Part shown: in pieces, positions 1 to 35,247 of the stretch | How positions within the stretch are numbered: the stretch's first letter is position 1 | Layout: every line of letters begins with the position of its first letter | DNA from: a virus | Taxonomy: Duplodnaviria > Heunggongvirae > Uroviricota > Caudoviricetes | DNA length: 35,247 nt | Strand: one strand, 5' to 3' | IMG/VR virus record: IMGVR_UViG_2703719355_000021 | Made by a program: the position numbers and the translations under genes | Notes under the pieces: model-generated | The model's input: the letters and a program-made list of their open reading frames with translations, nothing else | Databases searched by the model: none | What the model was told of the DNA's origin: nothing

Positions 1-135
1 AAAGAGTTCCTTTCAAATTTAAATAAGCGTTAAGCCCACCACTCTTACTGGTGGGCCTCAATTTAAATTTGGGTGCCACTTCGACCATACCCTGGCAACC
101 GATTGACGGGGGATTGCTCCCCCGTCGCGGTTTCC

Positions 136-276
136 TTACTGCTTACACTGTAAGAACGCCGCAAACTCCGCTCCCCAGAAGCTCATCCGTATTTCACACA
201 GCGAACCGTGCAACATCCAGATGATGAGGATTGCCGTCACGCAGAACGTGATGGCCGTAAGCGATTTTTGCGACAT
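136..276 (-). CDS. hok: Hok/Gef-family type I toxin, 46 aa small membrane peptide
   Basis: Not in ORF track (<60 aa). Translation MSQKSLTAITFCVTAILIIWMLHGSLCEIRMSFWGAEFAAFLQCKQ: one TM helix followed by SLCEIR...EFAAF, matching the conserved Hok motif (R1 Hok ...KSLCEIRYRDGHREVAAF...). AAGGAG ribosome-binding site 8 nt upstream of the ATG. Confidence 0.7.
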   Translation of the reverse strand: MSQKSLTAITFCVTAILIIWMLHGSLCEIRMSFWGAEFAAFLQCKQ

Positions 277-406
277 AGCACTTGCTCCTTTTCCGGAGAG
301 GCGCTAACCTTTCACTTGTCAAGGTAATGCGGTTAGGGCCTCGGTTAAACAGAGATGTTTTCCGGGGCCTTTCCACATCTGGCCTTCGGGTATTCCCTCC
401 GACCAT
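194..406 (-). CDS. mok-like overlapping reading frame (70 codons) spanning the hok start
   Basis: Track ORF of 70 aa in a different frame, starting upstream of hok and ending inside it, the same geometry and size as mok in hok/sok loci. No sequence similarity asserted. Confidence 0.4.
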   Translation of the reverse strand: MVGGNTRRPDVERPRKTSLFNRGPNRITLTSERLAPLRKRSKCYVAKIAYGHHVLRDGNPHHLDVARFAV

Positions 407-466
407 CAGCCGAAAGGCACCCGCGCGTAATCTATCGCTTTTTTGTTACTCCGGCAATTCTGCCTG

Positions 467-727
467 TTAATTCTGAGGTAAAGGCAAGCTCATCTGATTG
501 TTTCCCCTGTGTGAAGCTGGCAGATCATGCCACGGGATATCTTCTGAAGAGTGAACGCCGGAGGCGTGTTTTGATGTGAATTTATGGAAAGCTTCCAGTG
601 TTGAGAAGCATACGCCGCATTCCAGATTGTTACACTGGTAATACTTTTGCCGCACGGTGTTTGAATCATTTTCCGGACGACTGGTGCGGATACGGGCAGA
701 TGCGCCACAAAGCGGACAACGGAACAT
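467..727 (-). CDS. ogr: Ogr/Delta-family zinc-finger late transcription activator
   Basis: N-terminus MFRCPLCGASARIRTSR...YYQCNNLECG matches P2 Ogr (MFHCPLCQHAAHARTSR...YHQCQNVNCS) with a C4 zinc finger; GGGAGG ribosome-binding site upstream. Confidence 0.85.
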   Translation of the reverse strand: MFRCPLCGASARIRTSRPENDSNTVRQKYYQCNNLECGVCFSTLEAFHKFTSKHASGVHSSEDIPWHDLPASHRGNNQMSLPLPQN

Positions 728-769
728 AGCGACCTCCCTTAACGTGGTGCTGTCGCTATTCTAAGTTGC

Positions 770-1879
770 TCACTCTGTTTCCGCTATCCATTCCGGGATT
801 TTTGCCTCAAGCTCAAGCTGCGTGGTAAAGCCGCTGTTATCAATGGTGTGCTCGGCTTTTGCAATAATCCAGTCCTGATTATCAATCTCGCTTTTAAATC
901 CTGTTACCGTGCCATGCATTTCGGGGTAGAGTTCTGCACGTCCACGTGCCAGCGTGATGGAAAATGATGCGGCTCCGCGTTGTAGCTGCTGCCACTTTGC
1001 CGCCGCTGCGCGTCTTGCTGCCTGCTCGTTCTGATAAGTCTTGCGTAACACAAACACATTGCCTTCCGCACCTTCCATATAATCACCTTCACGGCTGCTG
1101 CTTTTCTCCTTTTTGGGTTTTGGCGGTTTACGGCGTTTTACGCTGACCTTTTTCTTTTTCCCGTAATTAAGATCAAGCCAGTGGGCGCGTACCCCCGTAT
1201 ACGCCTCGCGGTCAGCAATACGGAACTGATGGCGATCGCCGCTGCTGCGTGTAATGGCGAACGAGGGCAACGGCTGGCCCTGTGCGTTCACGCCACCACC
1301 GGGCATGATGAATAACAGATTGCCGCTTTTTACCGTGGTGATTGCGCCCAGCATTTCCGCCATGCGCGTAAGGAAGGACATATCGCTTTCTTCGGTCTGG
1401 TCGGCGTGGTCGATTTCGATATCCATCAGCATTTCGCTGATTTGCGGTTTCAGACCATACCGATGAGCGATGGCGGATACCACACGCTCAACGGTCACAT
1501 CATGCCAGGACACCTCACGTTTAACGTTAAATTCATCCCGAAAATCTGCGCTTCTGGCTGAAACAGTCAGCCTGTCCGGCGGTCCTTCGTGAGCGATTTC
1601 ATCAACAATGTAAGTGCCTTTTTCTGTCAGCGGTTCTCCTTTCCAGCCAATGAGAACCGTCAGGCGCGCGCCCCGTGGCGGTAGCTGCAACTGACCATCC
1701 GCATCATCCAGCGTGATGGTGAGCTGGTCCGCTTCAAATCCCCGGTTGTCGGTCAGTGACAGACTCATCAGGCACTCTGCCACGCCGGACAGCGTTTCCC
1801 CCTCCGCGAGAATATCAAAATCCGGCATTTTCACGGGGTCTGTGCTCTGACTGAGCAATTGCATGGTGGTGTCGGTCAT
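770..1879 (-). CDS. D: tail protein gpD (late control gene D family)
   Basis: Clear similarity to P2 gpD (LTDNRGFEADQL..., SARSADFR, ESWHD, lysine-rich KKKKVSVKRRKPPKPKK segment, EGxYMxGExxNVF). Start moved to the internal ATG at 1879 (GGGAGGG ribosome-binding site); the track ORF extends to 2011. Confidence 0.9.
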   Translation of the reverse strand: MTDTTMQLLSQSTDPVKMPDFDILAEGETLSGVAECLMSLSLTDNRGFEADQLTITLDDADGQLQLPPRGARLTVLIGWKGEPLTEKGTYIVDEIAHEGPPDRLTVSARSADFRDEFNVKREVSWHDVTVERVVSAIAHRYGLKPQISEMLMDIEIDHADQTEESDMSFLTRMAEMLGAITTVKSGNLLFIMPGGGVNAQGQPLPSFAITRSSGDRHQFRIADREAYTGVRAHWLDLNYGKKKKVSVKRRKPPKPKKEKSSSREGDYMEGAEGNVFVLRKTYQNEQAARRAAAAKWQQLQRGAASFSITLARGRAELYPEMHGTVTGFKSEIDNQDWIIAKAEHTIDNSGFTTQLELEAKIPEWIAETE

Positions 1880-2036
1880 CTGTTCCCTCCCTGTGCGGCA
1901 TGGTCGCATGTGCGTGCGGAGTGGGTTACTGCTTTTTGTTGTCGCCGTGACGGGAGAATAGCGCAGGGGTGAGATTACGCGCGTGGTGGGTGATGATTGT
2001 TGCTGAATCATTTAACGGATACAAGGGGCTGAAGCT

Positions 2037-3221
2037 ATGAGTGAAACTCGTTTTCATGGTGCCCGTGTTACGGAAAATACCGACCTGGTAACAGCGATTA
2101 ACGATGTTGATTCCAGCGTTATCGGTATCGTGGCAACGGCGGATGATGCGGACGCGAAGCTGTTCCCGCTGAACAAGCCCACACTGCTGACCCGCGTCAA
2201 TGACGTGCTGGGGAAATGCGGGACAACGGGGACGCTTTATCGTGCGCTTAAGGCCATCGCAGACCAGGTGAGCACAAAGGTGATCGTCGTTCGCGTGGCT
2301 GAACACAAAGAAGAAGACGAAAAGACGCAGGATCAACTGGTTATCGGTGGTTCTGAGGATGACGGCAGCTATACGGGGATGTATGCGCTGCTTGTTGCAG
2401 AGCAGGATGAAAGCATCGGATACCGTCCGCGTATTCTGGCCGCGCCGGAGCTGGACACGGAGGCGGTGACAAAATCCCTGTGCGTGATTGCGGGTAAACT
2501 GCGCGCATTTGTGTATGCCTCATGTCACGGCTGTAACACGATGGCTGAAGCGATTACCTACCGCCAGAAATTCAACGAACGTGAAGTGATGCTCTTATGG
2601 CCGGACTTCATCGCCTACAACCCGAAAAGTGGCGAAAACGAAACGTTCCCCGCGCCTGCCTATGCGTGCGGCCTTCGTGCGTACATTGACCATGAACAGG
2701 GCTGGCACAAATCGCTGTCCAACGTTCCGGTTAAAAATGTGCTGGGGATGTCCAGGCATGTGTTCTGGTCGTTACAGGCCGAAGACAGTGATGCCAACAG
2801 CCTCAACAACAAAGAAATCACGACCATTATTCGTCGCAACGGGTTCCGCTTCTGGGGCAACCGCACACCGGAAACGAACGCCTACATCTTTGAGGTGTAT
2901 ACCCGAACCGCACAGGTGCTGGCTGATTCAATTGCGGAAGCGCAGTTTGAAACCATCGACAGTCCACTGACGCCTGCGAACGTGAAGGATGTTATCAGTG
3001 CCATCAGGGCAAAACTGGATTCACTGGTTACTGCCGGGAAACTGATTGGCGCGGAGTGCTGGTATGACGTGGTGGATAACAGCACCACGGATTTACGTCA
3101 GGGGCGTGTGCGTATTCGCTACAAATATACGCCCGTTCCGCCACTGGAAGACATGGAGCTTTACCAGACGTTTACTGATGAATACTTTGAACCCGCATTT
3201 GCGGTGCTGGGAGGTGCCTGA
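2037..3221 (+). CDS. FI: contractile tail sheath protein gpFI
   Basis: 394 aa; size and sequence consistent with P2 FI sheath; stop overlaps the FII start (ATGA-type junction). Confidence 0.93.
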   Translation: MSETRFHGARVTENTDLVTAINDVDSSVIGIVATADDADAKLFPLNKPTLLTRVNDVLGKCGTTGTLYRALKAIADQVSTKVIVVRVAEHKEEDEKTQDQLVIGGSEDDGSYTGMYALLVAEQDESIGYRPRILAAPELDTEAVTKSLCVIAGKLRAFVYASCHGCNTMAEAITYRQKFNEREVMLLWPDFIAYNPKSGENETFPAPAYACGLRAYIDHEQGWHKSLSNVPVKNVLGMSRHVFWSLQAEDSDANSLNNKEITTIIRRNGFRFWGNRTPETNAYIFEVYTRTAQVLADSIAEAQFETIDSPLTPANVKDVISAIRAKLDSLVTAGKLIGAECWYDVVDNSTTDLRQGRVRIRYKYTPVPPLEDMELYQTFTDEYFEPAFAVLGGA

Positions 3222-3733
3222 TGGCTGTGCCAAAACATCTTCGCTTTTTTACGCTGTTTGTGGATGGTGAAAACGAAGTGGGTAAGGTGACGTCCGTCAC
3301 TCTACCTAAGCTGACGCGCAAAACCGACAGCTACCGGGGTGGTGGCATGATGGGTGCGGTAAGTATTGATCTCGGTCTGGACGACTCCGCGCTTGATGCG
3401 AGCTTTGTCATGGGGGGCGCAGTTCGTGAGCTGTTCCTTAAGTATGGCGGCACGATTGACGGCACGCTGCTGCGTTTTGCGGGTGAATACTACACCGATG
3501 CAGAAAGCGACCTGTATGAAGTCGAAATGCGCGGACGTGTGACGGAAATTGATATGGGGGAAGCCAAACAGGGCGAAGCCACATCACACACTTACGCTAT
3601 TAAAAACACCTACTACAAGCTGAGTGTTAACGATCGCCCATTGTGGGAGATTGACCTGCTGAACTTCATTTACCGGAAGGACGGCAAGGACATTGTGCCC
3701 GATCGCATCCGTTCCGCGCTTGGGCTTGGCTGA
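3221..3733 (+). CDS. FII: tail tube protein gpFII
   Basis: 170 aa immediately after the sheath gene; P2 FII-like. Confidence 0.92.
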   Translation: MAVPKHLRFFTLFVDGENEVGKVTSVTLPKLTRKTDSYRGGGMMGAVSIDLGLDDSALDASFVMGGAVRELFLKYGGTIDGTLLRFAGEYYTDAESDLYEVEMRGRVTEIDMGEAKQGEATSHTYAIKNTYYKLSVNDRPLWEIDLLNFIYRKDGKDIVPDRIRSALGLG

Positions 3734-3788
3734 TAAGTAATATGCAGGCGGCGCGGTGCGTCGCCTCTGACTGAAAAGGAGACAACTG

Positions 3789-4163
3789 ATGAAAGACATC
3801 GATACTGAAACCCGGAATAACACCGTGGCGGATGATGTGACGGCAGGAGAGGATATGGCTGTCGAACGTGGTGTAAAACTTTCCCGGCCAATTGAGCGTG
3901 GTGCCGAAAAAATCACGTATGTGGAGATCACCGGGGCTATTGAGCAGGCGGGATCCCTGCGTGGTCTGTCGCTGTCTGATGTGCTGAATCTGAAAGCGGA
4001 TACCATGTTCACGCTGTTGCCTCGCGTGACCTCGCCACGACTGGATGAAGTGATGATTAAAAAAATGTCGTCACGCGATTTTATTCAGTTGTGCGCTGTG
4101 GCTGTAAATTTTATGAGCGAGCCAGACTCTGGCGCGAAGAGCGTGCAGGAGACGGCAGCGTAA
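3789..4163 (+). CDS. E: tail assembly chaperone gpE
   Basis: 124 aa ORF between the tube and tape measure genes, preceded by AAAGGAG; the conserved position of the frameshifting chaperone. Confidence 0.85.
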   Translation: MKDIDTETRNNTVADDVTAGEDMAVERGVKLSRPIERGAEKITYVEITGAIEQAGSLRGLSLSDVLNLKADTMFTLLPRVTSPRLDEVMIKKMSSRDFIQLCAVAVNFMSEPDSGAKSVQETAA

Positions 4164-4327
4164 TCACCCTGGTGTGCTTTGAGCACATCGAAGATCTGGT
4201 GGCGGATATTGCCGCCATTTTTAACTGGTCGCCCGCCGAAATCTTCATGATGACGCCCGGCGAAGTGGTTAGCTGGCGCGAGCGGGCGGCACTTCGCAGC
4301 GGGAATGCAGATAATGAAGACTCTTGA
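4091..4327 (+). CDS. E' extension reading frame (E+E' product by -1 programmed frameshift)
   Basis: The -1 frame relative to E is open from about 4061 to 4327 and overlaps the start of T. Candidate slippery heptamer A AAT TTT at about 4106-4112 in the E frame. Confidence 0.7.
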   Translation: MRCGCKFYERARLWREERAGDGSVITLVCFEHIEDLVADIAAIFNWSPAEIFMMTPGEVVSWRERAALRSGNADNEDS

Positions 4328-7121
4328 TATCCGGGTCGCTTTCAGCGCCGTTGACAGGCTGACCCGGCCTGCCGAAAACGCCCGCCGCCTGATGGGGCAG
4401 TTTGGTGACTCCATCCAGCGAACGCAGGGGGCGATCAAAAATCTCGAGCGTCAGGCGCGTTCATTTGAGCGCGCCCGCGACGCTGTCAGTAAAGCGGATG
4501 CGGGTATCGTGAAAGCACGACGCCAGCTTAACGCCCTTAATCAGTTACAACGCACGGGTACAGTGCTCAGCGAAAAGCAACAAAAGCTGATGCAGCAGTT
4601 AAGCACCCGGCTTGAACGCCTGAATGAATCGCGCACACGGGAAATTCAGAAAATGCGGGAGCTTGGCGGAGAGCTGAAACGCCACGGCATTTCCCTAACA
4701 GGCAGCGATAGCACCATCCAGCAGGCCATCAGACGCACCGAACAGTACAACAACCAGCTTGAACGCGAACGGCAGGCGCTTGCGCGTGTAACACGTGCGC
4801 GTGAGCGGTATTCGCGCGCGCAGGAAACCGCGGGAAAACTGAAAACAGGTGGTGCGCTGGCAATTGGTGCGGCAGCGGCGGGCGGCTATGCTGCCGGGCG
4901 TTTTTTGCAGCCTGCGATCGGGTTCGGGAAAGAGATGTCCCGCGTTCAGGCACTGACGCGAATCGACCAGAACAGCCCGCAGTTTAAGGCGCTGCGTGAG
5001 CAGGCGTTAAAACTTGGCTCTGAAACGCAGTTCACTGCAGGCGATGCCGCCAGTGGGCAGGCATTTCTTGCAATGGCTGGCTTCACTCCGCAGGCCATTC
5101 AGGCTGCGCTTCCCGGCGTACTGAGCATGGCAACGGCTGGCGGTATGGATCTCGGCGAAACGGCAGATATTGGCTCAAATATCCTGACGCAGTTCGGCCT
5201 TTCTGCTGACCAGATGGACCGGGTCGGTGACACACTCACCGCAGTGTTTACCCGTACCAACACTGACCTTCGCGCACTGGGCGAAACCATGAAATATGCA
5301 GGTCCGGTGGCGGGCAAGCTGGGAATATCGCTGGAGCAGGCCGCAGCGATGGCGGGCGTACTGGCGAATATGGGTATCAGGGGAAGTGATGCCGGGACGG
5401 CAATGCGTGCCAGCCTGGCTCGTCTGGCATCACCGCCAAAGGCGGCGGCAGAAGCTCTGAAAGAGCTGGGCGTGTCCGTCTCTGATGCGAACGGCAAAAT
5501 GCGCCCGATGGAGGATTTGCTGGCCGACCTTTATAAAGCCACCCGCAAATACGGGGAAGTTGACCGGGTATCGTTCTTTAAGGACATTGCCGGAGAAGAG
5601 GCTTTCACATCATTTATGGCTCTCGTTGATGCGGCGGGTGACGGCTCCCTGCCCAAACTGAGAAAAGAACTTGAGGGCGCACGCGGTGAGGCTGAACGCA
5701 CGGCAAAGGTTATGGCCAATAACCTTGATGGCGACCTGAAATCACTCGGCAGTGCATGGGAAGGGCTGCGTATCCGCATTGCAGATCTGATTGATGGTCC
5801 GCTGCGTTCTGTCACGCAGTGGCTCACGCAGGTGGTCTCAAAGGTGACGGCGCTGGCACAGGCTCATCCGGTACTGACGCGCCAGTTACTGATAGCAGGC
5901 GGTGCGCTGCTGGCAATGACTGCAACGGTTGGCTCGTTGTCGCTGGTTATTGGAGTGCTTCACGGGAAGCTGGCCACGTTGCGTCTTGGTTTTTCTCTCC
6001 TGACCGGATCAATGAATGCTGTCAGGGTTCTGCCTGCATTATGGGGAATGGTGACAGGCTCCATCTCGTTACTGGGGGGCGCTGTCGGGGCGCTGTTCAG
6101 TCCGGTTGGGTTGATTGCTGCAGCGTTTGTCGCTGCGGCGGTTCTCATCTGGAAATACTGGGAACCCATCAAGGCGTTTTATGCCGGGGTGTTCAGCGGG
6201 ATTATGGAAAGGCTGACCCCGTTGCGCGAAACCTTTGAACGGTTTGGTCCTGTTTTTGACGCAATCGGAAGCGGGATCAGCCAGGTGTTTAACTGGTTTA
6301 AATCGCTGCTGTCACCGATGGAGTCCAGCAAGGAAACGCTGGATAAATGTACCAGTGCTGGCGAGATATTCGGTAACGTTCTTGGCGGTGCGTTACAACT
6401 TGTTCTGACGCCTGCAAAAATGCTACTGGATACGCTGGCGTGGATACTTGAAAAACTTGGCGTCCTTCCGGATGAAGCGGAAAGGGCGCGCAAGAAAATC
6501 GAAGACGCACAGCGTGCGGCCATTCTTCAGGACAAGGTTGCCTTGCTTCAGGGGGACCTGGCGAAAATCAATCCGCCGAAGCCTGTGGAAAATGGCAATG
6601 GCACCGGAGGTGATAAACCCAAAGACAACAAACCGCTCACAGACAGCAATACCGGTACGCTACGCAGACTCAGCAAAATTGCTGATAACACAGGTAAGCT
6701 GGTTGATGAGACGAAAAAACGCATTGGCCCCGGCGATATTGTCTTTAAGAACCTGCCCCGCGCACTTGCTGTTCGTGGGGAGTGGCAGGAGCGGAAGATT
6801 GCGCAGATCAGTAAGCCTGCTTCCGCAATCAACATCACACCCGTGGTCCCGACTCCTCTGCCTCCGGCGCTGGTCCCTGTTGTTGCGGCCAGCTCCCGCC
6901 CGGTGGCGGAGGCCATACGATCGCCAGTGGCATCAGTTCCTGCAACTTCCCGTAACCGGGAGCCTGTTGTCTCCGGATTTGGCGGTGAAATTCATGTTCA
7001 TCTGCATAACGTTGTTACGCAGAATCCCCGCGAACTGGCGAAACTGGTCGGTGAAATGGTCAGGGCAGAATTGGAACGACGCGACCGTGCCGGACGTGGC
7101 AGTTTTTACGATAAAGATTGA
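4305..7121 (+). CDS. T: tail tape measure protein gpT
   Basis: 938 aa; coiled-coil N-terminal region, Gly/Ala-rich hydrophobic central segment; position after E/E'. Confidence 0.9.
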   Translation: MQIMKTLDIRVAFSAVDRLTRPAENARRLMGQFGDSIQRTQGAIKNLERQARSFERARDAVSKADAGIVKARRQLNALNQLQRTGTVLSEKQQKLMQQLSTRLERLNESRTREIQKMRELGGELKRHGISLTGSDSTIQQAIRRTEQYNNQLERERQALARVTRARERYSRAQETAGKLKTGGALAIGAAAAGGYAAGRFLQPAIGFGKEMSRVQALTRIDQNSPQFKALREQALKLGSETQFTAGDAASGQAFLAMAGFTPQAIQAALPGVLSMATAGGMDLGETADIGSNILTQFGLSADQMDRVGDTLTAVFTRTNTDLRALGETMKYAGPVAGKLGISLEQAAAMAGVLANMGIRGSDAGTAMRASLARLASPPKAAAEALKELGVSVSDANGKMRPMEDLLADLYKATRKYGEVDRVSFFKDIAGEEAFTSFMALVDAAGDGSLPKLRKELEGARGEAERTAKVMANNLDGDLKSLGSAWEGLRIRIADLIDGPLRSVTQWLTQVVSKVTALAQAHPVLTRQLLIAGGALLAMTATVGSLSLVIGVLHGKLATLRLGFSLLTGSMNAVRVLPALWGMVTGSISLLGGAVGALFSPVGLIAAAFVAAAVLIWKYWEPIKAFYAGVFSGIMERLTPLRETFERFGPVFDAIGSGISQVFNWFKSLLSPMESSKETLDKCTSAGEIFGNVLGGALQLVLTPAKMLLDTLAWILEKLGVLPDEAERARKKIEDAQRAAILQDKVALLQGDLAKINPPKPVENGNGTGGDKPKDNKPLTDSNTGTLRRLSKIADNTGKLVDETKKRIGPGDIVFKNLPRALAVRGEWQERKIAQISKPASAINITPVVPTPLPPALVPVVAASSRPVAEAIRSPVASVPATSRNREPVVSGFGGEIHVHLHNVVTQNPRELAKLVGEMVRAELERRDRAGRGSFYDKD

Positions 7122-7127
7122 GGAGTC

Positions 7128-7622
7128 ATGGCCATGATGATGATCTACGGCATGTTTGTTTTTGAGCTGCGTACATTGCCGCATCAACAGTTACAGCAAA
7201 ACAAAAGCTGGCGGCATGTGAAAAATGAACGCGTTAACCGTTCAGCAAGCTGGCAGTATATCGGTGCAGGTGATGATCGCATCGTTCTTTCTGGTGTGCT
7301 TTATCCTGAAATTACAGGTGGCGAAGTGTCGCTGTCGCTGCTGACCACGCAGGCGTATACAGGACGACCCTGGCCTTTGATTGATGGTGTCGGGCAGATT
7401 TACGGCATGTATGTGCTGACTGAAACGAATACGACCCGTTCCGAGTTTGATCGCTACGGTAAGGCGAAAAAGATAGAATTTTCACTGACTCTTGAACGCT
7501 GTGATGAGGATTTGCGGGAGCGCCTGCAATCCTCATCGTTCAGTGATATGCTGTCCGGCTTCAAAGATAAGGTCACATCATCCCTTAACAGCGCGGCCAG
7601 CTCCGTTAAAGGGCTGTTTTGA
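7128..7622 (+). CDS. U: tail protein gpU
   Basis: 164 aa directly after the tape measure gene; P2 gpU-like. Confidence 0.88.
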   Translation: MAMMMIYGMFVFELRTLPHQQLQQNKSWRHVKNERVNRSASWQYIGAGDDRIVLSGVLYPEITGGEVSLSLLTTQAYTGRPWPLIDGVGQIYGMYVLTETNTTRSEFDRYGKAKKIEFSLTLERCDEDLRERLQSSSFSDMLSGFKDKVTSSLNSAASSVKGLF

Positions 7623-7631
7623 TTAACGCAA

Positions 7632-7668
7632 AACCGCTAATGGTCAGATTAGCGGTTATTTTGTTTTC
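7632..7668. terminator. bidirectional intrinsic terminator between convergent U and invertase genes
   Basis: aaccgctaat-ggtcag-attagcggtt perfect 10 bp stem followed by attttgtttt; it sits between the U stop and the invertase stop. Confidence 0.6.
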
Positions 7669-8243
7669 TGACTCTTCTCTATTGTTCCGCTTGATTCTCC
7701 TGCGGGGTGGTAACGATAAATCGTCGATGTACCAATGCCGTAAATTATTGCCAGTTGTTTTCTGTCGTGACCGTTTTTAATCAGCCTTGCTATTTGCTCA
7801 TGCTGTTCTTTTGTCAGCTTCGGGCGACGTCCGCCTGTGCGCCCCCGTGCGCGCGCTGCTGCCAGTCCGGCCAGTGTACGTTCAACGATTAATTCACGTT
7901 CCATTTCAGCCAGGGCACCCATAACGTGGAAGAAAAAACGCCCCATTGGAGAAGATGTATCTATGCTGTCGGTCAGACTGCGAAAATTAATCCCTCGCTC
8001 CTGTAGTTCCCCGACGAGAGAAATCAGATGTTTCATGCTTCGCCCGAGGCGATCCAGTTTCCAGACAACCAGCGTGTCACCTTTTTGAAGGCGCTTTAAA
8101 GCGCGTTTTAATCCCGGTCGGTCTGTCTTTGTCCCGCTTAATTTATCTTCAAATATTTGTTCACATCCTGCACAAACAAGAGCGTTTCGTTGCAGGTCTG
8201 TATTCTGGTCATTTGTTGATACCCTTACATAGCCAATCAGCAC
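7656..8243 (-). CDS. Gin/Pin/Hin-family serine DNA invertase
   Basis: Near-identical in pattern to Mu Gin (LIGYVRVSTNDQNTDLQRNALVCAGCEQIFEDKLSGT...); catalytic Ser in VRVSTNDQ; C-terminal HTH. Start taken as GTG at 8243 (GGGAGA ribosome-binding site); the track begins at a TTG at 8261. Confidence 0.92.
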   Translation of the reverse strand: MLIGYVRVSTNDQNTDLQRNALVCAGCEQIFEDKLSGTKTDRPGLKRALKRLQKGDTLVVWKLDRLGRSMKHLISLVGELQERGINFRSLTDSIDTSSPMGRFFFHVMGALAEMERELIVERTLAGLAAARARGRTGGRRPKLTKEQHEQIARLIKNGHDRKQLAIIYGIGTSTIYRYHPAGESSGTIEKSQKTK

Positions 8244-8314
8244 GCTGAATCTCCCGTCCAAAAGCGTAAATCATGCCATGCAGGTCAGAAACGGCCATTA
8301 TCTAAAACCTCGGT

Positions 8315-9262
8315 TTGCAGGAAACGATAAATCAGGCTTCAGGCGCATTGCAGAAAAACCAGAACGGCGCAGATATTCCAGGAAAAGATACCTTCACAAA
8401 AAATATTGGTGCATGTCGCGCTTTTCACAGTTCTATTAGTACAGGTGCAGGGAACTGGACGACGGCACAATTGATTGAATGGCTGGATTCTCAAGGGGCA
8501 TTCAATCACCCATACTGGATGTGCAAATGTTCATGGTCATACGGCAATAATAAAATTATTACCGATACTGGCTGTGGAACTATTCATCTTGCAGGTTGCG
8601 TTATTGAGGTTATGGGTAATAAAGGTGCCATGACCATCCGTGTAACCACCCCGAGCACTTCCAGCGGTGGCGGAACTACTAATGCACAATTTACTTATAT
8701 AAACCATGGCGCAGATTACGCCCCAGGCTGGCGGCGCGACTACAGCACAAAAAACCAGCAACCTGCATTTGCTTTAGGGCAAACAGGAAGCAGGGTTGCA
8801 AATGATAAAGCTGTTGGCTGGAACTGGAATAGCGGCGTTTATGATGCAGATATCAGTGGCGCATCGACATTAATCCTCCACTTCAATATGAATGCGGGGA
8901 GTTGCCCTGCTGTACAGTTCCGCGTGAATTATAAGAACGGCGGTATCTTTTATCGTTCAGCGCGTGATGGTTATGGCTTTGAAGCTGACTGGTCAGAGTT
9001 TTACACCACAACCCGCAAACCCTCTGCGGGGGATGTTGGTGCATATACGCAGGCAGAATGTAACTCAAGGTTTATTACAGGTATTCGCCTTGGCGGTCTG
9101 TCATCTGTTCAGACATGGAATGGTCCCGGCTGGTCTGACAGGTCAGGTTATGTCGTTACGGGTTCAGTTAACGGAAACCGTGATGAATTAATTGATACAA
9201 CACAGGCAAGGCCAATTCAGTATTGCATTAATGGGACGTGGTATAACGCGGGGAGTATTTAA
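8315..9262 (+). CDS. alternative (currently unexpressed) tail-fibre C-terminal variable segment
   Basis: The ORF begins inside the crossover site with ...LQET, the same residues found in gene H at the other site ([11 protein letters not shown]). It has no start codon of its own, so it would be fused to the H constant region after inversion. Confidence 0.8.
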   Translation: MQETINQASGALQKNQNGADIPGKDTFTKNIGACRAFHSSISTGAGNWTTAQLIEWLDSQGAFNHPYWMCKCSWSYGNNKIITDTGCGTIHLAGCVIEVMGNKGAMTIRVTTPSTSSGGGTTNAQFTYINHGADYAPGWRRDYSTKNQQPAFALGQTGSRVANDKAVGWNWNSGVYDADISGASTLILHFNMNAGSCPAVQFRVNYKNGGIFYRSARDGYGFEADWSEFYTTTRKPSAGDVGAYTQAECNSRFITGIRLGGLSSVQTWNGPGWSDRSGYVVTGSVNGNRDELIDTTQARPIQYCINGTWYNAGSI

Positions 9263-9264
9263 CG

Positions 9265-9798
9265 ATGATGCACTTAAAAAACATTACTGCTGGCAACCCT
9301 AAAACAAAAGAGCAATACCAGCTAACAAAGCAATTTAACATCAAATGGCTTTATTCAGATGATGGAAAAAACTGGTATGAGGAACAAAAGAATTTCCAGC
9401 CAGACACTTTGAAAATGGTCTATGACCATAACGGCGTTATTATTTGTATTGAAAAGGATGTTTCAGCAATTAATCCAGAAGGCGCAAGCGTCGTTGAGGT
9501 TCCTGATATTACAGCAAATCGCCGGGCTGATATTTCGGGGAAATGGATGTTCAAAGATGGCGTAGTGATAAAGCGAACTTACACCGAGGAAGAGCAGAGG
9601 CAACAAGCGGAAAATGAAAAGCAAAGCCTGTTGCAACTTGTCAGGGATAAAACCCAGCTATGGGACTCACAGCTACGGCTGGGCATCATTTCCGACGAGA
9701 ATAAACAAAAATTAACCGAGTGGATGCTCTATGCGCAGAAAGTCGAATCCACAGACACCTCCAGCCTGCCAGTAACGTTTCCCGAACAACCTGAATGA
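9265..9798 (+). CDS. tail fibre assembly protein (alternative copy)
   Basis: 177 aa, N-terminus MMHLKNITAGNPKT...[13 protein letters not shown] paralogous to the minus-strand copy at 9827-10354. Confidence 0.85.
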   Translation: MMHLKNITAGNPKTKEQYQLTKQFNIKWLYSDDGKNWYEEQKNFQPDTLKMVYDHNGVIICIEKDVSAINPEGASVVEVPDITANRRADISGKWMFKDGVVIKRTYTEEEQRQQAENEKQSLLQLVRDKTQLWDSQLRLGIISDENKQKLTEWMLYAQKVESTDTSSLPVTFPEQPE

Positions 9799-9802
9799 GA
9801 CA

Positions 9803-9822
9803 AGGCCCGATATCGGGCCTTA
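9803..9822. terminator. bidirectional hairpin between the convergent fibre-assembly genes
   Basis: aaggcccgatatcgggcctt perfect palindrome followed by a T-run on the plus strand. Confidence 0.55.
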
Positions 9823-9826
9823 ATTT

Positions 9827-10354
9827 TTATTCAGGCTTTTGTGGCCATTCAGGATTTGCCGTATCCACACGGCTGACCAGAACACTGTAGCGTTCCCATG
9901 ACTCCAGTCGTGCGCGTTCCTCATCCGTCGCCATATTCAGCCTGACGGCGCGTTCCAGTGGCTGAATAACGCTTTCTGCTTCGGAAATTAACGCGGCCTT
10001 TTGTGATTCGGCCTGTTGTTGCAGTTCCTGTTCTGTATATTCCCTCTTTACTACTTTACCATCCAGAAACATCCATTTTCCGTTATTGTCTGCGCGACGA
10101 TTTGCCGTAATATCAGGAACTTCAACTATGCTTAGCCCTTCAGGATTAATAGTTGAAACGTCTTTACTGACAGCAACGATGATGTTGTTCTCATCGTAAG
10201 CAATTTTTATGGTGTCTGGCTGAAAATTCTTTTGTTCCTCATACCAGTTCTTGCCATCTTCACAAAAGAGCCATACCACGCCCGCTTTTTTAGTTAGCTG
10301 GTATTGTTCCGGTGTTTTCGGATTCCCGGCCTTAATATTTTTCAGGTGCATCAT
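9827..10354 (-). CDS. G: tail fibre assembly protein gpG (expressed orientation)
   Basis: [14 protein letters not shown]... paralogue of 9265-9798; start taken at the tandem Met 1 nt after the H stop. Confidence 0.85.
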
Positions 10355-10355
10355 C

Positions 10356-12401
10356 TTAAACACTCCCCACGTTGTACCATATTCCCCCAATCAATTTCTG
10401 AATTGGCCTTCTGGCAACAGTGTCGACAATATCATCCGCATTGCTGTTCATTGCGGCTGTTAAAACATAACCTGACGCATCGCCAAAGCCGTAGTCGCGC
10501 CATACGTTTTTAAGTTCAATGCTGCCAAGACGAATATCCCGAACGACATGATTATGCAGCCATGTGCTTAACCAGTTGTTTTCCCACACTGAACCATAAA
10601 TATCGCCACTAGACGCGACTTGCGCACCACTTCCCAGAGTGAAACCGCCATCCCTTTTAAAGATGAAGTCACCACCACCATCTGAACCGTTATTAATATG
10701 AACACCATCACCACCGTTATCTTTCCACAAAAACATACGAATACTTCCGTCTTCGTTGGCGAATGTAATGTGGTGGCGGTAATTACTTTTTAATCTAAAA
10801 TTGCTGCCATTAGATTCAATATCTTTATAAATATGTAATCCTAACTCATCAATATGTCCTATGCGCGAACCATTTGAAAAGATGCTAATAAAACCATCTC
10901 CATCTTGCCTAAATCCGGTGTCGTTATCTCCCAGAACAATGGAGTTTTCACCCAGTGCGTTATCAGTAGCACCAATAGCTAGACCTCCTTCAATTTTGGC
11001 CCCGTGGCTGACAGATATAGCACCTGTTCTCAGATTTATAGCGAATGGCCTTAATGGGCCGATATCACCGTTTTCGCCTTGTCCTTCAGCCGTCGGAATG
11101 AAATGAAGAAAATCTTCTGAACGACGGAAAATAAGACCGAAGGCATCATTGAAAATTCGCAGCGCATTCACCGTGCCAATTTTCAGTTCTCCGGTCATTT
11201 TATCACCGGAACGCTGAACGGCGTTACCAGCCTTGTTTACCGTTTCCTGCAAACCGAGGTATTCGATAACGGCGGCAACGGTCGATTTCGCAAGAATATC
11301 CCGCCCGACTTTTGTCAGAGTTGCCAAGCTGGCGACATCATTCCCCGTAAAATACGGAAACCTGTCTGCCGCAGTAGCAAGCCCGGCCAGCGCCGTCAGG
11401 GTGGCATCTTTCGGTTGCTTACCCGCAAGCGCGTTAGTCATGGTGGTCGCAAAATTCGGGTCGTTGCCCAACGCCGCAGCCAGCTCGTTTAGCGTATTCA
11501 GTGCGTCAGGCGACGAGTCCACGAGGGCAGCGATCGCAGCCATAACGAAAGCCGTGCTTGCGATTTGGGTATTATTCGTTCCCTGTCGCGCAGTTGGCGT
11601 TGTTGGCGTTCCGGTCAACGCAGGACTGTTTAAGGGCGCTTTCTTGTTCGTTTCATCCATTACCGCCTTAACCGCTTTCGATGTCGCGGCCAGTGTTTCA
11701 GACGTGCTGTTGGTTGCACTGCTGAGCTGGACTATCCCTTTTCGTGCCGTCGTGGCGTCCTGAGCGGTATATTTTCCGTTAGCCAGGTCATACGCGGCCT
11801 TAACCGCTTTCGGCGTTGCGGCCAGCGTTTCAGAATCGCTGTTAGTGGCGCTACTGAGTTGAACAAAGCCTTTTGCGGTCAGCGAGGCATCCGGGTGACG
11901 TCGTGACTGTTCATGCTCTTTCAGTTTGTCATCCACGTAATCCACTGTGGCCATCACCATGGTGTTATCCACGGTAAGCGCCACGCTGGCAGTGCTGGAT
12001 ACGGTCAGAATGGTGCGAAATGTTTGTGCACGTCCGGACCCCTCGGCAACGGTTGGCTTGTAACTTTCGGCAGTATTGCCCACCGCGATTAAATCGCCGT
12101 GCTCATCAAATACACCAATTTCCCGGATCCAGAATCCGCCCGTTTCAGGAGGAATAACCAGCTCCGCAATAATGCGGTTCTGATGTGTTGCGTCCAGGAT
12201 GACGCGATTAACAGTGTGTCGCCACACCTCATGCACCAGACGGGTCTGCTTACTGTCTGGTGTGGGCAACGTGCCGCCACCGTCGCCCACGGCCATATGA
12301 GTCAGGCGGACAGGCTTACCATCTGGCGCGGCTGCCTGAGCTAATTTTTTTGCACCCGTATCGGTGATAACGGTTTTAAATTTTCGTGTTGTGGTACTCA
12401 T
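10356..12401 (-). CDS. H: tail fibre protein gpH (constant N-terminal part plus currently joined variable C-terminal part)
   Basis: 681 aa; N-terminus [24 protein letters not shown]..., internal repeats (ATNSxSETLAATxKAVKA twice); the crossover site lies in-frame at about 11244-11269. Confidence 0.9.
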
Positions 12402-12403
12402 GC

Positions 12404-12934
12404 TTAATCGTCCGGATAAATGGTAATAACTTCACCGTCATAAGTTGCCGCCGCTGCGAAAATACCCCCCGGAATTTCCTGAATGATATTCAGCCCTGTC
12501 ATGTGGCGGCTGACCGGACGGGCATCAGCAATCAACCGCTCCATTTCCAGATACATTTCCTCCGTCACGCCACTGTCCAGTGTGCCGACTTCAACGGTAA
12601 ATGTTCCCGGTTCTCCGCCGAACTCCCACCATTCAGACACGCGAATGAGGTATCCCAGCGGCTCAATGGCCCTGCGCAGTGCGCTGATGGTCCCTTTGTG
12701 TCGGTGTATCAGCCATGCATCACGAATAACCTGTCGCTTTGTCTCTTCCGGCCAGTTGCGATCCCAGCGGTCAACGGAAAATGCCCAGGCGAGATAGGGC
12801 AGCAGATGCACCGGACAGGTATCCGGCGACCACAGTGTGTTGAGGTCTACCGGAATGTCTGTAATGCGTGTTCCGACGGCTTCGGCACAACGCATGAAAT
12901 TGCTGGCTGATGGTGGTAACAACGAATTACTCAT
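12404..12934 (-). CDS. I: baseplate protein gpI
   Basis: Aligns with P2 gpI from MSNSLLPPSASN... (LLPYLAWAFSVDRWD, EMERLIADARP motifs). Start moved to the internal Met; the track ORF starts at 12967. Confidence 0.88.
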   Translation of the reverse strand: MSNSLLPPSASNFMRCAEAVGTRITDIPVDLNTLWSPDTCPVHLLPYLAWAFSVDRWDRNWPEETKRQVIRDAWLIHRHKGTISALRRAIEPLGYLIRVSEWWEFGGEPGTFTVEVGTLDSGVTEEMYLEMERLIADARPVSRHMTGLNIIQEIPGGIFAAAATYDGEVITIYPDD

Positions 12935-13823
12935 TGCGCCCACCTTCGCTGATGGTAAATGACTCACAGCGCGCCGCCTGTATGTCGCTGATGGCCATAT
13001 TCTGTGTGGGTTCGATTATCTCCACGCGTTGCACACCGTGCACATGCAGTGCGGCAGCAATGGCGGACAACGCCACGTCCTGACCGATAAGCCCCTGCTC
13101 AGCCAGCCACTTCCTGAACGACGATTCCGCCGCAGCCAGAATAGGTTCGGATTCCGGACCGGGGTAAAAGTACAGTTTTGCATTCAGCCGCCATGTCACG
13201 ATTCTGGCGCTCTGTACGGTCAGGCGGTCGGCCACCGGGCGGGTATCCTCTGCATTCAGAACGACGCGAACGGTATTAAGCAACGCCTCCGTTGCTGTGC
13301 CGTCGCCTTCAGTGGACAGGATGGAAACCGTCACACAGGCCGGAGACGGACTGATAGCCCGCGCATCGCGTACCAGACCGCTGGCGCTGCGGGCAAAATA
13401 CTCGTATGCACCTGAAGGGCCAGCAACACTCAGACCGTCATATGCCCGTTGCGCCCGTAGTCTCAGCGAGGTGTCACTTTCCATCACTGCGTCGGTGGTA
13501 TCCGTTGCCGGAGTGATGGTCAGGCGTTTTGTGTTCATATTGCCCGTGAGGTTGTCCAGGTCTGTCCCGGCGCTGTGGCTTAACATGCAGGCGCGTGCCC
13601 CCTCATTGATCCGCTGGCGTAACAGCATTTCACGAAAAGACATGGTTTGAGCGATAACGTTCAGGGGTTCCGATTCCAGCTCCAGCGCGGCGGAGACGGC
13701 TTCACGCTGTTCGGCAGGATAGGACGCAATCATCATGGCCTTTGTGTCAGCCAGAATTGCCTCAAAGTCAGGCTCCGCGATGATGGCGGGGTCCGGTAAC
13801 TGTGAAAGGTCAACGGCGGGCAT
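12927..13823 (-). CDS. J: baseplate protein gpJ
   Basis: 298 aa; P2 gpJ-like size and position between W and I. Confidence 0.88.
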   Translation of the reverse strand: MPAVDLSQLPDPAIIAEPDFEAILADTKAMMIASYPAEQREAVSAALELESEPLNVIAQTMSFREMLLRQRINEGARACMLSHSAGTDLDNLTGNMNTKRLTITPATDTTDAVMESDTSLRLRAQRAYDGLSVAGPSGAYEYFARSASGLVRDARAISPSPACVTVSILSTEGDGTATEALLNTVRVVLNAEDTRPVADRLTVQSARIVTWRLNAKLYFYPGPESEPILAAAESSFRKWLAEQGLIGQDVALSAIAAALHVHGVQRVEIIEPTQNMAISDIQAARCESFTISEGGRNE

Positions 13824-13826
13824 GAT

Positions 13827-14177
13827 TTACTCCCTTAGCGTGATGGTTAATTCAACATTCTGCATGGTCTGCATGACAGTGCCCGACAGCGTCACCCCGG
13901 CGCGGCCTCCCGCTTTCCAGACAACGTCGATGGCATCCAGGGCAATGCGGGGTTCCCATCGTGTCAGCGCAATCACGGCAGCACTCATGCATTGCAGACG
14001 CGTGGTGTTATTCATGGGTTCGTCAATCAAATCAGGCACAAGGCTGCCATATTCCCGTCGCATAACCCGGCTTGCCAGCGGGGTGGTCAGGATATCCCTG
14101 ACTGACTGTTTCAGGTGCTCCATATCGTTCAGGTTTCCCGTCCCGTCCGGATTCATTCCTGTGTAGCGGGTTGTCAC
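13827..14177 (-). CDS. W: baseplate wedge protein gpW (gp25-like)
   Basis: 116 aa; conserved position and size. Confidence 0.88.
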   Translation of the reverse strand: MTTRYTGMNPDGTGNLNDMEHLKQSVRDILTTPLASRVMRREYGSLVPDLIDEPMNNTTRLQCMSAAVIALTRWEPRIALDAIDVVWKAGGRAGVTLSGTVMQTMQNVELTITLRE

Positions 14178-14755
14178 TGCGGGCCTCCTGTCGAATCGCT
14201 GCCGCCTTTCACGCCACCGTGTTTATGCGTATGCACGGTAATGCCGTTTGAGGTGAAATTGCCGCCGCTGTGCGTGATATTGCCGCTCATCTTTCCCCCT
14301 TTTGTGACGTCAAGCGTCGCCGTTCTCAGAAGGTTTGTGCATTCCACGACGGGCGTATCCAGTTTCACGCTGACGGATGCCTGTAAAGTGGCCGTTTTCA
14401 TGCCGCTGGCGCTCAGTGCGCCTGCGTCCGCGTCGTAGCGGAACACCGCGCCGTCCGGCGCGCTGATCACGATTTCTTTCAGGCTTTTGCCGGGTGCCGG
14501 ACTGGCATCACTCCACAGGCTGCCAATTATCATGGCGGTTTCCGGGTTGCCGCCAATGCAGGCAATTGCCACCTGTTCGCCTGGTGATGGCGGCAGCCAC
14601 ACATTGAAGGCTCCCGCGCGCGTGGTGTTCCAGCGCAGCCAGCCTGTTTCCAGTTCGCCGCTGCGAACGCGCACGCGCCAGGACTTCTCATCAACTTCAG
14701 AGATGATCCCGGTGCGGATGATATTGCTCAGCAGTCGCATGAGTTCTGCGCTCAC
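14174..14755 (-). CDS. V: baseplate spike / assembly protein gpV
   Basis: 193 aa; Gly-rich C-terminus typical of gpV-family spikes. Confidence 0.88.
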   Translation of the reverse strand: MSAELMRLLSNIIRTGIISEVDEKSWRVRVRSGELETGWLRWNTTRAGAFNVWLPPSPGEQVAIACIGGNPETAMIIGSLWSDASPAPGKSLKEIVISAPDGAVFRYDADAGALSASGMKTATLQASVSVKLDTPVVECTNLLRTATLDVTKGGKMSGNITHSGGNFTSNGITVHTHKHGGVKGGSDSTGGPQ

Positions 14756-15396
14756 CGTACAGCCTCCGCAATCCGGCCCAGCACCGTGTTATAAATCAGG
14801 CGCTCATCTGCCTGGCTGATACCCAGCAGCTCACGTACCGGGTAATCGGTGAAAATGCCCGGCGCAACCTGATCGCGCTCACCGAACTGATGAACGCGGG
14901 CAATACGTGCGGCCACGCCGCTGTAACCCACCGTCACACCGGAAGCATCTGCACGGGCTTTCAGGTAGCGGGCGGTGCGCAGTTTTACGAACATGGGGAC
15001 GCGCTTTGTGCTGTCCTGGTTGATGCGCCGGGTGCGTATTTCCAGAAAACGGTCGATGTCATCCCGGTAAAACGTGCGGATATTATTTTTATCCTCATCC
15101 CACCCGGTAATGGTTCGCCCGTATTTCCCCGTGTCGTGATGCCAGTTTTTCAGCGTGCGTGCTTCGTTATTCCAGATAAAGCGAATGCGCTCCTGTATCC
15201 GGGTTACGCGGCGTCTGCGTGGTGTCCATGCGGTCCCGTCCGGCGCTTTCTGTGACCGGATACGTGCCTGCTGGGCGCGGCGTAAATCCTGTGCCAGCTT
15301 TCTGGCGATGTTATTGATGGCCTGCTGATTCAGGCTGTCGCGGATGGCCTCAAAGGTTTCATCCACGCGGGTGAATGCCTTATCCATCGCTTTCAC
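14752..15396 (-). CDS. S: tail completion / virion morphogenesis protein (gpS family)
   Basis: Position between R and V; longer (214 aa) than P2 gpS. Confidence 0.7.
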   Translation of the reverse strand: MKAMDKAFTRVDETFEAIRDSLNQQAINNIARKLAQDLRRAQQARIRSQKAPDGTAWTPRRRRVTRIQERIRFIWNNEARTLKNWHHDTGKYGRTITGWDEDKNNIRTFYRDDIDRFLEIRTRRINQDSTKRVPMFVKLRTARYLKARADASGVTVGYSGVAARIARVHQFGERDQVAPGIFTDYPVRELLGISQADERLIYNTVLGRIAEAVR

Positions 15397-15847
15397 CCCA
15401 CGTCACATCCTGGAATACATGCGACCAGTCGCCTTCGGAAGATGGCAGGCGGGGTTTTGGCTCCGGCAGGTGTTCTGCCTGCGGTGTGCCCTGACTGCTG
15501 CGCGTGATGCGAACGCGTTCCCGCAGGGGGAGCGTAAACAGGAGATCGGCGCTGTCATCGTCATTGATAACGGCGGAGAATTTGATGTCCTGATTACGCT
15601 CAGGGTTGAGCAACAACTGTGGCTGATTTTCGGATAACCACGCCAGCAGCGGCAGCGTGAGGTCGTCCAGCTCCCCGGCGTAATCCATGACAAACATCAC
15701 CATCTGATAGCGGTAAACAAACGAGGGCGTTTCTCCGGTCGTTTCAATGTTGCCGCTCTCCACGAAAATGGTGAATTTTTCCGGGTTAGCCTGACACCAT
15801 CGGCATGAACGGGTCATGGCTTCACGCAGGGAATCAGTTTTCAGCAT
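15380..15847 (-). CDS. R: tail completion protein gpR
   Basis: 155 aa, the same length as P2 gpR, immediately after the lysis genes. Confidence 0.85.
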   Translation of the reverse strand: MLKTDSLREAMTRSCRWCQANPEKFTIFVESGNIETTGETPSFVYRYQMVMFVMDYAGELDDLTLPLLAWLSENQPQLLLNPERNQDIKFSAVINDDDSADLLFTLPLRERVRITRSSQGTPQAEHLPEPKPRLPSSEGDWSHVFQDVTWGESDG

Positions 15848-16124
15848 GGTTGTTATCCTCGTTGTTCAGTCGTTGCAGCCTGCGCTGTTCCAGTAATTCA
15901 ATGGCCCGTTTATCCGCGTTACAGGTTTCCAGTGCATCCAGAAGGCGGTCGCCCCATATACCGAGATTTCCCCATGTGGGAGTGTCAGGGAAGGGAGGAG
16001 GCATTACCGGTATGGTCAGCGTCTGCGGTATAAGCCGGACTGACGGCGCTGGCAGTGGCGCGTTCTGCGTGCCTGCGCAACCTGTCAGTAAAACGAGCGT
16101 CAGGCAAAGCGTGGGCGCATTCAT
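15834..16124 (-). CDS. outer-membrane spanin lipoprotein (LysC / Rz1-like)
   Basis: MNAPTLCLTLVLLTGC... lipobox; Pro-rich; starts inside the i-spanin gene in another frame and extends past it. Start taken at the internal Met; the track ORF begins at 16154. Confidence 0.7.
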   Translation of the reverse strand: MNAPTLCLTLVLLTGCAGTQNAPLPAPSVRLIPQTLTIPVMPPPFPDTPTWGNLGIWGDRLLDALETCNADKRAIELLEQRRLQRLNNEDNNHAEN

Positions 16125-16392
16125 CTTTTGCAATATCGTTGCGTAGCTGTTCACGTCTGGCCTCTCCGTCCTGATTTCGCTGTTGATTTTCCACGCGGAG
16201 TTGCGCCAGCACCTGCTGCATATCCTGTACCCCGGTGCTGATGATATTCAGGGTGTCGACGGTACTTTTCAGGGCGCTGGCCTGCGCTTCGTTTCTGGCG
16301 TTCTCCCGGCCCAGCGACCACGACAGACGCATGGATGTTCCCCATGCGGCAATCAGAAGGAAAGCGACGCCCAGCGTGGGCCAGAGCTTCAT
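15985..16392 (-). CDS. inner-membrane spanin (LysB / Rz-like)
   Basis: Start at the internal Met giving MKLWPTLGVAFLLIAAWGTS (N-terminal TM) followed by a coiled-coil-like region; the ATG overlaps the endolysin stop. Confidence 0.72.
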   Translation of the reverse strand: MKLWPTLGVAFLLIAAWGTSMRLSWSLGRENARNEAQASALKSTVDTLNIISTGVQDMQQVLAQLRVENQQRNQDGEARREQLRNDIAKDECAHALPDARFTDRLRRHAERATASAVSPAYTADADHTGNASSLP

Positions 16393-16781
16393 GCCGGATA
16401 GGCTCCGTGTGGTAACTGAAAATGCGGTCCGTCTTTCAGGGTCTTCCAGTCGCCGCCCCATTCCACCGGAATATTCAGTTCCCGGCTGGCCTGTCTGAAT
16501 GCTGCTGCGATTTTTTCGTACAGCGGCCATTCCCATGACACCTGGCTGCCGATATAAGCCACAACATCCACGGCATGCCCCGTAAGGTGGCGGCTGTTCA
16601 TGGTCTGGCTCTTACCTGTGGCCACAAGTTGTTTCTGGCGGTAACGGCTGCGCAACCCTTCGGTGATACCAAAATCCACTTCCGAGATTTCCAGTGCCCG
16701 TCGGGTCACTTTCACCAGATCAGGATTTACGCCCTGCAAATTCTTTTCGCTCCGGCTGCTGAATTTAAATGTGTTGCTCAT
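16389..16781 (-). CDS. endolysin, peptidase M15 family (L-alanyl-D-glutamate peptidase type)
   Basis: 130 aa with an H-x6-D ... H metal-binding pattern (SRHLTGHAVDV ... HFQLPHG); sits between the holin and the spanins. Confidence 0.8.
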   Translation of the reverse strand: MSNTFKFSSRSEKNLQGVNPDLVKVTRRALEISEVDFGITEGLRSRYRQKQLVATGKSQTMNSRHLTGHAVDVVAYIGSQVSWEWPLYEKIAAAFRQASRELNIPVEWGGDWKTLKDGPHFQLPHGAYPA

Positions 16782-17101
16782 TCGTCCTTCTCCTTCACCC
16801 TGCGATTAAAGGCCGCAATAACCTTGTCGCGTGCTTTCTCTGCGCCCATAAAACCGATTGATGCGCCGATAAACGTCACGGCATCTTCAGGAAACCCGAA
16901 GAAGCGCAACGACCCGGCCACGGCCATGGCAAGAACGCCGCACGCCAGCGATCCCGTTACGGTCTGAACCAGTGTTCGTCCGTCATAAAGACTCATCAGC
17001 GCGGAAATGCTGACCGCCGCGCCTACTGCATACACCGTTGGCAGGTGGTCAAAGAGCCACGCAATAACCTGCTCTGTGATCCCTGTTTGAATGGTGCTCA
17101 C
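16778..17101 (-). CDS. holin
   Basis: GTG start with a GGAG ribosome-binding site just after the X stop; 107 aa with hydrophobic TM segments and a charged C-terminus (RRVKEKDE). The track ORF extends implausibly through gene X. Confidence 0.65.
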   Translation of the reverse strand: MSTIQTGITEQVIAWLFDHLPTVYAVGAAVSISALMSLYDGRTLVQTVTGSLACGVLAMAVAGSLRFFGFPEDAVTFIGASIGFMGAEKARDKVIAAFNRRVKEKDE

Positions 17102-17103
17102 TG

Positions 17104-17304
17104 CTACTCCCCCCACAACTGAATCATTTCTCGTTTCTTCTTCTCCGGCTCCGGCATCTCCACTTCCTGCCCGGCGTCCAGAAATACCTGCTGACAGAGT
17201 CCGGGGTTGGCATCCAGCACCTTTTCGGTGACGCCCTGCGTCGTGCCGTAGTACCGGAAACAGAGCGAATCCACGGTGTCGCCTTCCAGTGCCTTCACTT
17301 TCAT
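17104..17304 (-). CDS. X: tail protein gpX
   Basis: Internal start MKVKALEGDTVDSLCFRYYG... matches P2 gpX (…QGDTLDAICVRYYG…, ANPGL); 66 aa; GGAG ribosome-binding site. Confidence 0.85.
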   Translation of the reverse strand: MKVKALEGDTVDSLCFRYYGTTQGVTEKVLDANPGLCQQVFLDAGQEVEMPEPEKKKREMIQLWGE

Positions 17305-17807
17305 CAGCACAACTCCGCAAAGATTCGCGGGCGGCACAGAATGTCAGAGATGGCCCAGCTCACATCGCGCCACAAATCCGATGTCTGTATATCCAGTGCG
17401 TCCGCCCGGCGGTCGCCCTTGTCCGTTGTGTCTGCATCACGATAACGCTCCAGAATCAGGGCGCGCGTGGCGGTATAAACCGCATTGCGCCAGTGCCAGA
17501 GATTGACGCTTTCTCCGTTAATTACGGGTGCCGGAACATCGGCCAGCGTCTGATGGCCAGCCGCCTGCTGTTCCTGCTGCCACGCTTCCAGCTCGCGGGT
17601 AACGTGTGCCACGGCCCCGGTGGCGGTATGCAGCAGGCGGGAGGTGGTCACACGGCCCGGCAGTCGTACCGCCAGACGCAGCTCACGCAGCACAATATCC
17701 GGCCAGAATGCACCTGCTGAAATACGGGTATCACCATCATCGGTATCGGTGATGTCGTCCTCTGCGGGTCCGGGGTTGGTTCTGGCAACCATACTCATGG
17801 GGTTCAC
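17304..17807 (-). CDS. L: capsid completion protein gpL
   Basis: 167 aa; P2 gpL-like position after terminase M. Confidence 0.85.
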   Translation of the reverse strand: MNPMSMVARTNPGPAEDDITDTDDGDTRISAGAFWPDIVLRELRLAVRLPGRVTTSRLLHTATGAVAHVTRELEAWQQEQQAAGHQTLADVPAPVINGESVNLWHWRNAVYTATRALILERYRDADTTDKGDRRADALDIQTSDLWRDVSWAISDILCRPRIFAELC

Positions 17808-17899
17808 TCCTGAAAAAATCGGGCGGTGGGTGCGCGGTGTAAACGGTCACGGAGTCAAACCGGAACACCGCGCACGCCGCCCGCTGACGGGGTCAGTCG

Positions 17900-18700
17900 T
17901 TAACCGCGCTTCGCCTTCTGCGTCGCGGTGGTTTTTCGTGTTGCAGGCTTCCGCGTTGTCTTTTTACTTTTGCTGCTTTCGTCCTGCGCCTGCGGTGTGC
18001 TGGCATCTTCTGGTGCGGCTGCGGAATCGGCTTTTTTCAGGGCGCGGGAAAGGGTTGCAATCTCGCGTTTCACACCTGCGTTCGGGTTCAGGTGCATCGC
18101 TTCGCGCAGCAGCTTCAGTGATGAGGCCATGCTGTCCGCATCGGTCAGGCCACGGCGGGCAAAGGCGCACGCTTTGCATAATTTGGCGCGCACTTCGTCC
18201 GGCATGTCCTGGTCGGTGACAATCTCCCGGAGGGTGTCCAGTGGTTCGATAAAGGTGGACAAATCCGCGTCGGCATCCGTCCCGGCCTGCGTCAGTACCG
18301 GATTACAGATTTCTTCGGTCAGTACCGTGGCAGCAGTACGTCCAAAGTTATCCGGCATGATGAGGTTGTGACGGACCACATATGCACCAATACGCAGCGC
18401 CAGCGGAAGATCGCCGCAGTCAATCGCCCACACCATCAGCGTGGCAATCACTTCATCCTGCTGCCCGCCGTCAGCCTCCAGCGTTCCTTCAATCCAGCCG
18501 GAAAAGTCCGGCAACAACTCTTTTTTGATGGCGGCTTTGGCGCTTCTGGCCTGTACGCCCTTAAGCCGGGCCTGTGCCAGACGCAGACGATACAGCACCT
18601 CTTCATGCGCGGTACGCGCGGCGTGATCCACGCCTTCATTCGCCCGGCCTGCGCGCTGCGCCATCACGTTCTGCCAGTGTTGCTGTGCAGGAGTAATCAT
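17900..18700 (-). CDS. M: terminase endonuclease (small) subunit gpM
   Basis: 266 aa; DMPDEVRAKL motif shared with P2 gpM; basic Lys/Arg-rich C-terminal tail. Confidence 0.88.
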   Translation of the reverse strand: MITPAQQHWQNVMAQRAGRANEGVDHAARTAHEEVLYRLRLAQARLKGVQARSAKAAIKKELLPDFSGWIEGTLEADGGQQDEVIATLMVWAIDCGDLPLALRIGAYVVRHNLIMPDNFGRTAATVLTEEICNPVLTQAGTDADADLSTFIEPLDTLREIVTDQDMPDEVRAKLCKACAFARRGLTDADSMASSLKLLREAMHLNPNAGVKREIATLSRALKKADSAAAPEDASTPQAQDESSKSKKTTRKPATRKTTATQKAKRG

Positions 18701-18745
18701 TCTTTCTCTCCGTTACAGGCGGGCATGATGCCCGCCGTGAGTTGA

Positions 18746-19798
18746 TTAGCTGTCGGCGAACTTCAGGCCAGTGACCATCGCGCACTTGCCATAGTCTTCA
18801 ACGACATAAGCGTCATTGATGGACTGGTAGGTGGCGATGCGGTTGTATTCCGGCTCGTCTTTCATCAGGCGACGCATTGAGCCTCTCTGCCAGTAAATTG
18901 ACAGGTTGTTGAATGAGGTGATCAGCATCGTTGCATCCGGGAAGAACGGCGCAAGGAATACATCCAGCCCGCCAATGGTGCGCGATGACAGGATGAGCTG
19001 TCCGGCGAGTAATTCCGCATTGGGATTCTGGCCGCTGATGCTGTTCAGAACGGGCAGACGCAGCGAGTTAAACAGGTTGCGCCCCATAATCACCACAAGG
19101 TCGTCTGCTTCCTTGTGCCATTCATCCAGCAGGGATGAGCGCGCGTCCTGTACCAGTGCATCAGCGTTCGCATACTTACCCGCGTGCGCCACGGTGTTGT
19201 CCATGTTGCGGGAAGTCAGCGTCACGTCATTCATAACGCGTTCGCTGGCGTCGGTTCTGATGTGCTCCAGCCATCCCACGTTAACGTCCTGAAGCAGCTT
19301 GTTGGTGCTGAAATTGGATTTTTCCGCGTGTGATGTGCCGTTAAAGCCGATCATGATGCGGTCAAGCGCCACCTGCCGGGCAATCTGTGTGCTGATGCGC
19401 GACTGAAAATCACTGTGAGCCGCCCAGGCATCAAGCTTCGGATACGAAATAAAGGTGTCGTAGTTCACCTGTTCACACTGGTACTGACGAGCCTTCATAT
19501 CGACAGCGTTGATCGGATTACGGCGATCTGTGCCGTCATAACTGGTATTCGTGCGCGCAATCGGCCCGGTGGTGTCCAGGAGAACTTTTTCGCCTTTCTG
19601 GTCAGTTACACCGATTACGTTAATTCTTTTCGTAAATTCGGTACTTTCCTTTGAAGCGTTTTCAAAACGCTGTTGTACCGATGGATTGACGGTAAATCGC
19701 GATACCAGCGCAGAAACCGGGATATTGTTAAGCGACGCCTGCTGCGTCATGTAGCAGCCCAGCTTGTTACGGGTAATATCTGACATCACCAGATTCAT
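18746..19798 (-). CDS. N: major capsid protein gpN
   Basis: RFTVNPSV...INVIGVTDQKGEK...IMIGFNG aligns with P2 gpN (KFTVEPSV...INIVPVSEMKGEK...IMAGFNG); AAGGAG ribosome-binding site before the first ATG. Confidence 0.95.
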   Translation of the reverse strand: MNLVMSDITRNKLGCYMTQQASLNNIPVSALVSRFTVNPSVQQRFENASKESTEFTKRINVIGVTDQKGEKVLLDTTGPIARTNTSYDGTDRRNPINAVDMKARQYQCEQVNYDTFISYPKLDAWAAHSDFQSRISTQIARQVALDRIMIGFNGTSHAEKSNFSTNKLLQDVNVGWLEHIRTDASERVMNDVTLTSRNMDNTVAHAGKYANADALVQDARSSLLDEWHKEADDLVVIMGRNLFNSLRLPVLNSISGQNPNAELLAGQLILSSRTIGGLDVFLAPFFPDATMLITSFNNLSIYWQRGSMRRLMKDEPEYNRIATYQSINDAYVVEDYGKCAMVTGLKFADS

Positions 19799-19821
19799 AA
19801 AAAATTTGCTCCTTTGTCTTA

Positions 19822-20658
19822 TCAGAAGTCAGCCAGCTGGTCGGAGGCTGCGCCCGTTGCGGTGAAGCGGTTCTGCGGATCGCCGTCCTGCGTGCGCAGT
19901 TTTTCCTTCAGTGCTGTCAGCTCTGTGGTCAGTGACGTGATTTTCTGGCGGTCCTGCTGATGGCGGGTTTCCAGCACATTAAAACGGTCGATAATGTCGG
20001 CCTGTGACGTTGCGACGCCTTCCACCGCTTCCTGAATACGGGAGAAACTGGCGTCATCCGCTTTGCGGCCACGACCAATAATCCCCATTACGCGGTTAAA
20101 CCACTGGGTGCCTTCTTCCTGGCGTTGTTCTGCCATTTCGATGATTTCAGACTCGATGGCTTCGGAGATAAGCGGTGCTTCACCCTGGACACTGTTGAAC
20201 GTCATCACCGCCTGACGTTGCTGTGCCGTGAATTTCAGGCGCTCAGTGCCCAGGCTTGCCGGGGTGTCGGTCATCGCCAGCCCGACCAGATAGGCGCGCC
20301 CGTTAACGGAGAACTGCGGGTGCAGTTCGATACTGGAATAGATTTTCTTGCCGTCAGCGACAAGCTGCTTCATGCGCTCGGTCGGTTCGATTTCTGCATA
20401 CAGCGCAGTACGTCCGGCCAGCGGGCCTTCCGTAATATCTTCCGTACTCAGCGCGGTGACATCGCCCATTGCGGAAAATTCGCTTGACGGGCATGGCGAG
20501 AGATAGTGCTCAACGTTCACGCGGGCAGCGTAAACATCCGGGTTGAAGTTCTCGGCGGCTTCACGCAGATGTACCGGGCTGATTTCGCGGCCATCAACAG
20601 TTGATCCGGAGACAGCCACGCGAAACTTTTTGCGGGATGTCTTTTTTTCATTAGCCAT
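19822..20658 (-). CDS. O: capsid scaffolding protein gpO
   Basis: Internal start MANEKKTSRKKFRVAVSGSTVDGREIS matches the P2 gpO N-terminus; GAGGGG ribosome-binding site. The track ORF starts 11 codons earlier without one. Confidence 0.9.
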   Translation of the reverse strand: MANEKKTSRKKFRVAVSGSTVDGREISPVHLREAAENFNPDVYAARVNVEHYLSPCPSSEFSAMGDVTALSTEDITEGPLAGRTALYAEIEPTERMKQLVADGKKIYSSIELHPQFSVNGRAYLVGLAMTDTPASLGTERLKFTAQQRQAVMTFNSVQGEAPLISEAIESEIIEMAEQRQEEGTQWFNRVMGIIGRGRKADDASFSRIQEAVEGVATSQADIIDRFNVLETRHQQDRQKITSLTTELTALKEKLRTQDGDPQNRFTATGAASDQLADF

Positions 20659-20812
20659 AGTTTTTGCCCCTCTGACTGGTTCTTCAGTCATGATGGCAAA
20701 GCGTAACAGGCTGATACAAAGGGCTTTTGTTGTAAGAAAACGGCCAGAACAGGGGGTTAAGGAGAACGGTTTCGCGCGCGGGTAATCTTCCTGTAATTAC
20801 TCAGGGGGAGCA

Positions 20813-22564
20813 ATGATTCAGGACGCTTTTGTGCGCCAGCGTGCGCGGCAACTTTACTGGCAGGGTTATCCGCCCGCAGAAATATCACGTCTGATGGGAA
20901 TAAACCCGAACACGATTTATGCGTGGAAAAAACGTGACCAGTGGGATGAAACGCCACCCGTGCAGCGTGTCACGCAGTCCATCGATGCGCGCCTCATCCA
21001 GCTTACTGAAAAACAGAACAAAACAGGCGGTGACTTTAAGGAAATAGACCTGCTGACCCGGCAGCTTAAAAAACTGCATGATGGCCAGCCGGATGCGACG
21101 GCCACAGGAAAGAAAGGCCGGGCGAAAAAACTCAAAAATCATTTCACGCCGGAACAGATTGCCGCACTGCGGGAAAAAATCATCAGCAGGCTGGAGTGGC
21201 ATCAGCGGGGCTGGTTTGACTCCCTGACCCTTTGCAGGGAAGCCGGGATACGTAACAGGATGATCCTGAAATCCCGACAGATTGGGGCGACCTGGTATTT
21301 TGCACAGGAAGCACTGCTGATGGCGCTGCGTGACGATGTGGCGCAACCTTACCAGCGTAACCAGATTTTTTTGTCTGCGTCGCGTCGTCAGGCGTTCCAG
21401 TTTAAAAGCATTATTCAGAAGGCCGCGGCTGAAGTTGATGTGGAGCTGAAAGGGGGCGATAAAATCATCCTCTCCAACGGCGCAGAGCTGCATTTTCTCG
21501 GCACTTCTGCTGCGTCGGCACAGTCCTATACGGGCAATTTTTATTTTGATGAATTTTTCTGGGTCAGTCGCTTTGCTGAACTGCGCAAGGTGGCTGGCGC
21601 TATGGCAACCCTCAGCGGACTGCGGCGCACCTACTTCTCCACGCCATCCACCGAAACGCACGAGGCATACGCCTACTGGAACGGCGACCGCTGGAACGAG
21701 AAAAAGGCCTCGCATAAACGCCAGCGTTTTTCTGTGGGCTGGGAAACGCTGCATAACGGGCTTATCTGCCCTGACCGGACGTGGCGGCAAATTGTCACGC
21801 TGGAAGATGTGGTTAATCACGGCTGGAAACACACCGATATTGATGAAATTCGTGATGAAAACACCGAAGACGAGTTCCGCAATCTCTATATGTGTGAGTT
21901 TGTCCGCGAAGGGGAATCGGCATTTAACCTGAATATCCTGATTGGCTGCGGTGTTGACGGATACGACGACTGGAAAGACTGGAAACCTTTTGCTCCCCGC
22001 CCGATGGGGAATCGTCCGGTATGGATTGGGTATGACGCAAACGGCAGCAGTGGCAACGGCGACAGCGGCGCTGTGTCCGTGGTGGTTCCTCCGGCTGTTC
22101 CTGGTGGCCGTTTTCGAACGGTGGAGACGCGACGCGTTCAGGGGCTGGAGTTTGAAGAACAGGCCAGAGTCATTGAAGAGTTCACGTATCGCTACAACGT
22201 GGAACACATCGGCATTGATGTGACGGGTGGGAACGGGGAGGCTGTTTATCAGATAGTGAAACGGTTTTTCCCTGCTGCTATTCCGTACACCTTCACGCTG
22301 TCATCAAAACGGTCGCTGGTACTGAAAATGCTGCAAATAATGCGTGCCGGGCGGTGGGAATACGATCGCGCCGAACGCGAGCTGGTCGCGGCCTTTAACG
22401 CCGTGCGTAAGGTGAAAACACCGGGCGGCTTTATCACTTACGAAACGGACCGCGCGAGGGGGATCAGCCACGGCGACCTTGCGTGGGCAACCATGCTTGC
22501 TGTCATTAACGAACCGATTGGCGGCGAAGGAGAAAACGAGCGTTTCACGGTTATGGAGTTCTGA
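20813..22564 (+). CDS. P: terminase ATPase (large) subunit gpP
   Basis: 583 aa; divergent from O as in P2; Walker-type region (ILKSRQIGATWYF); GGGGGAG ribosome-binding site. Confidence 0.95.
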   Translation: MIQDAFVRQRARQLYWQGYPPAEISRLMGINPNTIYAWKKRDQWDETPPVQRVTQSIDARLIQLTEKQNKTGGDFKEIDLLTRQLKKLHDGQPDATATGKKGRAKKLKNHFTPEQIAALREKIISRLEWHQRGWFDSLTLCREAGIRNRMILKSRQIGATWYFAQEALLMALRDDVAQPYQRNQIFLSASRRQAFQFKSIIQKAAAEVDVELKGGDKIILSNGAELHFLGTSAASAQSYTGNFYFDEFFWVSRFAELRKVAGAMATLSGLRRTYFSTPSTETHEAYAYWNGDRWNEKKASHKRQRFSVGWETLHNGLICPDRTWRQIVTLEDVVNHGWKHTDIDEIRDENTEDEFRNLYMCEFVREGESAFNLNILIGCGVDGYDDWKDWKPFAPRPMGNRPVWIGYDANGSSGNGDSGAVSVVVPPAVPGGRFRTVETRRVQGLEFEEQARVIEEFTYRYNVEHIGIDVTGGNGEAVYQIVKRFFPAAIPYTFTLSSKRSLVLKMLQIMRAGRWEYDRAERELVAAFNAVRKVKTPGGFITYETDRARGISHGDLAWATMLAVINEPIGGEGENERFTVMEF

Positions 22565-23610
22565 TGAGCAGAAAAAATAAAAAAGTGCGCATGAGTTCAC
22601 GCATTGATCTCGCTGATGCGCTCAGGAAAGAATCATCGCTCAGTGCATTCACATTTGATGGTCCTTATCGCCTGACCGGGCATGACCTGCTGGACAATAT
22701 GTACTGTGCTGATAACGGGCGGTGGTATGAAACCCCGGTGGACTGGTACGGTCTGGCAAGAGCCGCCCGGCAAACGTCCTGGCATCAGTCTGCGCTTTAC
22801 TTTAAGCGCAATGTATTGCTCGGTTGCTACATCCCGCACCCGCTGCTTTCCCGGCAGGATTTCTCGGCGCTGGCGCTGGACTGGTTTGTGTTCGGTAACG
22901 CATTCCTTGAGCTTCGAAGCAATATGCTCGGCGAACCGCTAAAATTACGGCACGCCCTGGCGAAATACATGCGACGCGGAAGCGATCTTGAATCATGGTG
23001 GTATGTGCAGGATGGCAAGGATGCGTTTCAGTTTCGCCCAGGCAAAGTGTGCCACCTGATGAATCCTGACATTAACCAGGAAATCTACGGCATGCCGGAA
23101 TATCTCGGCGCATTACTCTCGGCCAGCCTGTCTCATTCGGCGGACATGTTCAGAAAACTGTATTACGACAACGGATCCCACGCCGGGTGCATCATCTACA
23201 TCGGTGCAGCGCAGGTAAACCGCGAAAGCATGGACTCCCTGAAAGAAACGCTACAGGGTGCGCGTGGTGGTGGTGCGTTTAAAAACGTGCTCATTCATGC
23301 GCCCAACGGGGGCAAAGAGGGGGTGCAAATTTTGCCGTTCCAGCAGATCACCGCAAAGGATGAGTTCATGAATGTTAAGGCGGCATCCCGTGATGATGTG
23401 CTGGCTGCGCACCGCGTTCCGCCGCAACTGATGGGGGCGATGCCGGGTGAAAAAAGTGCGTTTGGTGATGTGGAGAAGGCCGCGCGGGTTTACGCAATTA
23501 ACGAGCTGATGCCCGTCATGGAGGCCATGAAGCACATCAATGACTGGCTTGGCGAAGAGGTGATCCGCTTTAACCCTTACGCACTGTTAGACATCCAGCC
23601 CACATCCTGA
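22564..23610 (+). CDS. Q: portal protein gpQ
   Basis: 348 aa immediately after P with an ATGA-type overlap; P2 gpQ-like. Confidence 0.95.
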   Translation: MSRKNKKVRMSSRIDLADALRKESSLSAFTFDGPYRLTGHDLLDNMYCADNGRWYETPVDWYGLARAARQTSWHQSALYFKRNVLLGCYIPHPLLSRQDFSALALDWFVFGNAFLELRSNMLGEPLKLRHALAKYMRRGSDLESWWYVQDGKDAFQFRPGKVCHLMNPDINQEIYGMPEYLGALLSASLSHSADMFRKLYYDNGSHAGCIIYIGAAQVNRESMDSLKETLQGARGGGAFKNVLIHAPNGGKEGVQILPFQQITAKDEFMNVKAASRDDVLAAHRVPPQLMGAMPGEKSAFGDVEKAARVYAINELMPVMEAMKHINDWLGEEVIRFNPYALLDIQPTS

Positions 23611-23636
23611 CGCGCTTCGCTTGTCTGCTGCTTCGC

Positions 23637-23661
23637 CGGGGCATAAAAAATTTATGCCCCG
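23637..23661. terminator. perfect 11 bp palindromic hairpin downstream of portal gene Q
   Basis: cggggcataaa-aaa-tttatgccccg about 27 bp after the Q stop; no clear T-run, so it may be a terminator or a protein-binding site. Confidence 0.45.
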
Positions 23662-24034
23662 ACTCTCCAGCTCCTGTATCAATCAGATAATTTCACGACG
23701 CTTTTCTGCTTATTGCCATCATCGGCGGTCAGACTCTTACGCAATCCCACCGCATTGACTGCATGTTCTCGCCGCCTCAGTGCGATTTTGACGGCCTTAC
23801 CTTTCACCCCATCAAATCAGAATCCCTCACGTATTCTTCACGCTCAGCGTGAGAAATACAGCCATTCTGTTGTGTCGCTGCGACATCGTTCAGGGGATGC
23901 TATTTACCCCCTGAAACGCGGGCTGTTCCCCCGTCACCTGCGCGCAGAAAAAGCGCGTTTTTTTGTGCACGCACGGATCCTTGACGGATCCAGCCGCCAC
24001 GCGGGCCGGAAGGGCAAAAAGTCGTTCAAAAAAA

Positions 24035-24061
24035 TTGTGCAAATTTGTGCACTATTGTGCA
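24035..24061. repeat. three TTGTGCA direct repeats at exact 10 bp phasing
   Basis: attgtgcaa / atttgtgcac / tattgtgcag; a fourth copy about 70 bp upstream (about 23963); lies in the Q-to-accessory gap where cos is expected. Confidence 0.5.
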
Positions 24062-24101
24062 GCAGGGCGATGCGCGATTATCGCCCTGGTTTGAGAGGAA
24101 A

Positions 24102-24641
24102 TCAGGTGTTCTTTTTACCTTCTGTCAGTGGGCATAACCATCCACTATTTACATCACTTAGCTGATGCGTTCTTTCCTCGTGCTTCTCCTGCCACAATGC
24201 TTTTCCGCCAGCCTTTATGATGGCTCTTTCAACATCCCGCTCGTATCGCAAGGGCTGAAATACGTCATTAATGAAATATTCGCTTATGTCCGGAAGCGAT
24301 ACTGCAAAATTATTTGTTTGTTGCGCCGTCCTGCTATGCAGCAAAGCGGCATACTTTAATGCGTCCTGTGCTTTCTGGAATTTAAGTGCATAGTCAGTGG
24401 CGATTTTTTCCAGTTCAGCGATGCGTTTTTTTGCTGTTTCCAGTTCATCCAGCAGTGCCAGCATGTCTTCCGGTCCAGCCAGAATTCTGAAGGTGTTGAT
24501 CGCGTCAATATCCACACCGTAATCTTTAAGTTCCTGTTCGCTTAACAAATCATCATCAACTGGCAATATTAACAGGCGTTCCATTGCCGGAATTGCACGT
24601 TCTGCTGCCATTTGTAGTGCCTGATAGTCAATTTTGCTCAC
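24102..24641 (-). CDS. Ead/Ea22-like family protein (paralogue 2)
   Basis: MSKIDYQALQMAAERA... N-terminus and ALLDELETAKKRIAELE coiled-coil motif typical of Ea22-like proteins; start overlaps the stop of the upstream paralogue (ATGA). Confidence 0.8.
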   Translation of the reverse strand: MSKIDYQALQMAAERAIPAMERLLILPVDDDLLSEQELKDYGVDIDAINTFRILAGPEDMLALLDELETAKKRIAELEKIATDYALKFQKAQDALKYAALLHSRTAQQTNNFAVSLPDISEYFINDVFQPLRYERDVERAIIKAGGKALWQEKHEERTHQLSDVNSGWLCPLTEGKKNT

Positions 24642-25237
24642 TGGCTGCCTCCTTTGCGAAGCTCTGCGGCGAAATATACAGCTGCGGAAACAATAGCTGC
24701 ATGTCGGTATTCATCATCAGAAAATAAAGAATCTCCCTTAAGTGCATTGACGATACTCTGATGATTTTTTGCCAGCATCTCCACGCCCTGCGCCCGTACT
24801 TCAGCCAGAAAAGCGTCGGTGGCTGGGGTTTGTGGCATTCCTCCGTCTGTTGCGCAGATATACGCGTCAGATATTTCATCCTGCTCTCCATCAAATACAT
24901 AGCAACTGCCCCTGATAAACAGCTTCATTGCGGCATTCTCCGCTGCCAGCTCCGTGAAATTAGCCTCCAGCTCTGCAATGCGTTTGCTTTGGGCTTCTCG
25001 TTCATCCAACAGAGCCTGCACTACTTCAGGGTTGAAAGCTGCGATATAACGAGCGTTGTTCTCTGCGTTTTTCTGTTCGTCGAATCCAGGCCAGTCGACA
25101 ATATCTCCGTGATGATTATCTCCTGGTGTGTGCACGGCGTACGTGCCGTATTTGCCCGGCGAAATAAATGCGACCCATTCGCCCTGTGTTGCCTGTTTTG
25201 CTAACTCACGCAGTGCCTGATAGTTGATTTCGCTCAT
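24638..25237 (-). CDS. Ead/Ea22-like family protein (paralogue 1)
   Basis: MSEINYQALRELAKQATQGEW... and ALLDEREAQSKRIAELE; AAGGAG ribosome-binding site. Confidence 0.8.
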   Translation of the reverse strand: MSEINYQALRELAKQATQGEWVAFISPGKYGTYAVHTPGDNHHGDIVDWPGFDEQKNAENNARYIAAFNPEVVQALLDEREAQSKRIAELEANFTELAAENAAMKLFIRGSCYVFDGEQDEISDAYICATDGGMPQTPATDAFLAEVRAQGVEMLAKNHQSIVNALKGDSLFSDDEYRHAAIVSAAVYFAAELRKGGSQ

Positions 25238-25300
25238 TAAGTCGGTCTCCTTGTTTATGTTCTGAGGTGGAGATCAGGGCGAACTCGCCCTGACGTTGTG

Positions 25301-25612
25301 TTATTCGGGAAATAACGCCCGGATATTTCCGGCCATCTGACTGGTTATCTGTGCGGTTGGTGCTGGCTGTGGCACGGGGCGTTCTGTCCTGGTTTGTGTC
25401 ACTGATAACGCCTCGCCATCAGCCCATGCAGCCAGTCGGTAAGCCTCTGCCGGATTCATTTTCAGAAGTGCCAGCCCGGCCAGAAAAGCCACGCGTTGGC
25501 TGCTTTTGCGGGCTTCTGGTGTAAGGCTGTCCAGCCAGGCGCATGCTTCGCTTTCGTTCTTGACGGCGGCGGGCTTCAGATAGAAACTTATCCGTCTGGT
25601 TGGTGTCGTCAT
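25301..25612 (-). CDS. parR: ParR-like centromere-binding partition adaptor
   Basis: Internal start MTTPTRRISFYLKPAAV...LDSLTPEARKSSQRVAFLAGLALL...IRALFPE matches recalled plasmid R1 ParR (RRTIAFKLNPDV...LDSIPQGERSRLNRAALTAGLALY...LRSLFPK); AAGGAG ribosome-binding site embedded in the parM 3' end. Confidence 0.75.
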   Translation of the reverse strand: MTTPTRRISFYLKPAAVKNESEACAWLDSLTPEARKSSQRVAFLAGLALLKMNPAEAYRLAAWADGEALSVTQTRTERPVPQPAPTAQITSQMAGNIRALFPE

Positions 25613-25616
25613 TGGT

Positions 25617-26576
25617 TTACTCCTTGTCCATTGCGTACAGCCCATTAACCAGAGCAAACTGTGGCACCCCGTCCGCGATGAAAGTCGCATTAACTCCGCA
25701 GGCTTCGCGGATAGCGGGTGCCACAATCTCCGCCCCGCCACCGACAACCATCACCCGCCCGTAACCCGAAAAACCCGCCAGTGCGCGGATTACGCGTTGT
25801 TTCAGTGTTTCTTCCTTTTCACGAATAACCGCCATCAGGCTGGCGTAATGCGCGTCATTGTGGATGTGCTGGCGCAGCCAGGCTTCATCATGGCGATGTT
25901 CGATAATGGTATTGGCGATGTGGTGACTGGTACGCATACCGTTAGTGGCCATCACCGACAGTACGGCATCGGCCATCAGGGAAACGCCTACGTGTGGATC
26001 GCAAAACACCTGGCTGATACCTGCCAGTTGTCCCTGAACCTTTGCCACATCCAGCGTGGTTCCGCCTAAATCCACAATCAGCAGGGATTCAAACGGACTC
26101 ATGTCAGCCAGTGCTTTAAAACCAGCCGGTATGGATTCAGGCATAACCCGTACGTTACGGATAGTGAATGCTTTTCCGTTCTGGTACGCCACCGGGCGCA
26201 TGACGTTTGCTTTTTTGCGGTTGATGTTGGCCATGTCCGGCTGTGCGTTTGTGTCGAAATACTCGCTCAGTGGCAGGGTGACAACCACATCCACCTCCTG
26301 TGGCGTGATGCCTGATTTGACCAGCGCGTGATGAATGGCAATGACATTCACATCGCTGTACTGGTATTGCGTGTCGGTCGTCTGGACAAAGCGATCGCTG
26401 ACCGGATCAAAACCATAGCGCACGCCATCAAGCATGTAGTTCGCGGGCTGCGTGCCACCGAACGGCGCAGACCATTCCGACTTGAAGCTGTTCGGGCTGA
26501 TGGCGTTGCGGCGTTCGCCGTTCTCAGTCCATGCCAGCTTGATGTTGGTGGAGCCGTCGTCGATACAAATTCTCAT
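25617..26576 (-). CDS. parM: ParM/StbA-family actin-like segregation ATPase
   Basis: MRICIDDGSTNIKLAW...ISPNSFKSEW...YQYSDVNVIAIHHAL...VDVVVTLPL closely parallels R1 ParM (MLVFIDDGSTNIKLQW...ISPNSFKREW...WQYSDVNVVAVHHAL...); AAGGAAAA ribosome-binding site. Confidence 0.9.
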   Translation of the reverse strand: MRICIDDGSTNIKLAWTENGERRNAISPNSFKSEWSAPFGGTQPANYMLDGVRYGFDPVSDRFVQTTDTQYQYSDVNVIAIHHALVKSGITPQEVDVVVTLPLSEYFDTNAQPDMANINRKKANVMRPVAYQNGKAFTIRNVRVMPESIPAGFKALADMSPFESLLIVDLGGTTLDVAKVQGQLAGISQVFCDPHVGVSLMADAVLSVMATNGMRTSHHIANTIIEHRHDEAWLRQHIHNDAHYASLMAVIREKEETLKQRVIRALAGFSGYGRVMVVGGGAEIVAPAIREACGVNATFIADGVPQFALVNGLYAMDKE

Positions 26577-26605
26577 CTCGATTTTCCTTATGTTGATTAA
26601 TTAAT

Positions 26606-26720
26606 CGTTTACGGGATTCTGAAATCCCGTTTTTGCCTGTTTTGTGCGCGCTTCACATATCGCTGCGCGTTTTTTGCTCATTTACGGGATTTGTGAATCC
26701 CGTTTCTGTCTGTTTTTTGT
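26606..26720. repeat. two ~40 bp direct repeats, each with a palindrome (acgggatt-N5-aatcccgt), upstream of parM: candidate parC centromere/operator
   Basis: cgtttacgggattctgaaatcccgtttttgcctgtttt (about 26606) and catttacgggatttgtgaatcccgtttctgtctgtttt (about 26679), 73 bp apart; the second lies within the last codons of gene A. Confidence 0.5.
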
Positions 26721-29475
26721 TTCCACTGGTCAGGCCACCCCGCAGCAGGTCTGCTTTGCGGCGGGCGCGTTCAGTGGTTTCACTGATTCTCTGTGCGTGC
26801 TCTGCGTCGCGGATGGCGCGCAGCATGTCAGAAAGCACGGTAACGGGTGTTTTCATGGTGTTCTGGTCCTGCTGAAGTGTGGATGCCAGGCGTGCGGCGG
26901 CTTCAGGGTCTGATGCCCCCAGCTGTGCCAGATAGCTGGCGACCGGGTTATGGCGGATCTCCGTGCTGCTTACGCCATGATTACGGCTCAGGCGCTGCCA
27001 GAGCTGCGTGATTCGGCTGTCCGGGCGGGTATCCGGTTTGCGTACAATTTCAAATCCCTGCGGTGCAATGATGCTGCCGTCAACGTACAGACTGCCGCCC
27101 CGTAACAGGTGCTGCATCTGTTGTTCACCGATATGCAGGCCGAGAGATTCAGCAGACTCTCGCCATTCTTTAGCGAGTAATTCGTGGTTATCAGGCAAAG
27201 GCCGCTGCTGTTTGCGGCTCTGTGTCCAGCTCTGCATTTCATCACTGCTGTTTTTTGCCTGTTTGTCACGAAGCGAACGCATCAGCGCCCGGCGTTCGTG
27301 CCGTTTCAGTGAGCGCATCCATTCGTTCACTTCAACGCCGTCAGGGAGCTGCGGCCACGGTGCTGGCCGTTCTTCCGGCTGTTCTGTCCCGTTGTTGTCC
27401 GTTTCCTGTACACGGGGACAGTTATTGCCACGAGTCCAAGGGGCGGCAGGGCCGCCCTGAAGGTCAAAACCATTTTCGCGGGCGCTGTCTTCCGCTTCCG
27501 GTTTGCGTCTTACCAGCTTCCAGTTATCCGGATGCGTGCACACACGGGAGGATTCCCCGATGAGTGGTGACCAGATCCCGTAAATCTGTACGCTCTGTTC
27601 GCCGTAATCGTTCAGCTCATCGGCGAGGTCGTAGGCGGTGCGAATCAGGTAGTCTTTGCGTGGAACAAGTACGCCGCCCTGTTTCTCTATGTAGGTGGCA
27701 AAACATCCGGCATCAGCGGCGGCAAGAACCGCATCCATTGCGTCATCCTTCAGCCGTTGCGGGCCTTCCGGGTTGCGTGCCATCTGGCTGGCAAGGCGGC
27801 GCAGTTCACGCCATACCTGGCGGGAGGGGATGCCAAAGAACTGGAACTGGCGGACCCGGTGAAGGCGCGCCCAGCCGATGGCGCGTTCCACGCTCTCGGC
27901 CATTGATTTTCCGGTTTCGTGGTCAACGCGTGGCTTGCCCGTTTTCGGGTCGATGCCATCCACGGCGCGGCTGTCCAGGTTTTTCCCGATGTAGGTGGCA
28001 ATGTAGCTGGTTGGCGTGCCTTTTGAGCCGTCTACATACTCCGCCTTAAAGCGCGGAGTTATGTCATCGCCCAGCTCGTGACGATCTTCCTGAATGGCAA
28101 TATCGCGGGTGTGGGACACAATGGTGTCGATTTCTTCCGGATGAGCAAAGACCATCATATGCCAGTGCACGGTGCCGTCATGGTGAGGCTCCACCGTGCG
28201 GATGCCATACCAGCGCAGGCCGTCGCGGTTCAGTTTCTTGCGGACCGCCGCAAAAAACGTGTTAACCAGGTAATCGCTGGAGTCGCGCATGGTGGCCCCG
28301 TTCCATTTGGGGTTCGGATGACCGTTCTCCGTTGTTGCGTGGTATTTTGACGGGCAGGTGACGGTCAGAAACACCGCTCTGTCGCCACGGGCTTCGGCCA
28401 GAAGTTCCAGTCCCTTCATGGTGGCCATCATTTCTGCTTTACGGTGAACCGGGTTACTTACTCCCGCGTAATACACCGTCTCGAGATCAATCGTGAACCC
28501 GTCTTCATTTTCCAGCATGAAACTTTTCAGGAAATCGCGTGTTTTCTCGCGCTGTGCGCGAAACTCGCTTAACGCGTCCTGGCTCAGATAGGGTGATGTT
28601 TTTCTGGAAACCAGACAGGCGGCGCGGAGTTGTTCTTCTCTCCACTCGCAACGTAACAGCCACAGTTTGCGTTTCCACCATTCCGCACAGGTCAGGCGAA
28701 GGATTGCGCCCGGCAGCAGCTCCGTGTCCGGTTCGTTCCTCCGGTCTTTATCTGTTGTCAGTGCGTCATAATGTGGAGGCATGATGTGCAGGTGTAACGC
28801 CATGCGGGCCAGCATCTGATACGCCTTCAGCGTTACATCCATGGTCAGTTCGCCATCGGTCGCGCCAAAGCCATCGCAGAGTTTTTCGAAGGTGCTGCTG
28901 AACATCGCCGCCGTCATGGTGGCCAGCGTCTGTATCTGGTGTTTGTTGAGCTGCGGCAGGTAAAGCAAATCGTCCAGGCGTTCGCGTCCGGCAAGGGAGC
29001 GATAACCCGGTGTCAGCCAGTGTCCGTCAGTGCGATCCAGACGTTCGAATATTTTGCGCAGGGTTCCGCGTGCATAGCGTTCCGCCTGCCAGCTCTTTTT
29101 GCCTTTCCGGCGATCGGCTTCCTGTTTTTTGCGCAGGAAGGAGAGGTGGCGAATAAGCGGATCGCGCAGATAGGACGGCAGCAGGCGCAGCGAGGCCATG
29201 GCTTCATCCACCGCGCCGCGTGCCTGTTTTCTGGCGTCTCCTGCCAGTGTGATGGTTTTGTCCTGTTTTTCCTGTGCGTCCAGGCTTTTATTAATCAGGT
29301 TGCCCAGCGGCGTGGCGGAGAACGCCGCATCAGCCATTTCCTTGCGGCGCTCGTTCTCTGCCCGGTAGGCATCCAGCCAGGAGGAAAGCGCGGATTCAGG
29401 AGCGGGGATCCCCGTTCCTTCACGCCCCACTGCGTGGCGCGGTTGTTGCCAGTCCCTGATGTACTCTGCCGTCAT
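26653..29475 (-). CDS. A: replication initiation protein gpA (rolling-circle endonuclease family) with extended C-terminal region
   Basis: 940 aa; HHDGTVHWHMMVF-type HUH-like motif and P2/186 A-like central region; last gene of the early operon; about 180 aa longer than P2 A. Confidence 0.88.
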   Translation of the reverse strand: MTAEYIRDWQQPRHAVGREGTGIPAPESALSSWLDAYRAENERRKEMADAAFSATPLGNLINKSLDAQEKQDKTITLAGDARKQARGAVDEAMASLRLLPSYLRDPLIRHLSFLRKKQEADRRKGKKSWQAERYARGTLRKIFERLDRTDGHWLTPGYRSLAGRERLDDLLYLPQLNKHQIQTLATMTAAMFSSTFEKLCDGFGATDGELTMDVTLKAYQMLARMALHLHIMPPHYDALTTDKDRRNEPDTELLPGAILRLTCAEWWKRKLWLLRCEWREEQLRAACLVSRKTSPYLSQDALSEFRAQREKTRDFLKSFMLENEDGFTIDLETVYYAGVSNPVHRKAEMMATMKGLELLAEARGDRAVFLTVTCPSKYHATTENGHPNPKWNGATMRDSSDYLVNTFFAAVRKKLNRDGLRWYGIRTVEPHHDGTVHWHMMVFAHPEEIDTIVSHTRDIAIQEDRHELGDDITPRFKAEYVDGSKGTPTSYIATYIGKNLDSRAVDGIDPKTGKPRVDHETGKSMAESVERAIGWARLHRVRQFQFFGIPSRQVWRELRRLASQMARNPEGPQRLKDDAMDAVLAAADAGCFATYIEKQGGVLVPRKDYLIRTAYDLADELNDYGEQSVQIYGIWSPLIGESSRVCTHPDNWKLVRRKPEAEDSARENGFDLQGGPAAPWTRGNNCPRVQETDNNGTEQPEERPAPWPQLPDGVEVNEWMRSLKRHERRALMRSLRDKQAKNSSDEMQSWTQSRKQQRPLPDNHELLAKEWRESAESLGLHIGEQQMQHLLRGGSLYVDGSIIAPQGFEIVRKPDTRPDSRITQLWQRLSRNHGVSSTEIRHNPVASYLAQLGASDPEAAARLASTLQQDQNTMKTPVTVLSDMLRAIRDAEHAQRISETTERARRKADLLRGGLTSGNKKQTETGFTNPVNEQKTRSDM

Positions 29476-29481
29476 AGTGAT

Positions 29482-29847
29482 TTACTTCGTCATGCCATTC
29501 AGGGTGTCGCGGCAGACGGTAGCCAGCCGCTGAATTTCCAGCACGGTGTCTTCTGTGTCGGCATAGTGATGTGTGATGCGGATGCTGTCGGCAATCACAT
29601 CGACGATCGCAGAGGATGGGCGCTGGTAAATGCCAATAACGGACGGGGTGCCACCTTCAATACGGTAAAGCCTGTAATTTCCCTCGTGGCTGTCAATCAT
29701 GTAACGACCATCAATAACAATCTTTCCGTCAGCGAGCTGCGGTACAGGCAGGGATTTCAGGTACATGTCATAACGTTCACGCACGCGAACGGCAAGATCA
29801 CGCTCTGTGTTGAGCAGGTATTCAAGAAAGTCGTTGGCGAGAATCAT
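29482..29847 (-). CDS. hypothetical early-operon protein (121 aa)
   Basis: Track ORF immediately upstream of A on the same strand; no family recognised. Confidence 0.55.
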   Translation of the reverse strand: MILANDFLEYLLNTERDLAVRVRERYDMYLKSLPVPQLADGKIVIDGRYMIDSHEGNYRLYRIEGGTPSVIGIYQRPSSAIVDVIADSIRITHHYADTEDTVLEIQRLATVCRDTLNGMTK

Positions 29848-29919
29848 TGCGGCAATCCTCTTGTTACAGATGTGCGAAGGCCTCCCGCCGCAAGGTGCAG
29901 GAAAGGCCCGGAACAGGAA

Positions 29920-30150
29920 TTAATGGAGTTTGTTTTGCTGCTGGATGAGCTGCTGAAGCTCGCGCAGATCATCCGCCAGATAGCTGAAAACAGAGGCGGA
30001 ATAAATGTTTGATAGTGCGTGGCTGCGCTCATGCAGCATATTGATGTGCATGATTTGCGCGACGCGTGATGCGCGGGAAAGTCTGCGGTTGATTTCAGTC
30101 TGGATGTGACGACGCTCCGCGATAGCGCGGTGTGGTTTGCGGTTTGCCAT
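29920..30150 (-). CDS. hypothetical small basic protein (76 aa)
   Basis: AAGGGG ribosome-binding site; preceded by a structured 320 bp leader; Arg-rich N-terminus. Confidence 0.55.
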   Translation of the reverse strand: MANRKPHRAIAERRHIQTEINRRLSRASRVAQIMHINMLHERSHALSNIYSASVFSYLADDLRELQQLIQQQNKLH

Positions 30151-30329
30151 GGTGTGGCCCCTTGTGTAGTAAGTTGTGAAAACTCACCATCCAGAGCTGC
30201 GAAACTGTGGGTGGCGAGACGTACGAGGTTCGCAGTACCGGCTACACAAGAACCCGGCCCGACCGAAGTCGGCCCCGTACGCCCCGCCATAATTCTGACG
30301 CGAAAAAAACGTGGCAATACAGTACGCAC

Positions 30330-30350
30330 AAAAAAACCGCTGGCGCGGTT
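30330..30350 (-). terminator. intrinsic terminator inside the early operon (minus-strand sense)
   Basis: Minus-sense aACCGCgccaGCGGT followed by seven T; flanked by complementary cgcaca / tgtgcg. Confidence 0.55.
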
Positions 30351-30470
30351 GTGCGCTTGTGTAGTCAGCAGGCTGCGAAACCCGGCACCCGTTTTGTGAG
30401 GTGCAGCGGAAATGTAACCTGACTGATTGCGGCATGGCAAGCGGTTTTTTTGTGTGTGCATTATGATCAC

Positions 30471-31031
30471 TCAGTTTGGTAATAGCTCGTACAGTGCGGC
30501 GTCAGCAGCGACTCGGCGACCGTAAAGAGAACGTGCTGTGCGAGTGGTGATTTTTATTTGCAGTGTGTGATTAATGTGTTTTGCTATCATGGCGAACGTC
30601 ATGTGCTGCTCATCATGTAGTTCAGTCACCAGTTCTACCAGGTGATCGCTGTATTTGGTCAGGTGATGGAGTTCCCCGCATTTTTGTAGGCTGTAACCAC
30701 GTTTATTCAGGTGTGCTTGTACGGTGCGAGGGGTGCATCCCGCCTCGGCGGCCAGTTCCCGCGCTGTTCTGGTGCGGCGGTTTTCGATGAGAAAGGCGAT
30801 CTCTTTTGCACTCAGTGTCTTTTTCTTGCGGCCAATCAATCCACGATCACGTAAAAAACTAAGTCGGCGCATAACTGCGTCATGGGTTCGTTGAATTCGT
30901 TCAGTTATCTGGTGCGTGTTGCACTCCGGATAAAGCGAGATAAGCATTTCATCTTCCTGTTGTGTCCATGGCTTTACATGTGCCGGAGCCACGCCAGGTG
31001 TACCCATTGGTTTGAGTTTGAAGTTGTGCAT
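30471..31031 (-). CDS. hypothetical DNA-binding protein (186 aa)
   Basis: Track ORF; WTQQEDEMLISLY Myb/SANT-like segment and a predicted HTH (SAKEIAFLIENRRTRTARELAAEAG); function unassigned. Confidence 0.55.
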   Translation of the reverse strand: MHNFKLKPMGTPGVAPAHVKPWTQQEDEMLISLYPECNTHQITERIQRTHDAVMRRLSFLRDRGLIGRKKKTLSAKEIAFLIENRRTRTARELAAEAGCTPRTVQAHLNKRGYSLQKCGELHHLTKYSDHLVELVTELHDEQHMTFAMIAKHINHTLQIKITTRTARSLYGRRVAADAALYELLPN

Positions 31032-31147
31032 ATTTCTTACCCCGTTAGTGGTGGTGCTTTACACGGCGTATAAACCGCGGCGGTGGCACCACACTTCAAA
31101 CATTCGTTTCACAATTTCGCGACAGTAGTAGCCATCGGTATCTCTCG

Positions 31148-31447
31148 TCAGGTCGTAGCGATTGCCATAACGCTGGCGCATCCATCGTTCAAAGGCTTTG
31201 TGCATGCTCTGGCTTCCTTCAGTAGCTGGTTAAACATGAGGGTTAGTGGGTTACCACACCCGAACGGCATCGGGTTTACCTGGTAAGAGAACCGACCACC
31301 TGTTTTGCGTTCTTCTCTGATGACTAAGCCGCTGCGCCAGAGTCGGCGTAACTCCGCATTAATAGCTGTGGTTGGGGTATTCAGTGCTGCGGCGATTTCT
31401 CCACCGCTACACCCCGGATTGGCGGCGATATAGTCCAGAATGGTCAT
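31148..31447 (-). CDS. hypothetical winged-helix protein (99 aa)
   Basis: Track ORF; MTILDYIAANPGCSGGEIAAALN...LRRLWRSGLV resembles a wHTH fold; overlaps the next gene by 4 bp. Confidence 0.55.
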   Translation of the reverse strand: MTILDYIAANPGCSGGEIAAALNTPTTAINAELRRLWRSGLVIREERKTGGRFSYQVNPMPFGCGNPLTLMFNQLLKEARACTKPLNDGCASVMAIATT

Positions 31448-31647
31448 CTTCGTGACTCCTGTATCTGTCGGATAAGGTTCACCTGCACCACATTCGTGGC
31501 GCAGAAGTATGTGTCGTCTATGAGATAAATGTGATGCGCGTCAGGTTGCGAACGGTGACGGTCGAGCGTTTTAATCAGCCGTTCGTCAACTTCGTATTCA
31601 CGCCCTCTGGAGGTGAAACGAATGACGGTAAATTTCTTAATTGCCAT
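31444..31647 (-). CDS. hypothetical protein (67 aa)
   Basis: Track ORF, translationally coupled to its neighbours. Confidence 0.45.
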   Translation of the reverse strand: MAIKKFTVIRFTSRGREYEVDERLIKTLDRHRSQPDAHHIYLIDDTYFCATNVVQVNLIRQIQESRR

Positions 31648-31973
31648 TACGTTTCCTTAGCCTGGAAGGCCTGCACCATTTGATGCAGGCGGTACATGGT
31701 GCGAAAGCGTGGGCGAGTTCGATTGTTGGCGTCAGAACCATTAACGCGGTTAAGCCAGCCGTAGCCATACCAGCGGTTAGCTACCCACACCTCAAAGAAG
31801 TTCTCGCCGTAATAAAAAATCGCGTTATGCCGATTCACGGTTACGAGTGAACCTTCACCCAGTAGTTGTTCTAATGCCCCATCCCATGACGCACTGAACG
31901 GGCGATAGTAAAAGCCGGTTGCGGTCCTGATGATGTGGCCCAGCAGGGCCACGATGTATTTCAGTCTCTCCAT
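31647..31973 (-). CDS. hypothetical protein (108 aa)
   Basis: Track ORF in the early operon; Trp/Tyr-rich. Confidence 0.5.
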   Translation of the reverse strand: MERLKYIVALLGHIIRTATGFYYRPFSASWDGALEQLLGEGSLVTVNRHNAIFYYGENFFEVWVANRWYGYGWLNRVNGSDANNRTRPRFRTMYRLHQMVQAFQAKET

Positions 31974-31985
31974 TGCGTTATTCCG

Positions 31986-32360
31986 TCAGTCAATGAAGCG
32001 GACTTCTTTTTTATTAGCTTCCAGAGCGGGGTTGGCGGAGATCTCCTTAATTAAGAGTTTCTCCTGGTCTTTAGACTCGGCTACGATGATGTAAATTTTG
32101 TCGTCAGCAACAGCGAGGCGAACTCGCTTGCCGATATTGGTGGCTGGCGAATTTTCTTTTGTTTGCTGTGCCCTGATAACTTCCAGCTCGGCAGCCTGTT
32201 TTTCGATGATTTCAGCGGCTTCAGTAGCAGTTTTGGCGATTATTAATGAGAGAGTTGCGGTGTCCATGTGGCCATTCGCCATGGCTTCTTTTGCTACTTC
32301 ACCTTGCATATCTGCGATTTCATTCAGGTTGTGAATAATGCCTTCTTCTTTTGCGTACAT
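31986..32360 (-). CDS. hypothetical protein (124 aa)
   Basis: Track ORF in the early operon; acidic with a helical pattern. Confidence 0.5.
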   Translation of the reverse strand: MYAKEEGIIHNLNEIADMQGEVAKEAMANGHMDTATLSLIIAKTATEAAEIIEKQAAELEVIRAQQTKENSPATNIGKRVRLAVADDKIYIIVAESKDQEKLLIKEISANPALEANKKEVRFID

Positions 32361-32453
32361 TTTTGTATCTCCGTTATTTACGTGTGCGAACGCCTCCGCG
32401 AATGCGGATGGTTTTCATGTTTTCGTATTTAATCTTGTGTTTTGTTTATGCTG

Positions 32454-32567
32454 TTATTCGCCAGTGAAAAAACGTTCAATCTTTTTTACTGAATGAATAA
32501 TTCGCATAATACCAATTGCGCAAACCACCGAAAAAATCAGAACAAGCCACGAAATAAATATATTCAT
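32454..32567 (-). CDS. candidate 37 aa hydrophobic membrane peptide
   Basis: Not in track (<60 aa). MNIFISWLVLIFSVVCAIGIMRIIHSVKKIERFFTGE; ATG overlaps the TGA of the upstream gene (ATGA coupling). Confidence 0.4.
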   Translation of the reverse strand: MNIFISWLVLIFSVVCAIGIMRIIHSVKKIERFFTGE

Positions 32568-32806
32568 GCGATATTCCCCAGCTTATACGGTTCAATATGT
32601 TCCCCGCATTCTGCTGCGCAGATAAGCTCGGAAAGTTCGTTAAGTGCATCCAGATCATCAGCGTAAAAAGCCACGTCATACAGACTCCGGATTGCCCTGG
32701 TCAATGAGTCACGGGCTGCACGTTCAGCATGAGCGCCTGATGCACTTAAGCGAAAATAAAAACGCTCAAGTGCTTTGTTAATGAGAGTTTTATATTCTTT
32801 GCCCAT
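32564..32806 (-). CDS. hypothetical protein (80 aa)
   Basis: Track ORF in the early operon. Confidence 0.5.
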   Translation of the reverse strand: MGKEYKTLINKALERFYFRLSASGAHAERAARDSLTRAIRSLYDVAFYADDLDALNELSELICAAECGEHIEPYKLGNIA

Positions 32807-32817
32807 CGCAACACCCT

Positions 32818-33096
32818 TTAATCTGCTTTCTGAATTTCAGCTTCTGAATCCATGCAGATAATTTCGATATAGGGTTCATCGCCATTAATCTGACGTGCCT
32901 TTTCAGCTTTGTTAATGATTTCGCGTACGGTCTGGTACGGAAGTTCCACAAACAATCGCGTGCCGTTCAGATAAAGGTAAGTGGCCACATCTTTTTCTGC
33001 CGGGACTACAGCATCAATAGCTGATGCGCGTAACAACAACTCACCGCGAAAATCAATAAAACGGATAAATACACCTTGTGCATGCTCTTTGGTCAT
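32818..33096 (-). CDS. hypothetical protein (about 92 aa)
   Basis: Track ORF 32818-33156; start moved to the internal Met (MTKEHAQGVF...) to avoid a long overlap. Confidence 0.45.
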   Translation of the reverse strand: MTKEHAQGVFIRFIDFRGELLLRASAIDAVVPAEKDVATYLYLNGTRLFVELPYQTVREIINKAEKARQINGDEPYIEIICMDSEAEIQKAD

Positions 33097-33106
33097 AAAG
33101 CACCTG

Positions 33107-33448
33107 TTATAAATCAGCCTGTTTAATAAAACTTTGTCCGCGAAGCAGACGATCAACCGTGCGTAGTGCTTCGTATAATGTGAAATCCTGCCCGAACTGA
33201 TTGTCGCCGCAGCTCAATGCAAAAATGCGGTTTCCGGTAAACGGATTGCGTGGGCATTTGTGAACCACGATTCCAGCTTTCTCAATCAGCCAGGCATGCT
33301 CGCCGATTTGTTTTACAGCGTGGCCATCCGGTGTTGCGTGTGTTTCGCTCAGGCTGTAGCGAGAGCTGCTGCGTGATGCACTGGTGGCGAAACGGTTAGC
33401 GTGGCGTTCAGCCCCATTACGAAAGCGTGAATTACGTTGCTGTTTCAT
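33107..33448 (-). CDS. hypothetical protein (113 aa)
   Basis: Track ORF, second gene of the early operon. Confidence 0.5.
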   Translation of the reverse strand: MKQQRNSRFRNGAERHANRFATSASRSSSRYSLSETHATPDGHAVKQIGEHAWLIEKAGIVVHKCPRNPFTGNRIFALSCGDNQFGQDFTLYEALRTVDRLLRGQSFIKQADL

Positions 33449-33466
33449 ATCAAAACTCCCTGCATC

Positions 33467-33793
33467 TCATGCAGCAAAATTAAGGAAGCCTAATCCCAAA
33501 TCTTCCGCCAGCTTCTTGGCTTTCTTAAGCCAGTGATTGCGCCAATCTTTACGCTCAGGAGGAAGCTGTTTCGTTGCGTCATAGACCATTTCGAGCCACT
33601 CATTCCAAAGGATGAGAAGACGGCGCGAACTCCCTTCCTCGCCTAAAACCTCGCGCTCAGTAGTTAGAGGGATGAGTCGACGCTCTACCAACTTTCTTAC
33701 GGCTGATTCGGTCTTACCTGTGCGGCGGGAAAACTCATCGACGGTGATGGGGTCTGGGATCTTAAACAATGCCCTCAATAGTTCTTCATTCAT
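33467..33793 (-). CDS. Cox/Apl-like small HTH regulator (putative excisionase / switch protein)
   Basis: First gene of the leftward early operon, divergent from C; internal start MNEELLRALFKIPDPITVDEFSRRTGKTESAVRKLVERRLIP (HTH); GGGAG ribosome-binding site. Assignment is by position. Confidence 0.6.
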   Translation of the reverse strand: MNEELLRALFKIPDPITVDEFSRRTGKTESAVRKLVERRLIPLTTEREVLGEEGSSRRLLILWNEWLEMVYDATKQLPPERKDWRNHWLKKAKKLAEDLGLGFLNFAA

Positions 33794-33888
33794 GTGATAA
33801 TCTCCCTGTTTGGGGTATTTCTTGCGACGGATGCCCCAAATCAAACTCATTTGTATAAACATTAATACAGACGTTGGAGAATTGCAAC

Positions 33889-34191
33889 ATGCGTATGACT
33901 ATTGGAGAGCGCATAAAAATCATGCGTGAAAGCGAGAGACTTACTAGCCTCCCGGATACAGCAAAAATGCTTGGTTTAAACCGTGATGCTCTGTGGAGAT
34001 ATGAAAGCGGTAAAACTATCCCTAATGCTGAAGTAATTGAGCAAATACTAAACAACCCCAGATTTGAGAAATATGCGTTGTGGTTTATGACTGGGAAAAT
34101 TGCGCCTGAATCCGGGCAGATAGCTCCGGCTCTCGCACACTATGGGCAAGAGCCAACGGACTTACCCCCATCCGAAAGGAAAATTGGCTAA
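33889..34191 (+). CDS. C: P2-type immunity repressor C
   Basis: TIGERIKIMRESERL...YESGKTIP...FEKYALWFMTGKIAPESGQIAPALAHYGQ aligns with P2 C (TISEKIVLMRKSEYL...YESGRSTP...FTKYTLWFMTNQIAPESGQIAPALAHFGQ); start at the ATG with a GGAGA ribosome-binding site. Confidence 0.88.
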   Translation: MRMTIGERIKIMRESERLTSLPDTAKMLGLNRDALWRYESGKTIPNAEVIEQILNNPRFEKYALWFMTGKIAPESGQIAPALAHYGQEPTDLPPSERKIG

Positions 34192-34257
34192 CCCTTTATT
34201 ATTCTTACGTTTTACAAACTGGAAATGTCTTTCCTCGTTTCACCGGAGGGCTTGCCA

Positions 34258-35247
34258 ATGGCAATTAAAGCGCTCGATGGTGGACGGTATAAAGTGGATG
34301 TTAGACCGCGTGGCCGAAGTGGACGTCGGATTCAGCGGATTTTTAAGAAAAAGGCAGATGCAGTGGCCTTTGAGCGTTATGTTCTCAGCCACATGCACGA
34401 TAAGGAATGGCTTGAAAAGCCAACAGAGCAACGTCATCTCTCAGATCTGCTTCCGTTATGGTGGGAATTGGGTGGACGCAATAAGCCATATGCTAACGGC
34501 GTTCTAACCAGGTTGAAAAAAATCATCAAAGAAATGAATGATCCAAGGGTTAGCCAGATTAATGCTCGTTTCATGGCCGCTTATCGAAGCTCCCGTTTAT
34601 CCTTGGGAGTAAAAGAGTCTACTGTTCGGCGTGATGAGTCGGATCTCGGAGGAATGTTTACACTCCTGGCAAATGCCGGGGAATTTCACGGAGAAAATCC
34701 GCTCCGCGCCCTCCCCTCTTTGAAACGAAAATCACCCGAAATGACGTATCTCACCACGGAAGAAATCGCCAAATTACTGGATGCAGTAAGCGGTGATGCC
34801 CGGCGGATTACGCTACTTTGTCTCAGTACTGGGGCGAGATGGGGAGAAGCGAAAAATCTGCGCGCGGAACACATCATCAATAATCGCGTGACGTTTAACA
34901 AAACTAAAAACGGAAAAGTTCGAATTATTCCTGTCTCTGATGAAGTTGTTAGTGAGATCAAAACAAAGAAATCCGGCCTTTTGTTTGACGTCAATTATGA
35001 GGAATATCGCAAGGTGCTTCGCAGTGTTAAGCCAGACCTACCAAAAGGACAGGCTGTACATGTTCTACGCCATACCTTTGCTGCTCACTTTATGATTAAT
35101 GGAGGAAATATACTTACGCTCCAGCGAATTATGGGGCACGCTACGATCCAGCAAACTATGACCTATGCGCACCTCGCTCCTGATTTCCTCCAGGATGCAA
35201 TTTCACTTAATCCGTTAAAAGGAGGCATCCACATTTCATCCACATAA
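34258..35247 (+). CDS. int: tyrosine integrase (P2 Int family)
   Basis: MAIKALDGGRYKVDVRPRGRSGRRIQR...LCLSTGARWGEA...HVLRHTFAAHFMINGGNILTLQRIMGH...YAHLAPDFLQDAISLNPL closely parallels P2 Int; GGAGGG ribosome-binding site. The window ends at its stop codon. Confidence 0.95.
   Translation: MAIKALDGGRYKVDVRPRGRSGRRIQRIFKKKADAVAFERYVLSHMHDKEWLEKPTEQRHLSDLLPLWWELGGRNKPYANGVLTRLKKIIKEMNDPRVSQINARFMAAYRSSRLSLGVKESTVRRDESDLGGMFTLLANAGEFHGENPLRALPSLKRKSPEMTYLTTEEIAKLLDAVSGDARRITLLCLSTGARWGEAKNLRAEHIINNRVTFNKTKNGKVRIIPVSDEVVSEIKTKKSGLLFDVNYEEYRKVLRSVKPDLPKGQAVHVLRHTFAAHFMINGGNILTLQRIMGHATIQQTMTYAHLAPDFLQDAISLNPLKGGIHISST

Follow-up and report, generated by a model that had tools for sequence, protein, structure and literature searches.

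A Hok/Sok module downstream of ogr in a P88-like prophage, with an unconserved mok frame

Main

The stretch of DNA analysed here (the window; 35,247 nt, IMG/VR record IMGVR_UViG_2703719355_000021, Caudoviricetes) very probably carries, within its first 466 nt, a complete Hok/Sok module that lies just downstream of ogr as accessory cargo of a P88-like (Xuanwuvirus, P2-like) prophage, itself inserted at the raiA terminator. The locus is already known: RefSeq, PHROGs and the annotation of phage P88 all name its gene, and the very same peptide has been cloned before. Judged by comparison of homologous sequences, its single departure from the ordinary is the 'mok' frame, which is unconserved in this Hok/Sok branch. 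Our analysis sets out how the module is built (both promoters, the predicted ends of the transcript, Sok and the structural elements; Table 1), places it firmly within the prophage as ogr-linked cargo, and indicates that this widespread Hok type does not conserve mok, the textbook third gene.

Table 1. Features of the hok locus in window coordinates, with the basis of each assignment
Feature	Position	Strand	Basis or remark
Hairpin beyond the hok unit, probable local terminator	32..58	(-)	dG -18.1, z -4.8
hok mRNA unit, full length, 352 nt (predicted)	71..422	(-)	+1 = 422; 3' end-pairing element ends at 71
fbi-like 3' element GGUCGAAGUGGCACCC	71..86	(-)	15-bp helix with the 5' end
Conserved 3' UTR hairpin GACGGGGGA-GCAA-UCCCCCGUC	104..127	(-)	dG -22.2, z -5.1
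hok CDS, 46 aa + stop	136..276	(-)	Pfam PF01848, PHROG 251, RefSeq WP_000078916.1
70-codon 'mok-like' ORF, probably not a gene	194..406	(-)	Other frame; overlaps the hok start
sok promoter: -35 TTGCTC (282-287), 17-nt spacer, -10 TAACCT (305-310)	282..310	(+)	Conservation and R1-type layout
hok Shine-Dalgarno AAGGAG	285..290	(-)	8 nt before ATG; read directly
dcb-like / anti-Shine-Dalgarno stretch GCCUCUCC	296..302	(-)	Alternative partners in full-length and truncated folds
Predicted Sok antisense RNA, ~59 nt, approximate ends	317..375	(+)	Fold; sokB/sokC offset
GAGGC at the canonical mok Shine-Dalgarno position	338..342	(-)	No mok start codon after it here
ucb-like element GGAAAGGCCCC	364..374	(-)	Predicted to pair with tac once the 3' end is removed
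tac-like 5' element GGGUGCCUUUCGGCUG	407..422	(-)	Pairs with 71-86 in the MFE fold; mean column identity 0.96
hok promoter -10 box TAGATT (inferred)	429..434	(-)	6 nt before the conserved GGGTGCC 5' end
hok promoter -35 box TTGCCG (inferred)	452..457	(-)	17 nt upstream of the -10 box
ogr, late-gene activator	467..727	(-)	Pfam Ogr_Delta, 52.3 bits; upstream neighbour, same strand

The Hok peptide

The minus-strand ORF of 46 residues (MSQKSLTAITFCVTAILIIWMLHGSLCEIRMSFWGAEFAAFLQCKQ) encodes a Hok/Gef peptide, as an earlier note on this DNA had recognized from its motif, and the strong ribosome-binding site which that note described is present as AAGGAG. The peptide groups with Hok/Gef in profile searches: Pfam HOK_GEF (PF01848) scores 29.9 bits against a gathering score of 22 (E 4.1e-7; residues 7-44 on profile positions 5-42 of 42), and PHROG 251 ('MokW-like host killing', moron category) matches full-length over residues 1-46 (E 1.3e-22, 80.6 bits). 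RefSeq labels the ORF 'Hok/Gef family protein' (WP_000078916.1) in E. coli genomes and plasmids. The NCBIfam models NF007290 (HokA equivalog; 34 bits versus a cutoff of 89) and NF007279 (Hok subfamily; 21.6 versus 73) both score below threshold, so the peptide is not HokA and belongs to a separate Hok cluster. It has the approximately 50-residue length, single N-terminal hydrophobic helix and conserved C..T, LCE and E..A of the family. Aligned with R1 Hok and five relatives, M1, C12, T14, S25, C27, E28, R30, E37, A39 and A40 are invariant; the conserved Hok positions listed in a recent preprint (M1, C16, T18, L30, C31, E32 and E41; bioRxiv 10.1101/2025.08.07.668861) are the same set. A search with a seven-sequence Hok alignment yielded no more than 9 loci, and the organism names given for several of them are implausible. 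The 'MokW-like' in the name of PHROG 251 refers to Hok-type peptides and not to mok.

The same preprint (Escalera-Maurer et al., 2026, 10.1101/2025.08.07.668861) contains the window peptide exactly: 72_1621 in its Table S2, a member of the high-abundance Hok cluster 72, is identical and was cloned (as LRP137) and tested as one of 45 homologues. The only non-toxic homologues in that set were 19_179, 60_1482 and 69_1540, and by way of 72_1621 the window peptide is among the homologues found toxic on overexpression. The assay overexpressed the coding sequence only, to which the study as a whole was confined, with mok, Sok and mRNA structure explicitly left out.

Transcript, promoter and module boundary

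The limits of the hok transcript are drawn from several coinciding boundaries. BLAST homology with every other hok locus spans exactly 422 to 71, stopping immediately past the fbi-like element, and the Rfam model RF01794 ('sok') matches from 422 to 263 over its full length on the hok-sense strand (E 1.4e-9; 48.4 bits, below the gathering score of 59). The 352-nt transcript folds at a minimum free energy of -160.3 kcal/mol (z = -7.4). Over 69 aligned sequences the whole fold keeps 88.9% of cells paired, against about 40% when the partners are slid, and double-sided changes number 222 against 83.5 in shuffles, a difference whose significance the shuffle controls overstate because the 69 homologues are related.

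We placed the hok and sok promoters by comparison with homologues and with an R1-type locus, and the assignments reflect conservation; the R1-type reference is pMTY1886 (L006) rather than R1 itself, and served solely for layout and as a positive control. In the alignment a TTGNNN hexamer at 17-18 nt spacing is found also in divergent homologues with unrelated upstream contexts, and the -10 position reads TAGAAT, TAAATT, TACATT or TAGAGT. A generic sigma-70 promoter scan of window positions 1-800 called no site. It had been suggested that a full-length leader with sok would run into the 3' end of ogr; instead, with a 5' end at about 422, the -10 and -35 boxes fit into the 44-nt gap after the ogr stop, and the whole module, promoter included, lies between that stop and position 71 with zero overlap.

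Two perfect hairpins had likewise been assigned to the 3' region of the hok mRNA. The one at about 36-58 is real (core 34-40/50-56, extendable to 32-58, with no T4 run), but falls outside the conserved module: segment 1-70 is present in only 91 genomes, and homology to all other hok units ends at 71. It is probably a local terminator. A stable hairpin follows within 70 nt of fbi in 68 of 70 distinct units, 49 of which have a T-run as well. The other, at about 104-125, is both real (stem 105-113/118-126) and part of the hok mRNA 3' structure as claimed. It keeps 99.8% of cells paired over 69 homologues, with compensatory changes in four pairs, and lies, like its R1-type equivalent (GGCGGGC-GCA-GCCCGCC), after the hok stop and before fbi. 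It may act as the stop for 3' trimming.

Predicted alternative RNA pairings and a proposed Shine-Dalgarno gate

Predicted folds of the hok mRNA differ between the full-length and the shortened RNA. When the RNA is full length its two ends pair, and this tac/fbi helix keeps 88.6% of cells paired across 69 homologues, although compensatory changes are few, the 5' end being nearly constant. In truncated and nascent RNA the tac-like element takes positions 364-374 as its partner instead; the resulting tac/ucb helix has 95.6% of cells paired, most pairs invariant and one pair compensatory (CG in 57, UA in 6). Covariation support for both helices is thin, as there is little variation to draw on.

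The same alternation is predicted to reach the hok ribosome-binding site. In the full-length fold, the partner of the hok GGAG is CUCC of the dcb-like stretch (helix 8, with 93.8% of cells paired), whereas in the truncated fold GAGGC (338-342) pairs with GCCUC (298-302; 96.2% of cells paired, most pairs invariant); truncated and nascent folds both contain the tac/ucb helix and the Shine-Dalgarno/dcb stem. For the full-length RNA, GGAG is predicted to be unpaired with a probability of 0.01; truncation raises this to 0.09, and blocking the Sok target of the truncated RNA returns it to 0.01. The two shifts go in the same direction in 64/65 and 65/65 homologues, respectively. Even 0.09 is a low accessibility, and ribosome-assisted opening through some upstream translation is therefore possible.

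By analogy with R1 hok/sok, the module would work as follows. A stable full-length hok mRNA would be translationally closed; slow 3' trimming back to the 104-127 hairpin would remove fbi, upon which tac would re-pair with ucb and GAGGC with GCCUC, partly freeing the hok Shine-Dalgarno. A short-lived Sok would bind the leader and block expression, and we propose that Hok would consequently be made only once the Sok supply stops. Hok would then insert into the inner membrane and kill or arrest the cell.

A predicted Sok antisense RNA

A sok promoter and terminator had been expected at 380-450 on the plus strand; we place the promoter at 282-310 and the predicted RNA at about 317-375. None of the 69 aligned homologues departs from the complement of the -10 box (identity 0.98), the hok Shine-Dalgarno and the -35 box overlap just as they do in R1, and the antisense strand of the R1-type locus has the matching layout TTGCGC-N17-TATCCT. 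In its fold the predicted RNA has a single-stranded 5' tail of 15 nt, then a long stem-loop and UUU (dG -24.1, z -3.4). In K-12, sokB and sokC are annotated as RNAs of 57-59 nt whose 5' ends, at -48/-49, stand at the offset from hok that the predicted Sok has. At the level of sequence features the locus thus has what defines a cis-encoded antisense Sok. The target of the Sok 5' tail is hypervariable, with 32 variants among 66 units. A YUNR U-turn motif (UUGA) is present in the Sok-target loop; its chance expectation is too high for it to count.

The mok-like frame is not conserved

A 70-codon frame had been described as overlapping the start of hok exactly as mok does. The frame exists and the overlap is real, but the exact likeness fails: its ATG, at mRNA +17, lies within the 5' end-pairing (tac) stem and has no Shine-Dalgarno. 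No Pfam, NCBIfam or PHROG family matches its product.

A canonical mok start lies about 57 nt upstream of hok. The script that recovers GAGG-N7-8-ATG at -57/-58 from the positive controls hokB, hokC and the R1-type locus (pMTY1886, with ATG at -57 in frame with hok) finds no such start in the window, and the relatives of the window locus keep the GAGG without a start codon. In 39 of 67 distinct homologues, P88 and P88_4B11 included, the leader has no ATG, GTG or TTG that opens an ORF as far as the hok Shine-Dalgarno; candidate starts in the others are inconsistent in position (+17, +45, +47, +72, +101) and differ in frame too. P88 and P88_4B11 (95% identity) have stop codons that close both overlapping frames at +104 to +131. 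The claim of a mok is thus not upheld, the frame being unconserved among homologues and the canonical start missing; by these comparisons the 70-codon ORF is probably not a gene.

A canonical three-gene arrangement would make this ORF, or a version of it starting at TTG +101, a functional mok that is needed to open the hok ribosome-binding site and is itself blocked by Sok. Such an arrangement would fit the frame standing open from the ATG (406) through the hok start, and its being kept open in the close lineage of the window (units 97-99% identical), where TTG +101 falls inside the predicted Sok target. It would also fit R1, in which ribosomes must translate mok as far as the hok Shine-Dalgarno (PMC9841398), and a hok Shine-Dalgarno that is predicted to be mostly paired even in truncated RNA. 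We nevertheless consider it unlikely, given the homologues with no suitable start or inconsistent ones, the stops in P88 and P88_4B11, the canonical start that the controls have and the window lacks, the ATG buried in the tac stem, the 16 nt that separate TTG +101 from GAGG, and an ORF product outside every family searched. Two other substitutes for a mok start were tried and rejected: ATG +45 is nearly invariant, but the end of its ORF varies, and GTG +108 meets a stop after 3 codons and is missing in several lineages.

Since a conserved mok leader ORF is lacking, translation of hok probably starts from its own strong Shine-Dalgarno, for which the CUCC/GGAG hairpin would be the gate. We tentatively extend this to the cluster-72 hok loci at large, which could form a natural mok-less branch. 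GAGGC and GCCUC would then serve as RNA-structure elements only, hok would be read from its own AAGGAG, and Sok would repress with no leader ORF to block, by sequestering GAGGC, upon which CUCC would re-close the Shine-Dalgarno, with or without RNase III cleavage. Under such mok-less control the variable target of the Sok 5' tail would imply copy-specific regulation in genomes that hold up to 9 copies. If the absence of mok proves true experimentally, the R1 rule that Sok acts through mok would not be general for the family, and the locus would offer a simpler natural system for antisense RNA control of a distant ribosome-binding site. The literature searched holds no statement on whether any hok subfamily lacks mok.

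Position within the prophage

The distance from the end of ogr to hok +1 is 48 nt in 64 of 103 IMG/VR units, and in 57 of the 61 units that are at least 90% identical. The earlier note had set the locus at the left prophage edge and offered two origins for it, phage cargo between att and ogr or a chromosomal hok. The window in fact starts inside the prophage: in strain PE15, attL lies at the raiA terminator, 1,539 bp to the left of window position 1 with three more cargo genes between, the right junction lies just right of the integrase, and a 20-27 bp att core is duplicated at both junctions. Comparison with an uninfected strain, proposed in that note as the way to place attL, agrees: the raiA-pheL intergenic region of K-12 is an empty site without hok, and attL is at raiA rather than between hok and ogr. 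Of the two origins, phage cargo stands and chromosomal hok falls. Over the rest of the window, identity to P88 is 96% across 93% of 24.5 kb.

Host chromosomal DNA, with the prophage integrated beside or into it, might be suspected from the frequency of chromosomal hok loci in E. coli and from a window that starts so near hok. Both PE15 junctions, with their shared core, and the K-12 site free of hok contradict this, as does the ogr-hok arrangement common to sequenced phages (P88 and others). A host origin is refuted for the genomes examined, and we give it next to no credence in general.

Distribution and relation to known systems

Of 5,426 complete E. coli genomes, about 1,750 have the hok unit, which recurs in settings unrelated to one another: P2-like phages, Stx phages (where it adjoins lom), and plasmids of the IncI1 and IncF groups. 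Its closest phage relatives are P88 (gp52, 'MokW-like host killing'), P88_4B11, 500465-2, Chuche and PhiR44_2, which have 94-97% nucleotide identity to the window over 71-470. In P88 and other Xuanwuvirus phages, as in the window, hok is directly downstream of ogr and encodes the same 46-residue peptide or one that differs by one residue. Past fbi, the sequence of these phages is unrelated to window 1-70; P88 has a classical terminator and a different neighbour gene, and its version of the overlapping 70-codon frame is shut by stop codons. Our literature searches on phage P88 and hok, and on P2-like phages, hok and ogr, found nothing specific.

This distribution bears on whether the module could be an inactive relic that hitch-hikes with the prophage, no longer expressed or toxic, like most chromosomal hok loci in K-12. 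In favour of this, IS elements flank or interrupt hokA and hokC of K-12, and the canonical mok is missing from the window locus. Against it, 66 of 67 distinct units keep the Hok ORF whole; between units of 71-99% identity, the promoter boxes, tac, fbi, ucb and the 3' hairpin are preserved, compensatory changes included; the identical peptide is among the homologues toxic on overexpression; and the unit recurs in all the carriers named above. Inactivity therefore seems to us very improbable.

The paradigm of such systems, plasmid R1 hok/mok/sok (PMC9841398), shares with the window locus a single-TM Hok with the LCE and E..AA motifs, the tac/fbi end pairing (with a tac/ucb alternative that is predicted for the window), the GC-rich hairpin between the hok stop and fbi, a sok promoter opposite the hok Shine-Dalgarno with the -35/N17/-10 layout, and GAGG at the mok Shine-Dalgarno position. 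It differs in sequence and setting: peptide identity is only 33%, the window Hok has 46 residues against 52 in R1, and the window locus lacks a mok start codon and is carried by a phage instead of a plasmid. The K-12 loci hokA, hokB and hokC belong to the same family, HokA giving the best (sub-threshold) NCBIfam match, and sokB and sokC agree with the predicted Sok in size and offset; unlike the window locus, all three have an annotated mok (mokA being a pseudogene) and are not phage-borne.

As to what hok does in P2-like prophages, the candidates are prophage retention, exclusion of other phages, and help with lysis as reported for hokW. The hokW-sokW module of the Stx2 prophage Sp5 likewise sits on a temperate phage, a functional one. 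No other prophage hok has had its role tested; here HokW is produced upon induction and raises phage release twofold (Takada et al. 2021, PMC8621323). The label 'MokW-like' suggested that the window locus might be hokW itself, an identification refuted by the primers and by Table S2 of the cluster-72 preprint, which show HokW to be of the HokD type. HokW of Sp5/933W has 51 residues (MKQQKAM…DYESEK) and belongs to HokD cluster 35_712, whereas the window peptide belongs to cluster 72. Stx phages separately bear a cluster-72 unit beside lom, 81% identical to the window.

A hok-type locus carried as phage cargo

The core reading of the earlier note, a hok-type type I toxin locus, proves right. Its 46-aa minus-strand ORF and ribosome-binding site are present, and the profile search that it had called for places the peptide in Pfam Hok/Gef (score 29.9, above the gathering score of 22) and in PHROG 251 across its whole length (E 1e-22), with scores under both cutoffs for the NCBIfam HokA and Hok models. 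RefSeq labels the ORF a Hok/Gef family protein; the name 'MokW-like host killing', used in RefSeq phage records and PHROG, sits on Hok-type ORFs and is misleading. The reading frame is undamaged in all but one of 67 distinct homologous units. The module itself is ordinary and has been described before: a catalogue of 32,532 hok loci, which shows their enrichment in prophages, covers it (Escalera-Maurer et al. 2026, bioRxiv 10.1101/2025.08.07.668861), and the exact peptide, 72_1621 (cluster 72), is among 45 cloned homologues, only three of which, not including this one, were non-toxic. The scope of that study leaves out mok, Sok and the mRNA.

The locus had been placed at the left prophage edge, as either a chromosomal hok or phage cargo. 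Positions 1–470 are 100% identical to many E. coli chromosomes, and outside that segment the window matches phage P88 (Xuanwuvirus, Peduoviridae) at 96% identity. Comparison of E. coli PE15 with the empty K-12 raiA–pheL site shows the att core CAACGC(G/A)CCTTCGGGCGCGTTTTTTGT duplicated at both PE15 junctions, the left one lying at the raiA terminator, 1,539 bp outside the window, with hok inside; the window's right end is the integrase stop, followed by pheL. Of 61 units of at least 90% identity in IMG/VR contigs, 57 have ogr ending 48 nt ahead of the hok +1. The att junctions, P88 identity and constant ogr spacing thus identify hok as phage cargo fixed beside ogr, not host DNA, and the edge placement was wrong. 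Left of position 1, PE15 carries the start of a TM2-domain gene, then a com-like gene, a DNA methyltransferase and raiA; the Com-family regulator and methyltransferase form a com/mom-like pair. P88 has other genes at this position, which makes the stretch from ogr to att a region of variable cargo. The att core is also the terminator of raiA and its 3′-derived sRNA RaiZ, and integration regenerates this terminator on the raiA side.

Features of the hok locus, the prophage junctions and other small RNAs (window coordinates unless a flank is named)
Feature	Position	Strand	Remarks
First hairpin	core 34-40/50-56, extendable to 32-58		folds far better than shuffled sequence
3′ hairpin	105-113/118-126 (104-127)	-	folds far better than shuffled sequence
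hok ORF, 46 aa	136..276	-	ORF reading of minus strand 1-470
70-codon ORF	194..406	-	other frame than hok
sok promoter (putative)	-35 TTGCTC 282-287; -10 TAACCT 305-310	+	17-nt spacer; mirrors R1 TTGCGC-N17-TATCCT
hok Shine-Dalgarno AAGGAG	285-290	-	8 nt 5′ of hok ATG
GAGGC with GCCUC	338-342 with 298-302	-	alternative helix expected after 3′ trimming
Predicted Sok RNA	~317 to ~375	+	15-nt free 5′ tail and long stem-loop
tac partner GGAAAGGCCCC	364-374	-	alternative helix expected after 3′ trimming
hok -10 TAGATT (putative)	429-434	-	kept in divergent homologues as TANNNT
hok -35 TTGCCG (putative)	452-457	-	17 nt from TAGATT
ogr stop	467	-	
C4 antisense RNA	30207-30294	-	Rfam 83 bits, above gathering score
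isrK Hfq-binding RNA	30330-30404	-	Rfam 64 bits, above gathering score
Cargo genes between hok and attL	4564-6000 of PE15 left flank (L003)		TM2-domain protein, Com-family regulator, DNA methyltransferase
att core CAACGC(G/A)CCTTCGGGCGCGTTTTTTGT	~4437-4462 (L003) and ~2726-2750 (L004), PE15; ~1020-1045 (L005), K-12		

Extent and fold of the hok mRNA

Rfam RF01794 ('sok') matches the hok-sense strand at 422→263 (E 1.4e-9, score under the gathering threshold) over its full model length, down to the start codon of hok; what the model captures is therefore the hok leader, not an antisense RNA, and the start of the match puts the 5′ end of the mRNA at 422. BLAST searches of phage and plasmid sequences and of 5,426 complete E. 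coli genomes delimit a conserved block of exactly 422→71: matches of 100% to 75% identity span all 352 nt, and all end directly after GGCACCC (77–71). This unit occurs in 1,750 of the 5,426 genomes, at up to 9 copies per genome. Its RNA folds with a 15-bp helix joining the first and last nucleotides (MFE −160.3 kcal/mol, z −7.4), a tac/fbi pairing that typifies hok mRNAs in the account given for R1 (PMC9841398).

We aligned 69 distinct homologous units (71–99% identical; from IMG/VR contigs, phage genomes, plasmids and genomes). On this alignment, 88.9% of pair cells of the full-length fold are standard, against ~40% with slid partners, and two-sided changes occupy 222 cells against 83.5 in shuffles, controls that are generous because the sequences are kin. 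Both hairpins previously noticed in the 3′ region are real; that at 104–127 is paired in 99.8% of cells and has compensating changes at four pairs, and such changes also occur in a long-range helix that joins the Sok-target region to the 3′ UTR. The two alternative helices are 95–96% paired yet nearly invariant.

Segment 1–70, including the 32–58 hairpin, occurs in only 91 genomes, and P88 differs here; nearly every hok unit has some stable hairpin at this place, usually with a T-run. The hairpin is therefore best read as a locally acquired terminator.

Promoters and the predicted Sok RNA

Divergent homologues with differing upstream contexts keep TANNNT at the same distance, with TTGNNN 17–18 nt higher up. 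From the positions of TAGATT and TTGCCG, the whole inferred hok promoter fits within the 44-nt gap that separates +1 from the ogr stop, so, contrary to what had been proposed, a full leader with sok need not overlap ogr. Likewise, sok itself would lie not at 380–450 but where the table puts it: the complement of its −10 is invariant in 69/69 sequences, the predicted RNA folds with dG −24.1 (z −3.4), and annotated K-12 sokB and sokC have the same size and offset. Generic promoter and terminator scans called neither the hok nor the sok sites.

Conservation in the unit is lowest in the segment targeted by the Sok 5′ tail (317–331; mean column identity 0.75, with 32 variants among 66 units) and highest in its flanks (0.97–0.98). 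In genomes that carry as many as 9 copies, such variation could make Sok action copy-specific. One IMG/VR contig (L041) carries two cluster-72 units (4318–4668 and 5040–5392, ~720 bp apart) of the same peptide type with differing Sok-target sequences.

Between the ogr stop and the hok promoter (423–466) there is neither hairpin nor terminator, and ogr of the P2-like Salmonella prophage BTP5 is reported to be expressed in all tested conditions (PMC7067206); ogr read-through could therefore give 5′-extended hok transcripts.

A conserved mok appears to be missing

The 70-codon ORF described as mok-like exists, but its reading as mok does not hold. Its product has no family matches in Pfam, NCBIfam or PHROG, and the frame opens at an ATG at mRNA +17, within the tac stem, without a Shine-Dalgarno. 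A script search found GAGG followed 7–8 nt on by ATG, at −57/−58 from the hok ATG, in hokB, hokC (consistent with K-12 annotation) and the R1-type locus; the window retains GAGG and has no start codon at the mok position. No ATG, GTG or TTG in the leader opens an ORF reaching the hok Shine-Dalgarno in 39 of 67 distinct units; candidate starts in the remainder lie at inconsistent positions and frames. In P88 and P88_4B11 (~95% identical), stop codons close both overlapping frames. We conclude from these comparisons that the window's ORF arose as an accident of its lineage and that the cluster-72 Hok type, as judged by sequence, has no conserved mok, an absence in an abundant Hok cluster that may interest specialists.

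Thermodynamic predictions fit direct gating of the hok Shine-Dalgarno: the predicted unpaired probability of GGAG is 0.01 for the full-length RNA, rises to 0.09 once the 3′ end is trimmed and returns to 0.01 with the Sok target blocked, shifts that go the same way in 64/65 and 65/65 homologues. This is suggestive only, because absolute accessibility remains low.

Relation to other hok systems and small RNAs

The R1-type locus, from plasmid pMTY1886_IncFII, has the same element order (leader, GAGG, sok −35/−10 opposite the hok Shine-Dalgarno, hok, GC-rich hairpin, fbi, terminator-like hairpin). Its ATG at the mok position (−57) shares the hok frame and opens an ORF of 71 codons (L006 344–559), the arrangement of K-12 mokC/hokC; PGAP calls only its 33-aa C-terminal piece Hok toxin. 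hokW-sokW of Sp5 is the only prophage hok with a functional study, in which HokW after induction made lysis faster and doubled phage release (PMC8621323); HokW of this Sakai Stx2 prophage is a HokD-type peptide, unlike cluster 72. Stx phages such as Shigella phage 75/02 Stx (L007 1501–1875) carry a cluster-72 unit next to lom, 81% identical to that of the window. Enterobacterial hok units also occur under Planococcaceae MAG, Vagococcus sp. and Xanthomonas pisi labels (L011, L012 and L015; peptides 72–98% identical to the window's), the first two retaining a P88-type ogr stop and spacer upstream; these are probably contamination or mis-binning.

Elsewhere in the window, C4 and isrK matches adjoin each other within the early genes' part of the P88-like prophage and, by sequence, look like an immunity/antirepressor-type small-RNA module.

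Follow-up and report, generated by a model that had tools for sequence, protein, structure and literature searches.

Gene content and relationship to phage P88

The window (the whole analysed stretch of 35,247 nucleotides) encodes a P2-like phage with a P2-type late/structural block (770-23610), annotated from phage P88 and from E. coli TUM1881. This block comprises genes for D, sheath, tube, tape measure, an invertible fibre segment with its invertase (7656-8261; Pfam Resolvase, 1.4e-50), baseplate, lysis, capsid, terminase and portal. The ogr/Delta late-gene activator (467-727, minus strand; Pfam Ogr_Delta, 5.2e-14) always adjoins the toxin gene hok. Between parR and the portal gene is a slot for variable cargo, which holds two ead/Ea22-like genes in the window (24102-25237, minus strand; Pfam Ead_Ea22, 2.3e-25 and 8.3e-22) and other genes in relatives. 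Directly upstream of parM lies gene A, encoding a replication endonuclease of 940 aa (26653-29475, minus strand; Pfam Phage_GPA, 1.4e-131). The segment 29920-30404 (minus strand) carries RNAs resembling isrK and C4 and, after them, a derepression (antirepressor-type) gene; the C4 and isrK matches (83.2 and 64.1 bits, respectively) both exceeded their Rfam gathering scores, and the gene matched Pfam Derepression (9.1e-8). The first gene of the early operon is cox-like (33467-33793, minus strand; coordinates from TUM1881). Its Pfam Phage_Cox match of 24.6 bits is under the cut-off of 27.5, and the name "Cox family DNA-binding protein" is given to it in one RefSeq record. Between cox and int lies a helix-turn-helix protein (33889-34191, plus strand), assigned as the C-type immunity repressor by its Pfam HTH_31 match (1.1e-7) and its position. 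The tyrosine integrase gene (34258-35247, plus strand; Pfam Int_N, 5.6e-23; Phage_integrase, 3.7e-17) has its stop codon at the last base of the window. The int, C and cox genes and the terminal int stop codon named by an earlier, sequence-only reading are thus all present.

Comparison with P88 gave 92% coverage and 96% identity across the late region, and the parMR/gene A region was likewise matched. P88 and its relatives (genus Xuanwuvirus, family Peduoviridae, including Citrobacter phage PhiSM) share about 96% nucleotide identity with the window over most of the genome, as well as the invertible fibre segment and the gene order, with gene A-parM-parR and ogr-hok arranged alike. The window departs from P88 in its immunity/int module (about 33430-35247) and in part of its early region; for these it has the type found in prophages at the pheL-raiA site such as that of TUM1881. 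P88 and its relatives further differ from the window in their cargo, both beyond hok and in the slot that separates parR from the portal gene. ParM, a partition protein and Hok are already annotated in the public P88 record. The window is probably an excerpt of a P88-like (Xuanwuvirus, P2 family) E. coli prophage of a common type that has been sequenced before and that integrates into the chromosome.

Window ends and integration site

The nearest chromosome was that of E. coli TUM1881, which is 99.9–100% identical to the two ends of the window and carries the prophage between pheL and raiA. A 27-nt att repeat flanks this prophage (26 of 27 positions identical, copies 36.4 kb apart), with attL lying 87-113 nt past the int stop codon in an int region 99.9% identical to that of the window. 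The att core is absent from the window itself. Moreover, in the closest genome the base that corresponds to position 1 of the window immediately precedes the ATG of the adjacent TM2 gene, and the same int stop codon is where the IMG/VR provirus L009 ends. Both ends are therefore cuts made by trimming at gene boundaries, and the window consequently lacks the att sites and, probably, some 1.5 kb of cargo at the right end (TM2, com, DNA methyltransferase). A circle opened at int, as the sequence-only reading had proposed, was rejected on these grounds. The same reading had considered that hok might lie on the host side of a duplicated att core; such a core with chromosomal flanks does exist in TUM1881, but hok falls between the two att sites and is present in the P88 genome record, and hence belongs to the phage, and parMR looks functional. 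This evidence of integration comes from near-identical relatives rather than from the flanks of the exact window. P88 was induced with mitomycin C from a chromosomal prophage bounded by attL and attR (PMC5285337), and the stable lysogens of PhiSM are described under chromosomal integration (PMC6456863).

The parM and parR genes

The parM gene (25617-26576, minus strand) encodes an actin-like ATPase of 319 aa with the StbA_N domain (1.2e-81) and the ParM C-terminal domain (1.3e-68). Residues 2-316 aligned with ParM of plasmid R1 (PDB 1mwk; E=1.5e-92), and the nucleotide-binding stretches are retained. The adjacent parR (25301-25612, minus strand) encodes an adaptor of 103 aa (Pfam Plasmid_stab_B, PF10784, 5.6e-24). 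Both genes were found at or near the positions given in the sequence-only reading. The arrangement resembles R1 ParMRC (parA/stb, type II) in the long ParM alignment, in a PF10784 ParR directly downstream and in repeated DNA directly upstream. In contrast to R1 ParMRC, parMR belongs to the early replication operon of an integrating phage, and a search upstream of parM gave no consensus promoter. The latter lies on the same strand as gene A after a gap of 76 nt, in which neither a consensus promoter nor a minus-strand terminator was detected.

The parM gene was intact in all nine copies compared, with dN/dS of 0.05-0.13, and is under strong purifying selection. For ParR, dN/dS (0.33-0.65) was above that of ParM and several alleles were strongly diverged; its N-terminal MTTPTRRISFYLKP and its C-terminal NI..LFPE tail were kept across the nine copies while the linker was variable. 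ParM proteins of the phages are 95-99% alike, whereas no genuine plasmid ParM exceeds 53.5% identity to that of the window. This indicates that the capture of parM is old and that the module is now nearly core to the lineage. The repeated capture of plasmid genes suggested earlier thus holds only in a deep sense.

A palindrome pair upstream of parM

A repeat/palindrome scan revealed two 42-nt repeats upstream of parM (26605-26646 and 26678-26719, 73 bp apart), one copy falling within the 3' end of gene A. Each contains a perfect 20-bp palindrome, ACGGGATT-N4-AATCCCGT (26611-26630 and 26684-26703). The window has no further site of this kind; 0.20 would be expected by chance, and one of 100 shuffled sequences reached two. 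The proximal palindrome was exact in seven of nine homologous loci, with two substitutions in L006 and L007, and the distal one was exact in the window and L006, with one or two substitutions in the other loci. We regard the pair as a candidate ParR-binding site. The parC proposed by the sequence-only reading stands as repeated DNA upstream of parM, but it is not R1-like: the corresponding IncFII plasmid region is an array of short AT-rich iterons around the promoter. No pairwise similarity was detected between the ParR of the window and that of the IncFII plasmid.

It is conceivable, albeit doubtful, that the palindromes are instead a rolling-circle origin or termination signal of gene A, or an antisense terminator, and that the true ParR site is elsewhere or lost. 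One copy within gene A would fit such a role, as would the terminator-like score of both palindromes on the plus strand (a hairpin followed by a T-rich tail) and the presence of two sites only, compared with the many iterons of R1-type parC regions. On the other hand, the ORF list contains no plus-strand gene upstream that would require termination, the site directly upstream of parM is the usual place of type II centromeres and operators, and the palindromes are conserved together with the invariant ParR N-terminus. Moreover, a 20-bp palindrome would fit ribbon-helix-helix dimers, which would speak for ParR binding if this ParR family is of that kind. The possible assignment of the palindromes to gene A or its origin was counted against our preferred reading of them as the ParR site.

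The hok locus

The hok gene (136-276, minus strand) encodes a Hok/Gef toxin of 46 aa (Pfam HOK_GEF, 4.1e-7, 29.9 bits, cut-off 22). Its best NCBIfam score was with HokA (34 bits, below the cut-off of 89), and the RefSeq annotation of TUM1881 calls it a "Hok/Gef family protein". A mok-like frame (194-406, minus strand; from the ORF list) overlaps the start of hok. Of the hok/mok pair named previously, hok is thus confirmed, while the overlapping frame is mok-like by position and overlap and gave no family match. The predicted full mRNA (71-422, minus strand) has a leader (263-422) homologous to Rfam sok (RF01794; E=1.1e-9, 48.4 bits, under the gathering score of 59), and shows long-range 5'-3' pairing (z=-5.49). 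The pairing in its minimum free energy fold joins GGGUGCCUUUCG (about 422) to CGAAGUGGCACCC (about 71-83). The homology of P88 and L003 to the window ends exactly at the mRNA 3' GGCACCC. The sok match below the gathering score and the failure to identify a sok promoter were counted against the preferred reading. A possible promoter (TTGCCG-17-TAGATT) was read by eye; the promoter scan gave none.

The locus resembles R1 hok/sok (parB) and chromosomal hok of E. coli in its Hok/Gef toxin, overlapping upstream frame, sok-homologous leader and 5'-3' fold-back. It differs from R1 hok/sok in its short Hok, in its tie to the phage ogr and in that the promoter scan of the locus identified no sok promoter. 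Hok of the window is 39% identical over 31 residues to what we take to be the R1 Hok sequence. As a type I toxin locus, the cassette beside ogr is phage-borne and self-contained, and the ogr-hok pair was retained even in a prophage remnant on plasmid pCss165Kan. Most likely, it would penalise loss of the prophage or abort infection by other phages.

Both parMR and hok are plasmid-type modules that the phage lineage acquired at some point. That they are functionless hitch-hikers from an old plasmid recombination is highly improbable, although published phage papers merely list an ORF without further discussion (PMC6456863, PMC5285337). The selection on parM already disfavours this idea, as do the retention of the module in about 94% of the genomes that have this gene A lineage, a Hok allele differing from that of P88 by one residue, and the conserved fold-back ends of the mRNA.

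Chromosomal distribution and circular records

Of 5,426 complete E. coli genomes, 1,308 carried the parMR module; of its 1,456 places, 1,454 were chromosomal and 2 were on plasmids. The gene A lineage occurred in 1,443 complete E. coli genomes, at 1,630 chromosomal and 2 plasmid places. One free circular P88-like record (NZ_CP148288.1, 34,461 bp) with an int-attP-methyltransferase-hok junction was found. It counts against our reading of an ordinary integrated prophage.

The sequence-only reading named, as one of two possibilities, a dual lifestyle of integration or persistence as an episome. In this view, P88-like phages could also persist as a low-copy episome that ParMRC partitions and hok/sok enforces. 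The intact parMR under purifying selection, the occurrence of both classical R1-type stability functions on one element and the circular record agree with this. We nevertheless consider it improbable. The chromosomal places far outnumber the plasmid ones, and over 10.4 kb the phage of NZ_CP148288.1 shows 100.0% identity to one that a sister isolate carries integrated between flk and pdxB. The PLSDB entry of this circle has no plasmid replicon type, and the only replication gene found in the window was the P2-type gene A endonuclease, located in a repressor-controlled early operon. Moreover, pENTAS02, a P2-like genome without any ParM, is likewise deposited as a circular plasmid, which indicates that such records need no partition system. 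Finally, the published lysogens of P88 and PhiSM are integrated (PMC5285337, PMC6456863). Of the earlier claims, we retain that of a P2-like, integrase-encoding element carrying a toxin locus of the hok family and a type II partition operon, but not those of an opened circle and a dual lifestyle. The plasmid-style genes are real and conserved in the P88-like lineage, and nothing in our analysis shows plasmid life.

Proposed role of ParMR

Taken together, the window is probably an ordinary, integrated P88-like prophage trimmed at gene boundaries, in which parMR and the palindromes make up a module that is old and close to core. We propose as most likely that transcription of the early replication operon continues into parMR, which would act on circles of phage DNA that have been excised or are replicating. 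Upon infection or induction the early operon would be derepressed and gene A would generate circular phage genomes; ParR would bind the palindromes, and ParM filaments would move or separate the circles, aiding replication, packaging or distribution to daughter cells. ParMR would not serve the maintenance of a long-term plasmid prophage.

The model for this proposal is AlpA/AlpC/alpS of the Corynebacterium glutamicum prophage CGP3, an actin-like system carried by the prophage and required for viral DNA to replicate efficiently. After induction it is reported to support both the transport of viral DNA and its efficient replication (PMC4446434, PMC5539076). Both are integrated prophages with an actin-like ATPase and a DNA-binding adaptor, whose cognate site is alpS in CGP3 and would be the palindromes here. 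However, no sequence relationship is detectable, host and phage type differ, and the function is demonstrated for AlpAC and inferred for P88-type ParMR. The P1-like Escherichia phage D6 is also a tailed temperate phage with a ParM homologue (48% identical). D6 is recorded in a phage collection as a 91-kb phage, whereas P88-like phages have an int gene and att sites and reside in chromosomes. Dedicated plasmid replicons allow D6 and P1-like phages to persist as plasmids.

Alternatively, parMR might serve the integrated prophage from a weak promoter of its own, by interfering with the partition of incoming plasmids or phage-plasmids with related centromeres, or in exclusion or defence. We consider this unlikely, since no consensus promoter precedes parM, and since a switch in specificity should alter the palindromes together with the ParR N-terminal strand, both of which hardly vary. 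The unrelated IncFII parC region and dissimilar ParR also make cross-talk with IncFII plasmids unlikely. In favour of such a role, the module adjoins the variable cargo slot, and the diverged alleles and elevated dN/dS of ParR are typical of specificity determinants. In addition, parM and parR were intact in the decayed prophages L004 and L006, in which gene A is truncated or frameshifted; this was counted against the preferred reading and hints at a role independent of phage replication.

The Window Is a Trimmed Excerpt of a P88-Like Prophage

The window was compared with phage records by megablast (query 1-25000). Positions 71-24061 matched Escherichia phage P88 (NC_026014; Xuanwuvirus, Peduoviridae) with 96.0% identity at 92% query cover, the region of gene A, parM, parR and the early genes showed ~96% (95.9%) nucleotide identity to the same phage, and the gene order was that of the P88 annotation. 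Pfam searches revealed the P2-type core genes Phage_GPA (1.4e-131), Ogr_Delta (5.2e-14), Phage_integrase (3.7e-17) and an HTH repressor, and the capsid and tail genes of the P2 family were assigned via annotated relatives. The genes int, C and cox, named in the sequence-only reading, were confirmed, cox with a weak Pfam score (24.6 bits; cut-off, 27.5 bits). The RefSeq annotations of P88 include "plasmid segregation protein ParM", "partition protein", "MokW-like host killing / hok/gef family protein", int, C and Cox. Since ParM, ParR and Hok are already annotated in P88, their co-occurrence belongs to a phage genome that has been published, and likewise to a dozen related phage records. The element, including these three genes, is already present in public phage and genome records as an ordinary integrating prophage; as a discovery it matters little, being a known kind of integrated prophage.

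Both window ends showed 99.9-100% identity to E. coli chromosomes, of which TUM1881 is the nearest. The TUM1881 prophage sits between pheL/pheA and raiA and is bordered by a 27-nt direct repeat, the two copies of which are identical at 26 of 27 positions and lie 36,418 bp apart. One copy is located 87-113 nt past the stop codon of int, and the second is flanked by a phage-borne DNA methyltransferase gene and raiA. In this prophage hok lies ~1.7 kb inside attR and is followed by TM2, com and methyltransferase genes; base 1 of the window corresponds to the nucleotide directly before the ATG of the TM2 gene. Duplicated att flanks were thus found in a relative of the element, and hok, for which a host-side position had been considered, was found inside attR. 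No copy of the att core was found in the window, and an IMG/VR provirus (L009) ends at the same int stop codon. The missing att core, the abutment of base 1 on the TM2 start codon and the endpoint of L009 indicate that the window is a gene-boundary-trimmed excerpt, both ends of which are trimming artefacts. The proposal of a circular element opened at int is therefore refuted for this window, because a complete circular genome must contain attP. The window is a mosaic with ends matching TUM1881. It does not come from TUM1881, as the parMR segment of the window had no match of at least 99% among 5,426 complete E. coli genomes. A window-specific 39-mer, used to look for the parent contig, hit two shorter IMG/VR proviruses, neither of which is the parent, and had no hit in the genome collection; integration is thus seen in relatives.

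The att core of TUM1881 (locus positions 6682-6708 and 43100-43126) lies 23 nt downstream of raiA and reads ACAAAAAACGCGCCCGAAGG(T/C)GCGTTG, a GC-rich hairpin that includes a run of A/T. This sequence is probably the terminator of raiA, regenerated by the phage upon integration. The cargo between hok and attR (41565-42999 of the same locus) encodes a zinc-ribbon/TM2-domain protein together with a DNA methyltransferase under Com regulation, an arrangement like that of Mu mom/com; in P88 and further relatives this slot holds other genes. In Z1323HEC0067, a P88-like phage is integrated in the chromosome between flk and pdxB.

P88-Like Relatives Lie Almost Always in the Chromosome

The combination of partition and killing modules had been taken to suggest a dual lifestyle, integrated or episomal. 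The distribution of the element did not support this. The parMR segment was present in 1,308 of the 5,426 complete E. coli genomes, with 1,454 places on chromosomes and 2 on plasmids; the linked gene A was present in 1,443 of these genomes, where 1,630 places were chromosomal and 2 were on plasmids. Phage-plasmids of the P1/N15/D6 type maintain an extrachromosomal prophage, whereas P88-like parMR was chromosomal at 1,454 of 1,456 places. Published lysogens are likewise described as integrated: P88 was induced with mitomycin C from a chromosomal prophage flanked by attL and attR (PMC5285337), and K-12 lysogens of the Citrobacter phage PhiSM, treated under chromosomal integration, were stable and immune; the ParM ORF of PhiSM is listed there simply as a possible "fitness" gene (PMC6456863). 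No claim of Xuanwuvirus or P2-like phage-plasmids was found in the literature.

Records with a ParM of at least 95% identity in PLSDB comprised five large ones (228 kb to 1.4 Mb) and one circle of 34,461 bp (NZ_CP148288.1). The large "plasmid" records, with ParM of 98-99% identity, were rejected as episomes, as at 228 kb to 1.4 Mb they carry an inserted copy and are not free phage genomes. NZ_CP148288.1, a free circular "plasmid" from a cat isolate, contains the int-attP-methyltransferase-com-hok junction; its gene table lacks several structural genes or shows them as fragments, and PLSDB gives no replicon type for it. The phage in this record was 100.0% identical over 10.4 kb to a copy that a human sister isolate of the same study carries integrated between flk and pdxB (NZ_CP148378.1, positions 2649492-2683653). 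The sole free-circle genotype is therefore also found integrated. As a control, pENTAS02 of Enterobacter soli (NC_015969.1), a P2-like element with int and without ParM, was likewise deposited as a circular plasmid, which shows that such deposits arise without a partition system. pENTAS02 is a complete-looking P2-like genome of 32.6 kb with an integrase gene, a PAPS-reductase-family gene and a Dam methylase gene adjoining gene A; no partition genes were found in it.

No recognisable plasmid-type replicon apart from lytic replication was detected in the window, in which the gene A endonuclease was the sole replication gene identified. With no separate replicon detected and the replication gene controlled by the repressor, a stable plasmid prophage is unlikely. 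In a further reading the elements would be integrative phage-plasmids built from a P2-type rolling-circle replicon, in which ParMR and the palindrome pair would stabilise a transient or facultative episome and hok/sok would kill the cells that lose the circle. Such an episome could exist as a carrier state that follows infection or excision and precedes integration or lysis. We regard this reading as quite improbable.

ParM and ParR Form a Conserved Pair of Putative Partition Proteins

Both partition proteins proposed for the window were recovered. ParM is encoded at 25617-26576 (minus strand; Pfam StbA_N, 1.2e-81) and aligned with ParM of plasmid R1 (PDB 1mwk) over residues 2-316 (1.5e-92), the nucleotide-binding stretches DDGSTNIK, PESIPAG, DLGGTTLD and GGGAE being kept. 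ParR is encoded directly downstream, after a gap of 4 nt, at 25301-25612 (minus strand; Pfam Plasmid_stab_B, 5.6e-24). It had no match among solved structures or in NCBIfam, and BLASTP detected no pairwise similarity to ParR of an IncFII plasmid. An actin-like ATPase with intact nucleotide-binding motifs and an adaptor directly downstream are features shared with type II ParMRC systems.

In nine copies compared, parM was intact in all nine, with dN/dS of 0.05-0.13, and parR showed values of 0.33-0.65. Across these copies the N-terminal MTTPTRRISFYLKP of ParR was invariant and the C-terminal NI..LFPE tail was kept, whereas the linker varied. Both genes were also intact in prophage remnants of the E. 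coli O111:NM and O121:H19 chromosomes (L004 and L006), in which the adjacent gene A is IS-truncated or frameshifted. Intact parMR beside a broken gene A hints at selection on parMR that is independent of phage replication.

At the place of the third partition component, a parC site, repeated DNA lies upstream of parM, as two palindromes only and not as an iteron-type array. A 42-nt repeat occurs at 26605-26646 and 26678-26719, the two copies 73 bp apart, and each contains the perfect 20-bp palindrome ACGGGATT-N4-AATCCCGT. Even at three mismatches, just these two matches were found in the window; 0.20 were expected by chance, and two were reached in 1 of 100 shuffles. The upstream region of the IncFII plasmid, the nearest plasmid system examined, is AT-rich and of iteron type, and the phage palindromes are unrelated to it. 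The parM-proximal (promoter-proximal) palindrome was exact in seven of the nine copies and carried two substitutions in the homologous loci L006 and L007. The distal palindrome, which lies inside gene A, was exact in the window and in L006 and had one or two substitutions in the other copies. Instead of a ParR site, the palindromes could be part of the gene A origin or antisense terminators. A promoter scan found no usable consensus upstream of parM.

ParMR May Act on Replicating Phage Circles

The parM-parR pair lies on the same strand as gene A, with a gap of 76 nt in which neither a consensus promoter nor a minus-strand terminator was found. The pair probably belongs to the early operon, which begins at cox and is repressed by C in lysogens. 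In P2, rolling-circle replication by gene A yields circular monomers, the substrate for packaging. In the best-supported model, ParR would bind the two palindromes, and ParM filaments would then move or separate the circular phage genomes once a cell is infected or a prophage induced. The nearest precedent is AlpA/AlpC/alpS of CGP3, an integrated prophage of Corynebacterium glutamicum, where an actin-like protein and its adaptor are placed with replication genes, as parM-parR is after gene A; this system was reported to be required for efficient viral DNA replication (PMC4446434, PMC5539076). A role of parMR in the lysogen, for example in exclusion or incompatibility, is a possible alternative, suggested by the intact parMR of decayed prophages and by the diverse alleles of ParR.

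The system places an actin-like segregation machine under purifying selection in an integrating, rolling-circle-replicating myovirus that is found in ~24% of complete E. coli genomes. If parMR positions or distributes replicating circles, the idea of phage cytoskeletons for viral DNA derived from AlpAC would extend to common enterobacterial prophages, for which P88 and PhiSM are tractable models of parMR function.

In phage records, ParM was confined to 14 P88-like records (95-99% identical) and the P1-like phage D6 (48%), and other plasmid ParMs were at most 53.5% identical among the best 5,000 matches. The similarity among the phage proteins, set against their distance from plasmid ParMs, indicates that the acquisition long predates the diversification of the P88-like group. 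Repeated capture of plasmid genes had also been considered; the two modules are 25 kb apart at separate cargo sites, parMR downstream of gene A and hok downstream of ogr, and were not captured together. A 226-kb contig assigned to the Gram-positive "Vagococcus sp. WN89Y" (NZ_JBQPOM010000071.1) encodes a ParM with 97% identity to that of the E. coli phage; this contig is most likely enterobacterial DNA within the Vagococcus assembly.

The hok Locus Is Phage-Borne

The proposed hok gene was verified at 136-276 (minus strand), encoding 46 aa with a Pfam HOK_GEF score of 29.9 bits (cut-off 22). Its product was 39% identical over 31 residues to what we take to be the Hok sequence of R1. For the proposed mok, a 70-codon frame at 194-406 (minus strand) overlaps the hok start in the manner of mok, but it matches no family. 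The hok leader (263-422, minus strand) aligned with the Rfam sok model (E=1.1e-9) at 48.4 bits, under the gathering score of 59, and a promoter scan found no consensus promoter on either strand around hok/sok. In the predicted RNA fold of 60-440 (minus strand), the 5' end GGGUGCCUUUCG (~422) pairs with the 3' end CGAAGUGGCACCC (~71-83), with z=-5.49 relative to shuffles. Such a fold-back arrangement is known for hok mRNAs. The locus shares with hok/sok type I toxin-antitoxin systems the Hok/Gef toxin, the overlapping mok-like frame and the predicted 5'-3' fold-back of the mRNA.

Homology of the hok region to P88 and to a second relative ends exactly at the mRNA 3' end, and differences between alleles are concentrated in the leader. 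An identical Hok is encoded on some plasmids of 142-165 kb; a recent plasmid origin of hok was nevertheless rejected, as in pCss165Kan, the one plasmid examined, hok lies beside ogr in a P88-type prophage remnant. hok is best read as a phage-borne cassette with a putative role in addiction or abortive infection.

Other Regulatory and Host-Range Loci

An isrK-like RNA (30330-30404; 64.1 bits) and a C4 antisense RNA (30207-30294; 83.2 bits), both on the minus strand and over the Rfam gathering scores, lie directly upstream of a "Derepression" family gene of 76 aa (29920-30150, minus strand). This block (29920-30404) is similar to the antirepressor cassette under antisense-RNA control in immunity region I of P1/P7, here inside a P2-like early operon. 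A resolvase-family DNA invertase gene (7656-8261, minus strand) adjoins opposed sets of tail-fibre and fibre-assembly genes (8315-9798, plus strand, against 9827-12401, minus strand). The region 7656-12401 is an invertible host-range segment, and segment inversion in P88-type prophages has been reported (preprint 10.1101/2022.05.07.487787).

Follow-up and report, generated by a model that had tools for sequence, protein, structure and literature searches.

In P2, 186 and RE2010 (the last of Fels-2 type), the tail genes FI-FII-E-T-U-D are co-directional and are followed by ogr or B; U abuts or overlaps D, which has no promoter of its own, and the whole set lies between the tail-fibre genes and ogr/att. 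In these three genomes the activator box of pF and the FI ATG are about 80 nt apart, and a -10-like hexamer spans +43.5 to +48.5 from the centre of that box. The same co-directional order occurs in more distant phages, namely phiE202, phiE12-2, AP3, vB_BA and a Vibrio phage. Other late operons of P2 and 186 are divergent and share one activator site. P2 has a single annotated site (3057-3087) for pP, which starts at 3016, and pO, which starts at 3127, each start being 55.5 nt from the centre of the box (3071.5), on opposite sides of it; 186 has one annotated B site for p12 and pV, and in Smp131 PP' and PO' were reported on one 18-bp site (PMC3931495).

A different order of the tail genes is annotated in other members of the family; four or more named genera of the Peduoviridae have it as their normal order, and about a quarter of the complete E. 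coli genomes carry it. In the Xuanwuvirus phages P88 and Shae_phiSM, D on the minus strand is followed by FI-U on the plus strand, an invertase gene on the minus strand, an invertible fibre segment and H-I-J on the minus strand. The Senquatrovirus phages SEN4 and SEN5 and the Klebsiella phages of the genera Reginaelenavirus and Reipivirus also have FI-U inverted and divergent from D, with ogr after D. In SEN4, Kp4877-2 and Kp4848-1 the FI-U genes are opposite to D, ogr and V-H, which is not the case in P2, 186 and RE2010; no invertase was detected in the former three. The portions of the literature available to us on P88, SEN4, phiSM, Serratia PP4, the Burkholderia P2-like phages and the Xenorhabdus tailocin yielded no explicit mention of an inversion.

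The DNA analysed here, hereafter the window, is a viral stretch of 35,247 nucleotides. Its first 12.5 kb are 94-95% identical over 88-92% to P88, P884B11 and Shae_phiSM (94.3% over 92% of positions 1-12500 for P88), and by this measure the window belongs to Xuanwuvirus, as a P88-like member; the nucleotide comparison covered positions 1-12500, and the remainder was compared with other genera as protein synteny. The genes of the tail region are as follows.

467-727, minus strand: ogr homologue, 86 aa (Pfam Ogr_Delta, E 5.2e-14; 38% identity to P2 Ogr)
770-1879, minus strand: gene D, tail/baseplate hub protein, 369 aa (Pfam Phage_GPD; 48% identity to P2 D)
2037-3221, plus strand: FI, tail sheath, 394 aa (Pfam Phage_sheath_1, Gp18_domIII_N and Phage_sheath_1C; 46% identity to P2 FI)
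3221-3733, plus strand: FII, tail tube, 170 aa (Pfam Phage_tube, E 7.5e-47)
3789-4163, plus strand: E homologue, tail assembly chaperone (35% identity to P2 E by tblastn)
4091-4327, plus strand: open reading frame in the -1 frame overlapping the end of E (from the ORF list; P88 has a small separate tail protein annotated here)
4305-7121, plus strand: T, tape measure protein, 938 aa (Pfam PhageMin_Tail, E 7.5e-59)
7128-7622, plus strand: U, tail protein, 164 aa (Pfam Phage_P2_GpU, E 5.5e-39)

The open reading frames, together with the Pfam matches, agree with the preliminary description in placing FI-FII-E-T-U (2037-7622, 5586 bp) on the plus strand and in assigning D, ogr, the invertase and the H-to-O block, with its genes H, I, J, W, V, N and O, to the minus strand; the plus strand also carries P and Q. 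The annotations of P88, Shae_phiSM and SEN4 give the same strand layout. The sheath, tube, tape measure, gpU and gpD matches all exceed the curated Pfam cut-offs, and the proteins are 33-48% identical to those of P2, which identifies a contractile tail module of the P2 family (Peduoviridae); the single F operon of canonical P2, with FI through D in one direction, is not found in the window. The E homologue had no match in the Pfam search. The reading frame at 4091-4327 is probably the E' part of an E+E' frameshift product, as annotated in P2, and a search for a slippery site for the -1 frameshift identified none. The start of D at 1879 is that of the Shae_phiSM annotation and is preceded by the Shine-Dalgarno sequence GGGAGGG. 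The ogr homologue, directly downstream of D, has a C4 zinc finger with the spacing CX2CX24CX4C; one sigma-70 match, at 907-878 on the minus strand and so within D near its 3' end, is a candidate promoter for ogr. Rfam and tRNA scans of positions 1-8300 found nothing.

Because P2, 186 and RE2010 carry the same genes co-directionally at the same position, the earlier proposal that FI-U is inverted in place relative to P2 is upheld. The same description, however, took the order as unusual and raised misassembly, allowing that the layout would be unremarkable if it were standard for an established P2-like subgroup, and the synteny comparison showed precisely this. The layout recurs in P88, Shae_phiSM, SEN4, two Klebsiella genera and 1306 E. 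coli genomes, as well as in every locus of the clade defined by D in a survey of 80 Enterobacterales loci, drawn from one-genome-per-species contigs. All 58 surveyed loci whose D is at least 60% identical have a divergent FI about 140-245 bp upstream of D (846 bp in one locus, L043), while the 21 informative loci with D at most 53% identical all have U directly upstream on the same strand. In SEN4 and the Klebsiella phages D is 62-72% and FI 56-70% identical. The FI-U inversion is thus shown to be fixed and common to a clade of Enterobacterales Peduoviridae that includes Xuanwuvirus, Reginaelenavirus, Reipivirus and Senquatrovirus, and since the inverted order is standard for this clade, it is ordinary in the window. 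That the co-directional order is ancestral and the inverted one derived rests on parsimony, from the gene order of outgroups and the identity bands, unrooted.

The far end of the block adjoins an invertase gene and an invertible segment.

7632-7657, no strand: hairpin common to the convergent U and invertase genes (the terminator scan lists a plus-strand terminator)
7656-8261, minus strand: Gin/Cin/Hin-type serine DNA invertase (Pfam Resolvase and HTH_7)
8294-8338, no strand: left inverted repeat of the invertible tail-fibre segment, with the gix-like crossover core AAACCTCGGTTT at 8305
11229-11273, no strand: right inverted repeat of the invertible tail-fibre segment, inside H, with a gix-like core at 11251

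The hairpin gives substance to the earlier statement that U converges on the invertase across a shared terminator. Its folding energy is -15.1 kcal/mol when read from the plus strand and -12.5 kcal/mol when read from the minus strand, and its 3' arm includes the invertase stop codon (7656-7658). For U the U-tract is good, and for the invertase it is weaker; the hairpin is a terminator for both genes, less strong on the invertase side. Shortly after U, at about 7624-7628, similarity is lost in about half of the E. coli matches, marking a mosaic boundary. The invertase has about 88-90% nucleotide identity to the gin/G region of Mu and D108, and together with the 8294-11273 segment it is 86-90% identical to the cassettes of Mu, D108, P1 and P7 (G/Gin in Mu, C/Cin in P1). 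Like the Mu G and P1 C segments, the fibre segment of the window is flanked by inverted crossover sites; unlike them, the FI-U block has no such sites and occurs in the databases in a single orientation. The invertase serves the tail-fibre segment and not the FI-U block.

These observations bear on how the block came to its present orientation. An assembly that misoriented FI-U has nothing found in its support and was raised solely because the order differs from that of P2; on database comparison it is vanishingly improbable, as P88 and Shae_phiSM, which were induced and independently sequenced, have the same junctions, and among complete E. coli genomes 1306 of 5426 carry the D/FI junction without a break and 621 the U/invertase junction, while a synthetic un-inverted D|U junction was found in none of the 1417 genomes that match its halves. 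The proximity of the invertase gene (7656-8261), of a family that inverts the adjacent tail-fibre segment, suggests another possibility, that this enzyme flips FI-U as well and that the window has captured one of two states. This is scarcely credible: a search for gix cores found them only at 8305 and 11251, with none at the ends of the block, and a search for inverted repeats found none linking 1880-2036 with 7623-7655. Furthermore, the other orientation is absent from the same 1417 E. coli genomes, SEN4 and 51 of the 58 clade loci are inverted with no invertase adjacent (7 of the 58 have one beside U), and a flip of the block would uncouple D from any promoter.

Replacement of the module, whereby the block would have been acquired in the opposite orientation from a different contractile-tail phage instead of being inverted in place, has more in its favour. 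P2-family genomes are mosaic, about half of the E. coli matches show a sharp break in similarity right after the U stop codon, and the N-terminal residues of D, from 1 to 17-18, fail to align with D of the co-directional phages. We nevertheless hold this origin to be improbable, since FI-U is 33-46% identical to P2, about as far as the head genes at 38-47% (head and baseplate together, 38-61%), and the block occupies the very place that it has in P2, with the tail-fibre region on one side and D on the other. Moreover, its closest relatives, Kp4877-2 and Kp4848-1, are also the closest for P, Q, O and D, as expected if the block was inherited together with the rest of the genome. The reading that we favour, with a probability of about 0.8, is that FI-U is an ancient and fixed inversion with respect to the P2/186/Fels-2 order, clade-wide and neither an assembly error nor a product of the invertase, and that the D/FI spacer, in the inferred part of this reading, is a bidirectional late promoter.

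The inversion of FI-U relative to D has a consequence for transcription: D is out of reach of pF and needs a promoter of its own, a point on which the preliminary description was right. The D/FI spacer (1880-2036, 157 bp) contains the following elements, listed with a related one from the O/P spacer that serves as an internal reference.

1900-1905, minus strand: -10-like hexamer GACCAT, putative pD (predicted start near 1893)
1940-1957, no strand: variant Ogr-type dyad TGTCGCCGTGACGGGAGA, TGT-N12-AGA (from the one-mismatch search; centre at 1948.5)
1992-1997, plus strand: -10-like hexamer GATGAT, putative pF (predicted start near 2004)
20731-20748, no strand: second variant dyad TGTAAGAAAACGGCCAGA in the O/P spacer, of the same variant type as the D/FI box

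The earlier report of no Ogr-type dyad in this spacer stands for the perfect TGT-N12-ACA, which is absent, but not for the variant at 1940-1957, which has one mismatch to the textbook pattern. The perfect pattern is too strict a test, as even the activator sites annotated in P2 and 186 depart from it (TGT-N12-CCA); in the whole window it has six matches, which is no more than expected by chance, and none of them is in a late intergenic region. Nor is the implication that the spacer is without Ogr-type control supported, as the variant occupies the place where relatives such as SEN4 and Kp4877-2 carry a perfect TGT-N12-ACA. The one-mismatch search is uninformative alone (145 matches in the window against 156 expected) and informative only when combined with position and comparative data. 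The longer pattern TTGTTGT-N12-MSA occurs only twice in the whole window, at the D/FI box and at 20727, and the dyad at the latter site would serve the divergent pO and pP, with O probably starting at its second ATG (20658). A loosened scan for the box combined with a hexamer was not specific across the window (20 matches against 15 +/- 4 in shuffles), and the composite scan found no separate promoter for the V operon. The genes R, S, V, W, J, I and H follow one another closely and may be read from pO.

Comparison across the clade is more telling. The Xuanwuvirus relatives have a D/FI spacer nearly identical to that of the window, including the box and both hexamers; the differences are indels in the tail-fibre region and a small number of substitutions, which around the box fall in N12 and just past the box and leave the half-sites and both hexamers unchanged. 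The spacer of SEN4 is also 157 bp, and the spacers of SEN4 and the Klebsiella phages each contain a dyad. TGT-N12-[ACG][CG]A is present in 53 of the 58 inverted loci (five have no box), in most of them with about 65-82 nt between it and the D ATG and about 75-88 nt between it and the FI ATG. The 52 non-redundant anchored spacers have a mean pairwise identity of 48% and 39 distinct N12 sequences, and at the homologous position the box ends in ACA in 34 and in AGA in 18. Within this variation, all 52 have A at +44.5 and +47.5 and T at +48.5 from the dyad centre, and the mirror positions -48.5, -47.5 and -44.5 are kept in 47, 40 and 49, respectively.

The right-hand element, NAnnAT ending at +48.5, occurs in 52/52 inverted loci, and it is also found in all 15 co-directional pF regions, P2 and 186 included. 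Its mirror image at -43.5 to -48.5, the left hexamer, is present in 44 of the 52 inverted loci, with 8 lacking it by regular expression, but in only 2 of the 15 co-directional pF regions, the others having no mirror -10 to the left of the box (Fisher p = 6e-7, a value obtained with patterns refined after inspection of the data and one that overstates independence because the compared loci are phylogenetically related).

We infer from these similarities that the D/FI spacer is a bidirectional late promoter, with pD leftward and pF rightward, built like pP/pO of P2. The inversion split D and ogr from the F operon and left the promoter region of pF back to back with D, as follows from the gene order. 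One Ogr-binding dyad (1940-1957) would then be flanked by mirror hexamers, GATGAT for pF and GACCAT for pD, which end 48.5 nt on either side of the centre at 1948.5, and transcription would begin about 55 nt from that centre in each direction, near 2004 (plus) and 1893 (minus), a distance that derives from predicted starts only. The spacer shares this mirror geometry with pP/pO of P2 and p12/pV of 186, in each of which a single site serves two divergent late operons; those promoters are experimentally mapped and lie between the packaging and head operons, whereas the D/FI promoter is predicted and would set the tail operon against D-ogr. The two dyads, O/P and D/FI, would give rise to four divergent late promoters, and late transcription from pD may continue past a hairpin at 728-769 into ogr. 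No published description of an Ogr-dependent bidirectional D/FI promoter was found in the literature searched.

A rival for the left half of this arrangement is that D is read from a promoter unrelated to the Ogr mirror promoter, of sigma-70 type or under another regulator, the left element (CATGATTTCACGCGCGCG-like) having some other role. The left hexamer is indeed less conserved than the right one (44/52 against 52/52), the predicted leader of pD is very short (about 14 nt, with the start 2-3 nt upstream of the Shine-Dalgarno sequence), and a run of alternating CG, itself conserved, separates the box from the left hexamer. Yet the mirror register of the hexamers (+/-43.5 to 48.5) fits the spacing of the P2 pP/pO starts (+/-55.5), the left element is rare in co-directional pF regions, and a promoter scan gave no sigma-70 match in the spacer, so that this rival appears rather unlikely. 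It seems reasonably probable, from sequence comparison and by analogy with P2, that the inversion made a second bidirectional Ogr-dependent promoter, in which the single D/FI dyad would drive transcription of the tail operon to the right and of a new D-ogr operon to the left, so that two dyads would provide four divergent late promoters in this clade; ogr would then be in a positive-feedback loop through pD, and the symmetry of the dyad would explain why the inversion was tolerated and fixed.

The finding matters little as a discovery, and the modest point that it makes is evolutionary. The gene order of P2 does not hold as a reference for every P2-like prophage, and therefore a divergent D/FI pair is no flag for misassembly or for a broken prophage. 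The FI-U inversion is a testable example of operon rewiring after an inversion: 5.6 kb of an essential late region were inverted and accommodated, apparently because a dyad activator site serves both directions.

The tail region of the window holds the following features, called from the ORF map and Pfam scans:

467-727, minus strand: ogr, Ogr_Delta zinc finger (Pfam), motif CX2CX24CX4C
770-1879, minus strand: D, Phage_GPD (Pfam)
1880-2036: D/FI spacer, 157 bp, between the divergent D and FI
2037-3221, plus strand: FI, sheath
3221-3733, plus strand: FII, tube
3789-4163, plus strand: E, without a Pfam match, 35% identical to P2 E
4305-7121, plus strand: T, tape measure
7128-7622, plus strand: U, gpU
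7656-8261, minus strand: serine invertase

The ORF map and protein comparison place H, I, J, W, V, N and O on the minus strand and P and Q on the plus strand. The gene calls and strands of the preliminary description, with the FI-FII-E-T-U block (FI-U) opposite to D and ogr, are borne out by the ORF map and Pfam scans, and so is the convergence of U and the invertase on one shared hairpin (7632-7657), which folds at -15.1 and -12.5 kcal/mol on its two strands and whose 3' arm includes the invertase stop codon.

Other elements were seen on the minus strand. The 42-bp D-ogr spacer contains a hairpin (ATAGCGAC...GTCGCTAT) inside a larger fold (715-785, minus strand; -22.4 kcal/mol, z = -2.6), which may modulate ogr translation off a D-ogr transcript because it takes in the ogr ribosome-binding site and start codon. 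The stretch homologous to 194-406 (minus strand) is annotated in P88 as a MokW/hok-gef-type host-killing gene; the 70-aa ORF found there in the window has no Pfam match, and Rfam reported no hok/sok RNA. Two Rfam matches above the gathering score neighbour each other in the early/replication part of this P2-family element. The replication-initiator (A-like) ORF carries an extra region relative to P2 and 186, since its alignment with P2 A covers only about 73% of its length:

26653-29475, minus strand: A-like ORF, 940 aa, 31% identity to P2 A where aligned
30207-30294, minus strand: C4 antisense RNA, 83 bits
30330-30404, minus strand: isrK Hfq-binding sRNA, 64 bits

Over its first 12.5 kb, the window shares 94-95% identity with Escherichia phage P88, Xuanwuvirus P884B11 and Citrobacter phage Shae_phiSM. 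An assembly artefact, raised in the preliminary description, is rejected, because P88 and Shae_phiSM were deposited with annotations of the same strand layout, a 1.4-kb probe across the D/FI junction matches without a break in 1306 out of 5426 complete E. coli genomes, and a synthetic un-inverted junction, in which the 5' end of D meets the reverse-complemented 3' end of U, occurs in none of the 1417 genomes matching its two halves. Switching of the FI-U block by the adjacent invertase is likewise rejected: a search for an inverted repeat linking the two block ends found none, and the only Gin-type crossover cores (AAACCNNGGTTT), at 8305 and 11251, bound a Mu-G-like tail-fibre segment. A probe across the U/invertase junction matches 621 genomes contiguously, and most other genomes that it matches lose similarity just past the U stop codon, a mosaic boundary. 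This boundary (7623-7630) is sharp: about half of the complete E. coli genomes with a match lose similarity at about 7624-7628 and carry a different region there instead of this invertase. Several E. coli O157:H7 chromosomes (NE122, Z1768, TB21-1; H171-H173) have the D/FI-probe match broken into two pieces with an IS30-family transposase annotated beneath, and these copies are likely defective.

A synteny comparison by tblastn, with the proteins of the window as queries against phage genomes, detected the inverted FI-U block in three further genera, and no invertase was detected in these three phages or listed in the SEN4 annotation:

Salmonella phage SEN4, Senquatrovirus: inverted FI-U block (tblastn and annotation)
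Klebsiella phage Kp4877-2, Reginaelenavirus: inverted FI-U block (tblastn)
Klebsiella phage Kp4848-1, Reipivirus: inverted FI-U block (tblastn)

In P2, 186 and RE2010 (Felsduovirus), unlike the window, FI-U is co-directional with D. A survey with a D-protein profile on one-genome-per-species contigs gave 80 loci, which were classified by tblastn. Where D is at least 60% identical to that of the window, FI diverges from it in every locus (58 of 58), whereas U lies immediately upstream of D on the same strand in 21 of 21 informative loci with D at most 53% identical. The D/FI gap of the inverted loci is 140-245 bp (57/58; 846 bp in L043), and in nearly all of them U is on the opposite strand about 5.2-5.7 kb off; an invertase adjoins U in only seven. 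These 58 loci span about 25 genera, including Salmonella, Serratia, Klebsiella, Enterobacter, Pantoea, Erwinia, Pectobacterium, Xenorhabdus, Photorhabdus, Providencia, Morganella, Hafnia and Yersinia. One 226-kb contig labelled with a Gram-positive genus (L010, NZ_JBQPOM010000071.1, "Vagococcus sp. WN89Y") carries an enterobacterial-type prophage with D 95-98% identical to the window's, and this assembly is probably contaminated or mislabelled.

The inverted order is thus fixed across the surveyed clade and at least four ICTV genera, so that it is the usual gene order in an established subgroup of P2-like phages, the case in which the preliminary description considered it unremarkable. The gene order is real but ordinary and already known, because it is public in the annotated reference genomes of those genera and common in E. 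coli. The literature on P88, SEN4 and phiSM, as far as accessible, makes no remark on it; rearranged tail operons of P2-like phages were noted earlier, for example in Smp131 (PMC3931495). By parsimony the inverted order would be derived, since more distant phages (Burkholderia phiE202, phiE12-2, AP3 and vB_BA, and a Vibrio phage) are co-directional. Between import of a foreign module and inversion in place in a common ancestor, the comparison favours the latter, because FI-U and head proteins are similarly distant from P2 (33-46% and 38-47% identity) and the nearest relatives of the window's FI-U proteins are the same Klebsiella phages that are nearest for P, Q, O and D.

The D/FI spacer literally lacks a perfect TGT-N12-ACA, as had been described; however, this promoter test was too strict, as the annotated activator sites of P2 (pO/pP, pF) and 186 (p12/pV, pJ) read TGT-N12-CCA. 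A variant of this Ogr-type box, TGT-N12-AGA (TGTCGCCGTGACGGGAGA, 1940-1957, with CTTTTTGTTGT immediately before), is present in the spacer, and the same variant stands in the O/P spacer (TGTAAGAAAACGGCCAGA, 20731-20748, after CTTTTGTTGT). Across the 35 kb, TTGTTGT-N12-MSA has no match other than these two, a descriptive count, as the pattern was derived from both. SEN4 and Kp4877-2 have a perfect TGT-N12-ACA in this spacer, and TGT-N12-[ACG][CG]A is found in 53 of the 58 inverted loci, mostly at a distance of 65-82 nt from the ATG of D and 75-88 nt from that of FI. Most relatives keep an alternating CG run (CGCGCGCG-like) between the dyad and the -10-like hexamer on the D side; the window has one at 1909-1918 and similar runs at 1975-1986 (FI side of the box) and at 20765-20775 (O/P spacer).

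When 52 non-redundant spacers were anchored on the box (mean pairwise identity 48%, 39 different N12 sequences), a right hexamer NAnnAT ending 48.5 nt from the dyad centre had invariant A, A and T, and the corresponding positions of a left mirror hexamer, at the same distance, were kept in 47, 40 and 49 spacers. As a control, pF regions of co-directional loci (P2, 186 and RE2010 among them) show the right hexamer in 15/15 and the left one in only 2/15, versus 44/52 in the inverted clade (Fisher p = 6e-7, to be read with caution among related loci). Furthermore, substitutions of this region within Xuanwuvirus fall in N12 and just past the box, leaving half-sites and both hexamers unchanged. The predicted elements are:

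1992-1997, plus strand: pF -10, GATGAT, predicted start about 2004
1905-1900, minus strand: pD -10, GACCAT, predicted start about 1893

The box and mirror hexamers in relatives, together with the P2 pO/pP and 186 p12/pV precedent, lead us to infer a second bidirectional late promoter, pD/pF, in the D/FI spacer. In P2 a single activator site centred at 3071.5 serves pO and pP, whose mapped starts (3016 and 3127) lie 55.5 nt to either side; 186 has one B site annotated for both p12 and pV, and PP' and PO' of Smp131 were reported on one common 18-bp site (PMC3931495). Against pD/pF stand the predicted D leader of 14 nt, the one mismatch in the window's box, the left hexamer missing from a minority of relatives and a loosened genome-wide scan for such promoters that was not specific. 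Of the two candidate starts of the O (scaffold) ORF, the first ATG (20691) has no Shine-Dalgarno sequence and lies over the putative pO -10 (CATCAT); the second (20658) follows GAGGGG and yields MANEKK..., matching the P2 gpO N-terminus, and is probably the start.

From sequence comparison, pD/pF would join the kind known from P2 pP/pO and 186 p12/pV, and would be the sole modestly new element here. If true, such a bidirectional promoter would plausibly account for the tolerance of the inversion.

Follow-up and report, generated by a model that had tools for sequence, protein, structure and literature searches.

Within the window, the 35,247-nt stretch of viral DNA that we analyzed, a 2.9-kb segment made up of two convergent cassettes, Sv'-U' and Sv-U, lies between an inverted pair of gix-type 26-bp sites (Table 1). 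A gin-type invertase gene adjoins the left-hand site, and the constant part of the tail fiber gene H lies beyond the right-hand one. Its sequence marks the window as a complete E. coli prophage of P88-like type (Xuanwuvirus, Peduoviridae): positions 71-33427 are 91-97.5% identical to phage P88, and with a full P88-like gene set running from ogr to integrase, the prophage looks complete and inducible. Its tail is of P2 type, as the preliminary description had proposed, with Pfam matches to Phage_P2_GpU, Tail_P2_I and Phage_tail_fib. Scanning the variable cargo ORFs with PADLOC yielded nothing meaningful.

Table 1. Features of the invertible segment and its surroundings (window positions)
Feature	Position	Strand	Evidence or remark
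Hairpin terminator between gin and the convergent gpU tail gene (7128-7622, +)	7632-7657	.	Terminator-like site, read from the sequence
gin-type serine DNA invertase, 195 aa	7656-8243	-	Pfam Resolvase 1.3e-50, HTH_7 1.3e-13
Putative recombinational enhancer (Fis-binding "sis" region) in the 5' coding part of gin	8159-8221	.	98.5% Mu identity and Fis-like motifs
gin-proximal gix-type site	8298-8323	+	TTATCTAAAACC-TC-GGTTTGCAGGAA; 24 of 26 positions as in Mu gix
Sv', silent alternative fiber C-terminus, in frame with the site	8324-9262	+	Pfam gp37_C; 87% aa identity to the variable part of Mu S'
U', tail fiber assembly chaperone for Sv'	9265-9798	+	Pfam Caudo_TAP 3.8e-37; 98% to Mu U'
Perfect palindromic hairpin between the convergent cassettes	9802-9821	.	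AAGGCCCGATATCGGGCCTT; terminator-like site
U, tail fiber assembly chaperone for Sv	9827-10354	-	Pfam Caudo_TAP 1.1e-36; 83% to Mu U
Sv, variable C-terminus of H now expressed, 294 aa after ...LGLQET	10356-11243	-	Pfam gp37_trimer
Sc-proximal gix-type site, inside the H reading frame	11244-11269	-	TTATCGAATACC-TC-GGTTTGCAGGAA; 23 of 26 positions as in Mu gix
Sc, constant N-terminal part of H, outside the segment	11270-12401	-	Pfam Phage_tail_fib 1e-53, Phage_fiber_2 repeats

Fiber gene, variable tips and crossover sites

The H open reading frame (10356-12401, minus strand, 681 aa) is of P2 type and crosses the right-hand site, beyond which it continues as VNKAGN.... At the left-hand site a second continuation opens in frame (...LGLQET/INQASG...), and this alternative, Sv', has neither a start codon nor a promoter of its own: an in-frame TAA lies just upstream (8303-8305), and the sole "start" for the frame is a mechanical TTG within the site. 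Both U and U', one behind each fiber variant, match Caudo_TAP. The preliminary description had read the locus in this way, with H crossing one site, a startless alternative at the other and an assembly gene for each tip, and all three points are borne out; the coordinates it gave for the inverted 26-bp sites proved exact. A computed flipped junction is translated without interruption and joins the constant part of H to Sv' in frame, lengthening H from 681 to 698 aa. The geometry is that of the Mu G and P1 C segments, in which a constant N-terminus lies outside, two opposed sets of tip and chaperone lie inside, and the silent set is startless.

Sc (387 aa) is 99.7% identical to its counterpart in a related prophage of E. 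coli T28R and 88% identical to that of P88. The tip now expressed, Sv, finds its best match among sequenced phages at 46%, in Yersinia phages vB_YpM_23/3, and is 30% identical to P2 gpH; it is 98% identical to the copy that is silent in T28R. Aligning the two sites and the two variable regions, a check proposed with the preliminary description, gave the following picture. The sites have identical cores, each with a central TC, and are embedded in a 45-nt inverted repeat (8294-8338 and 11229-11273) whose arms are 87% complementary. Sv and Sv' have only their last 67 aa in common (42%), which predicts that they recognize different receptors.

The site pattern, allowing at most 3 mismatches, matches twice in the 35-kb window and never in 100 shuffles. 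A third crossover site, which would make the locus a shufflon like that of an EPEC P2 prophage, is ruled out by this search at the same tolerance. The gix-type sites are kept in P88, T28R, Mu, plasmid pHN68-3 and an ATCC 25922 plasmid, and thus a lack of conservation in relatives, raised beforehand as a possible objection, is not seen.

A consensus promoter scan gave three weak matches, fewer than in shuffled sequence (6.7), none of them at either entrance to the segment. The scan likewise found no promoter upstream of gin, a result that is uninformative on gin expression. The hairpin between the cassettes is likely to act as the terminator for whichever of them is transcribed, a function suggested by its sequence and position.

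The invertase and its putative enhancer

The left-hand site is separated by 55 bp from the invertase gene, which carries both Resolvase and HTH_7 domains, in keeping with the Gin-like invertase noted earlier beside the sites; the likely start codon is a GTG (8243) that follows GGGAGA. Across 181 aligned residues the protein shares 84.5% identity with Mu Gin, and it is 99% identical to the invertases of P88 and T28R. Residues 1-183 align to crystallized Mu Gin (4m6f, 3uj3; E~1e-100) with Ser9 and Met114 conserved, so that loss of the catalytic serine, the second objection foreseen, does not apply. The locus thus has the traits of its class: a serine recombinase of ~190 aa with an N-terminal catalytic Ser9 and a C-terminal HTH, and two inverted 26-bp sites with the same central dinucleotide.

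Identity to Mu gin breaks sharply within the gene, from 95.9% before codon ~115 to 51% after it (the 3' 243 alignment columns). The diverged DNA-binding domain variant is kept at 97-100% in P88-like phages that carry the same sites; because this domain differs from that of Mu Gin, the site preference that we assign to the enzyme follows from this co-occurrence.

Over its first 200 nt, gin has 98.5% identity to its Mu counterpart, and two degenerate Fis-consensus 15-mers lie there, their centers 97 and 145 bp away from that of gix and 48 bp from each other. The Fis sites of Mu are placed within the gin coding sequence, ~550 bp upstream of where mom starts (PMC3378877), and therefore fall in the 5' part of gin. 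The enhancers of Fis-dependent invertases (Hin, Gin, Cin, Pin) have two such sites spaced about 48 bp. Hin likewise has a Fis-bound enhancer within the invertase gene, ~100 bp from one 26-bp site, and contacts Fis and the enhancer through a helix-B patch (R43/K47/R48/K51) and through Q151/R154/L155 in helix 1 of the DNA-binding domain (PMC3798978). The window invertase has R42, K46, R47 and K50, as in Mu Gin, and "EQIARL" in helix 1 supplies the Q, R and L. Residue numbering is shifted by one between Hin and Gin.

Orientation of the segment in related genomes

Comparison with sequenced genomes indicates that the segment can invert, both orientations being found in nature. E. coli T28R carries a related prophage whose flanks are collinear with the window at 96-98% identity, while positions 8294-11273 are inverted at 97.3%; our synthetic flipped junction is present there at 100% over 402 nt, and the fused 698-aa H (Sc plus Sv') is the form that T28R carries as expressed. 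The junctions of the two prophages are reciprocal: the outer half-sites have stayed beside the flanks and the inner half-sites have moved along with the inverted DNA. The crossover falls within 20 nt that include the central TC. Because they differ overall by 2-4%, T28R and the window are related prophages and not the same clone. A second case comes from the ATCC 25922 assembly NZ_CP032086.1, in which two tandem plasmid copies have collinear flanks (99.9%) and a 3071-nt cassette inverted between them at 99.97%. This cassette is ~90% identical to that of the window, and site position 20, polymorphic for A and G, moves with the segment. The preliminary description had allowed that only a single orientation might ever be seen; the reciprocal flip in T28R, together with both orientations of a related cassette in ATCC 25922, shows otherwise.

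That the comparison places the crossover within 20 identical nt does not in itself tell which enzyme acted, and the difference in orientation could in principle reflect homologous recombination by RecA, acting on the 45-nt inverted repeats in place of the invertase. We regard this as extremely unlikely. Perfect identity between the repeat arms extends over 20 nt at the longest, which is below the length for efficient RecA recombination. Moreover, the crossover interval falls on the core of a serine-invertase site of canonical form, next to an intact Gin gene and its putative enhancer, and inversion in homologous systems is frequent and depends on Gin or Pin (PMC3575834, PMC4272514).

The two orientations are unevenly represented. 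Among complete E. coli genomes, at a coverage of at least 80%, the junction of the present orientation type is found in 243 and the other in 21, a difference of ~10x; the best match to the present junction itself in the complete E. coli collection is 99.8% (plasmid pHN68-3), with none at 100%, and the closest prophage is that of T28R. This skew would suit a locus of G-type ancestry that no longer flips, either because gin is unexpressed or because its DNA-binding domain misfits the sites, leaving the orientation fixed and the silent cassette to decay. The lack of a gin promoter in the consensus scan and the ~51% nucleotide identity of the DNA-binding domain to Mu point the same way. Against such a relic stand the full-length state of the silent Sv' and U', which are 87-98% identical to functional Mu proteins, an intact gin with Ser9, the identity of the two site cores, and the exact reciprocal flip in a prophage as close as T28R. 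The occurrence of the same DNA-binding domain variant with the same sites in P88-like phages likewise speaks against a misfit, and we consider a frozen locus very unlikely.

Relation to known switches and proposed mechanism

The closest prototype is the Mu G segment (NC_000929: S, U, U', S', gin), with which the locus has the order Sc - gix - Sv - U - U' - Sv' - gix - gin in common and 87.5% nucleotide identity over window positions 7855-10354. The two differ in their constant part, which is that of Mu S (175 aa) in one and a P2 gpH-type N-terminus (387 aa) in the other, and in the DNA-binding domain of Gin. Only one of the window's tips, Sv', is Mu-like, whereas Sv is unrelated to Mu Sv apart from the last 67 aa (43%). 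Downstream, the window lacks the com/mom genes found in Mu, and gin converges instead on the P2-type gpU tail gene.

In P88 (NC_026014, gp39-gp43) the gene arrangement is the same, and Sv' and U' are 88% and 99% identical to those of the window. The outer half-sites are also the same, while in the inner ones site position 20 alone differs, being A in P88 and G in the window. The expressed Sv of P88 is only 34% identical to window Sv, and a 44-aa fiber repeat is present in three copies in P88 and two in the window. The published P88 host-range and fiber-swap study makes no mention of inversion or of a second tip. The C segment of P1/P7, with Cin, belongs to the same family of invertible fiber segments; over the Sv'-U'-U part it matches the window at 88-90% nucleotide identity, and its carrier is a plasmid prophage, a phage type unlike that of the window.

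The mechanism of such switches and their occurrence in P2-like prophages are already established, invertible fiber segments having been documented there by experiment. In the P2-like prophages of EPEC E2348/69, a serine invertase flips alternative fiber C-termini (Goldberg et al. 2014, PMC4272514), and both orientations coexist in clonal cultures, as found by sequencing and, for a four-variant locus, by PCR (PMC4272514). At the EPEC loci the sites are of Pin type (AAACCTTGGTTTGGGAGAA...), and one locus is a three-site shufflon, whereas the window has two gix-type sites. The EPEC inversions are therefore not those of the window's cassette, and they support the class and not the exact element. 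Salmonella Hin/hix has the enzyme subfamily and the invertasome logic in common with the window, including 26-bp sites, and the window's putative enhancer would answer to the Fis-bound one of Hin (PMC3798978), but Hin flips a promoter and the window's switch flips coding cassettes, so that the biological output differs.

We consider it very probable that this P88-like (Xuanwuvirus, P2-like) prophage carries a functional Gin/gix inversion switch homologous to the Mu G segment. The host-range switch of Mu/P1 type envisaged in the preliminary description accords with this reading, in that every component is present, the enhancer as a putative one, and, to judge from alignment, homologous to the prototype, with Sv' as the one Mu-like tip. 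On the model of the homologous Mu Gin and Hin, Gin dimers would bind both sites and host Fis would occupy the enhancer in the 5' end of gin, the invertasome assembling from these parts on supercoiled DNA. Ser9 would then cleave both sites at the central TC, and a 180-degree rotation of half the tetramer followed by religation would invert the segment. The late operon, comprising the baseplate genes and then H, is expected to read through the right-hand site and so to join the 387-aa constant part to Sv and U at present (681 aa) or to Sv' and U' once flipped (698 aa); the cassette left unjoined, lacking both promoter and start codon, would stay silent. From the alternative H fusions it follows that a lysogen population should release particles of two receptor specificities, which may amount to bet-hedging on host range. 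For the source strain we infer both Gin activity and Fis dependence, and we likewise infer the pattern of transcription and the hosts served by each tip.

The switch might instead serve mainly the lysogen and not the virion, if inversion changed the fiber or chaperone product and thereby altered susceptibility to other phages. PinQ/PinR-type invertases of cryptic prophages offer a precedent: in E. coli, inversion of fiber-gene DNA by serine invertases that cryptic prophages encode reportedly blocks the adsorption of T2 (PMC12529663; bioRxiv 10.1101/2025.03.28.646004). For the window this seems very unlikely as the main role. The prophage looks complete and inducible, with the full P88-like gene set; its fiber genes belong to the late operon and would be expected to be silent in a lysogen; and nothing in the sequence points to their expression there. 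That the virion-directed host-range switch also alters the susceptibility of the lysogen, as for PinQ/PinR, is a less likely addition to its role.

The sharp identity breaks inside gin and at the Sv boundary suggest, tentatively, that the catalytic half of gin with its putative internal enhancer, gix and Sv'-U'-U form a portable block. Such a block may move between Mu, P1/P7, P88-like P2 phages and RepA phage-plasmids, with each lineage grafting on its own invertase DNA-binding domain, constant fiber part and second tip; we rate this somewhat below an even chance.

The window's switch opens no new question, and it matters chiefly for annotation: the "partial" fiber ORF at 8315-9262 is the silent half of a switch and not a pseudogene, and a 2.9-kb inversion is a legitimate difference between assemblies of such prophages. 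For host-range prediction and phage-therapy work on P88-like phages, both tips need to be considered.

Architecture of the fibre segment

A crossover site divides H, the P2-type tail-fibre gene, into a constant N-terminal part (Sc) and the variable C-terminus expressed at present (Sv). In the direction of H the order is Sc, site, Sv, its assembly chaperone (U), a hairpin, the chaperone (U′) of a silent alternative tip, that tip (Sv′), the second site and the serine invertase gene gin (table), exactly the order S, U, U′, S′, gin of phage Mu. U and U′, both Caudo_TAP proteins, follow Sv and Sv′, respectively, and so each fibre variant has its own assembly gene, as a preliminary description had proposed.

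Features of the segment, its neighbours and the variable parts of the prophage
Feature	Position	Strand	Remarks
gpU, P2-type	7128-7622		Neighbour on gin side
gin	8243→7656	-	Resolvase + HTH_7
gin-proximal site	8298-8323	+	TTATCTAAAACC/TC/GGTTTGCAGGAA
Sv′	9262←8324	+	Silent tip; gp37_C match
U′	9798←9265	+	Caudo_TAP chaperone
Hairpin	9802-9821		Perfect palindrome between the cassettes
U	10354→9827	-	Caudo_TAP chaperone
Sv	to 10356	-	Tip expressed at present
Sc-proximal site	11244-11269	-	Inside H frame; TTATCGAATACC/TC/GGTTTGCAGGAA
Sc	12401→11270	-	P2-type Phage_tail_fib N-terminus + fibre repeats
gpI, P2-type	12404-12967		Neighbour on Sc side, with gpJ and gpW
Ead/Ea22-like ORF	24102-24641	-	Cargo slot
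Ead/Ea22-like ORF	24638-25237	-	Cargo slot
Cox-like ORF	33467-33862	-
HTH repressor-like ORF	33874-34191	+
Tyrosine integrase	34225-35247	+	Gene ends at last base

A repeat search of the window identified a 45-nt inverted repeat (8294-8338/11229-11273, 87% complementary) containing both 26-bp sites. With up to three mismatches allowed, the site pattern matched the window only at these two sites and gave no match in 100 shuffles; the location of the inverted repeat agrees exactly with the one first proposed. The Mu crossover sites (gix) read TTATCCAAAACCTCGGTTTACAGGAA, to which the window sites are identical at 24/26 and 23/26 positions. The H ORF (10356-12401, minus strand, 681 aa) continues through the right-hand site as ...|VNKAGN..., and the plus strand at the left-hand site reads ...LGLQET|INQASG... 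in frame; a TAA in this frame lies at 8303-8305, and Sv′ itself lacks a start codon. Both readings had been made beforehand and both stand. A synthetic flipped junction, with crossover at the central TC, translates as a single unbroken frame, and the H product would change from 681 aa at present to 698 aa after the flip, the length annotated in Escherichia coli T28R, which carries a closely related prophage. The constant part of H contains two copies (11665-11760 and 11797-11892) of a 132-nt (44-aa) fibre repeat with the motif QLSSATNS and is 387 aa long, whereas phage P88 has three copies and an Sc of 431 aa.

Natural inversion of the segment

Both the present (Sc-Sv) and the synthetic flipped (Sc-Sv′) junction served as queries against 5,426 complete E. 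coli genomes. At query coverage of at least 80%, the flipped junction occurred in 21 genomes versus 243 for the present one, and in T28R it matched with 100% identity over all 402 nt. The T28R prophage is collinear with the window in both flanks (96.2% and 98.1% identity), window 8294-11273 aligns to it in the opposite orientation (97.3%), and six of six proteins are 97.7-99.7% identical. The exchange is reciprocal: at the Sc-side site of T28R, the outer half and flank are those of the window's Sc side but lead into Sv′, and its gin-side site retains the gin-side outer half and then enters Sv. From the differences between the repeat arms, the crossover maps within an interval of 20 nt, ACC-TC-GGTTTGCAGGAA-ACG, that includes the central TC. 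Inversion by RecA is unlikely, given that the perfect identity common to both arms amounts to only 20 nt and the crossover falls on the canonical invertase core. That the segment is a frozen relic is also unlikely: the silent genes and gin are intact, and the flip is found in T28R.

The 94-kb ATCC 25922 "plasmid" NZ_CP032086.1 is an approximately twofold concatemer of a 48.5-kb phage-plasmid. Its copies (23736-28863 and 72224-77351) have collinear flanks (99.9% identical) around a 3,071-nt fibre cassette that is inverted between them (99.97%), and an A/G polymorphism at site position 20 travels with the segment. Since this cassette bears the same site type, shares ~90% identity with Sv′-U′-U of the window and occurs in both orientations, a close relative flips within one strain. 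The possibility, raised in the preliminary description, that only one orientation is ever observed is contradicted by this record and by the reciprocal flip in T28R. The ATCC 25922 assembly captured both switch states.

Relatives of the cassette and prophage

Mu is 87.5% identical in nucleotides over window 7855-10354, and its S′ variable part, U′ and U are 87%, 98% and 83% identical in amino acids to Sv′, U′ and U. The constant part of the Mu fibre, in contrast, is unlike Sc, and the resemblance of Mu Sv to the expressed Sv is confined to the last ~67 aa (43%). Among sequenced phages, the nearest relatives of Sv reach 46% (Yersinia phages vB_YpM_23/3), and P2 gpH is 30% identical. P88 is annotated with this five-gene set (one fibre, a pair of assembly proteins, another "fibre" and a DNA invertase), and its segment is oriented as in the window, but its Sv differs (34% aa). 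The sites are kept in P88, T28R, Mu, pHN68-3 and the ATCC 25922 plasmid. On pHN68-3 (NZ_CP141847.1, 8579-12159), a RepA phage-plasmid with an unlike tail backbone, the same cassette, including the window's Sv, lies in the same orientation, with 93.7% identity to window 8304-11877, which shows that it passes from one phage backbone to another, unrelated one.

In essence the window is an entire P88-like prophage, extending from hok/ogr to a tyrosine integrase gene that ends at its last base; over 71-33427 it is 91-97.5% identical to Escherichia phage P88 (Xuanwuvirus, Peduoviridae). The left end (81-767) matches a T28R stretch, adjoining ihfA there, with genes for a Hok/Gef family toxin and an ogr/Delta-like zinc-finger late activator; between ogr and a gpD-like gene, T28R carries an inserted DUF3800 gene (14484-15653 of its locus) at a point that is empty in the window (~767-770). 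A variable cargo slot between the portal-gene side and the partition-replication genes (24061-25273) is unlike both P88 and T28R, which carries a hypothetical gene and a TOPRIM-domain gene there; PADLOC returned no match for the two cargo-slot ORFs. The immunity/integration end (33427-35247) has no P88 match.

Invertase, putative enhancer and expected switching

The invertase is 84.5% identical to Mu Gin over 181 aa and aligns over its full length with the crystallised protein (4m6f, 3uj3), with Met114 and the nucleophile Ser9 conserved. Loss of the catalytic serine, considered in the preliminary description, is thus not what we find; Ser9 is the residue changed to Ala in 3uj3, and its role in Gin is documented (PMC3575834). 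The gene is mosaic: its 5′ 345 nt are 95.9% identical to Mu (5′ 200 nt, 98.5%) and the remainder 51%, with a break near 7898. Conservation of 97-100% in the C-terminal DNA-binding domain is confined to P88-like phages; against other invertases the identity of this domain is 62-69%.

Enhancers of this family span ~65 bp, with a Fis site at either end, ~100 bp from one crossover site (PMC3798978). Mu has its Fis sites within the gin coding sequence, ~550 bp upstream of the start of mom (PMC3378877), hence in the 5′ part of gin, and the window counterpart aligns nearly identically. A degenerate Fis consensus scan gave 15-mers whose centres lie 97 and 145 bp from that of the crossover site, a spacing of 48 bp; because this motif is loose, we treat the enhancer as a predicted element, conserved by homology rather than demonstrated. 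The invertase also has the basic helix-B residues and the Q/R/L of DNA-binding-domain helix 1 that are invertase-specific Fis/enhancer contacts (PMC3798978).

Inversion of the Mu G, P1 C and e14 P segments is textbook knowledge, and the original reading of a Mu/P1-type switch on a P2-like tail is correct, well made and ordinary. Fibre inversions are phase-variable in clonal cultures of P2-like E. coli prophages, but at Pin-type sites (PMC4272514), and systematic surveys find tail-fibre, phage tail protein I and tail-fibre assembly genes enriched at or beside programmed inversions (PMC9881135). The sole mild gap is the silence of the P88 host-range paper, which nowhere mentions the invertible segment.

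Gin dimers at both sites and Fis on the enhancer would form an invertasome on supercoiled DNA, in which Ser9 would cut at the central dinucleotide, subunits would rotate 180 degrees and the ends would be religated (PMC3575834, PMC3798978). By analogy with P2, H would be transcribed from the upstream late operon, so that expression would include the cassette abutting Sc and its chaperone, and transcription would stop at the central hairpin. A lysogen-level defence role like that of PinQ/PinR is conceivable but finds no support here. Sv and Sv′ show no relationship along most of their length, and the two tips are therefore predicted to bind different receptors.

Follow-up and report, generated by a model that had tools for sequence, protein, structure and literature searches.

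Is the gap of about 490 bp that follows the portal gene of this prophage the site at which its DNA is cut for packaging, and what are the phased TTGTGCA repeats inside it for? The window, by which we mean the whole 35,247-nucleotide stretch of viral DNA that was analysed (IMG/VR record IMGVR_UViG_2703719355_000021), is a P88-like prophage (Xuanwuvirus, Peduoviridae) in an orientation reversed relative to the P2 map. Here, we argue that one block within the gap, 23901-24062, is probably the complete cos packaging signal of this P2-family prophage, and that its four heptamers are putative docking sites for terminase. An array recognised by the packaging enzyme is the best account of the phased repeats.

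The gap and its neighbours

The gap (23611-24101) starts directly after the stop of portal gene Q. The genes around it are as follows.

17900-18700, minus strand: gpM, terminase small subunit (PF05944)
19822-20691, minus strand: scaffold gene O
20813-22564, plus strand: gpP, terminase large subunit (PF03237, PF17289, PF06056)
22564-23610, plus strand: portal gene Q
24102-25237, minus strand: two Ead/Ea22-like cargo genes
24102-24641, minus strand: of these two, the Ead/Ea22-like gene adjoining the second palindrome of the gap
25301-26576, minus strand: parR and parM (ParM, PF06406; ParR, PF10784)
26653-29475, minus strand: gpA, replication endonuclease A

The cognate gpP and gpM terminase genes are thus in cis with cos. 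An earlier note, made from the sequence alone, had recognised the gap as the place where P2 has its cos; a cos homologue does lie there, past the 3' end of Q and ahead of the accessory cargo of the right end, which begins at 24062. The closest phages are Escherichia phage P88 and its relatives, with 94-96% identity across the gap. The gap region is also present in 1146 of 5426 complete E. coli genomes (about a fifth), and these copies are chromosomal everywhere except in one place.

The same note saw no credible ORF in the gap, and this was borne out: the ORFs found are mechanical only (42-150 aa), and none of the small ones has a PHROG match. The two tiny 'hypothetical proteins' annotated in the P88 RefSeq record are probably over-calls, and RefSeq annotates nothing in the region in seven of the eight E. 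coli records listed. When the whole window was scanned with Rfam covariance models, no match fell within 23611-24101; the only matches, at 30207-30404, were to C4 antisense RNA and isrK.

The first structured element after the portal gene is the following.

23637-23661, plus strand: palindrome, two arms of 11 nt that pair perfectly around a loop of 3 nt; the Q stop lies 27 nt upstream

This palindrome is as perfect as had been described, and it is stable, folding at -18 kcal/mol (z = -4.5). It sits at the place equivalent to the annotated tQ terminator in the P2 record and has no trailing U-tract; it is a putative terminator.

The predicted cut site

Where within the gap would the cohesive ends be generated? 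Comparison with P2 and 186 points to the following elements.

23901-23919, plus strand: left flank of cos, ATTTACCCCCTGAAACGCG; similarity to a terminase-less satellite (see below) reaches no further left than this stretch
about 23920-23940, no strand: cosN, predicted staggered cut giving 19-nt 5' cohesive ends, from colinear homology with P2 and 186
23939-23962, plus strand: right flank, with a conserved TGCGCGC, a variable stretch and a T-run (23958-23964)

The P2 cohesive end, taken as the reference, reads GGCGAGGCGGGGAAAGCAC. The window carries a GC-rich 19-bp homologue with conserved flanks: GGGCTGTTCCCCCGTCACC, at 23920-23938, is identical to it at 13 of 19 positions (and differs at six) in the correct orientation. 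The window, both classes of cosN (see below), SEN5, Wphi, 186 and P2 can be aligned with no internal gaps over the left flank, cosN and all that follows up to the third of the distal heptamers described below. The P2 and 186 records annotate their cohesive ends at the aligned position, and the Wphi and SEN5 records start at cos. In the left flank, a C-tract followed by GCG recurs in relatives. Moreover, Enterobacter phage phiT5282H, whose Q-proximal DNA is unrelated, carries the identical 19-mer followed by the T-run and all four heptamers.

To survey the site more widely, 52 loci with portal relatives were fetched, one genome per species, and the cos core was found in 40. These 40 loci span the Enterobacterales, including Citrobacter, Edwardsiella, Serratia, Kosakonia, Brenneria, Pantoea, Klebsiella, Morganella and Erwinia, and Q identity across the genome loci with cos ranges from 54 to 99%. 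Two classes of cosN occur among them, that of the window and a P2-like class, GCTTGCTCCCCCGCCTCGCC, with flanks common to both; in the comparable orientation P2 itself reads GTGCTTTCCCCGCCTCGCC. The window's 19-mer was also found in more than 120 IMG/VR contigs. A scan of IMG/VR for physical ends placed the 19-mer at a locus end in none of the 80 loci listed, so that it lends the site no physical support; most of the IMG/VR loci with the 19-mer resemble prophages in isolate genomes.

The exact register of the cut can be read in two ways. Compared with the P2-type class, that of the window is 2 nt shorter within cosN and 2 nt longer between cosN and the proximal heptamer, and because of this 2-nt shift the cut falls at 23920-23938 when placed by sequence match and at 23922-23940 when placed by distance from the proximal heptamer. 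The record of phage P88_4B11 lacks 5 nt equivalent to 23917-23921, which favours the second register, provided that the phage is viable. The same record begins within the spacer of the heptamer array, at the equivalent of about 24016, which is neither candidate cut site; its termini were considered as virion ends and set aside, since they fall in the spacer and look arbitrary.

The earlier note, which saw no convincing match to the P2 cohesive end, had named as the nearest look-alike a GC-rich stretch on the minus strand near 23768-23786. If the cut were made in this stretch (23763-23786), the conserved block to its right would be merely accessory. As matched, the stretch (23763-23781) is correctly oriented and shares 12 of its 19 positions with the P2 cohesive end, and it lies 152 nt after Q, near the 167 nt found in P2. 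A match of this grade is, however, at the level of chance, with about 0.5 expected by our estimate for 490 bp and two strands. The stretch is absent from the ST131 satellite described below, from phiT5282H and from all of the non-P88 relatives, whose DNA between Q and cos is unrelated; and, unlike the flanks of 23920-23940, its own fail to align with P2. We therefore regard a cut there as very improbable: the look-alike is not the P2 cos homologue, and the real homologue lies about 155 bp away, at about 23920-23940.

A hairpin with a T-run had also been described at about 23940-23968. It was found, at 23940-23958 plus T7, but it is weak (z = -1.2) and its stem is specific to the P88 lineage, while the T-run alone is kept in most relatives. 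With such a z-score and a stem absent from most relatives, the 23940-23965 hairpin does not look like a rho-independent terminator.

The heptamer array

To the right of the cut lie four copies of a heptamer, arranged as one proximal and three distal sites.

23963-23969, plus strand: proximal heptamer TTGTGCA, 25 bp from the cut boundary
23970-24034, plus strand: 65-bp spacer, which sets the heptamer starts 72 bp apart
24035-24061, plus strand: three distal heptamers TTGTGCA, starting at 24035, 24045 and 24055 (+97, +107 and +117)
24063-24088, minus strand: terminator-like palindrome, arms of 9 nt around a loop of 8 nt; the stop of the Ead/Ea22-like gene lies 14 nt upstream of it

The three distal copies are exact, and their 10-bp spacing is as had been noted. 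The fourth copy, which the earlier note had placed near 23963 as a further repeat, is present too; far from standing apart, it forms the proximal site of a 1+3 layout that is conserved. All four heptamers have the same orientation and, at 10.5 bp per turn, the separations of 72, 82 and 92 bp put them within about 90 degrees of one helical face by our arithmetic. Within the spacer lie GATC at 23976 and 23987, an imperfect dyad rich in GC, and an A7 tract at 24028-24034. TTGTGCA is not enriched in the window overall (11 found against 8.7 expected), so that the four copies in 99 bp are a local cluster, for which our Poisson estimate is about 1e-5 for the window.

Is this layout peculiar to the window? 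Offsets of the heptamers from the cut boundary in related elements are these.

Window: 25/97/107/117, TTGTGCA
ST131 satellite island: 25/97/107/117, TTGTGCA
P2: 23/95/105/117, (T/C/G)AATGCA-type
P4: 23/95/105/118, ATGCA core
186: 23/95/105/118, ATGCA core
SEN5: 23/95/105/115, TGTGCA and ATGCA mixed
Wphi: 23/94/104, ATGCA core

The 1+3 layout was derived in the present analysis from P2, P4 and 186, rather than from the literature, and the window has it as well. The distance of 72 bp between the proximal and the first distal heptamer is identical in the window, P2, P4, 186 and SEN5. The earlier note had named, as grounds for its refutation, an absence of the repeats from relatives with the same terminase; the outcome favours the note, as repeats were found at fixed offsets in every relative that was examined. 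All 40 genome loci with a cos core carry heptamers at these positions, and the proximal heptamer lies at +25 or +23, exactly or with one mismatch, in 41 of 41 scored sequences (the window, 39 genome loci and P2). With the 19-mer as a probe, 95 distinct right flanks were recovered from IMG/VR; each heptamer position is filled in 82-88 of them (about 85% or more), the proximal one in 88.

An information-content profile over 39 non-redundant sequences makes the proximal heptamer the most conserved element of the region (1.90 bits per position), with cosN at 1.50 and the three distal heptamers, in order, at 1.74, 1.41 and 1.38. The spacer averages 0.73; with the 72-bp spacing fixed, its length is therefore kept far better than its sequence. 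Just beyond the third heptamer the value is 0.19. Similarity to the P88-like phages ends at 24061/24062, and the IMG/VR flanks beyond this point show many unrelated junctions. The third heptamer is thus the outer edge of the cos signal, and freely exchangeable cargo begins right after it; an accessory-gene hotspot beside cos has been described (PMC9122126). The palindrome at 24063-24088 that had been reported with the repeats is present with its 9-nt arms (z = -3.3), but it lies in the variable cargo, outside cos, and is limited to relatives whose post-repeat junction reads gcagggcgatgc.

The element is a member of the known P2-family cos sites, with a diverged cut-site sequence and a variant heptamer. 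Like the sites of P2, 186, Wphi and P4 (Ziermann and Calendar 1990, Gene 96:9, as cited in PMC5694545, PMC3931495 and PMC9594776), it follows portal Q and has a GC-rich cut site of 19 bp whose core is a C-run, flanks of the GCGCGC type, a T-run followed by a heptamer with a TGCA core 23-25 bp from the cut, and phased heptamers further on with variable accessory genes directly after them; the three phased heptamers lie exactly 72 bp beyond the proximal one in P2, 186 and P4, as in the window. It differs in its heptamer, TTGTGCA as against (T/C)AATGCA in those sites, and in the place of the third distal copy, which starts 10 bp after the second in the window and 12 or 13 bp after it in P2, P4 and 186. 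How much DNA does such a site require? Ziermann and Calendar reportedly found about 125 bp to be needed for transduction, a length that would take in the distal heptamers; by our count, 124 bp of P4 DNA run from the outermost heptamer to the end of the genome. In the accessible literature, the cos sites of P2 and P4 figure only as a '55-bp core' (PMC5694545, PMC3931495).

The strongest argument that the array is part of the packaging signal comes from satellites. P4, which is packaged by the P2 terminase, has four heptamers at P2-like offsets in a spacer that is otherwise different, and the cos region is reportedly all that it has in common with P2 (PMC9122126, PMC9594776). A search of E. coli genomes with the 158-bp cos block led to a second case, a 12.8-kb island between gcd and hpt in E. 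coli ST131 strain 2019_APHA. Its genes include two integrases, a toprim primase, Icd-like and Ogr/Delta-like genes and a P2-family capsid protein, and terminase, portal and tail genes are absent from it. It resembles the window over about 23901-24062 and nowhere else, with a single mismatch in the 19-mer and all four heptamers in place. P4 and the ST131 island, unrelated parasites that need only the packaging signal of a helper, have both kept exactly the cos block.

The satellites also bear on the notion that the array is a transcription element, either a terminator or insulator against early-operon transcripts crossing cos or a promoter or operator of the cargo. On the minus strand, GTGCACAAATTTGCAC plus T7 scores as intrinsic-terminator-like, and in P2 the old-tin transcripts start about 28 nt past the third heptamer, such that the distal heptamers lie just upstream of the starts. 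Yet the stem of GTGCACAAATTTGCAC has 5 bp and is weak (z = -1.5), and P2, P4 and 186 have no A/T-run at that site. The orientation of the cargo varies among relatives, and that of the window converges on cos; no sigma-70-like promoter was found in 23400-24400; and P4 and the ST131 satellite keep the array beside unrelated genes. A transcriptional role therefore seems decidedly unlikely, although the distal heptamers of P2 may have one. Checked by eye, neither an Ogr/Delta-type activator site (TGT-N12-ACA) nor a CRP site fits the repeats.

Could the repeats instead be the parC centromere of the ParM/ParR partition module, 1.2 kb away at 25301-26576? As in R1-type parC, they are short, directly repeated, spaced by roughly one turn of the helix and close to parM and parR. 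But their distribution across relatives refutes such a role: parM and parR occur in two of the 52 related loci, while the repeats occur in 40 of the 40 where cos was found, and the annotated stretches fetched from P2, 186 and P4 contain neither gene. The repeats also lie downstream of the operon, past parR and beyond two cargo genes, rather than upstream of parM and parR, and two GGGATT-N4-AATCCC palindromes directly upstream of parM make a better parC candidate. We give the centromere reading next to no credence.

A protein may of course bind the heptamers without being terminase. A host architectural protein (IHF, Fis, HU or similar) could bend the DNA there for a terminase bound elsewhere, much as lambda cosB needs IHF; a conserved A7 tract precedes the distal triplet, a T-run precedes the proximal copy, and CATCAAAAAAATTG, found in many relatives, is by our reading one base off the IHF consensus. 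The window, however, lacks the ATC of this IHF-like match. Furthermore, the motif changes as a set, from TGTGCA to ATGCA at all of the sites, between phage lineages that have E. coli as a common host, and this coordinated change favours a phage-encoded reader over a host protein. We consider host binding unlikely, though it deserves a little more weight than a transcriptional role.

Packaging mechanism and candidate readers

How might a terminase use such an array? A working analogy is provided by phage lambda, in which cos consists of cosQ, cosN and cosB, and the R3-I1-R2-R1 sites are bound by gpNu1 and IHF. Both systems have a nicking site with short repeats on one side of it, split by a bendable spacer and bound by terminase (putatively so in the window). 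The heptamers would thus be sequence-specific docking sites with a role like that of the cosB R sites. Protein on the proximal site and on the distal triplet would be joined by bending or wrapping of the fixed 65-bp spacer, perhaps aided by its A-tract, GATC sites and GC dyad, and the bent spacer would then place the nuclease on cosN at a set distance. Depending on the polarity of packaging, the array would act at initiation, like lambda cosB, or at termination, like cosQ.

The analogy is one of layout, with no sequence relationship. The lambda ends are 12 nt and those of the P2 family 19 nt; the R sites are 16 bp in mixed orientation, while the heptamers are 7 bp in one orientation; and cosB lies on the terminase-gene side, while the window's array lies on the far side. 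The array sits at the right end of the genome, so that relative to the terminase genes its side is opposite to that of lambda cosB.

Which protein would read the heptamers? The earlier note had suggested a multimeric DNA-binding protein such as the terminase small subunit. An array for terminase is indeed the favoured reading, but the small subunit is not supported over gpP: the gpM model has no recognisable DNA-binding fold, and gpP has an N-terminal helix-turn-helix (HTH). The model of gpM, built from a 37-sequence alignment and predicted with good confidence (pLDDT 83, pTM 0.72), is an all-alpha TPR-like repeat with a basic disordered tail. Its best structural matches in the PDB are weak and are to TPR proteins; there was neither a small terminase (TerS) nor an HTH among them, and, in contrast to lambda gpNu1, the model has no Nu1-like winged helix. 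A PDB sequence search for solved relatives of gpM or gpP returned none.

The HTH of gpP occupies residues 6-63 (PF06056/HTH_23), and the 186 record likewise notes an HTH in its gpP homologue. In the examined Enterobacterales relatives with TGTGCA, its predicted recognition helix reads NQNT(I/V)Y(A/S)WKKRD; Morganella has SANTLYSWRRRD and SEN5 has SINTIYSWRRR at this place, and P2, 186 and Wphi, all of which use ATGCA, have KRPTVQSWKQRD. At the level of sequence, this correlation fits a gpP that reads the heptamers, although it amounts to essentially one evolutionary switch and the comparison was made on gpP; within the TGTGCA group, heptamer variants (final A to G) show no pattern of covariation with the HTH. 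The binder may be gpM, the N-terminal HTH of gpP, or both. As a tentative proposal, to which we would give rather less than even weight, the gpP HTH reads the heptamers and gpM serves as an adaptor for assembly, TPR-like and with a basic tail; the 1+3 array and its invariant 72-bp gap would then set the geometry of a multi-subunit gpP assembly over cosN.

No mapping of cos in P88-like phages was found in the accessible literature, nor was a description of the 1+3 layout found in accessible sources. The layout may be less a new kind of element than a property of a known one that has been under-described. Placing cos in the window also fixes it for a lineage of prophages that about a fifth of complete E. 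coli genomes carry, and provides a compact signature for Peduoviridae and their satellites: a cosN, a heptamer at +23 or +25, and three more heptamers 72 bp on. Because the packaging signal extends outward no further than the third heptamer, the cos-adjacent hotspot for defence genes has its inner edge there.

The assignment predicts that the functional unit is about 160 bp, from 19 bp left of the cut through the third distal heptamer, and that helper specificity is set by the sequence of the heptamer. The extent matters in practice, in that P2 and P4 cosmids and transducing particles depend on the amount of flank that is included. The array also gives a testable handle on DNA recognition by a terminase that is structurally uncharacterised. 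If gpP does read the heptamers, the P2 family would recognise cos by a logic unlike that of lambda and from the opposite side of the cut, a logic that at least two kinds of satellite, P4 and the ST131 island with its capsid gene, would have taken over in full.

Variation and palindromes at cos

The only indel that separates the relative P88_4B11 from the window in the cos region is a 5-nt deletion (locus L004 ~3415-3425, equivalent to window 23917-23921) at the left edge of the predicted cosN. The linear record of P88_4B11 both starts and ends within the 65-bp spacer, at the equivalent of window ~24016, and these termini coincide with neither candidate cut site, be it the predicted cosN or the GC-rich stretch near 23768-23786 singled out in the earlier note. 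In another locus (L129), the sequence diverges one base past the cos 19-mer, into GGTAATGACTCCAACTTATTGATAGTG..., which we take to be a putative IS1 terminal repeat, with only 49 nt left before the locus ends. An IS seems to have inserted inside the cos of this locus.

In the interval from Q to cos, the window carries two more significant palindromes:

23831-23859, palindrome (z = -4.1)
23889-23915, palindrome TTCAGGGG-N11-CCCCTGAA (z = -3.5), ending 4 nt short of cosN

Some relatives (L008, L056) also have G4/C4 palindromes on the left side of cos, and their position is not constant.

A distant counterpart of the heptamer array may exist in the Mannheimia phage phiMhaA1-BAA410, which has three phased TGCACAC repeats (TTGCACACATTTGCACACTTAAACTGCACAC) ~190-225 nt from the right end of its record; these differ from the window array in orientation (opposite) and in distance. 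The gpM protein was considered as a structure model:

17900-18700, minus strand, gpM, the 'small terminase'

The model predicts a TPR-like, all-alpha repeat with a disordered tail (residues 229-265) rich in lysine and arginine, and it matched none of the solved small terminases structurally.

Cargo, partition and RNA genes of the window

24102-25237, minus strand, two tandem Ead/Ea22-like genes (PF13935), the cargo adjoining cos
25301-26576, ParM (PF06406/PF21523) and ParR (PF10784), by domain family
26605-26700, two GGGATT-N4-AATCCC palindromes, followed by GTAAA, ~75 bp apart
30207-30404, minus strand, C4 antisense RNA, scoring 83 bits, with isrK (64 bits) alongside

The cos-adjacent hotspot has been reported to be filled by defence systems in many P2-like phages (PMC9122126). 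ParM and ParR form an R1-type partition module aboard an integrated P2-like prophage, and among the 52 portal-related loci this module is confined to the two closest relatives. The palindrome pair, which extends from the end of gene A into the gap upstream of parM, is a plausible candidate for parC or an operator. C4 and isrK are a P1/P7-style immunity RNA within a P2-like prophage.

A satellite-like island and a second cargo slot

One further P88-type cos block belongs to a satellite-like island of E. coli ST131 2019_APHA (NZ_CP051609.1):

L191 4001-4158, P88-type cos block of the island
L193 4595-17099, the 12.8-kb island, in the gcd-hpt interval

The island encodes two integrases, a toprim primase, Icd-like, Ogr/Delta-like and MazEF proteins and a P2-family major capsid protein (423 aa); terminase, portal and tail genes are absent from its 12.8 kb, even though the cos block is present. 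Its gene content is similar to that of P4 but, unlike P4, it encodes its own capsid protein.

About one-tenth of the relatives carry ~600 bp of extra DNA between the portal stop and cos, as in a Salmonella locus:

L007 4562-5125, Q-to-cos insert, 187-aa ORF on the minus strand

This ORF is inserted exactly at the Q stop, with the last Q codons replaced, and similar spacing occurs in L042 and in 11-12 IMG/VR loci. The Q-side insert marks a second, smaller cargo slot beside cos.

Follow-up and report, generated by a model that had tools for sequence, protein, structure and literature searches.

Between the replication gene A and the portal gene Q of the stretch of DNA analysed here (IMG/VR record IMGVR_UViG_2703719355_000021; 35,247 nucleotides, hereafter the window) lies what is probably a lineage-fixed type II ParMRC-like segregation module, followed downstream by a 1.2-kb cargo slot with two mosaic Ea22-like genes. 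The parM and parR genes are conserved backbone genes in P88-like and related P2-type phages and are not cargo, and the slot itself is the published P2 gpA-gpQ hotspot. We infer the functions of both modules, parMR and the Ea22-like genes.

A conserved gene pair and a variable slot

The window is a P88-like (Xuanwuvirus) P2-type prophage, and Escherichia phage P88 (NC_026014) matches it with 95-99% nucleotide identity over gene A, parM, parR, the cos region and Q. It carries an integrase, and in the closest genome it is integrated beside pheA. Reading along the minus strand from gene A toward the cos/portal end, the order is parM, parR and two Ead/Ea22-like genes, all co-oriented with gene A (Table 1). 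An initial annotation, made from the sequence alone, had proposed four such open reading frames here and had called them ParM, a ParR-like protein and two Ea22-like proteins; all four are present, and Pfam families PF06406/PF21523, PF10784 and PF13935 bear out their identities. Their placement between gene A and cos also holds, because the termini of the linear record of Xuanwuvirus P884B11 map to window 24016|24017. A search of the window for the P2 cos sequence with up to three mismatches gave no match. The terminator-like hairpin beyond the cargo is probably the end of an A-parMR-cargo transcription unit.

Table 1. Features of the gene A to portal interval and its flanks, in window coordinates
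Feature	Position	Strand	Evidence or remark
Portal gene Q, hotspot downstream flank	22564..23610	+	
Probable cos cleavage region (inferred)	23998..24017	.	Ends of linear record NC_049391.1 at 24016 and 24017
Terminator-like hairpin GTGCACAAATTTGCAC + T7, conserved flank	24030..24052	-	In part kept in all relatives
True variable cargo slot, cos-proximal hotspot (1.2 kb)	24062..25272	.	Homology breaks exactly at 24061 and 25273
Ead/Ea22-like protein a (179 aa, GTG start)	24102..24641	-	PF13935 78.7 bits; overlaps b by 4 nt
Ead/Ea22-like protein b (199 aa)	24638..25237	-	PF13935 90.2 bits; phrog_368 over full length
parR/stbB, ribbon-helix-helix adaptor (103 aa)	25301..25612	-	PF10784 E 1.4e-23; phrog_2515 E 4e-56
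parM, actin-like segregation ATPase (319 aa)	25617..26576	-	PF06406 E 1e-81; PF21523 E 1e-69
Candidate parC site 2 and operator, second 42-nt repeat	26605..26646	-	Palindrome 26611-26630, 73 bp from site 1
Replication gene A (940 aa), upstream flank	26653..29475	-	PF05840 Phage_GPA E 1.4e-131
Candidate parC site 1, 42-nt repeat	26678..26719	-	Palindrome ACGGGATT-N4-AATCCCGT at 26684-26703; direct repeat D1, inverted repeat I1

The limits of the slot are set by comparison with P88 and with a 34.5-kb record (L086), whose homology to the window stops at its two edges. Within these limits P88 encodes a ClpX-zinc-finger protein and a small hypothetical protein, whereas the window holds the two Ea22-like genes. 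Across 59 related loci, the sequence between parR and window position 24061 falls into 33 cargo clusters, and the cargo of relatives includes AAA_15 with OLD-TOPRIM, M78 with PIN, DUF3800, DUF4760, Fic and the ClpX zinc finger. Content therefore varies between near-identical phages in 24062-25272 and does not do so in parM-parR. The slot also has the position of the P2 gpA-gpQ hotspot, from gene A to the portal gene and adjoining cos, as published by Rousset et al. 2022 (PMC9122126), who noted a partition system there and whose locus table gives StbA and Plasmid_stab_B as hotspot content. The pairing of ParMR with Ea22-like genes had been described as unusual, and this did not hold up: among related loci whose slot is complete, roughly one in three has an Ea22-like gene after parR, and the arrangement was already tabulated in the same study (PMC9122126). 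With a published hotspot, a tabulated arrangement and near-identical copies annotated in RefSeq, the locus itself is ordinary.

Conservation of parMR was followed both within E. coli and beyond it. At 90% identity or more, parMR DNA occurs in 1307 of 5426 complete E. coli genomes (about a quarter, ~24%); at 80% coverage or more, P88-type gene A is found in 1321 genomes and parMR in 1278, a comparison of counts and not an intersection of the genome sets. Wherever a fetched locus contains them, the 3' end of gene A, the intergenic region and parM show 89-99% identity, and parR is 87-100% identical in a majority allele class and ~72-80% identical in a second class. A ParM scan of the genome collection gave three loci only; the loci compared come from IMG/VR and from exact-protein look-ups. 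ParM served as the query for the 80 IMG/VR loci, so the conservation of parM among them is partly by construction. Independent support for parMR as backbone comes from the gene-A-seeded count and from synteny across genera: the A-parM-parR-cargo-portal order recurs in Plesiomonas, Hafnia and Serratia prophages, in which ParM is 62, 62 and 58% identical. parM is under purifying selection (dN/dS 0.054, with intact copies in 86 of 86 related loci), parR has a dN/dS of 0.24, and every copy is intact. Purifying selection acts on the module more strongly than on the replication gene of the phage itself.

These data bear on the initial reading of all four genes as one accessory cargo island, in which a plasmid-derived ParMRC and the Ea22-like genes would occupy the hotspot and serve exclusion, defence or maintenance. 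The location is a known variable hotspot, P2 itself lacks these genes, and the two partition proteins are listed as hotspot content (PMC9122126). The Ea22 pair is indeed variable cargo: of the 5426 complete E. coli genomes, only 6-7 have its two-gene version at 80% query coverage or more. However, parMR is constant in all close relatives examined while the downstream 1.2 kb varies, and it is syntenic with gene A in distant genera. The annotation had itself named consistent membership of the conserved backbone as the finding that would speak against it, and since parMR behaves in this way the cargo reading fails for parMR. By tblastn, all plasmid ParMs are at most ~53% identical to the phage ParM, so there has been no recent plasmid exchange. 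PADLOC (E <= 0.01) assigned none of the four proteins to a defence family. For parMR the cargo-island reading is largely refuted, and as an account of all four genes it is very unlikely. Searches for defence systems in this lineage should concentrate on the 1.2 kb that separate parR from cos.

A candidate centromere upstream of parM

The protein components correspond to those of a type II ParMRC system. ParM matches PF06406 and PF21523 from end to end, as it does R1 ParM (PDB 1mwk; E 1.5e-92), where the motifs DDGSTNIK, DLGGTTLD and GGGAE are in register, and thus has the actin-fold ATPase with conserved nucleotide-binding motifs that defines the type. Directly downstream, 4 nt beyond the parM stop, begins the ribbon-helix-helix adaptor; its start is Met46 of a 148-aa mechanical open reading frame, as annotated in P88 and RefSeq. 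ParR shares an N-terminal RRISFYLKP strand and a C-terminal LFP..E motif with plasmid ParRs. Searches of NCBIfam gave far-sub-threshold matches only for ParM and no match for ParR, and a ParR sequence search of the PDB returned chance-level matches only.

Upstream of parM we identified two 42-nt repeats, each containing a perfect 8-4-8 palindrome. Both lie inside the upper limit (26720) of the interval that had been singled out initially, and the two perfect palindromes are the sole matches in the window even with three mismatches allowed. Site 1 falls within the final ~20 codons of gene A. The palindrome of site 2 ends 34 bp before the parM ATG; beyond the site come an AT-rich block that is conserved, TTAATCAA, and a Shine-Dalgarno sequence. 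Paired GGG-N10-CCC sites recur upstream of parM in three lineages, including the Plesiomonas and Hafnia relatives, at spacings of 73, 72 and 73 bp, against a background frequency of 0.2-0.5 sites per kb. The two sites are not invariant among E. coli relatives, and in Serratia the repeat layout differs. Judged from sequence, two GGG-N10-CCC sites placed 72-73 bp apart (in the window GGGA-N8-TCCC, 73 bp) are a candidate centromere, a detail that is new here. A scan for sigma-70 consensus promoters on the minus strand upstream of parM found none.

The same palindromes could instead be RNA hairpins or terminators, or replication elements such as an A-binding site or origin, leaving parMR without a functional parC. 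Read on the plus strand, each hairpin precedes a T-rich tract and has a terminator-like score, site 1 lies inside gene A, and plasmid relatives use direct iterons of ~10-11 bp. Against this, no plus-strand gene is close enough to need a terminator, the sense strand lacks a U-tract, and a scan of 23000-27200 against Rfam (E <= 1) gave no match. Among natural variants, the strand on which wobble pairing is kept is not the same at site 1 as at site 2. In Plesiomonas conservation is limited to the outer GGG and CCC triplets and the inner arms are not complementary, a pattern that speaks for a DNA site over RNA pairing. In Hafnia the paired sites lie 420-490 bp downstream of where gene A ends, and go with parM rather than with gene A. 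We consider a role other than a centromere unlikely, and RNA hairpins in particular less likely than a protein-binding DNA site. Two further resemblances were set aside: the T-rich flank of the repeat is like plasmid iterons only in low complexity and has the wrong orientation, and the conserved AATCAA block does not qualify as an IHF site, the TTR part of the consensus being absent.

Possible roles of the segregation module

It is a puzzle that an integrating, rolling-circle P2-type lineage keeps a complete actin-like segregation module. Under the reading we favour, that of a lineage-fixed ParMRC-like module, ParR dimers would occupy both sites and would probably double as repressors of parM transcription. 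Once captured by ParR-parC complexes, ParM-ATP filaments would drive apart circular copies of the phage genome while these are extrachromosomal. Two such phases may be envisaged: the interval from infection to integration, and the time following induction, when rolling-circle replication of the P2 type would yield monomeric circles. The literature searched holds no experiments on a P88-type parMR module.

An alternative suggested by Rousset et al. 2022 (PMC9122126) is that these phages, thanks to ParMRC, can forgo integration and live on as stable plasmid prophages. The gene set of a type II partition system is complete, and one phage-sized circular record was found in a complete assembly, NZ_CP148288.1 (34,461 bp), a whole P88-like phage filed as a 'plasmid'; in another strain the identical phage sits in the chromosome. 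In addition, phage D6 (91 kb, from the same collection), which we take to be a P1-like plasmid prophage, has a StbA-type ParM that is 48% identical. Residence on an extrachromosomal replicon, as in type II ParMRC systems, is nevertheless not what we observed: 1453 of 1455 parMR places in complete E. coli genomes are chromosomal. Integrase is kept in all phages examined, including the 34.5-kb record, and the lone circular record may be excised or induced DNA caught by the assembler. P2 replicates by a gene-A-dependent rolling circle driven from a repressed early operon, and is for this reason ill-suited to copy-controlled plasmid lysogeny. We regard plasmid-prophage persistence as fairly unlikely.

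Partition systems are also known for centromere-based incompatibility, and ParR or parC might disturb the partition of competing P88-like phages or ParMRC plasmids, acting as an incompatibility or exclusion device. The hotspot neighbourhood in relatives is rich in anti-mobile-element functions, in keeping with such a device. However, with no more than 23-27% identity between the phage ParR and the closest plasmid ParRs, and with a different site architecture, cross-reaction with plasmids is unlikely, and we found no data in support of the idea. This possibility is exceedingly improbable.

A more specific version of the segregation-module reading, which we offer tentatively as possible rather than probable, is that the P88-like ParMRC serves to position phage DNA, by way of a two-site centromere of non-canonical type, and not to maintain a plasmid. 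parMR would be kept since monomeric circles need to be spread or inherited before integration or packaging, and its loss would lower burst size or lysogenisation. With a two-site candidate centromere in hand and inducible phages such as P88 available, the question of what parMR does is directly testable.

Ea22-like cargo and comparison with known systems

Both Ea22-like proteins score above the PF13935 gathering cutoff of 27 bits. Protein b is a member of a mosaic family with thousands of clusters. Protein a is found as an identical protein on 73 contigs, and its C-terminal 120 aa are the module of the commonest single-Ea22 cargo. The two had been called paralogues, which is too strong a term: similarity is confined to the N-terminal ~98 residues (36% identity, E 1e-7), and the C-terminal halves are unrelated. 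Sequence searches of the PDB (E <= 1) with both proteins returned chance-level matches only, with no C-terminal match to any entry including lambda Ea22, and NCBIfam gave no match. The AlphaFold2 model of protein b was too poor to use (pLDDT 56) and that of protein a was moderate (pLDDT 69), with nothing better than E 0.3 in Foldseek searches of the PDB and BFVD; consequently no fold-based function was obtained. The defence role initially suggested for these genes found no supporting evidence, and PADLOC did not match them. They may be co-transcribed early accessory genes and, by analogy with lambda Ea22, would more likely act as modulators of lysis and lysogeny than as defence genes expressed from the prophage. 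Lambda Ea22 is prolysogenic (PMC7093339, PMC10834534), an activity reported for lambda and Stx phage only (PMC7093339).

Lambda Ea22 and the window proteins share the PF13935 family, an early-operon position in a temperate phage and, as far as the models can be relied on, an organization of N-terminal module, long coiled coil and C-terminal module, with predicted long helices at 57-105 and 70-111. They differ in that lambda Ea22 sits in a lambdoid genome, whereas the window pair is in tandem in a P2-type genome and carries different C-terminal modules; sequence searches with both proteins, and Foldseek searches with the model of protein a, found no lambda Ea22-type C-terminal domain. The hotspot of Rousset et al., the old/tin locus, has in common with the window its position, its variable cargo and the known defence-type genes of relatives. 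In this lineage, by contrast, variation is confined to the 1.2 kb beyond parR and parMR is fixed, and in the window's cargo no defence domain is recognised.

Compared with the ParMRC systems of plasmids R1 and R100 (StbA/StbB), the phage module has the same order of sites, parM and parR, the phosphate-binding and adenosine motifs are conserved in its ParM, and its ParR belongs to the same Pfam family as StbB. It departs from them in the ~47% divergence of the phage ParM clade from all plasmid ParMs, in a ParR of 103 aa that lacks the central linker (140-147 aa in the nearest plasmid ParRs), and in its candidate centromere, two sites in place of the iteron clusters of R1-type parC. The best functional precedent, by analogy only, is AlpAC/alpS of the Corynebacterium prophage CGP3 (PMC4446434, PMC5539076), from an unrelated host and phage type. 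There, too, an integrated prophage combines a filament-forming actin-like protein with an adaptor that binds DNA and with cognate sites, and AlpAC is needed for phage DNA to replicate efficiently after induction (PMC4446434). If the DNA-positioning proposal is true, the P88-like ParMRC would be an AlpAC counterpart among the enterobacteria, carried by about one in four E. coli genomes.

A segregation gene pair in a P88-type backbone

All gene assignments at the locus were borne out by Pfam and PHROGs, confirming the four genes (parM, parR and the Ead/Ea22-like genes Ea22a and Ea22b) recognized in the initial annotation. The alignment of ParM with R1 ParM (E 1.5e-92) covers its full length and preserves the nucleotide-binding motifs, the ParR start, at Met46 of the mechanical ORF, matches the P88 and RefSeq annotations, and both proteins were found to belong to ParMRC systems. 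Apart from the Ea22 part, the region shares 95-98% identity with phages of Xuanwuvirus (Peduoviridae), among them Escherichia phage P88. The top full-length match (98.1% over 3110 bases) is a prophage of E. coli CFSAN018748, integrated beside pheA; its Ea22 pair is 100% identical. An integrase gene lies at the end of the window.

Features of the locus and of nearby variable segments (window positions unless stated)
Feature	Coordinates	Strand	Size	Remarks
Serine invertase	7656-8261	minus		Resolvase plus HTH_7
Alternative tail-fibre C-terminal ORF	8315-9262			adjoins the invertase
Tail-fibre assembly gene	9265-9798	plus		
Tail-fibre assembly gene	9827-10390	minus		
Portal gene Q	22564-23610	plus		end faces the non-coding stretch; preceded by terminase gene P
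Portal-side insertion, copy in L002	19386-20000 of L002			equivalent to window 23610/23611
Non-coding stretch between Ea22a and Q			491 bp	
Terminator-like hairpin and T7 run	24052-24030			conserved flank just past the slot
Bracketing hairpin	24063-24088			
Ea22a	24102-24641	minus		Pfam, PHROGs; overlaps Ea22b
Ea22b	24638-25237	minus		Pfam, PHROGs; overlaps Ea22a
Gap between parR and first Ea22-like gene			63 bp	
Bracketing hairpin	25274-25293			
parR	25301-25612	minus	103 aa	Pfam, PHROGs
parM	25617-26576	minus		Pfam, PHROGs
A-parM spacer			76 bp	
Replication gene A	26653-29475	minus	940 aa	

The four genes had been read as one cargo island (24102-26720), which holds for the Ea22 pair, cargo in a known hotspot, but not for parMR, which is conserved backbone. 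parM-parR DNA was present at an identity of at least 90% in 1307 of 5426 complete E. coli genomes, in 1453 of 1455 places on the chromosome, and the Ea22 pair, with coverage of at least 80%, in 6 genomes only. A search seeded by gene A alone, with a query lacking the direct repeats, returned P88-type A (at least 80% coverage) in 1321 genomes, against 1278 for parMR; by this comparison of counts, rather than of intersected genome sets, the two almost always occur together. Wherever a retrieved locus includes the A 3' end, the spacer or parM, these parts show 89-99% identity; for parR, identity is 87-100% within the majority allele class and falls to about 72-80% for a second class. All copies in related loci are intact, with dN/dS of 0.054 for parM, 0.24 for parR, 0.14 for gene A and 0.014 for the portal gene.

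At least two classes of parR allele, about 53% identical, were distinguished: one of 103 aa with 'NPAEAYRL', the other of 104 aa with 'DPAFAYWL' and common among O157:H7 prophages. Their first ~17 residues are identical and the divergent part spans codons 19-103 (25301-25557), which places a recombination boundary inside parR.

Elsewhere in the window, the low-GC stretch 7656-10390, with tail-fibre assembly genes in opposite orientations, resembles an invertible host-range segment of the Gin/Cin type; in L002, the closest prophage, an acetyltransferase gene occupies this position.

Variable cargo beside cos

Comparison with P88 and a 34.5-kb record placed the break-points of the variable slot at 24061/24062 and 25272/25273. 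From just after parR to 24061, 33 unrelated clusters were distinguished among the 59 loci whose slot is complete, at the gpA-gpQ hotspot described by Rousset et al. 2022 (PMC9122126). Among the genes that relatives carry there are those for an AAA_15 ATPase together with an OLD-type TOPRIM protein, for an M78 peptidase/HTH protein paired with a PIN protein, and for an AAA ATPase plus an S8 peptidase, along with DUF3800, DUF4760, Fic/Doc and ClpX-zinc-finger proteins. About a third of loci carry an Ea22-like gene, so the combination with parMR, initially thought unusual, is neither unusual nor new. The commonest version is a single zinc-finger protein sharing its C-terminal 120 residues with Ea22a. 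Ea22a and Ea22b have in common only their N-terminal ~98 residues (36% identity) and differ wholly beyond, and homologue alignments show that the N-terminal, coiled-coil and C-terminal modules of the family are interchangeable.

Of the six copies of the 8-mer CAGGGCGA/TCGCCCTG in the 35-kb window, five fall within the cargo region; copies form the two hairpins bracketing the Ea22 cassette, and another lies at 25179-25186. Single-Ea22 cargo in relatives is flanked by the same hairpin pair, which might mark transcript ends or supply microhomology for exchanging cassettes.

The linear P884B11 genome record begins and ends at positions corresponding to 24016|24017, which puts cos some 45 bp away from the edge of the slot. 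Across cos from the slot, a second short region also varies: directly after the portal gene stop, some relatives (L002, L005, L016, L039, L057, L058, L069, L075 and L076) have an insertion of ~615-640 bp, with a 174-aa hypothetical ORF, that the window lacks.

A consensus promoter was not found ahead of parM, nor a minus-strand terminator between A and parM, and the four genes are tightly packed. On the simplest reading, parMR and the co-oriented cargo would belong to the early-operon transcription unit, perhaps supplemented by a ParR-controlled promoter.

Origin and role of parMR

ParM homologues at 58-62% identity occur in Plesiomonas, Hafnia and Serratia, all within P2-type prophages of the same arrangement: parM and then parR follow gene A, and a handful of variable genes separate them from portal and terminase. 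Plasmid ParMs, across at least 5000 plasmid records, are at most about 53% identical, save in six records with P88-like prophage DNA. Within the phage collection, homologues were confined to the P88 group and the 91-kb phage D6 (48% identity), a P1-like plasmid prophage. By these comparisons parMR is an old, phage-specific module of the P88-type lineage rather than a recent plasmid import. A contig labelled Vagococcus sp. (NZ_JBQPOM010000071.1) also holds a P88-like prophage whose ParM shares 97% identity with that of E. coli; the label probably reflects contamination or a mislabelled assembly.

In the literature consulted, including the P88 and Citrobacter prophage papers, the module is annotated but given no functional treatment. 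We favour a model in which parMR would act while the phage exists briefly as extrachromosomal circles, in establishment and in lytic rolling-circle replication, because integration is the near-constant state of these prophages, which retain an integrase, and because P2-type replication depends on the early operon, which is repressed. The AlpAC system of prophage CGP3 provides a precedent (PMC4446434). This near-constant integration weighs against parMR serving a plasmid-prophage lifestyle, an explanation that gains some weight from one complete assembly in which a whole P88-like phage is listed as a 34,461-bp circular replicon (NZ_CP148288.1). That phage, deposited as a plasmid of a cat E. coli isolate, carries an integrase, and a 100% identical phage is chromosomally integrated in a human isolate of the same project; the circle is a genuine episome or else excised DNA that entered the assembly.

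For Ea22, functional knowledge is limited to a prolysogenic effect of the lambda and Stx-phage proteins (PMC7093339), and the Ea22-like proteins had no match in defence libraries, solved-structure searches or fold searches. The remaining interest lies in what a strongly conserved segregation machine, with an atypical two-site centromere candidate, does in a very common integrating phage lineage.

A candidate two-site centromere

A 42-nt direct repeat is present in two copies with a spacing of 73 bp, one between A and parM and one within the final codons of A. Both copies contain a perfect 8-4-8 palindrome, ACGGGATT-N4-AATCCCGT, that has no further match in the 35-kb window with 3 mismatches allowed. 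The Plesiomonas and Hafnia phage spacers, otherwise unalignable with this one, each hold a pair of GGG-N10-CCC sites, with spacings of 72 and 73 bp and a distance to parM matching that here, against a background of only 0.2-0.5 per kb elsewhere; in Serratia the repeat layout differs. In Hafnia, where A and parM have an additional ORF between them, the sites remain by parM, which argues that their role is not tied to gene A. The inner arms of the Plesiomonas sites are non-complementary and E. coli variants do not consistently keep pairing on one strand, arguing for a protein-binding DNA site over an RNA hairpin. Judged from sequence, the paired sites are a candidate, atypical centromere. The nearest plasmid systems instead have direct iterons of ~10-11 bp in two clusters, and the phage ParR, although it retains the N-terminal strand and C-terminal LFP..E motif of plasmid ParRs, lacks about 45 of their linker residues.

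Follow-up and report, generated by a model that had tools for sequence, protein, structure and literature searches.

By sequence comparison, two small overlapping genes on the minus strand of a P88-like prophage are mosaic members of the Ead/Ea22 family, each made of a short N-terminal module (N-module), a long helix with a ...LLDE.E...KRIAELE junction, and an exchangeable C-terminal module (C-module). Gene 1 (24638..25237; 199 amino acids, ATG start) fuses an Ead/Ea22 N-module to a C-module of the EaE/Oad2 type, and gene 2 (24102..24641; 179 amino acids, GTG start) combines a different Ead/Ea22 N-module variant with the C-module resident in P88-like phages. The explanation that we favor, with somewhat better than even confidence, is that the pair would encode early-expressed, coiled-coil, target-binding accessory proteins, with counter-defence as the leading candidate role. 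As first described, the pair consists of ordinary, already-annotated Ea22-like genes of a heavily shuffled phage family.

The window, that is, the whole stretch of 35,247 nucleotides that was analyzed, is a P88-like (Xuanwuvirus, P2-related) Escherichia coli prophage according to nucleotide matches and Pfam families, with the gene order gpA, parM, parP, Ea22-like pair, ∼490-nt spacer, and portal. The pair forms the distal end of a string of genes in the same orientation (25301..29475, minus strand), which comprises the gpA replication endonuclease (26653-29475), ParM/StbA (25617-26576), and Plasmid_stab_B (parP; 25301-25612), identified from the annotation of a 98.7%-identical prophage and by Pfam both here and on related contigs. 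In that prophage, PGAP names the locus "ead/Ea22-like family protein (x2)." A protein 99% identical to gene 1 carries the annotation "ead/Ea22-like family protein." The location between gpA-parM-parP and the portal gene corresponds to the P2 old/tin hotspot (PMC9122126), in line with the P2-type hotspot of the sequence-only reading, and the gene content of the locus differs from relative to relative. The P2 19-nt cos core was absent from the whole window with up to 3 mismatches allowed, so cos is placed in the conserved block 23611-24062 by analogy only. No Rfam families were found in 23400-25800.

The description of the pair as tandem Ea22-like genes held: both genes are intact, their coordinates are exact, and both proteins exceed the gathering score of Pfam family PF13935 (Ead_Ea22; 27 bits), gene 1 with 90.2 bits (E value of 2.3e-25, Pfam alignment over residues 2-105) and gene 2 with 78.7 bits (E value of 8.3e-22). 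Gene 1 also matched phrog_368 over its full length and, with residues 57-199, phrog_614 (E value of 1.1e-20); gene 2 did not match phrog_614. Searches of NCBIfam with both proteins returned no matches, and profile searches detected no enzymatic or sensor domain in either. As had been noticed, the two proteins begin alike, with MSEINYQAL in gene 1 and (M)SKIDYQAL in gene 2, and they have a further segment in common (ALLDEREAQSKRIAELE / ALLDELETAKKRIAELE). The motif proposed for this segment, ALLDE-x-E-x-x-K-RIAELE, is indeed shared, but the spacing from E to K is three residues and not two.

Pairwise BLASTP aligned only residues 1-98 of gene 1 with residues 1-85 of gene 2 (36% identity, E value of 1e-7). 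The claim that the C-terminal halves are unrelated was borne out by hhalign, which gave a probability of 0.2% for these halves, with a sensitivity limited by the shallow gene 2 C-terminal profile (Neff of ∼1.1), versus 99.8% for the N-terminal halves, a positive control partly inflated because the gene 2 N-terminal alignment holds mosaic members with a gene 1-type N-module. The DNA shared by the two genes is only 72-73% identical, which argues against a recent local duplication; this origin and gene conversion between the genes were both rejected. AF2 with family alignments yielded low-confidence models (pLDDT of 57.4 and 60.4), with helices predicted at residues 70-111 of gene 1 and 57-108 of gene 2; beyond the ∼20 shared residues, the helices of the two proteins differ completely. 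Foldseek of both models against the PDB returned nothing at an E value of ≤0.001, only generic helical hairpins and coiled coils, and a PDB sequence search with either protein gave no match. Several weak similarities were judged to be due to chance: an adenylate cyclase V C1 domain for gene 1 residues 86-159 (phmmer E value of 0.018), where the fold is covered only in part and a Ser occupies a metal-binding Asp position, as well as CARF3 (E value of 0.041, not significant, the best PADLOC hit of gene 2) and DUF3110 (E value of 0.16). PADLOC gave no match for gene 1.

The N-module of gene 1 (residues 1-69, MSEINYQALRELAKQATQGEWVAFISPG...NARYIAAFN; 25031..25237, minus strand like all gene features below) is of the Ead/Ea22 type, and its DNA recurs with 81-97% identity in Yersinia, HK106, Wanchaivirus, and other phages. 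The shared helical junction that follows (residues 70-92, PEVVQALLDEREAQSKRIAELEA; 24962..25030) is a main mosaic breakpoint: of the ∼220 BLASTP alignments of gene 1 homologues, 80 stop at residue 92 or 98, and alignment breakpoints cluster at RIAELE and TPATDAFLAEVRAQ. The C-module (residues 93-199; 24641..24961) carries the motifs LAAENA, TPATDAFLAEVRAQ, and LRKGGSQ. In gene 2, the shared junction (residues 57-78, PEDMLALLDELETAKKRIAELE; 24408..24473) is also a mosaic breakpoint, 76 homologue alignments stopping at residue 78. Its lineage-specific C-module (residues 79-179; 24105..24407) is the resident type of P88-like phages, where it is mostly present as one lone gene. Among 1.84 billion proteins, matches to this C-module were limited to 25 cluster representatives; the module was detected in 162-256 of the 5426 complete E. 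coli genomes and had no match in Pfam or the PDB. It contains a terminal motif of ∼40 residues (111-150, FAVSLP..EYFINDVFQPLRYERDVERAIIKAGG; 24192-24311) that was found again at the C termini of mosaic phage proteins. A profile of this motif built from 9 sequences had no match in the PDB (the best was an oxidoreductase, E value of 2.3), and a by-eye likeness between the motif (...RYERDVERAI.AAG..V.GE) and the end of the lambda Ea22 C-terminal domain (CTD; ...AGIRIKGE) was rejected as unsupported.

In the alignments, each C-module was combined with several N-modules; that of gene 2 was seen with at least 4 different ones, and that of gene 1 was also found with non-Ea22 N termini. The earlier picture of a shared scaffold with swapped effector domains is therefore retained in part: this is a modular family with swapped C termini, but the scaffold is not fixed, as the N-modules swap too. 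A block that starts 64 codons before the end of gene 1, spans the linker between the genes, and reaches 68 codons into gene 2 is found elsewhere with 88-92% identity, in lambdoid prophages and 96-kb plasmids, and the modules and linker occur as well in the early "ea"/exo-xis regions of lambdoid and P22-like phages. At the gpA-portal locus itself, the single Ea22-like gene of most P88-like prophages (for example, 174-amino-acid P0038; Xuanwuvirus P884B11) carries the gene 2 C-module; it is 63-64% identical to gene 2 overall and near-identical from RIAELEK on. It differs by an ATG start and a third N-module type, whereas in the window a further gene lies upstream and the start is a coupled GTG.

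The sequence-only reading considered a pair in a P2-type hotspot unusual. On the contrary, many Escherichia contigs, and probably Salmonella ones too, carry this pair or one that closely resembles it. The exact gene 2 protein occurs on 73 contigs, and all 7 distinct places obtained from the 24 longest of them are at the gpA-portal locus. A sister variant of gene 1 (P0125, 181 amino acids) occurs on 352 contigs, and the 8 places viewed are all at the gpA-portal locus, where the variant is paired with gene 2. Lambdoid prophages routinely carry overlapping Ea22-like genes in tandem, and L017 has three of them consecutively. Nor are the genes disrupted in most relatives, an outcome that had been raised: both are intact in nearly all relatives sampled, gene 1 being broken in 1 of 7 distinct places. 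The dN/dS ratio of 0.4-0.7, obtained from few substitutions, indicates weak constraint only. This relatively high ratio, the extreme mosaicism, and the one relative with a broken gene 1 would fit neutral passengers, by-products of recombination at conserved linkers that are kept because they cost nothing. We give this view very little credence, as intact frames with good ribosome-binding sites are present in almost all contigs sampled, from Escherichia and probably Salmonella, and one family member, Oad2, has a demonstrated function.

The two cistrons are joined by a conserved 25-nt linker (AAAGGAGGCAGCCAGTGAGCAAAAT; 24631..24655), in which the gene 1 stop TGA (24638-24640) overlaps the gene 2 start GTG (24639-24641, read 24641-24639). 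The Shine-Dalgarno sequence of gene 2, AAGGAGG (24648-24654), lies 6 nt 5' of the GTG, still within the final codons of gene 1, and is embedded in the KGG codons of the gene 1 tail ...RKGGSQ-stop; that of gene 1, AAGGAGA (25246..25252), lies 8 nt 5' of its ATG. A 4-nt stop/start overlap had been reported as ATGA; the overlap exists, but its sequence is GTGA and gene 2 starts with GTG. The co-expression deduced from it is supported: with the same orientation, the GTGA overlap, and the AAGGAGG inside gene 1, the two genes are very probably translationally coupled. The linker was invariant across the P88-like, lambdoid, plasmid, and P22-like contexts examined and is present in at least 120 IMG/VR viral contigs; among the linker contigs listed, the genes 5' of it fall into at least 10 unrelated clusters and those 3' of it into at least 18 clusters. 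The conservation of RKGGNQ is partly due to the ribosome-binding site embedded there rather than to protein function. No earlier description of the linker was found in the literature searched, and the HK620 genome paper of Clark et al. (2001) reportedly discussed conserved gene-boundary sequences in lambdoid early regions.

The probably coupled production, the ∼20-residue helical segment common to both proteins, and the oligomerization of lambda Ea22 could together suggest that the pair forms an obligate hetero-oligomer, held by the ALLDE...KRIAELE coiled coil and bearing two different effector or specificity heads. We consider this quite unlikely. The gene 2 type is a single gene in most P88-like prophages and stands behind an unrelated 174-amino-acid gene in others, and therefore gene 1 and gene 2 are not obligate partners. 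Furthermore, the occurrence of the gene 1 C-module with non-Ea22 N termini and the complete divergence of the helices past the shared 20 residues argue against such an assembly.

Gene 1 and parP are separated by 63 nt, within which lies a GC-rich hairpin (TCAGGGCG-AACT-CGCCCTGA; 25274..25293) that is not followed by a T-run on the coding (minus) strand and could be an RNA stability/processing element or a partial attenuator. On the 3' side of gene 2, two hairpins and then a T-run (AATTTTTTTG; 24037..24086, minus strand) likely mark the end of the transcription unit; the terminator-like site (24052->24037, minus strand) was matched in a consensus scan, and the second hairpin (24065-24086) was recognized by inspection of the sequence. 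The scan, which can miss promoters, gave no sigma-70-like site on the minus strand in 23500-26700. From its sequence context, the pair appears to belong to the early operon and not to be a separately expressed prophage gene.

The cargo of the P2 hotspot, between replication gene A and the portal gene, is hypervariable and consists of old, tin, and defence systems (Rousset et al. 2022, PMC9122126). The pair occupies exactly this gpA-portal slot and the locus content varies among relatives, as would be expected if the pair were a prophage-encoded defence or superinfection exclusion system, the typical cargo there. This is nevertheless improbable in our view. The pair resembles neither old nor tin nor any PADLOC model, its best PADLOC score being the CARF3 hit above; it contains no detected enzymatic or sensor domain; and the consensus scan placed no promoter-like site 5' of it. 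The presence of the same modules and linker in the early "ea"/exo-xis regions of lambdoid and P22-like phages also argues against defence, as does the fact that the only characterized relative of the gene 1 C-module is an anti-defence protein. In further contrast to the known cargo, the nearest functional relative of the pair inhibits OLD, which P2 carries at the same slot.

This relative is HK446 gp27, or Oad2 (OLD anti-defence 2), which was shown to bind the abortive-infection nuclease OLD of P2 and to inhibit it; it was described as related to EaE and as fused in some cases to Ead/Ea22 (bioRxiv 10.64898/2026.07.10.737580). BLASTP aligned gene 1 residues 55-199 with Oad2 residues 26-175 (33% identity, E value of 3e-13) and gene 1 with EaE of Salmonella phage SF3 (38% identity, E value of 5e-18). 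Oad2 is a full-length member of phrog_614, which gene 1 also matches, and, for the gene 1 C-module, tblastn matched genes annotated EaE/Eae. Oad2 and gene 1 have in common the motifs LAAENA, TPATDAFLAEVRAQ, and LRKGGNQ, and in the P22-like phage SF3, a linker identical to that of gene 1/gene 2 connects EaE to a downstream Ea22-type gene (annotated EaA). Judged by these similarities, the gene 1 C-module is homologous to the EaE/Oad2 family, of which Oad2 is the one characterized member. In contrast, gene 1 lacks the N-terminal ∼50 residues of Oad2 and has the Ead/Ea22 module in their place; the EaE-type N-terminal segment (MK.M.LIEMDGFLKGKCIPRDLKVNETNAEYL) is absent from gene 1, and the Oad2 alignment is weak at its start (residue 26). 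The variable inserts between the shared motifs also differ.

Some observations weigh against counter-defence. The specificity of Oad2 is narrow: the HK75 homologue, which is 54% identical to it, does not inhibit OLD (bioRxiv 10.64898/2026.07.10.737580), and gene 1 is only 33% identical. The parts common to gene 1 and Oad2 are short motifs, and P2 gpA-portal cargo consists classically of prophage-expressed defence genes.

Lambda Ea22 provides a second point of comparison. It is tetrameric (PMC10834534), and BLASTP aligned it with gene 1 over residues 1-21 (67% identity, E value of 4e-6) and with gene 2 over residues 1-98 (31% identity, E value of 1e-5). The likeness comprises the N-terminal MSEIN.QALRE.AE, the LLDE.E junction and long helix, an exchangeable C-terminal domain, a GTG start inside the same GTGAGC.AAAT motif, and an accessory place in an early operon. 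Unlike lambda Ea22, the pair has unrelated C-terminal domains and lies in a P2-related phage at the gpA-portal locus, not at exo-xis; BLASTP and PDB searches found the lambda-type alpha/beta dimeric CTD (HRYYGVGG loop, ...AGIRIKGE end) in neither protein.

The lambda and Stx phage Ea22 proteins favor lysogeny despite their different C-terminal domains (PMC7093339, PMC10834534), and the pair might likewise modulate the lysis-lysogeny decision, acting early, in a pro-lysogenic direction or by damping induction, through some host partner. The N-module and part of the helical region are common to the pair and lambda Ea22, and the location of the pair at the distal end of a presumed early operon is comparable to that of ea22 in the pL operon. 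Still, we hold this to be unlikely, since the resemblance to lambda Ea22 covers only about 20-75 residues at the N terminus, neither protein has the lambda C-terminal domain, and the P2-like circuit (Cox/C-type repressor) is unlike that of lambda. A counter-defence role could also show as altered survival or lysogeny.

In the counter-defence explanation that we favor, the pair would be transcribed with the early replication operon, with coupled translation. The helices would oligomerize by analogy with tetrameric lambda Ea22, so that the C-modules are displayed multivalently, and the C-modules would bind and neutralize factors of the host or of a resident prophage. An OLD-type or other abortive-infection nuclease would be the foremost candidate target of gene 1, and this would suggest counter-defence rather than defence. 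The pair may be the product of recombination at the conserved junction motifs, with lambdoid or P22-like "ea" regions as partners.

More tentatively, and with a probability that we set well below even, the 25-nt element could be a portable cassette joint that brought an Oad2-type counter-defence module, in P88-like phages, into the very slot that holds OLD in P2. The conserved element (AAAGGAGRCARYCAGTGAGCRARAT) would then be more than a ribosome-binding site and would act as a short translated linker by which small early genes are strung and exchanged as ready-to-express arrays, like an integron without an integrase. Its users would be enterobacterial temperate phages (lambdoid, P22-like, phage-plasmids, and P88-like). 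If this is true, both sides of the phage-phage conflict would have weapons in the gpA-portal hotspot.

The linker RKGGNQ-stop/GTG explains a C-terminal tail common to unrelated proteins, which calls for caution against a functional reading of this motif, and it provides a simple sequence handle to enumerate Ea22-type gene arrays. The sequence link between gene 1 and Oad2 turns a gene of "function unknown" into a directly testable counter-defence candidate. The P2-type hotspot, usually mined for defence, may here hold early-expressed candidate counter-defence cargo, which would bear on guilt-by-association predictions.

Two minus-strand ORFs occupy exactly the interval 24102-25237, in which the sequence-only reading had placed a tandem Ea22-like pair. 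Gene 1 (24638..25237) starts with ATG and encodes 199 aa, and gene 2 (24102..24641) starts with GTG and encodes 179 aa. Both proteins exceeded the gathering score of Pfam family Ead_Ea22 (PF13935), with 90.2 and 78.7 bits, respectively, and both contain the motifs MS.I.YQAL and ALLDE.E...KRIAELE. Only their N-terminal parts aligned by BLASTP (residues 1-98 with 1-85, 36% identity, E 1e-7), confirming the proposed common N-terminal module. In profile-profile comparisons, the N-terminal halves matched with a probability of 99.8%, a value partly inflated by the gene 2 N-terminal alignment, which includes mosaic members with a gene 1-type N-module. The C-terminal halves matched with a probability of 0.2%, the gene 2 C-terminal profile being shallow, and this comparison agrees with the earlier suggestion that the C-termini are unrelated. 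The shared segments are only 72-73% identical at the DNA level, which rules out a recent local duplication as the origin of the pair.

Both proteins resemble lambda Ea22 only in the N-terminal module and at the beginning of the subsequent helix. In a set of 1.84 billion proteins, just 25 cluster representatives contained the C-module of gene 2. This module ends with a ∼40-residue motif, EYFI[ND][DG]VFQPLRYERD.ERA..AGG, that other mosaic phage proteins also have at their C-termini, and neither the module nor the motif matched an entry in Pfam, PHROG, PADLOC, NCBIfam, or PDB. Across 240 homologues, alignment end-points clustered directly after RIAELE (gene 1 residues 92 and 98, gene 2 residue 78), with a second cluster at gene 1 residues 136-150, around TPATDAFLAEVRAQ. 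The gene 2 C-module is joined to at least 4 different N-modules, including the gene 1 type, and the gene 1 C-module is also joined to non-Ea22 N-termini. Furthermore, a block that runs from the last 64 codons of gene 1 across the boundary through the first 68 codons of gene 2 shows 88-92% identity to lambdoid prophages and 96-kb plasmids, where the flanks differ. The end-point clusters, the module swaps, and the shared boundary block show that both genes are patchworks built by recombination at short conserved motifs.

The boundary itself carries a coupling signal. The last codons of gene 1 (CGC AAA GGA GGC AGC CAG TGA, RKGGSQ*) include AAGGAGG, 6 nt upstream of the gene 2 GTG. The stop/start overlap noticed earlier does exist, although it reads GTGA rather than ATGA, since gene 2 starts with GTG. 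The 25-nt linker spanning the end of gene 1 and the start of gene 2, AAAGGAGRCARYCAGTGAGCRARAT, had an identical sequence in all contexts examined: P88-like prophages, a lambdoid prophage, a plasmid, the EaE-to-EaA junction of the P22-like phage SF3, and downstream of an unrelated 174-aa protein. The latter, which had no PHROG match, fills the upstream slot in other P88-like prophages (L020 and L021, 1338-1862); its final codons (KGDNQ*) still contain this linker, and it overlaps gene 2 by the same GTGA. An exact scan of IMG/VR found the linker on at least 120 contigs, some with two copies; there, proteins upstream of it with the ending RKGG[NS]Q* formed at least 10 clusters, several mutually unrelated, and the downstream proteins starting with MS[EK]I[DN]YQ formed at least 18. 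That unrelated upstream clusters share the same tail argues that this tail is largely a translated ribosome-binding and coupling signal, and the linker travels with Ea22-type genes. On two IMG/VR contigs (L041, 12093-12701; L050, 3850-4635), two linker copies lie 580-760 nt apart, forming arrays of three linked small genes. The lambda ea22 gene has its GTG start in the same GTGAGCGAAATTAAC motif (1596-1610 in L153, the lambda sequence), and the sequence 5' of this start resembles a degraded linker.

Over its full length, gene 1 belongs to phrog_368, and its residues 57-199 also matched phrog_614 (E 1.1e-20), the EaE family of which HK446 gp27 is a full-length member. HK446 gp27 was named Oad2 in a July 2026 preprint, which reported that the protein binds OLD directly, rescues cells from its toxicity, abolishes the defence it confers, and prevents the OLD tetramer from cleaving tRNA (10.64898/2026.07.10.737580). 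Gene 1 was 33% identical to Oad2 over residues 55-199 (E 3e-13), with a replaced N-terminus, and 38% identical to SF3 EaE (E 5e-18); Oad2 and SF3 EaE were 55% identical. At the sequence level, these matches establish the homology of the gene 1 C-module to Oad2 and indicate that gene 1 is an Ea22-N::EaE/Oad2-C chimera, of the kind mentioned in the preprint, which describes Oad2 as related to EaE and at times fused to Ead/Ea22 proteins (10.64898/2026.07.10.737580). A weak phmmer match of gene 1 residues 86-159 (24761-24982) to the C1 domain of mammalian type V adenylate cyclase (E 0.018) was attributed to chance; gene 1 has Ser at the position of the metal-binding Asp of the cyclase.

The prophage making up the window is P88-like (Xuanwuvirus, Peduoviridae, P2-related). 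Sequences flanking the locus share 95-96% identity with phages P88 and P884B11, and a prophage of E. coli CFSAN018748, in which PGAP already names both genes 'ead/Ea22-like family protein', matches the entire 2.2 kb at 98.7% identity. The pair occupies the gpA-portal hotspot, which holds old and tin in P2 (PMC9122126). On the coding (minus) strand, the gpA replication endonuclease (26653-29475) is followed by ParM/StbA (25617-26576), Plasmid_stab_B (parP, 25301-25612), gene 1, and gene 2; beyond a spacer of ∼490 nt, the portal and terminase genes lie on the opposite strand. In consensus scans, the coding strand had no sigma-70-like site in the interval from parP to gene 1, and two hairpins with a T-run were seen 3' of gene 2. 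In this operon-like arrangement, the pair is most simply read as closing the early replication operon at its distal end. A prophage defence system is disfavoured, since the pair had no significant PADLOC match, no private promoter was seen in the scan, and other phages have the same cassettes in their early regions.

The 63-nt gap between parP and gene 1 contains a GC-rich hairpin (25274-25293) with no T-run on the coding strand. In this integrated P2-like prophage, the partition-type genes (25301-26576) come immediately after gpA within the early operon, and all P88-like relatives seen have kept them. The spacer consists mostly of a non-coding block after the portal gene (23611-24062, ∼450 nt) whose conservation among P88-like and Gemsvirus phages is 94-96% and which includes a plus-strand terminator-like hairpin (23940-23958). 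This block appears to sit where P2 has cos, and the 19-nt P2 cos core was absent from the window even with 3 mismatches allowed. Elsewhere in the window, a Hin/Gin-type serine invertase (7656-8261, minus strand) adjoins two opposed sets of tail-fibre tip and assembly (Caudo_TAP) genes (8315-9798, plus strand; 9827-12401, minus strand), so that 7656-12401 resembles the invertible host-range segments of Mu or P1.

The exact gene 2 protein was present on 73 contigs, at this locus in all 7 places listed, which were drawn from the 24 longest contigs. Gene 1 was intact beside it in 6 of these 7 places and broken in one; the genes are therefore not disrupted in most of the relatives listed. One related sequence (L003, 4405-5014), with gene 1 split into 48- and 83-aa fragments and gene 2 intact, exemplifies decay limited to the upstream gene. 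P0125, a 181-aa sister variant of gene 1 with a different distal C-terminal sub-module, was found on 352 contigs (NCBI name Salmonella enterica), paired with gene 2 at this locus in 8 of the 8 places listed. Among 5426 complete E. coli genomes, only 6 contained the pair and 162-256 the gene 2 C-module, usually within a lone 174-aa gene that starts with ATG and has an N-module of a third kind, and sometimes downstream of an unrelated 174-aa protein. Lambdoid prophages and phage-plasmids routinely carry tandem Ea22-like genes that overlap by 4 nt; L017 has three in succession. These tandems and the contig counts leave the view of the arrangement as unusual unsupported. An obligate hetero-oligomer of the two proteins is likewise disfavoured, because each gene also occurs without the other. 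Some relatives (L001, 3410-3934; L008, 6107-6631; L013 and L014, 6091-6615) have an extra 174-aa ORF between the conserved block and the portal gene, annotated 'hypothetical protein' with no Pfam family on record; this marks a second small variable slot next to the Ea22 locus.

We propose that both proteins would be made early and together, and that their long helices predicted by AF2 (gene 1 residues 70-111, gene 2 residues 57-108) could oligomerise as in lambda Ea22, which is tetrameric (PMC10834534). The C-modules may then bind host or resident-prophage targets. Lambda-like lysogeny modulators and neutral passengers are rival readings of the pair. For gene 1, the best-supported guess is that it inhibits an OLD-type or other abortive-infection nuclease, a guess weakened by its 33% identity to Oad2, its replaced N-terminus, and the fact that Oad2 is narrowly specific: a homologue 54% identical to it was inactive (10.64898/2026.07.10.737580). 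Altogether, the pair is real and already annotated, a further case of a family that is very common and highly recombinogenic. The conserved linker and the Oad2 link are useful additions, the latter making gene 1 directly testable.

Follow-up and report, generated by a model that had tools for sequence, protein, structure and literature searches.

Genomic context of the cassette

The stretch of DNA analysed here (35,247 nucleotides; hereafter the window) is filled by a complete P2-like prophage of the P88/Xuanwuvirus group, which shares 95-98% identity with P88/Xuanwuvirus phages and carries a tyrosine integrase, a C-type repressor, and Cox. This agrees with the first-pass annotation, made from the sequence of the window, which had placed a plasmid-type partition cassette inside a P2-like phage. 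The cassette consists of parM, parR, and two palindromic repeats upstream of parM, and the features relevant to its interpretation are as follows:

25301-25612, minus strand: parR, encoding a 103-aa adaptor (PF10784) with a predicted DNA-binding domain at the N-terminus, a hypervariable linker, and conserved residues in the C-terminal tail
25617-26576, minus strand: parM, encoding a 319-aa actin-like segregation ATPase (Pfam and PDB matches)
26577-26604, minus strand: conserved parM leader, ATTAATCAA-N-ATAAGGAA, with a Shine-Dalgarno sequence and at most a weak -10-like element
26605-26646, minus strand: proximal repeat of the candidate centromere (parC), with the palindrome ACGGGATT-N4-AATCCCGT at 26611-26630 and a GGG-N10-CCC core at -52 from the parM ATG
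26653-29475, minus strand: gene A, encoding gpA, a 940-aa rolling-circle replication endonuclease (Pfam Phage_GPA, 1.4e-131)
26678-26719, minus strand: distal repeat of the candidate parC, with its palindrome at 26684-26703 and its core at -125, within the last codons of gene A
33467-33862: Cox
33874-34191: C-type repressor
34225-35247: tyrosine integrase

The two par genes are located between gpA and the portal gene, and the portal and terminase genes occupy the strand opposite to parMR and gpA. Gene A lies immediately upstream of parM, with its stop codon at 26653-26655. In P2, the same locus holds old and tin and is a documented hotspot for accessory genes (PMC9122126). The rolling-circle gpA is the sole replication initiator seen in the prophage, and no plasmid-type Rep was found among the prophage genes.

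ParM and ParR

The 319-aa product of parM matches both Pfam domains of the ParM family, StbA_N (1.2e-81) and the ParM C-terminal domain (1.3e-68), and a PDB search aligned it over its full length (residues 2-316, E=1.5e-92) with the R1 ParM structures 1MWK/4A62. Its identity to R1 ParM is 46.5%, and to the ParM of IncL/M plasmids 52.5%. The actin-fold motifs phosphate-1, phosphate-2, and adenosine are intact (DDGSTxIK, DLGGTTLD, and GGGA), and the peptide motifs on which the first-pass annotation had based its identification of ParM are found in the translation; this identification is upheld. The 103-aa protein is likewise a significant family match, to Pfam PF10784 Plasmid_stab_B (5.6e-24); in an NCBIfam search, neither ParM nor ParR scored above the cut-off. 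The parM leader is kept in sequence in the window, Hafnia, and Plesiomonas.

The parR gene starts with an ATG at 25612, 4 nt past the parM stop codon, and is preceded by its own AAGGAG Shine-Dalgarno sequence. A longer reading frame opening with TTG (25301-25747, 148 aa), which overlaps parM, was considered as the parR product and set aside as a listing artefact, given the AAGGAG in front of the ATG at 25612. A single-sequence PDB search with ParR gave no meaningful match, and the AlphaFold2 model of the ParR monomer was of low confidence (pLDDT 53) and was set aside in favour of a profile-to-PDB search, in which a profile of phage and plasmid ParRs, including the one studied here, matched the pB171 ParR structure 2JD3 (9.9e-15). 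The N-terminal domain of ParR is accordingly predicted to be of the ribbon-helix-helix type. Among 18 Escherichia-type variants, residues 1-63 are conserved and residues 64-95 are hypervariable, and the last eight residues are again conserved, with the pattern N-I-x-x-(L/F/M)-F-P-x. This C-terminal tail aligns with the extreme C-terminus of R1 ParR (KKNAMKLIN), not with the internal R1 motif LRSLFP. The claim that the protein matches ParR at both its N-terminal motif and an LFP motif at its C-terminus is thus borne out for the family assignment and the N-terminal region, whereas the LFP pairs with the C-terminal tail of R1 ParR rather than with LRSLFP. The C-terminal tail of R1 ParR is the peptide that binds ParM. 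The pattern of selection on the phage protein therefore appears to fit a working adaptor, in which the DNA-binding domain and a candidate ParM-binding tail are kept and the linker is free to vary. In addition, a recombination breakpoint lies within parR, which explains why ST131 and O157:H7 prophages match the parR of the window only from about codon 18 onwards.

Candidate centromere

The two repeats upstream of parM are 42 nt each, 81% identical, and 73 bp apart, and each contains a perfect 8+8 palindrome with a 4-nt spacer. The earlier description of two direct repeats of about 40 bp, each a palindrome, hence holds for their presence and place, but the repeats measure 42 nt and the spacer is N4 instead of N5; likewise, they lie just upstream with respect to the minus-strand par genes, but the distal copy falls inside the end of gene A. 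No further copies of the palindrome occur elsewhere in the 35-kb window. When up to three mismatches were allowed, the window contained two matches against 0.2 expected, and two or more matches arose in 1 of 100 shuffled sequences.

Among 13 close relatives, GGGATTT and AATCC are invariant in the proximal palindrome, whose spacer and outermost bases vary, and CGGGA and AATCCC are invariant in the distal one, in which one arm position is T or C. Because these sequences are 96% identical overall, this invariance is by itself weak evidence. More distant prophages are more informative in geometry: upstream of parM, the GGG-N10-CCC core is present exactly two times, with closely similar offsets of -125/-52 in the window and P88, -128/-55 in Hafnia, and -131/-59 in Plesiomonas, and the frequency of such cores elsewhere is roughly one per 2-5 kb. 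The distal site of Hafnia (-128) falls within a different open reading frame, not gene A. The Serratia and Enterobacter versions carry another paired inverted repeat, GGGAAC..ATAGAAAAAT, which resembles the repeats of IncL/M plasmids. Relatives that retain the genes therefore keep the repeats in the 13 close cases and have equivalents in Hafnia and Plesiomonas, but differ in Serratia and Enterobacter; the different sites of the latter two are consistent with co-divergence of the sites and ParR.

The palindromes might instead act as RNA hairpins or intrinsic terminators against antisense (plus-strand) transcription into gene A, with ParR acting elsewhere or not at all. Read on the plus strand, each palindrome folds into an 8-bp stem with a T-rich run behind it; both were called terminator-like. 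However, the Hafnia and Plesiomonas sites keep GGG-N10-CCC, the spacing of 72-73 bp, and the offset from parM, yet have lost most of the hairpin complementarity (e.g., CGGGACAACAAAAACCCG and TGGGATTGAGGAAACCCA), which favours protein binding over an RNA hairpin or terminator. A stronger plus-strand terminator is already present after the portal gene, at 23940, and two copies set seven helical turns apart in front of an operon for a ribbon-helix-helix adaptor represent the layout expected of an operator. A terminator function in place of ParR binding is thus highly improbable. The palindromic repeats are the best candidate for a centromere or operator, which would be minimal and bipartite, and the original proposal of such a role gains from their arrangement as a phased pair at offsets kept in three lineages.

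Expression

A position-weighted consensus scan for sigma-70 promoters, the only promoter search applied, found none above shuffle level upstream of the phage parM (best score 4.6 versus a shuffled median of 5.4), whereas the same scan recovered the embedded promoters of the R1 (8.9) and IncL/M (10.9) controls. At most, a weak TTCAGA-16-ATTAAT element that overlaps the proximal palindrome may serve as a weak promoter repressible by ParR. On the coding strand, no terminator-like site was found from 30253 to 25332. Since parMR directly follows gene A, and neither a promoter of its own nor a terminator in between was detected, ParM and ParR are probably made together with gpA. In the simplest reading, parMR would form the tail of the early replication operon and be transcribed with gpA.

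Distribution and linkage to gpA

Of 5426 complete E. coli genomes, 1308 (~24%) contain the cassette, in chromosomal P88-like prophages, with 1454 chromosomal places versus 2 on plasmids; in a search with parM, 1441 of 1443 places in complete E. coli genomes were chromosomal, with up to three copies per genome. Carriers include the O157:H7 and ST131 lineages, and the cassette is 95-99% identical across approximately 1300 E. coli genomes. In all E. coli cases, PGAP labels the two genes as 'plasmid segregation protein ParM' and 'plasmid partitioning/stability family protein'. Rousset et al. 2022 (PMC9122126) also reported a putative partition system in roughly one in four P2-like phages, and in the paper on Citrobacter phage phiSM the gene appears simply as a 'fitness' factor. 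The presence of the cassette is thus already annotated and published, so that its novelty is low, and the expectation that actin-type segregation should not occur in an integrating P2-like phage is not supported, given its frequency in E. coli, these earlier records, and the precedent of the Corynebacterium glutamicum prophage CGP3. No functional study of this cassette was found in the literature on P88, Xuanwuvirus, and CP-933T. What is added here is the linkage to gpA, the slot shared across genera, the purifying selection, the positions of the paired sites in three lineages, and the lack of a promoter or terminator separating parMR from gpA.

The phage records with a P88-type gpA are the same 14 as those with this ParM (14/14), and among E. 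coli genomes, 1321 carry this gpA type and 1279 carry at least 80% of parM. Diverged ParM relatives, obtained by protein search and contig look-ups, were found in Hafnia (62% identity), Plesiomonas (62%), Serratia (57-58%), and Enterobacter (53%), all in P2-like prophages with the order gpA, ParM, ParR (PF10784), variable genes, and portal/terminase. Relatives one step further away (48-50% identity) are part of an integrated plasmid and of an ICE-like element. In the plasmid collection, the best ParM was about 52% identical and nothing fell between 60 and 95%, indicating that the phage ParM forms a distinct lineage; a neighbour-joining tree (no support values) places phage ParMs beside those of IncL/M and IncFIA plasmids. 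The cassette is thus part of the replication module in the P88/Xuanwuvirus P2-like lineage rather than loose cargo, and the occurrence of the same slot across diverged genera indicates that its link to gpA is old.

Two further matches were noted in these searches. A ParM scan of genome contigs returned three near-identical loci only, one of them on a 'Vagococcus' contig that is probably contamination. A match on a Shigella boydii 'plasmid' proved to be a linear piece of phage DNA containing IS1 insertions, from which nothing can be concluded.

The parM gene is under strong purifying selection, with a dN/dS of about 0.07 (range 0.00-0.145 across 21 pairs), a value similarly low to that of gpA in comparable pairs (0.08-0.11). 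It is hardly credible that the cassette is a decaying relic of past plasmid-phage recombination, devoid of present function. Clusters of truncated ParM proteins (188-261 aa, several hundred members each) do exist in the protein database and would fit such decay, but the low dN/dS of parM, the retention of at least 80% of the gene in 98% of matching E. coli records, the maintenance of the cassette across genera at 53-62% identity, and the conservation of the functional ends of ParR while its linker drifts all argue against it.

Another scenario treats the cassette as an exchangeable moron with an outward role, either in anti-phage defence or in incompatibility towards plasmids or co-resident P2-like phages. 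The gpA-gpQ hotspot that it occupies is home not only to old and tin in P2 but also to many defence systems (PMC9122126), the genes downstream differ among relatives (Ead/Ea22-like, HicAB, KAP NTPase, and DUF4760), the ParR linker is hypervariable with a breakpoint inside the gene, and some genomes contain as many as three copies of the cassette. However, the cassette itself is constant, being present in all 14 phages of the gpA type, nearly identical among the E. coli carriers, and found in the same slot in distant genera. A PADLOC search gave zero matches, and the ParR N-terminus and the proximal site are invariant among variants, the opposite of diversification driven by incompatibility. 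An outward role is accordingly quite improbable.

Proposed function

Collectively, the homology, anatomy, conservation, selection, and linkage to gpA identify a genuine type II (ParMRC-type) module, which likely separates or spreads extrachromosomal circles of the phage genome while the early operon is on; we assign this reading a probability of roughly one half. ParR dimers would bind both palindromes through the N-terminal domain of the ribbon-helix-helix type, and the two sites would lie on the same face of the DNA because 73 bp corresponds to about seven helical turns. The C-terminal tail of ParR would then capture the ends of ATP-dependent ParM filaments, which would push or position the DNA molecules bearing the sites. 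In P2, replication driven by gpA proceeds by a rolling circle and yields monomeric double-stranded circles. ParM and ParR would be made with gpA after infection or induction, when the phage genome exists as extrachromosomal circles, and this apparent co-expression suggests that the extrachromosomal circular phage genome is the substrate. Separation or spreading of the circles could support efficient replication and packaging, inheritance of copies by both daughter cells before integration, or both. Two considerations weigh against this reading: a partition machine has no obvious use in a single lytic cycle that lacks cell division, and a centromere of two sites is far smaller than the ten iterons of R1, and its four ParR dimers might be too few to nucleate a segrosome.

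An alternative suggested by Rousset et al. 2022 is a facultative plasmid lifestyle, in which P88-like phages would be kept as low-copy plasmids, either in place of integration or ahead of it (PMC9122126). A partition system is normally of importance only to a replicon that lasts through cell divisions, and Burkholderia phage KS14, which is P2-like, exists as a plasmid prophage (PMC3091744). Furthermore, one complete P88-like genome with int, repressor, and cox has been deposited as a 34,461-bp circular 'plasmid' (NZ_CP148288.1). This single circular contig could, however, equally represent excised or induced phage DNA. Moreover, parM is chromosomal at nearly all of its places in complete E. 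coli genomes (1441/1443), a tyrosine integrase is present, and the only initiator is the gpA of the lytic operon, whereas KS14 has RepB and ParA. A plasmid lifestyle is therefore rather unlikely as the explanation of the cassette, and action on phage circles during expression of the early operon remains the preferred reading.

About a quarter of E. coli strains carry this cassette in a prophage, and selection on it matches in strength that acting on the phage replication gene. If phage DNA is indeed organised by it during replication, or if it serves a hidden plasmid phase, bacterial actins would have a wider role in virus biology, and the paired sites would provide a very small and easily engineered centromere. 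P88 is inducible and genetically tractable (PMC5285337).

Comparison with known systems

The R1/R100 ParMRC system (parA/stb) shares with the phage cassette the gene order of sites, parM, and parR, a ParM that is 46.5% identical over its full length with the ATPase motifs kept, and a PF10784-homologous ParR that agrees in its N-terminal beta-strand region and its C-terminal tail. It differs in its centromere, as R1 parC consists of ten direct iterons of 11 bp on either side of a recognisable promoter, whereas the phage has a pair of 20-bp palindromes spaced by 73 bp, the distal one in a coding region, and no convincing promoter. In addition, the phage ParR is shorter than that of R1, without about 25 residues of the middle segment, and the replicon is a plasmid in R1/R100 but an integrating phage here.

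The closest ParMs from true plasmids are those of the IncL/M (pCTXM360) and IncFIA ParMR systems, at about 52.5% identity, which are also the neighbours of the phage proteins in the neighbour-joining tree. In IncL/M, the upstream repeats are likewise spaced by 73 bp and contain a TTTTTCTAT motif similar to the sites found in the Serratia and Enterobacter phages. In contrast to the phage cassette, these plasmids encode longer ParRs (140-147 aa) and have a clear promoter.

Among phages, Escherichia phage D6, a P1-like plasmid prophage, encodes a ParM of the StbA/ParM type that is 48% identical, and Burkholderia phage KS14 is a P2-like phage able to live as a plasmid, but with partition of the ParA type and RepB (PMC3091744). 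Both are extrachromosomal and have plasmid-type replication functions, whereas P88-like phages carry an integrase and were integrated at 1441 of the 1443 places.

In CGP3, an integrated prophage of Corynebacterium glutamicum, the AlpACS system is switched on early, and the excised, circular viral DNA replicates efficiently only with it (PMC4446434). Its components AlpA, AlpC, and alpS resemble the phage cassette in combining an actin-like filament protein, a DNA-binding adaptor, and upstream sites in an integrated prophage (PMC4446434; PMC5539076). It differs in belonging to another actin-like family and a Gram-positive host and in being experimentally supported; the evidence on the phage cassette comes from sequence analysis. 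AlpACS is the functional model favoured here for the phage cassette. We tentatively suggest that ParMRC is a core part of the replication machinery in a widespread P2-like lineage and a Gram-negative counterpart of AlpACS, which may move monomer circles arising from rolling-circle replication during lytic growth, or may equally sustain a transient plasmid phase before integration, from a minimal two-site centromere overlapping the end of gpA.

Mosaicism of parR and the adjacent variable slot

Sequence comparison with ST131/O157-type relatives indicates that parR is a mosaic gene, with ParR only 55% identical to that of the window, whereas the neighboring ParM is 98% identical. Because of this disparity, and because the proximal palindrome, a candidate parC site, is identical between the two, the left boundary of the hotspot (the variable accessory-gene slot between gpA and the portal gene) falls within parR. 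Across Escherichia, moreover, residues 64-95, which form the linker of ParR, are hypervariable.

25301-25560: mosaic parR segment, codons ~18-103 (counterpart in comparison record L005, 3241-3555)
24102-25237 (-): tandem pair of Ead/Ea22-like paralogues (199 aa, Pfam 2e-25; 179 aa, Pfam 8e-22)
23611-24101: non-coding stretch of ~490 bp flanked by the portal gene on one side and the hotspot on the other
23940-23958 (+): strong terminator after the portal operon

Downstream of parR, the variable slot is occupied in the window by the Ead/Ea22-like tandem pair, in the ST131 relative by DUF4760 and an unknown gene, in the Serratia relative by HicAB, and in the Enterobacter relative by a KAP NTPase; PADLOC returned no matches. 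The non-coding stretch that separates it from the portal gene lies where the cos site is expected in P2-like phages.

RNA elements and the tail-fibre region

30207-30294 (-): C4 antisense RNA (Rfam, 83 bits)
30330-30404 (-): isrK Hfq-binding sRNA (Rfam, 64 bits)
29844-30470: Ash-family ORF
7656-8261 (-): serine DNA invertase (Resolvase, 1.4e-50)
8315-10390: flanking ORFs, opposed tail-fibre and tail-fibre-assembly genes

The C4 and isrK matches are positioned upstream of the Ash-family ORF and gene A, each with a promoter-like and a terminator-like site, which suggests an antisense control module, similar to P1 immI or Gifsy-1 isrK, ahead of the replication/parMR transcription unit. Elsewhere, the serine DNA invertase adjoins the opposed tail-fibre and tail-fibre-assembly genes, an arrangement shared with P88, and this region looks like an invertible host-range segment.

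Related records and plasmid centromeres

A 226-kb contig labelled 'Vagococcus sp. WN89Y' (Gram-positive; NZ_JBQPOM010000071.1) contains this E. coli-type prophage region, including a 97% identical ParM, and is most likely a contaminated or mislabelled assembly. A complete P88-like genome from a cat E. coli isolate (NZ_CP148288.1; 34,461 bp, circular) was deposited as a 'plasmid', and could represent excised or induced phage DNA or a genuine extrachromosomal state.

L015 1076-1178: repeats upstream of parM in IncL/M plasmid pCTXM360

In pCTXM360, which carries the closest plasmid parM, the upstream repeats are spaced 73 bp apart, as in the window, and contain a TTTTTCTAT motif similar to the inverted repeats 5' of parM in the Serratia and Enterobacter phages, hinting at a centromere architecture common to IncL/M plasmids and P2-like phages.
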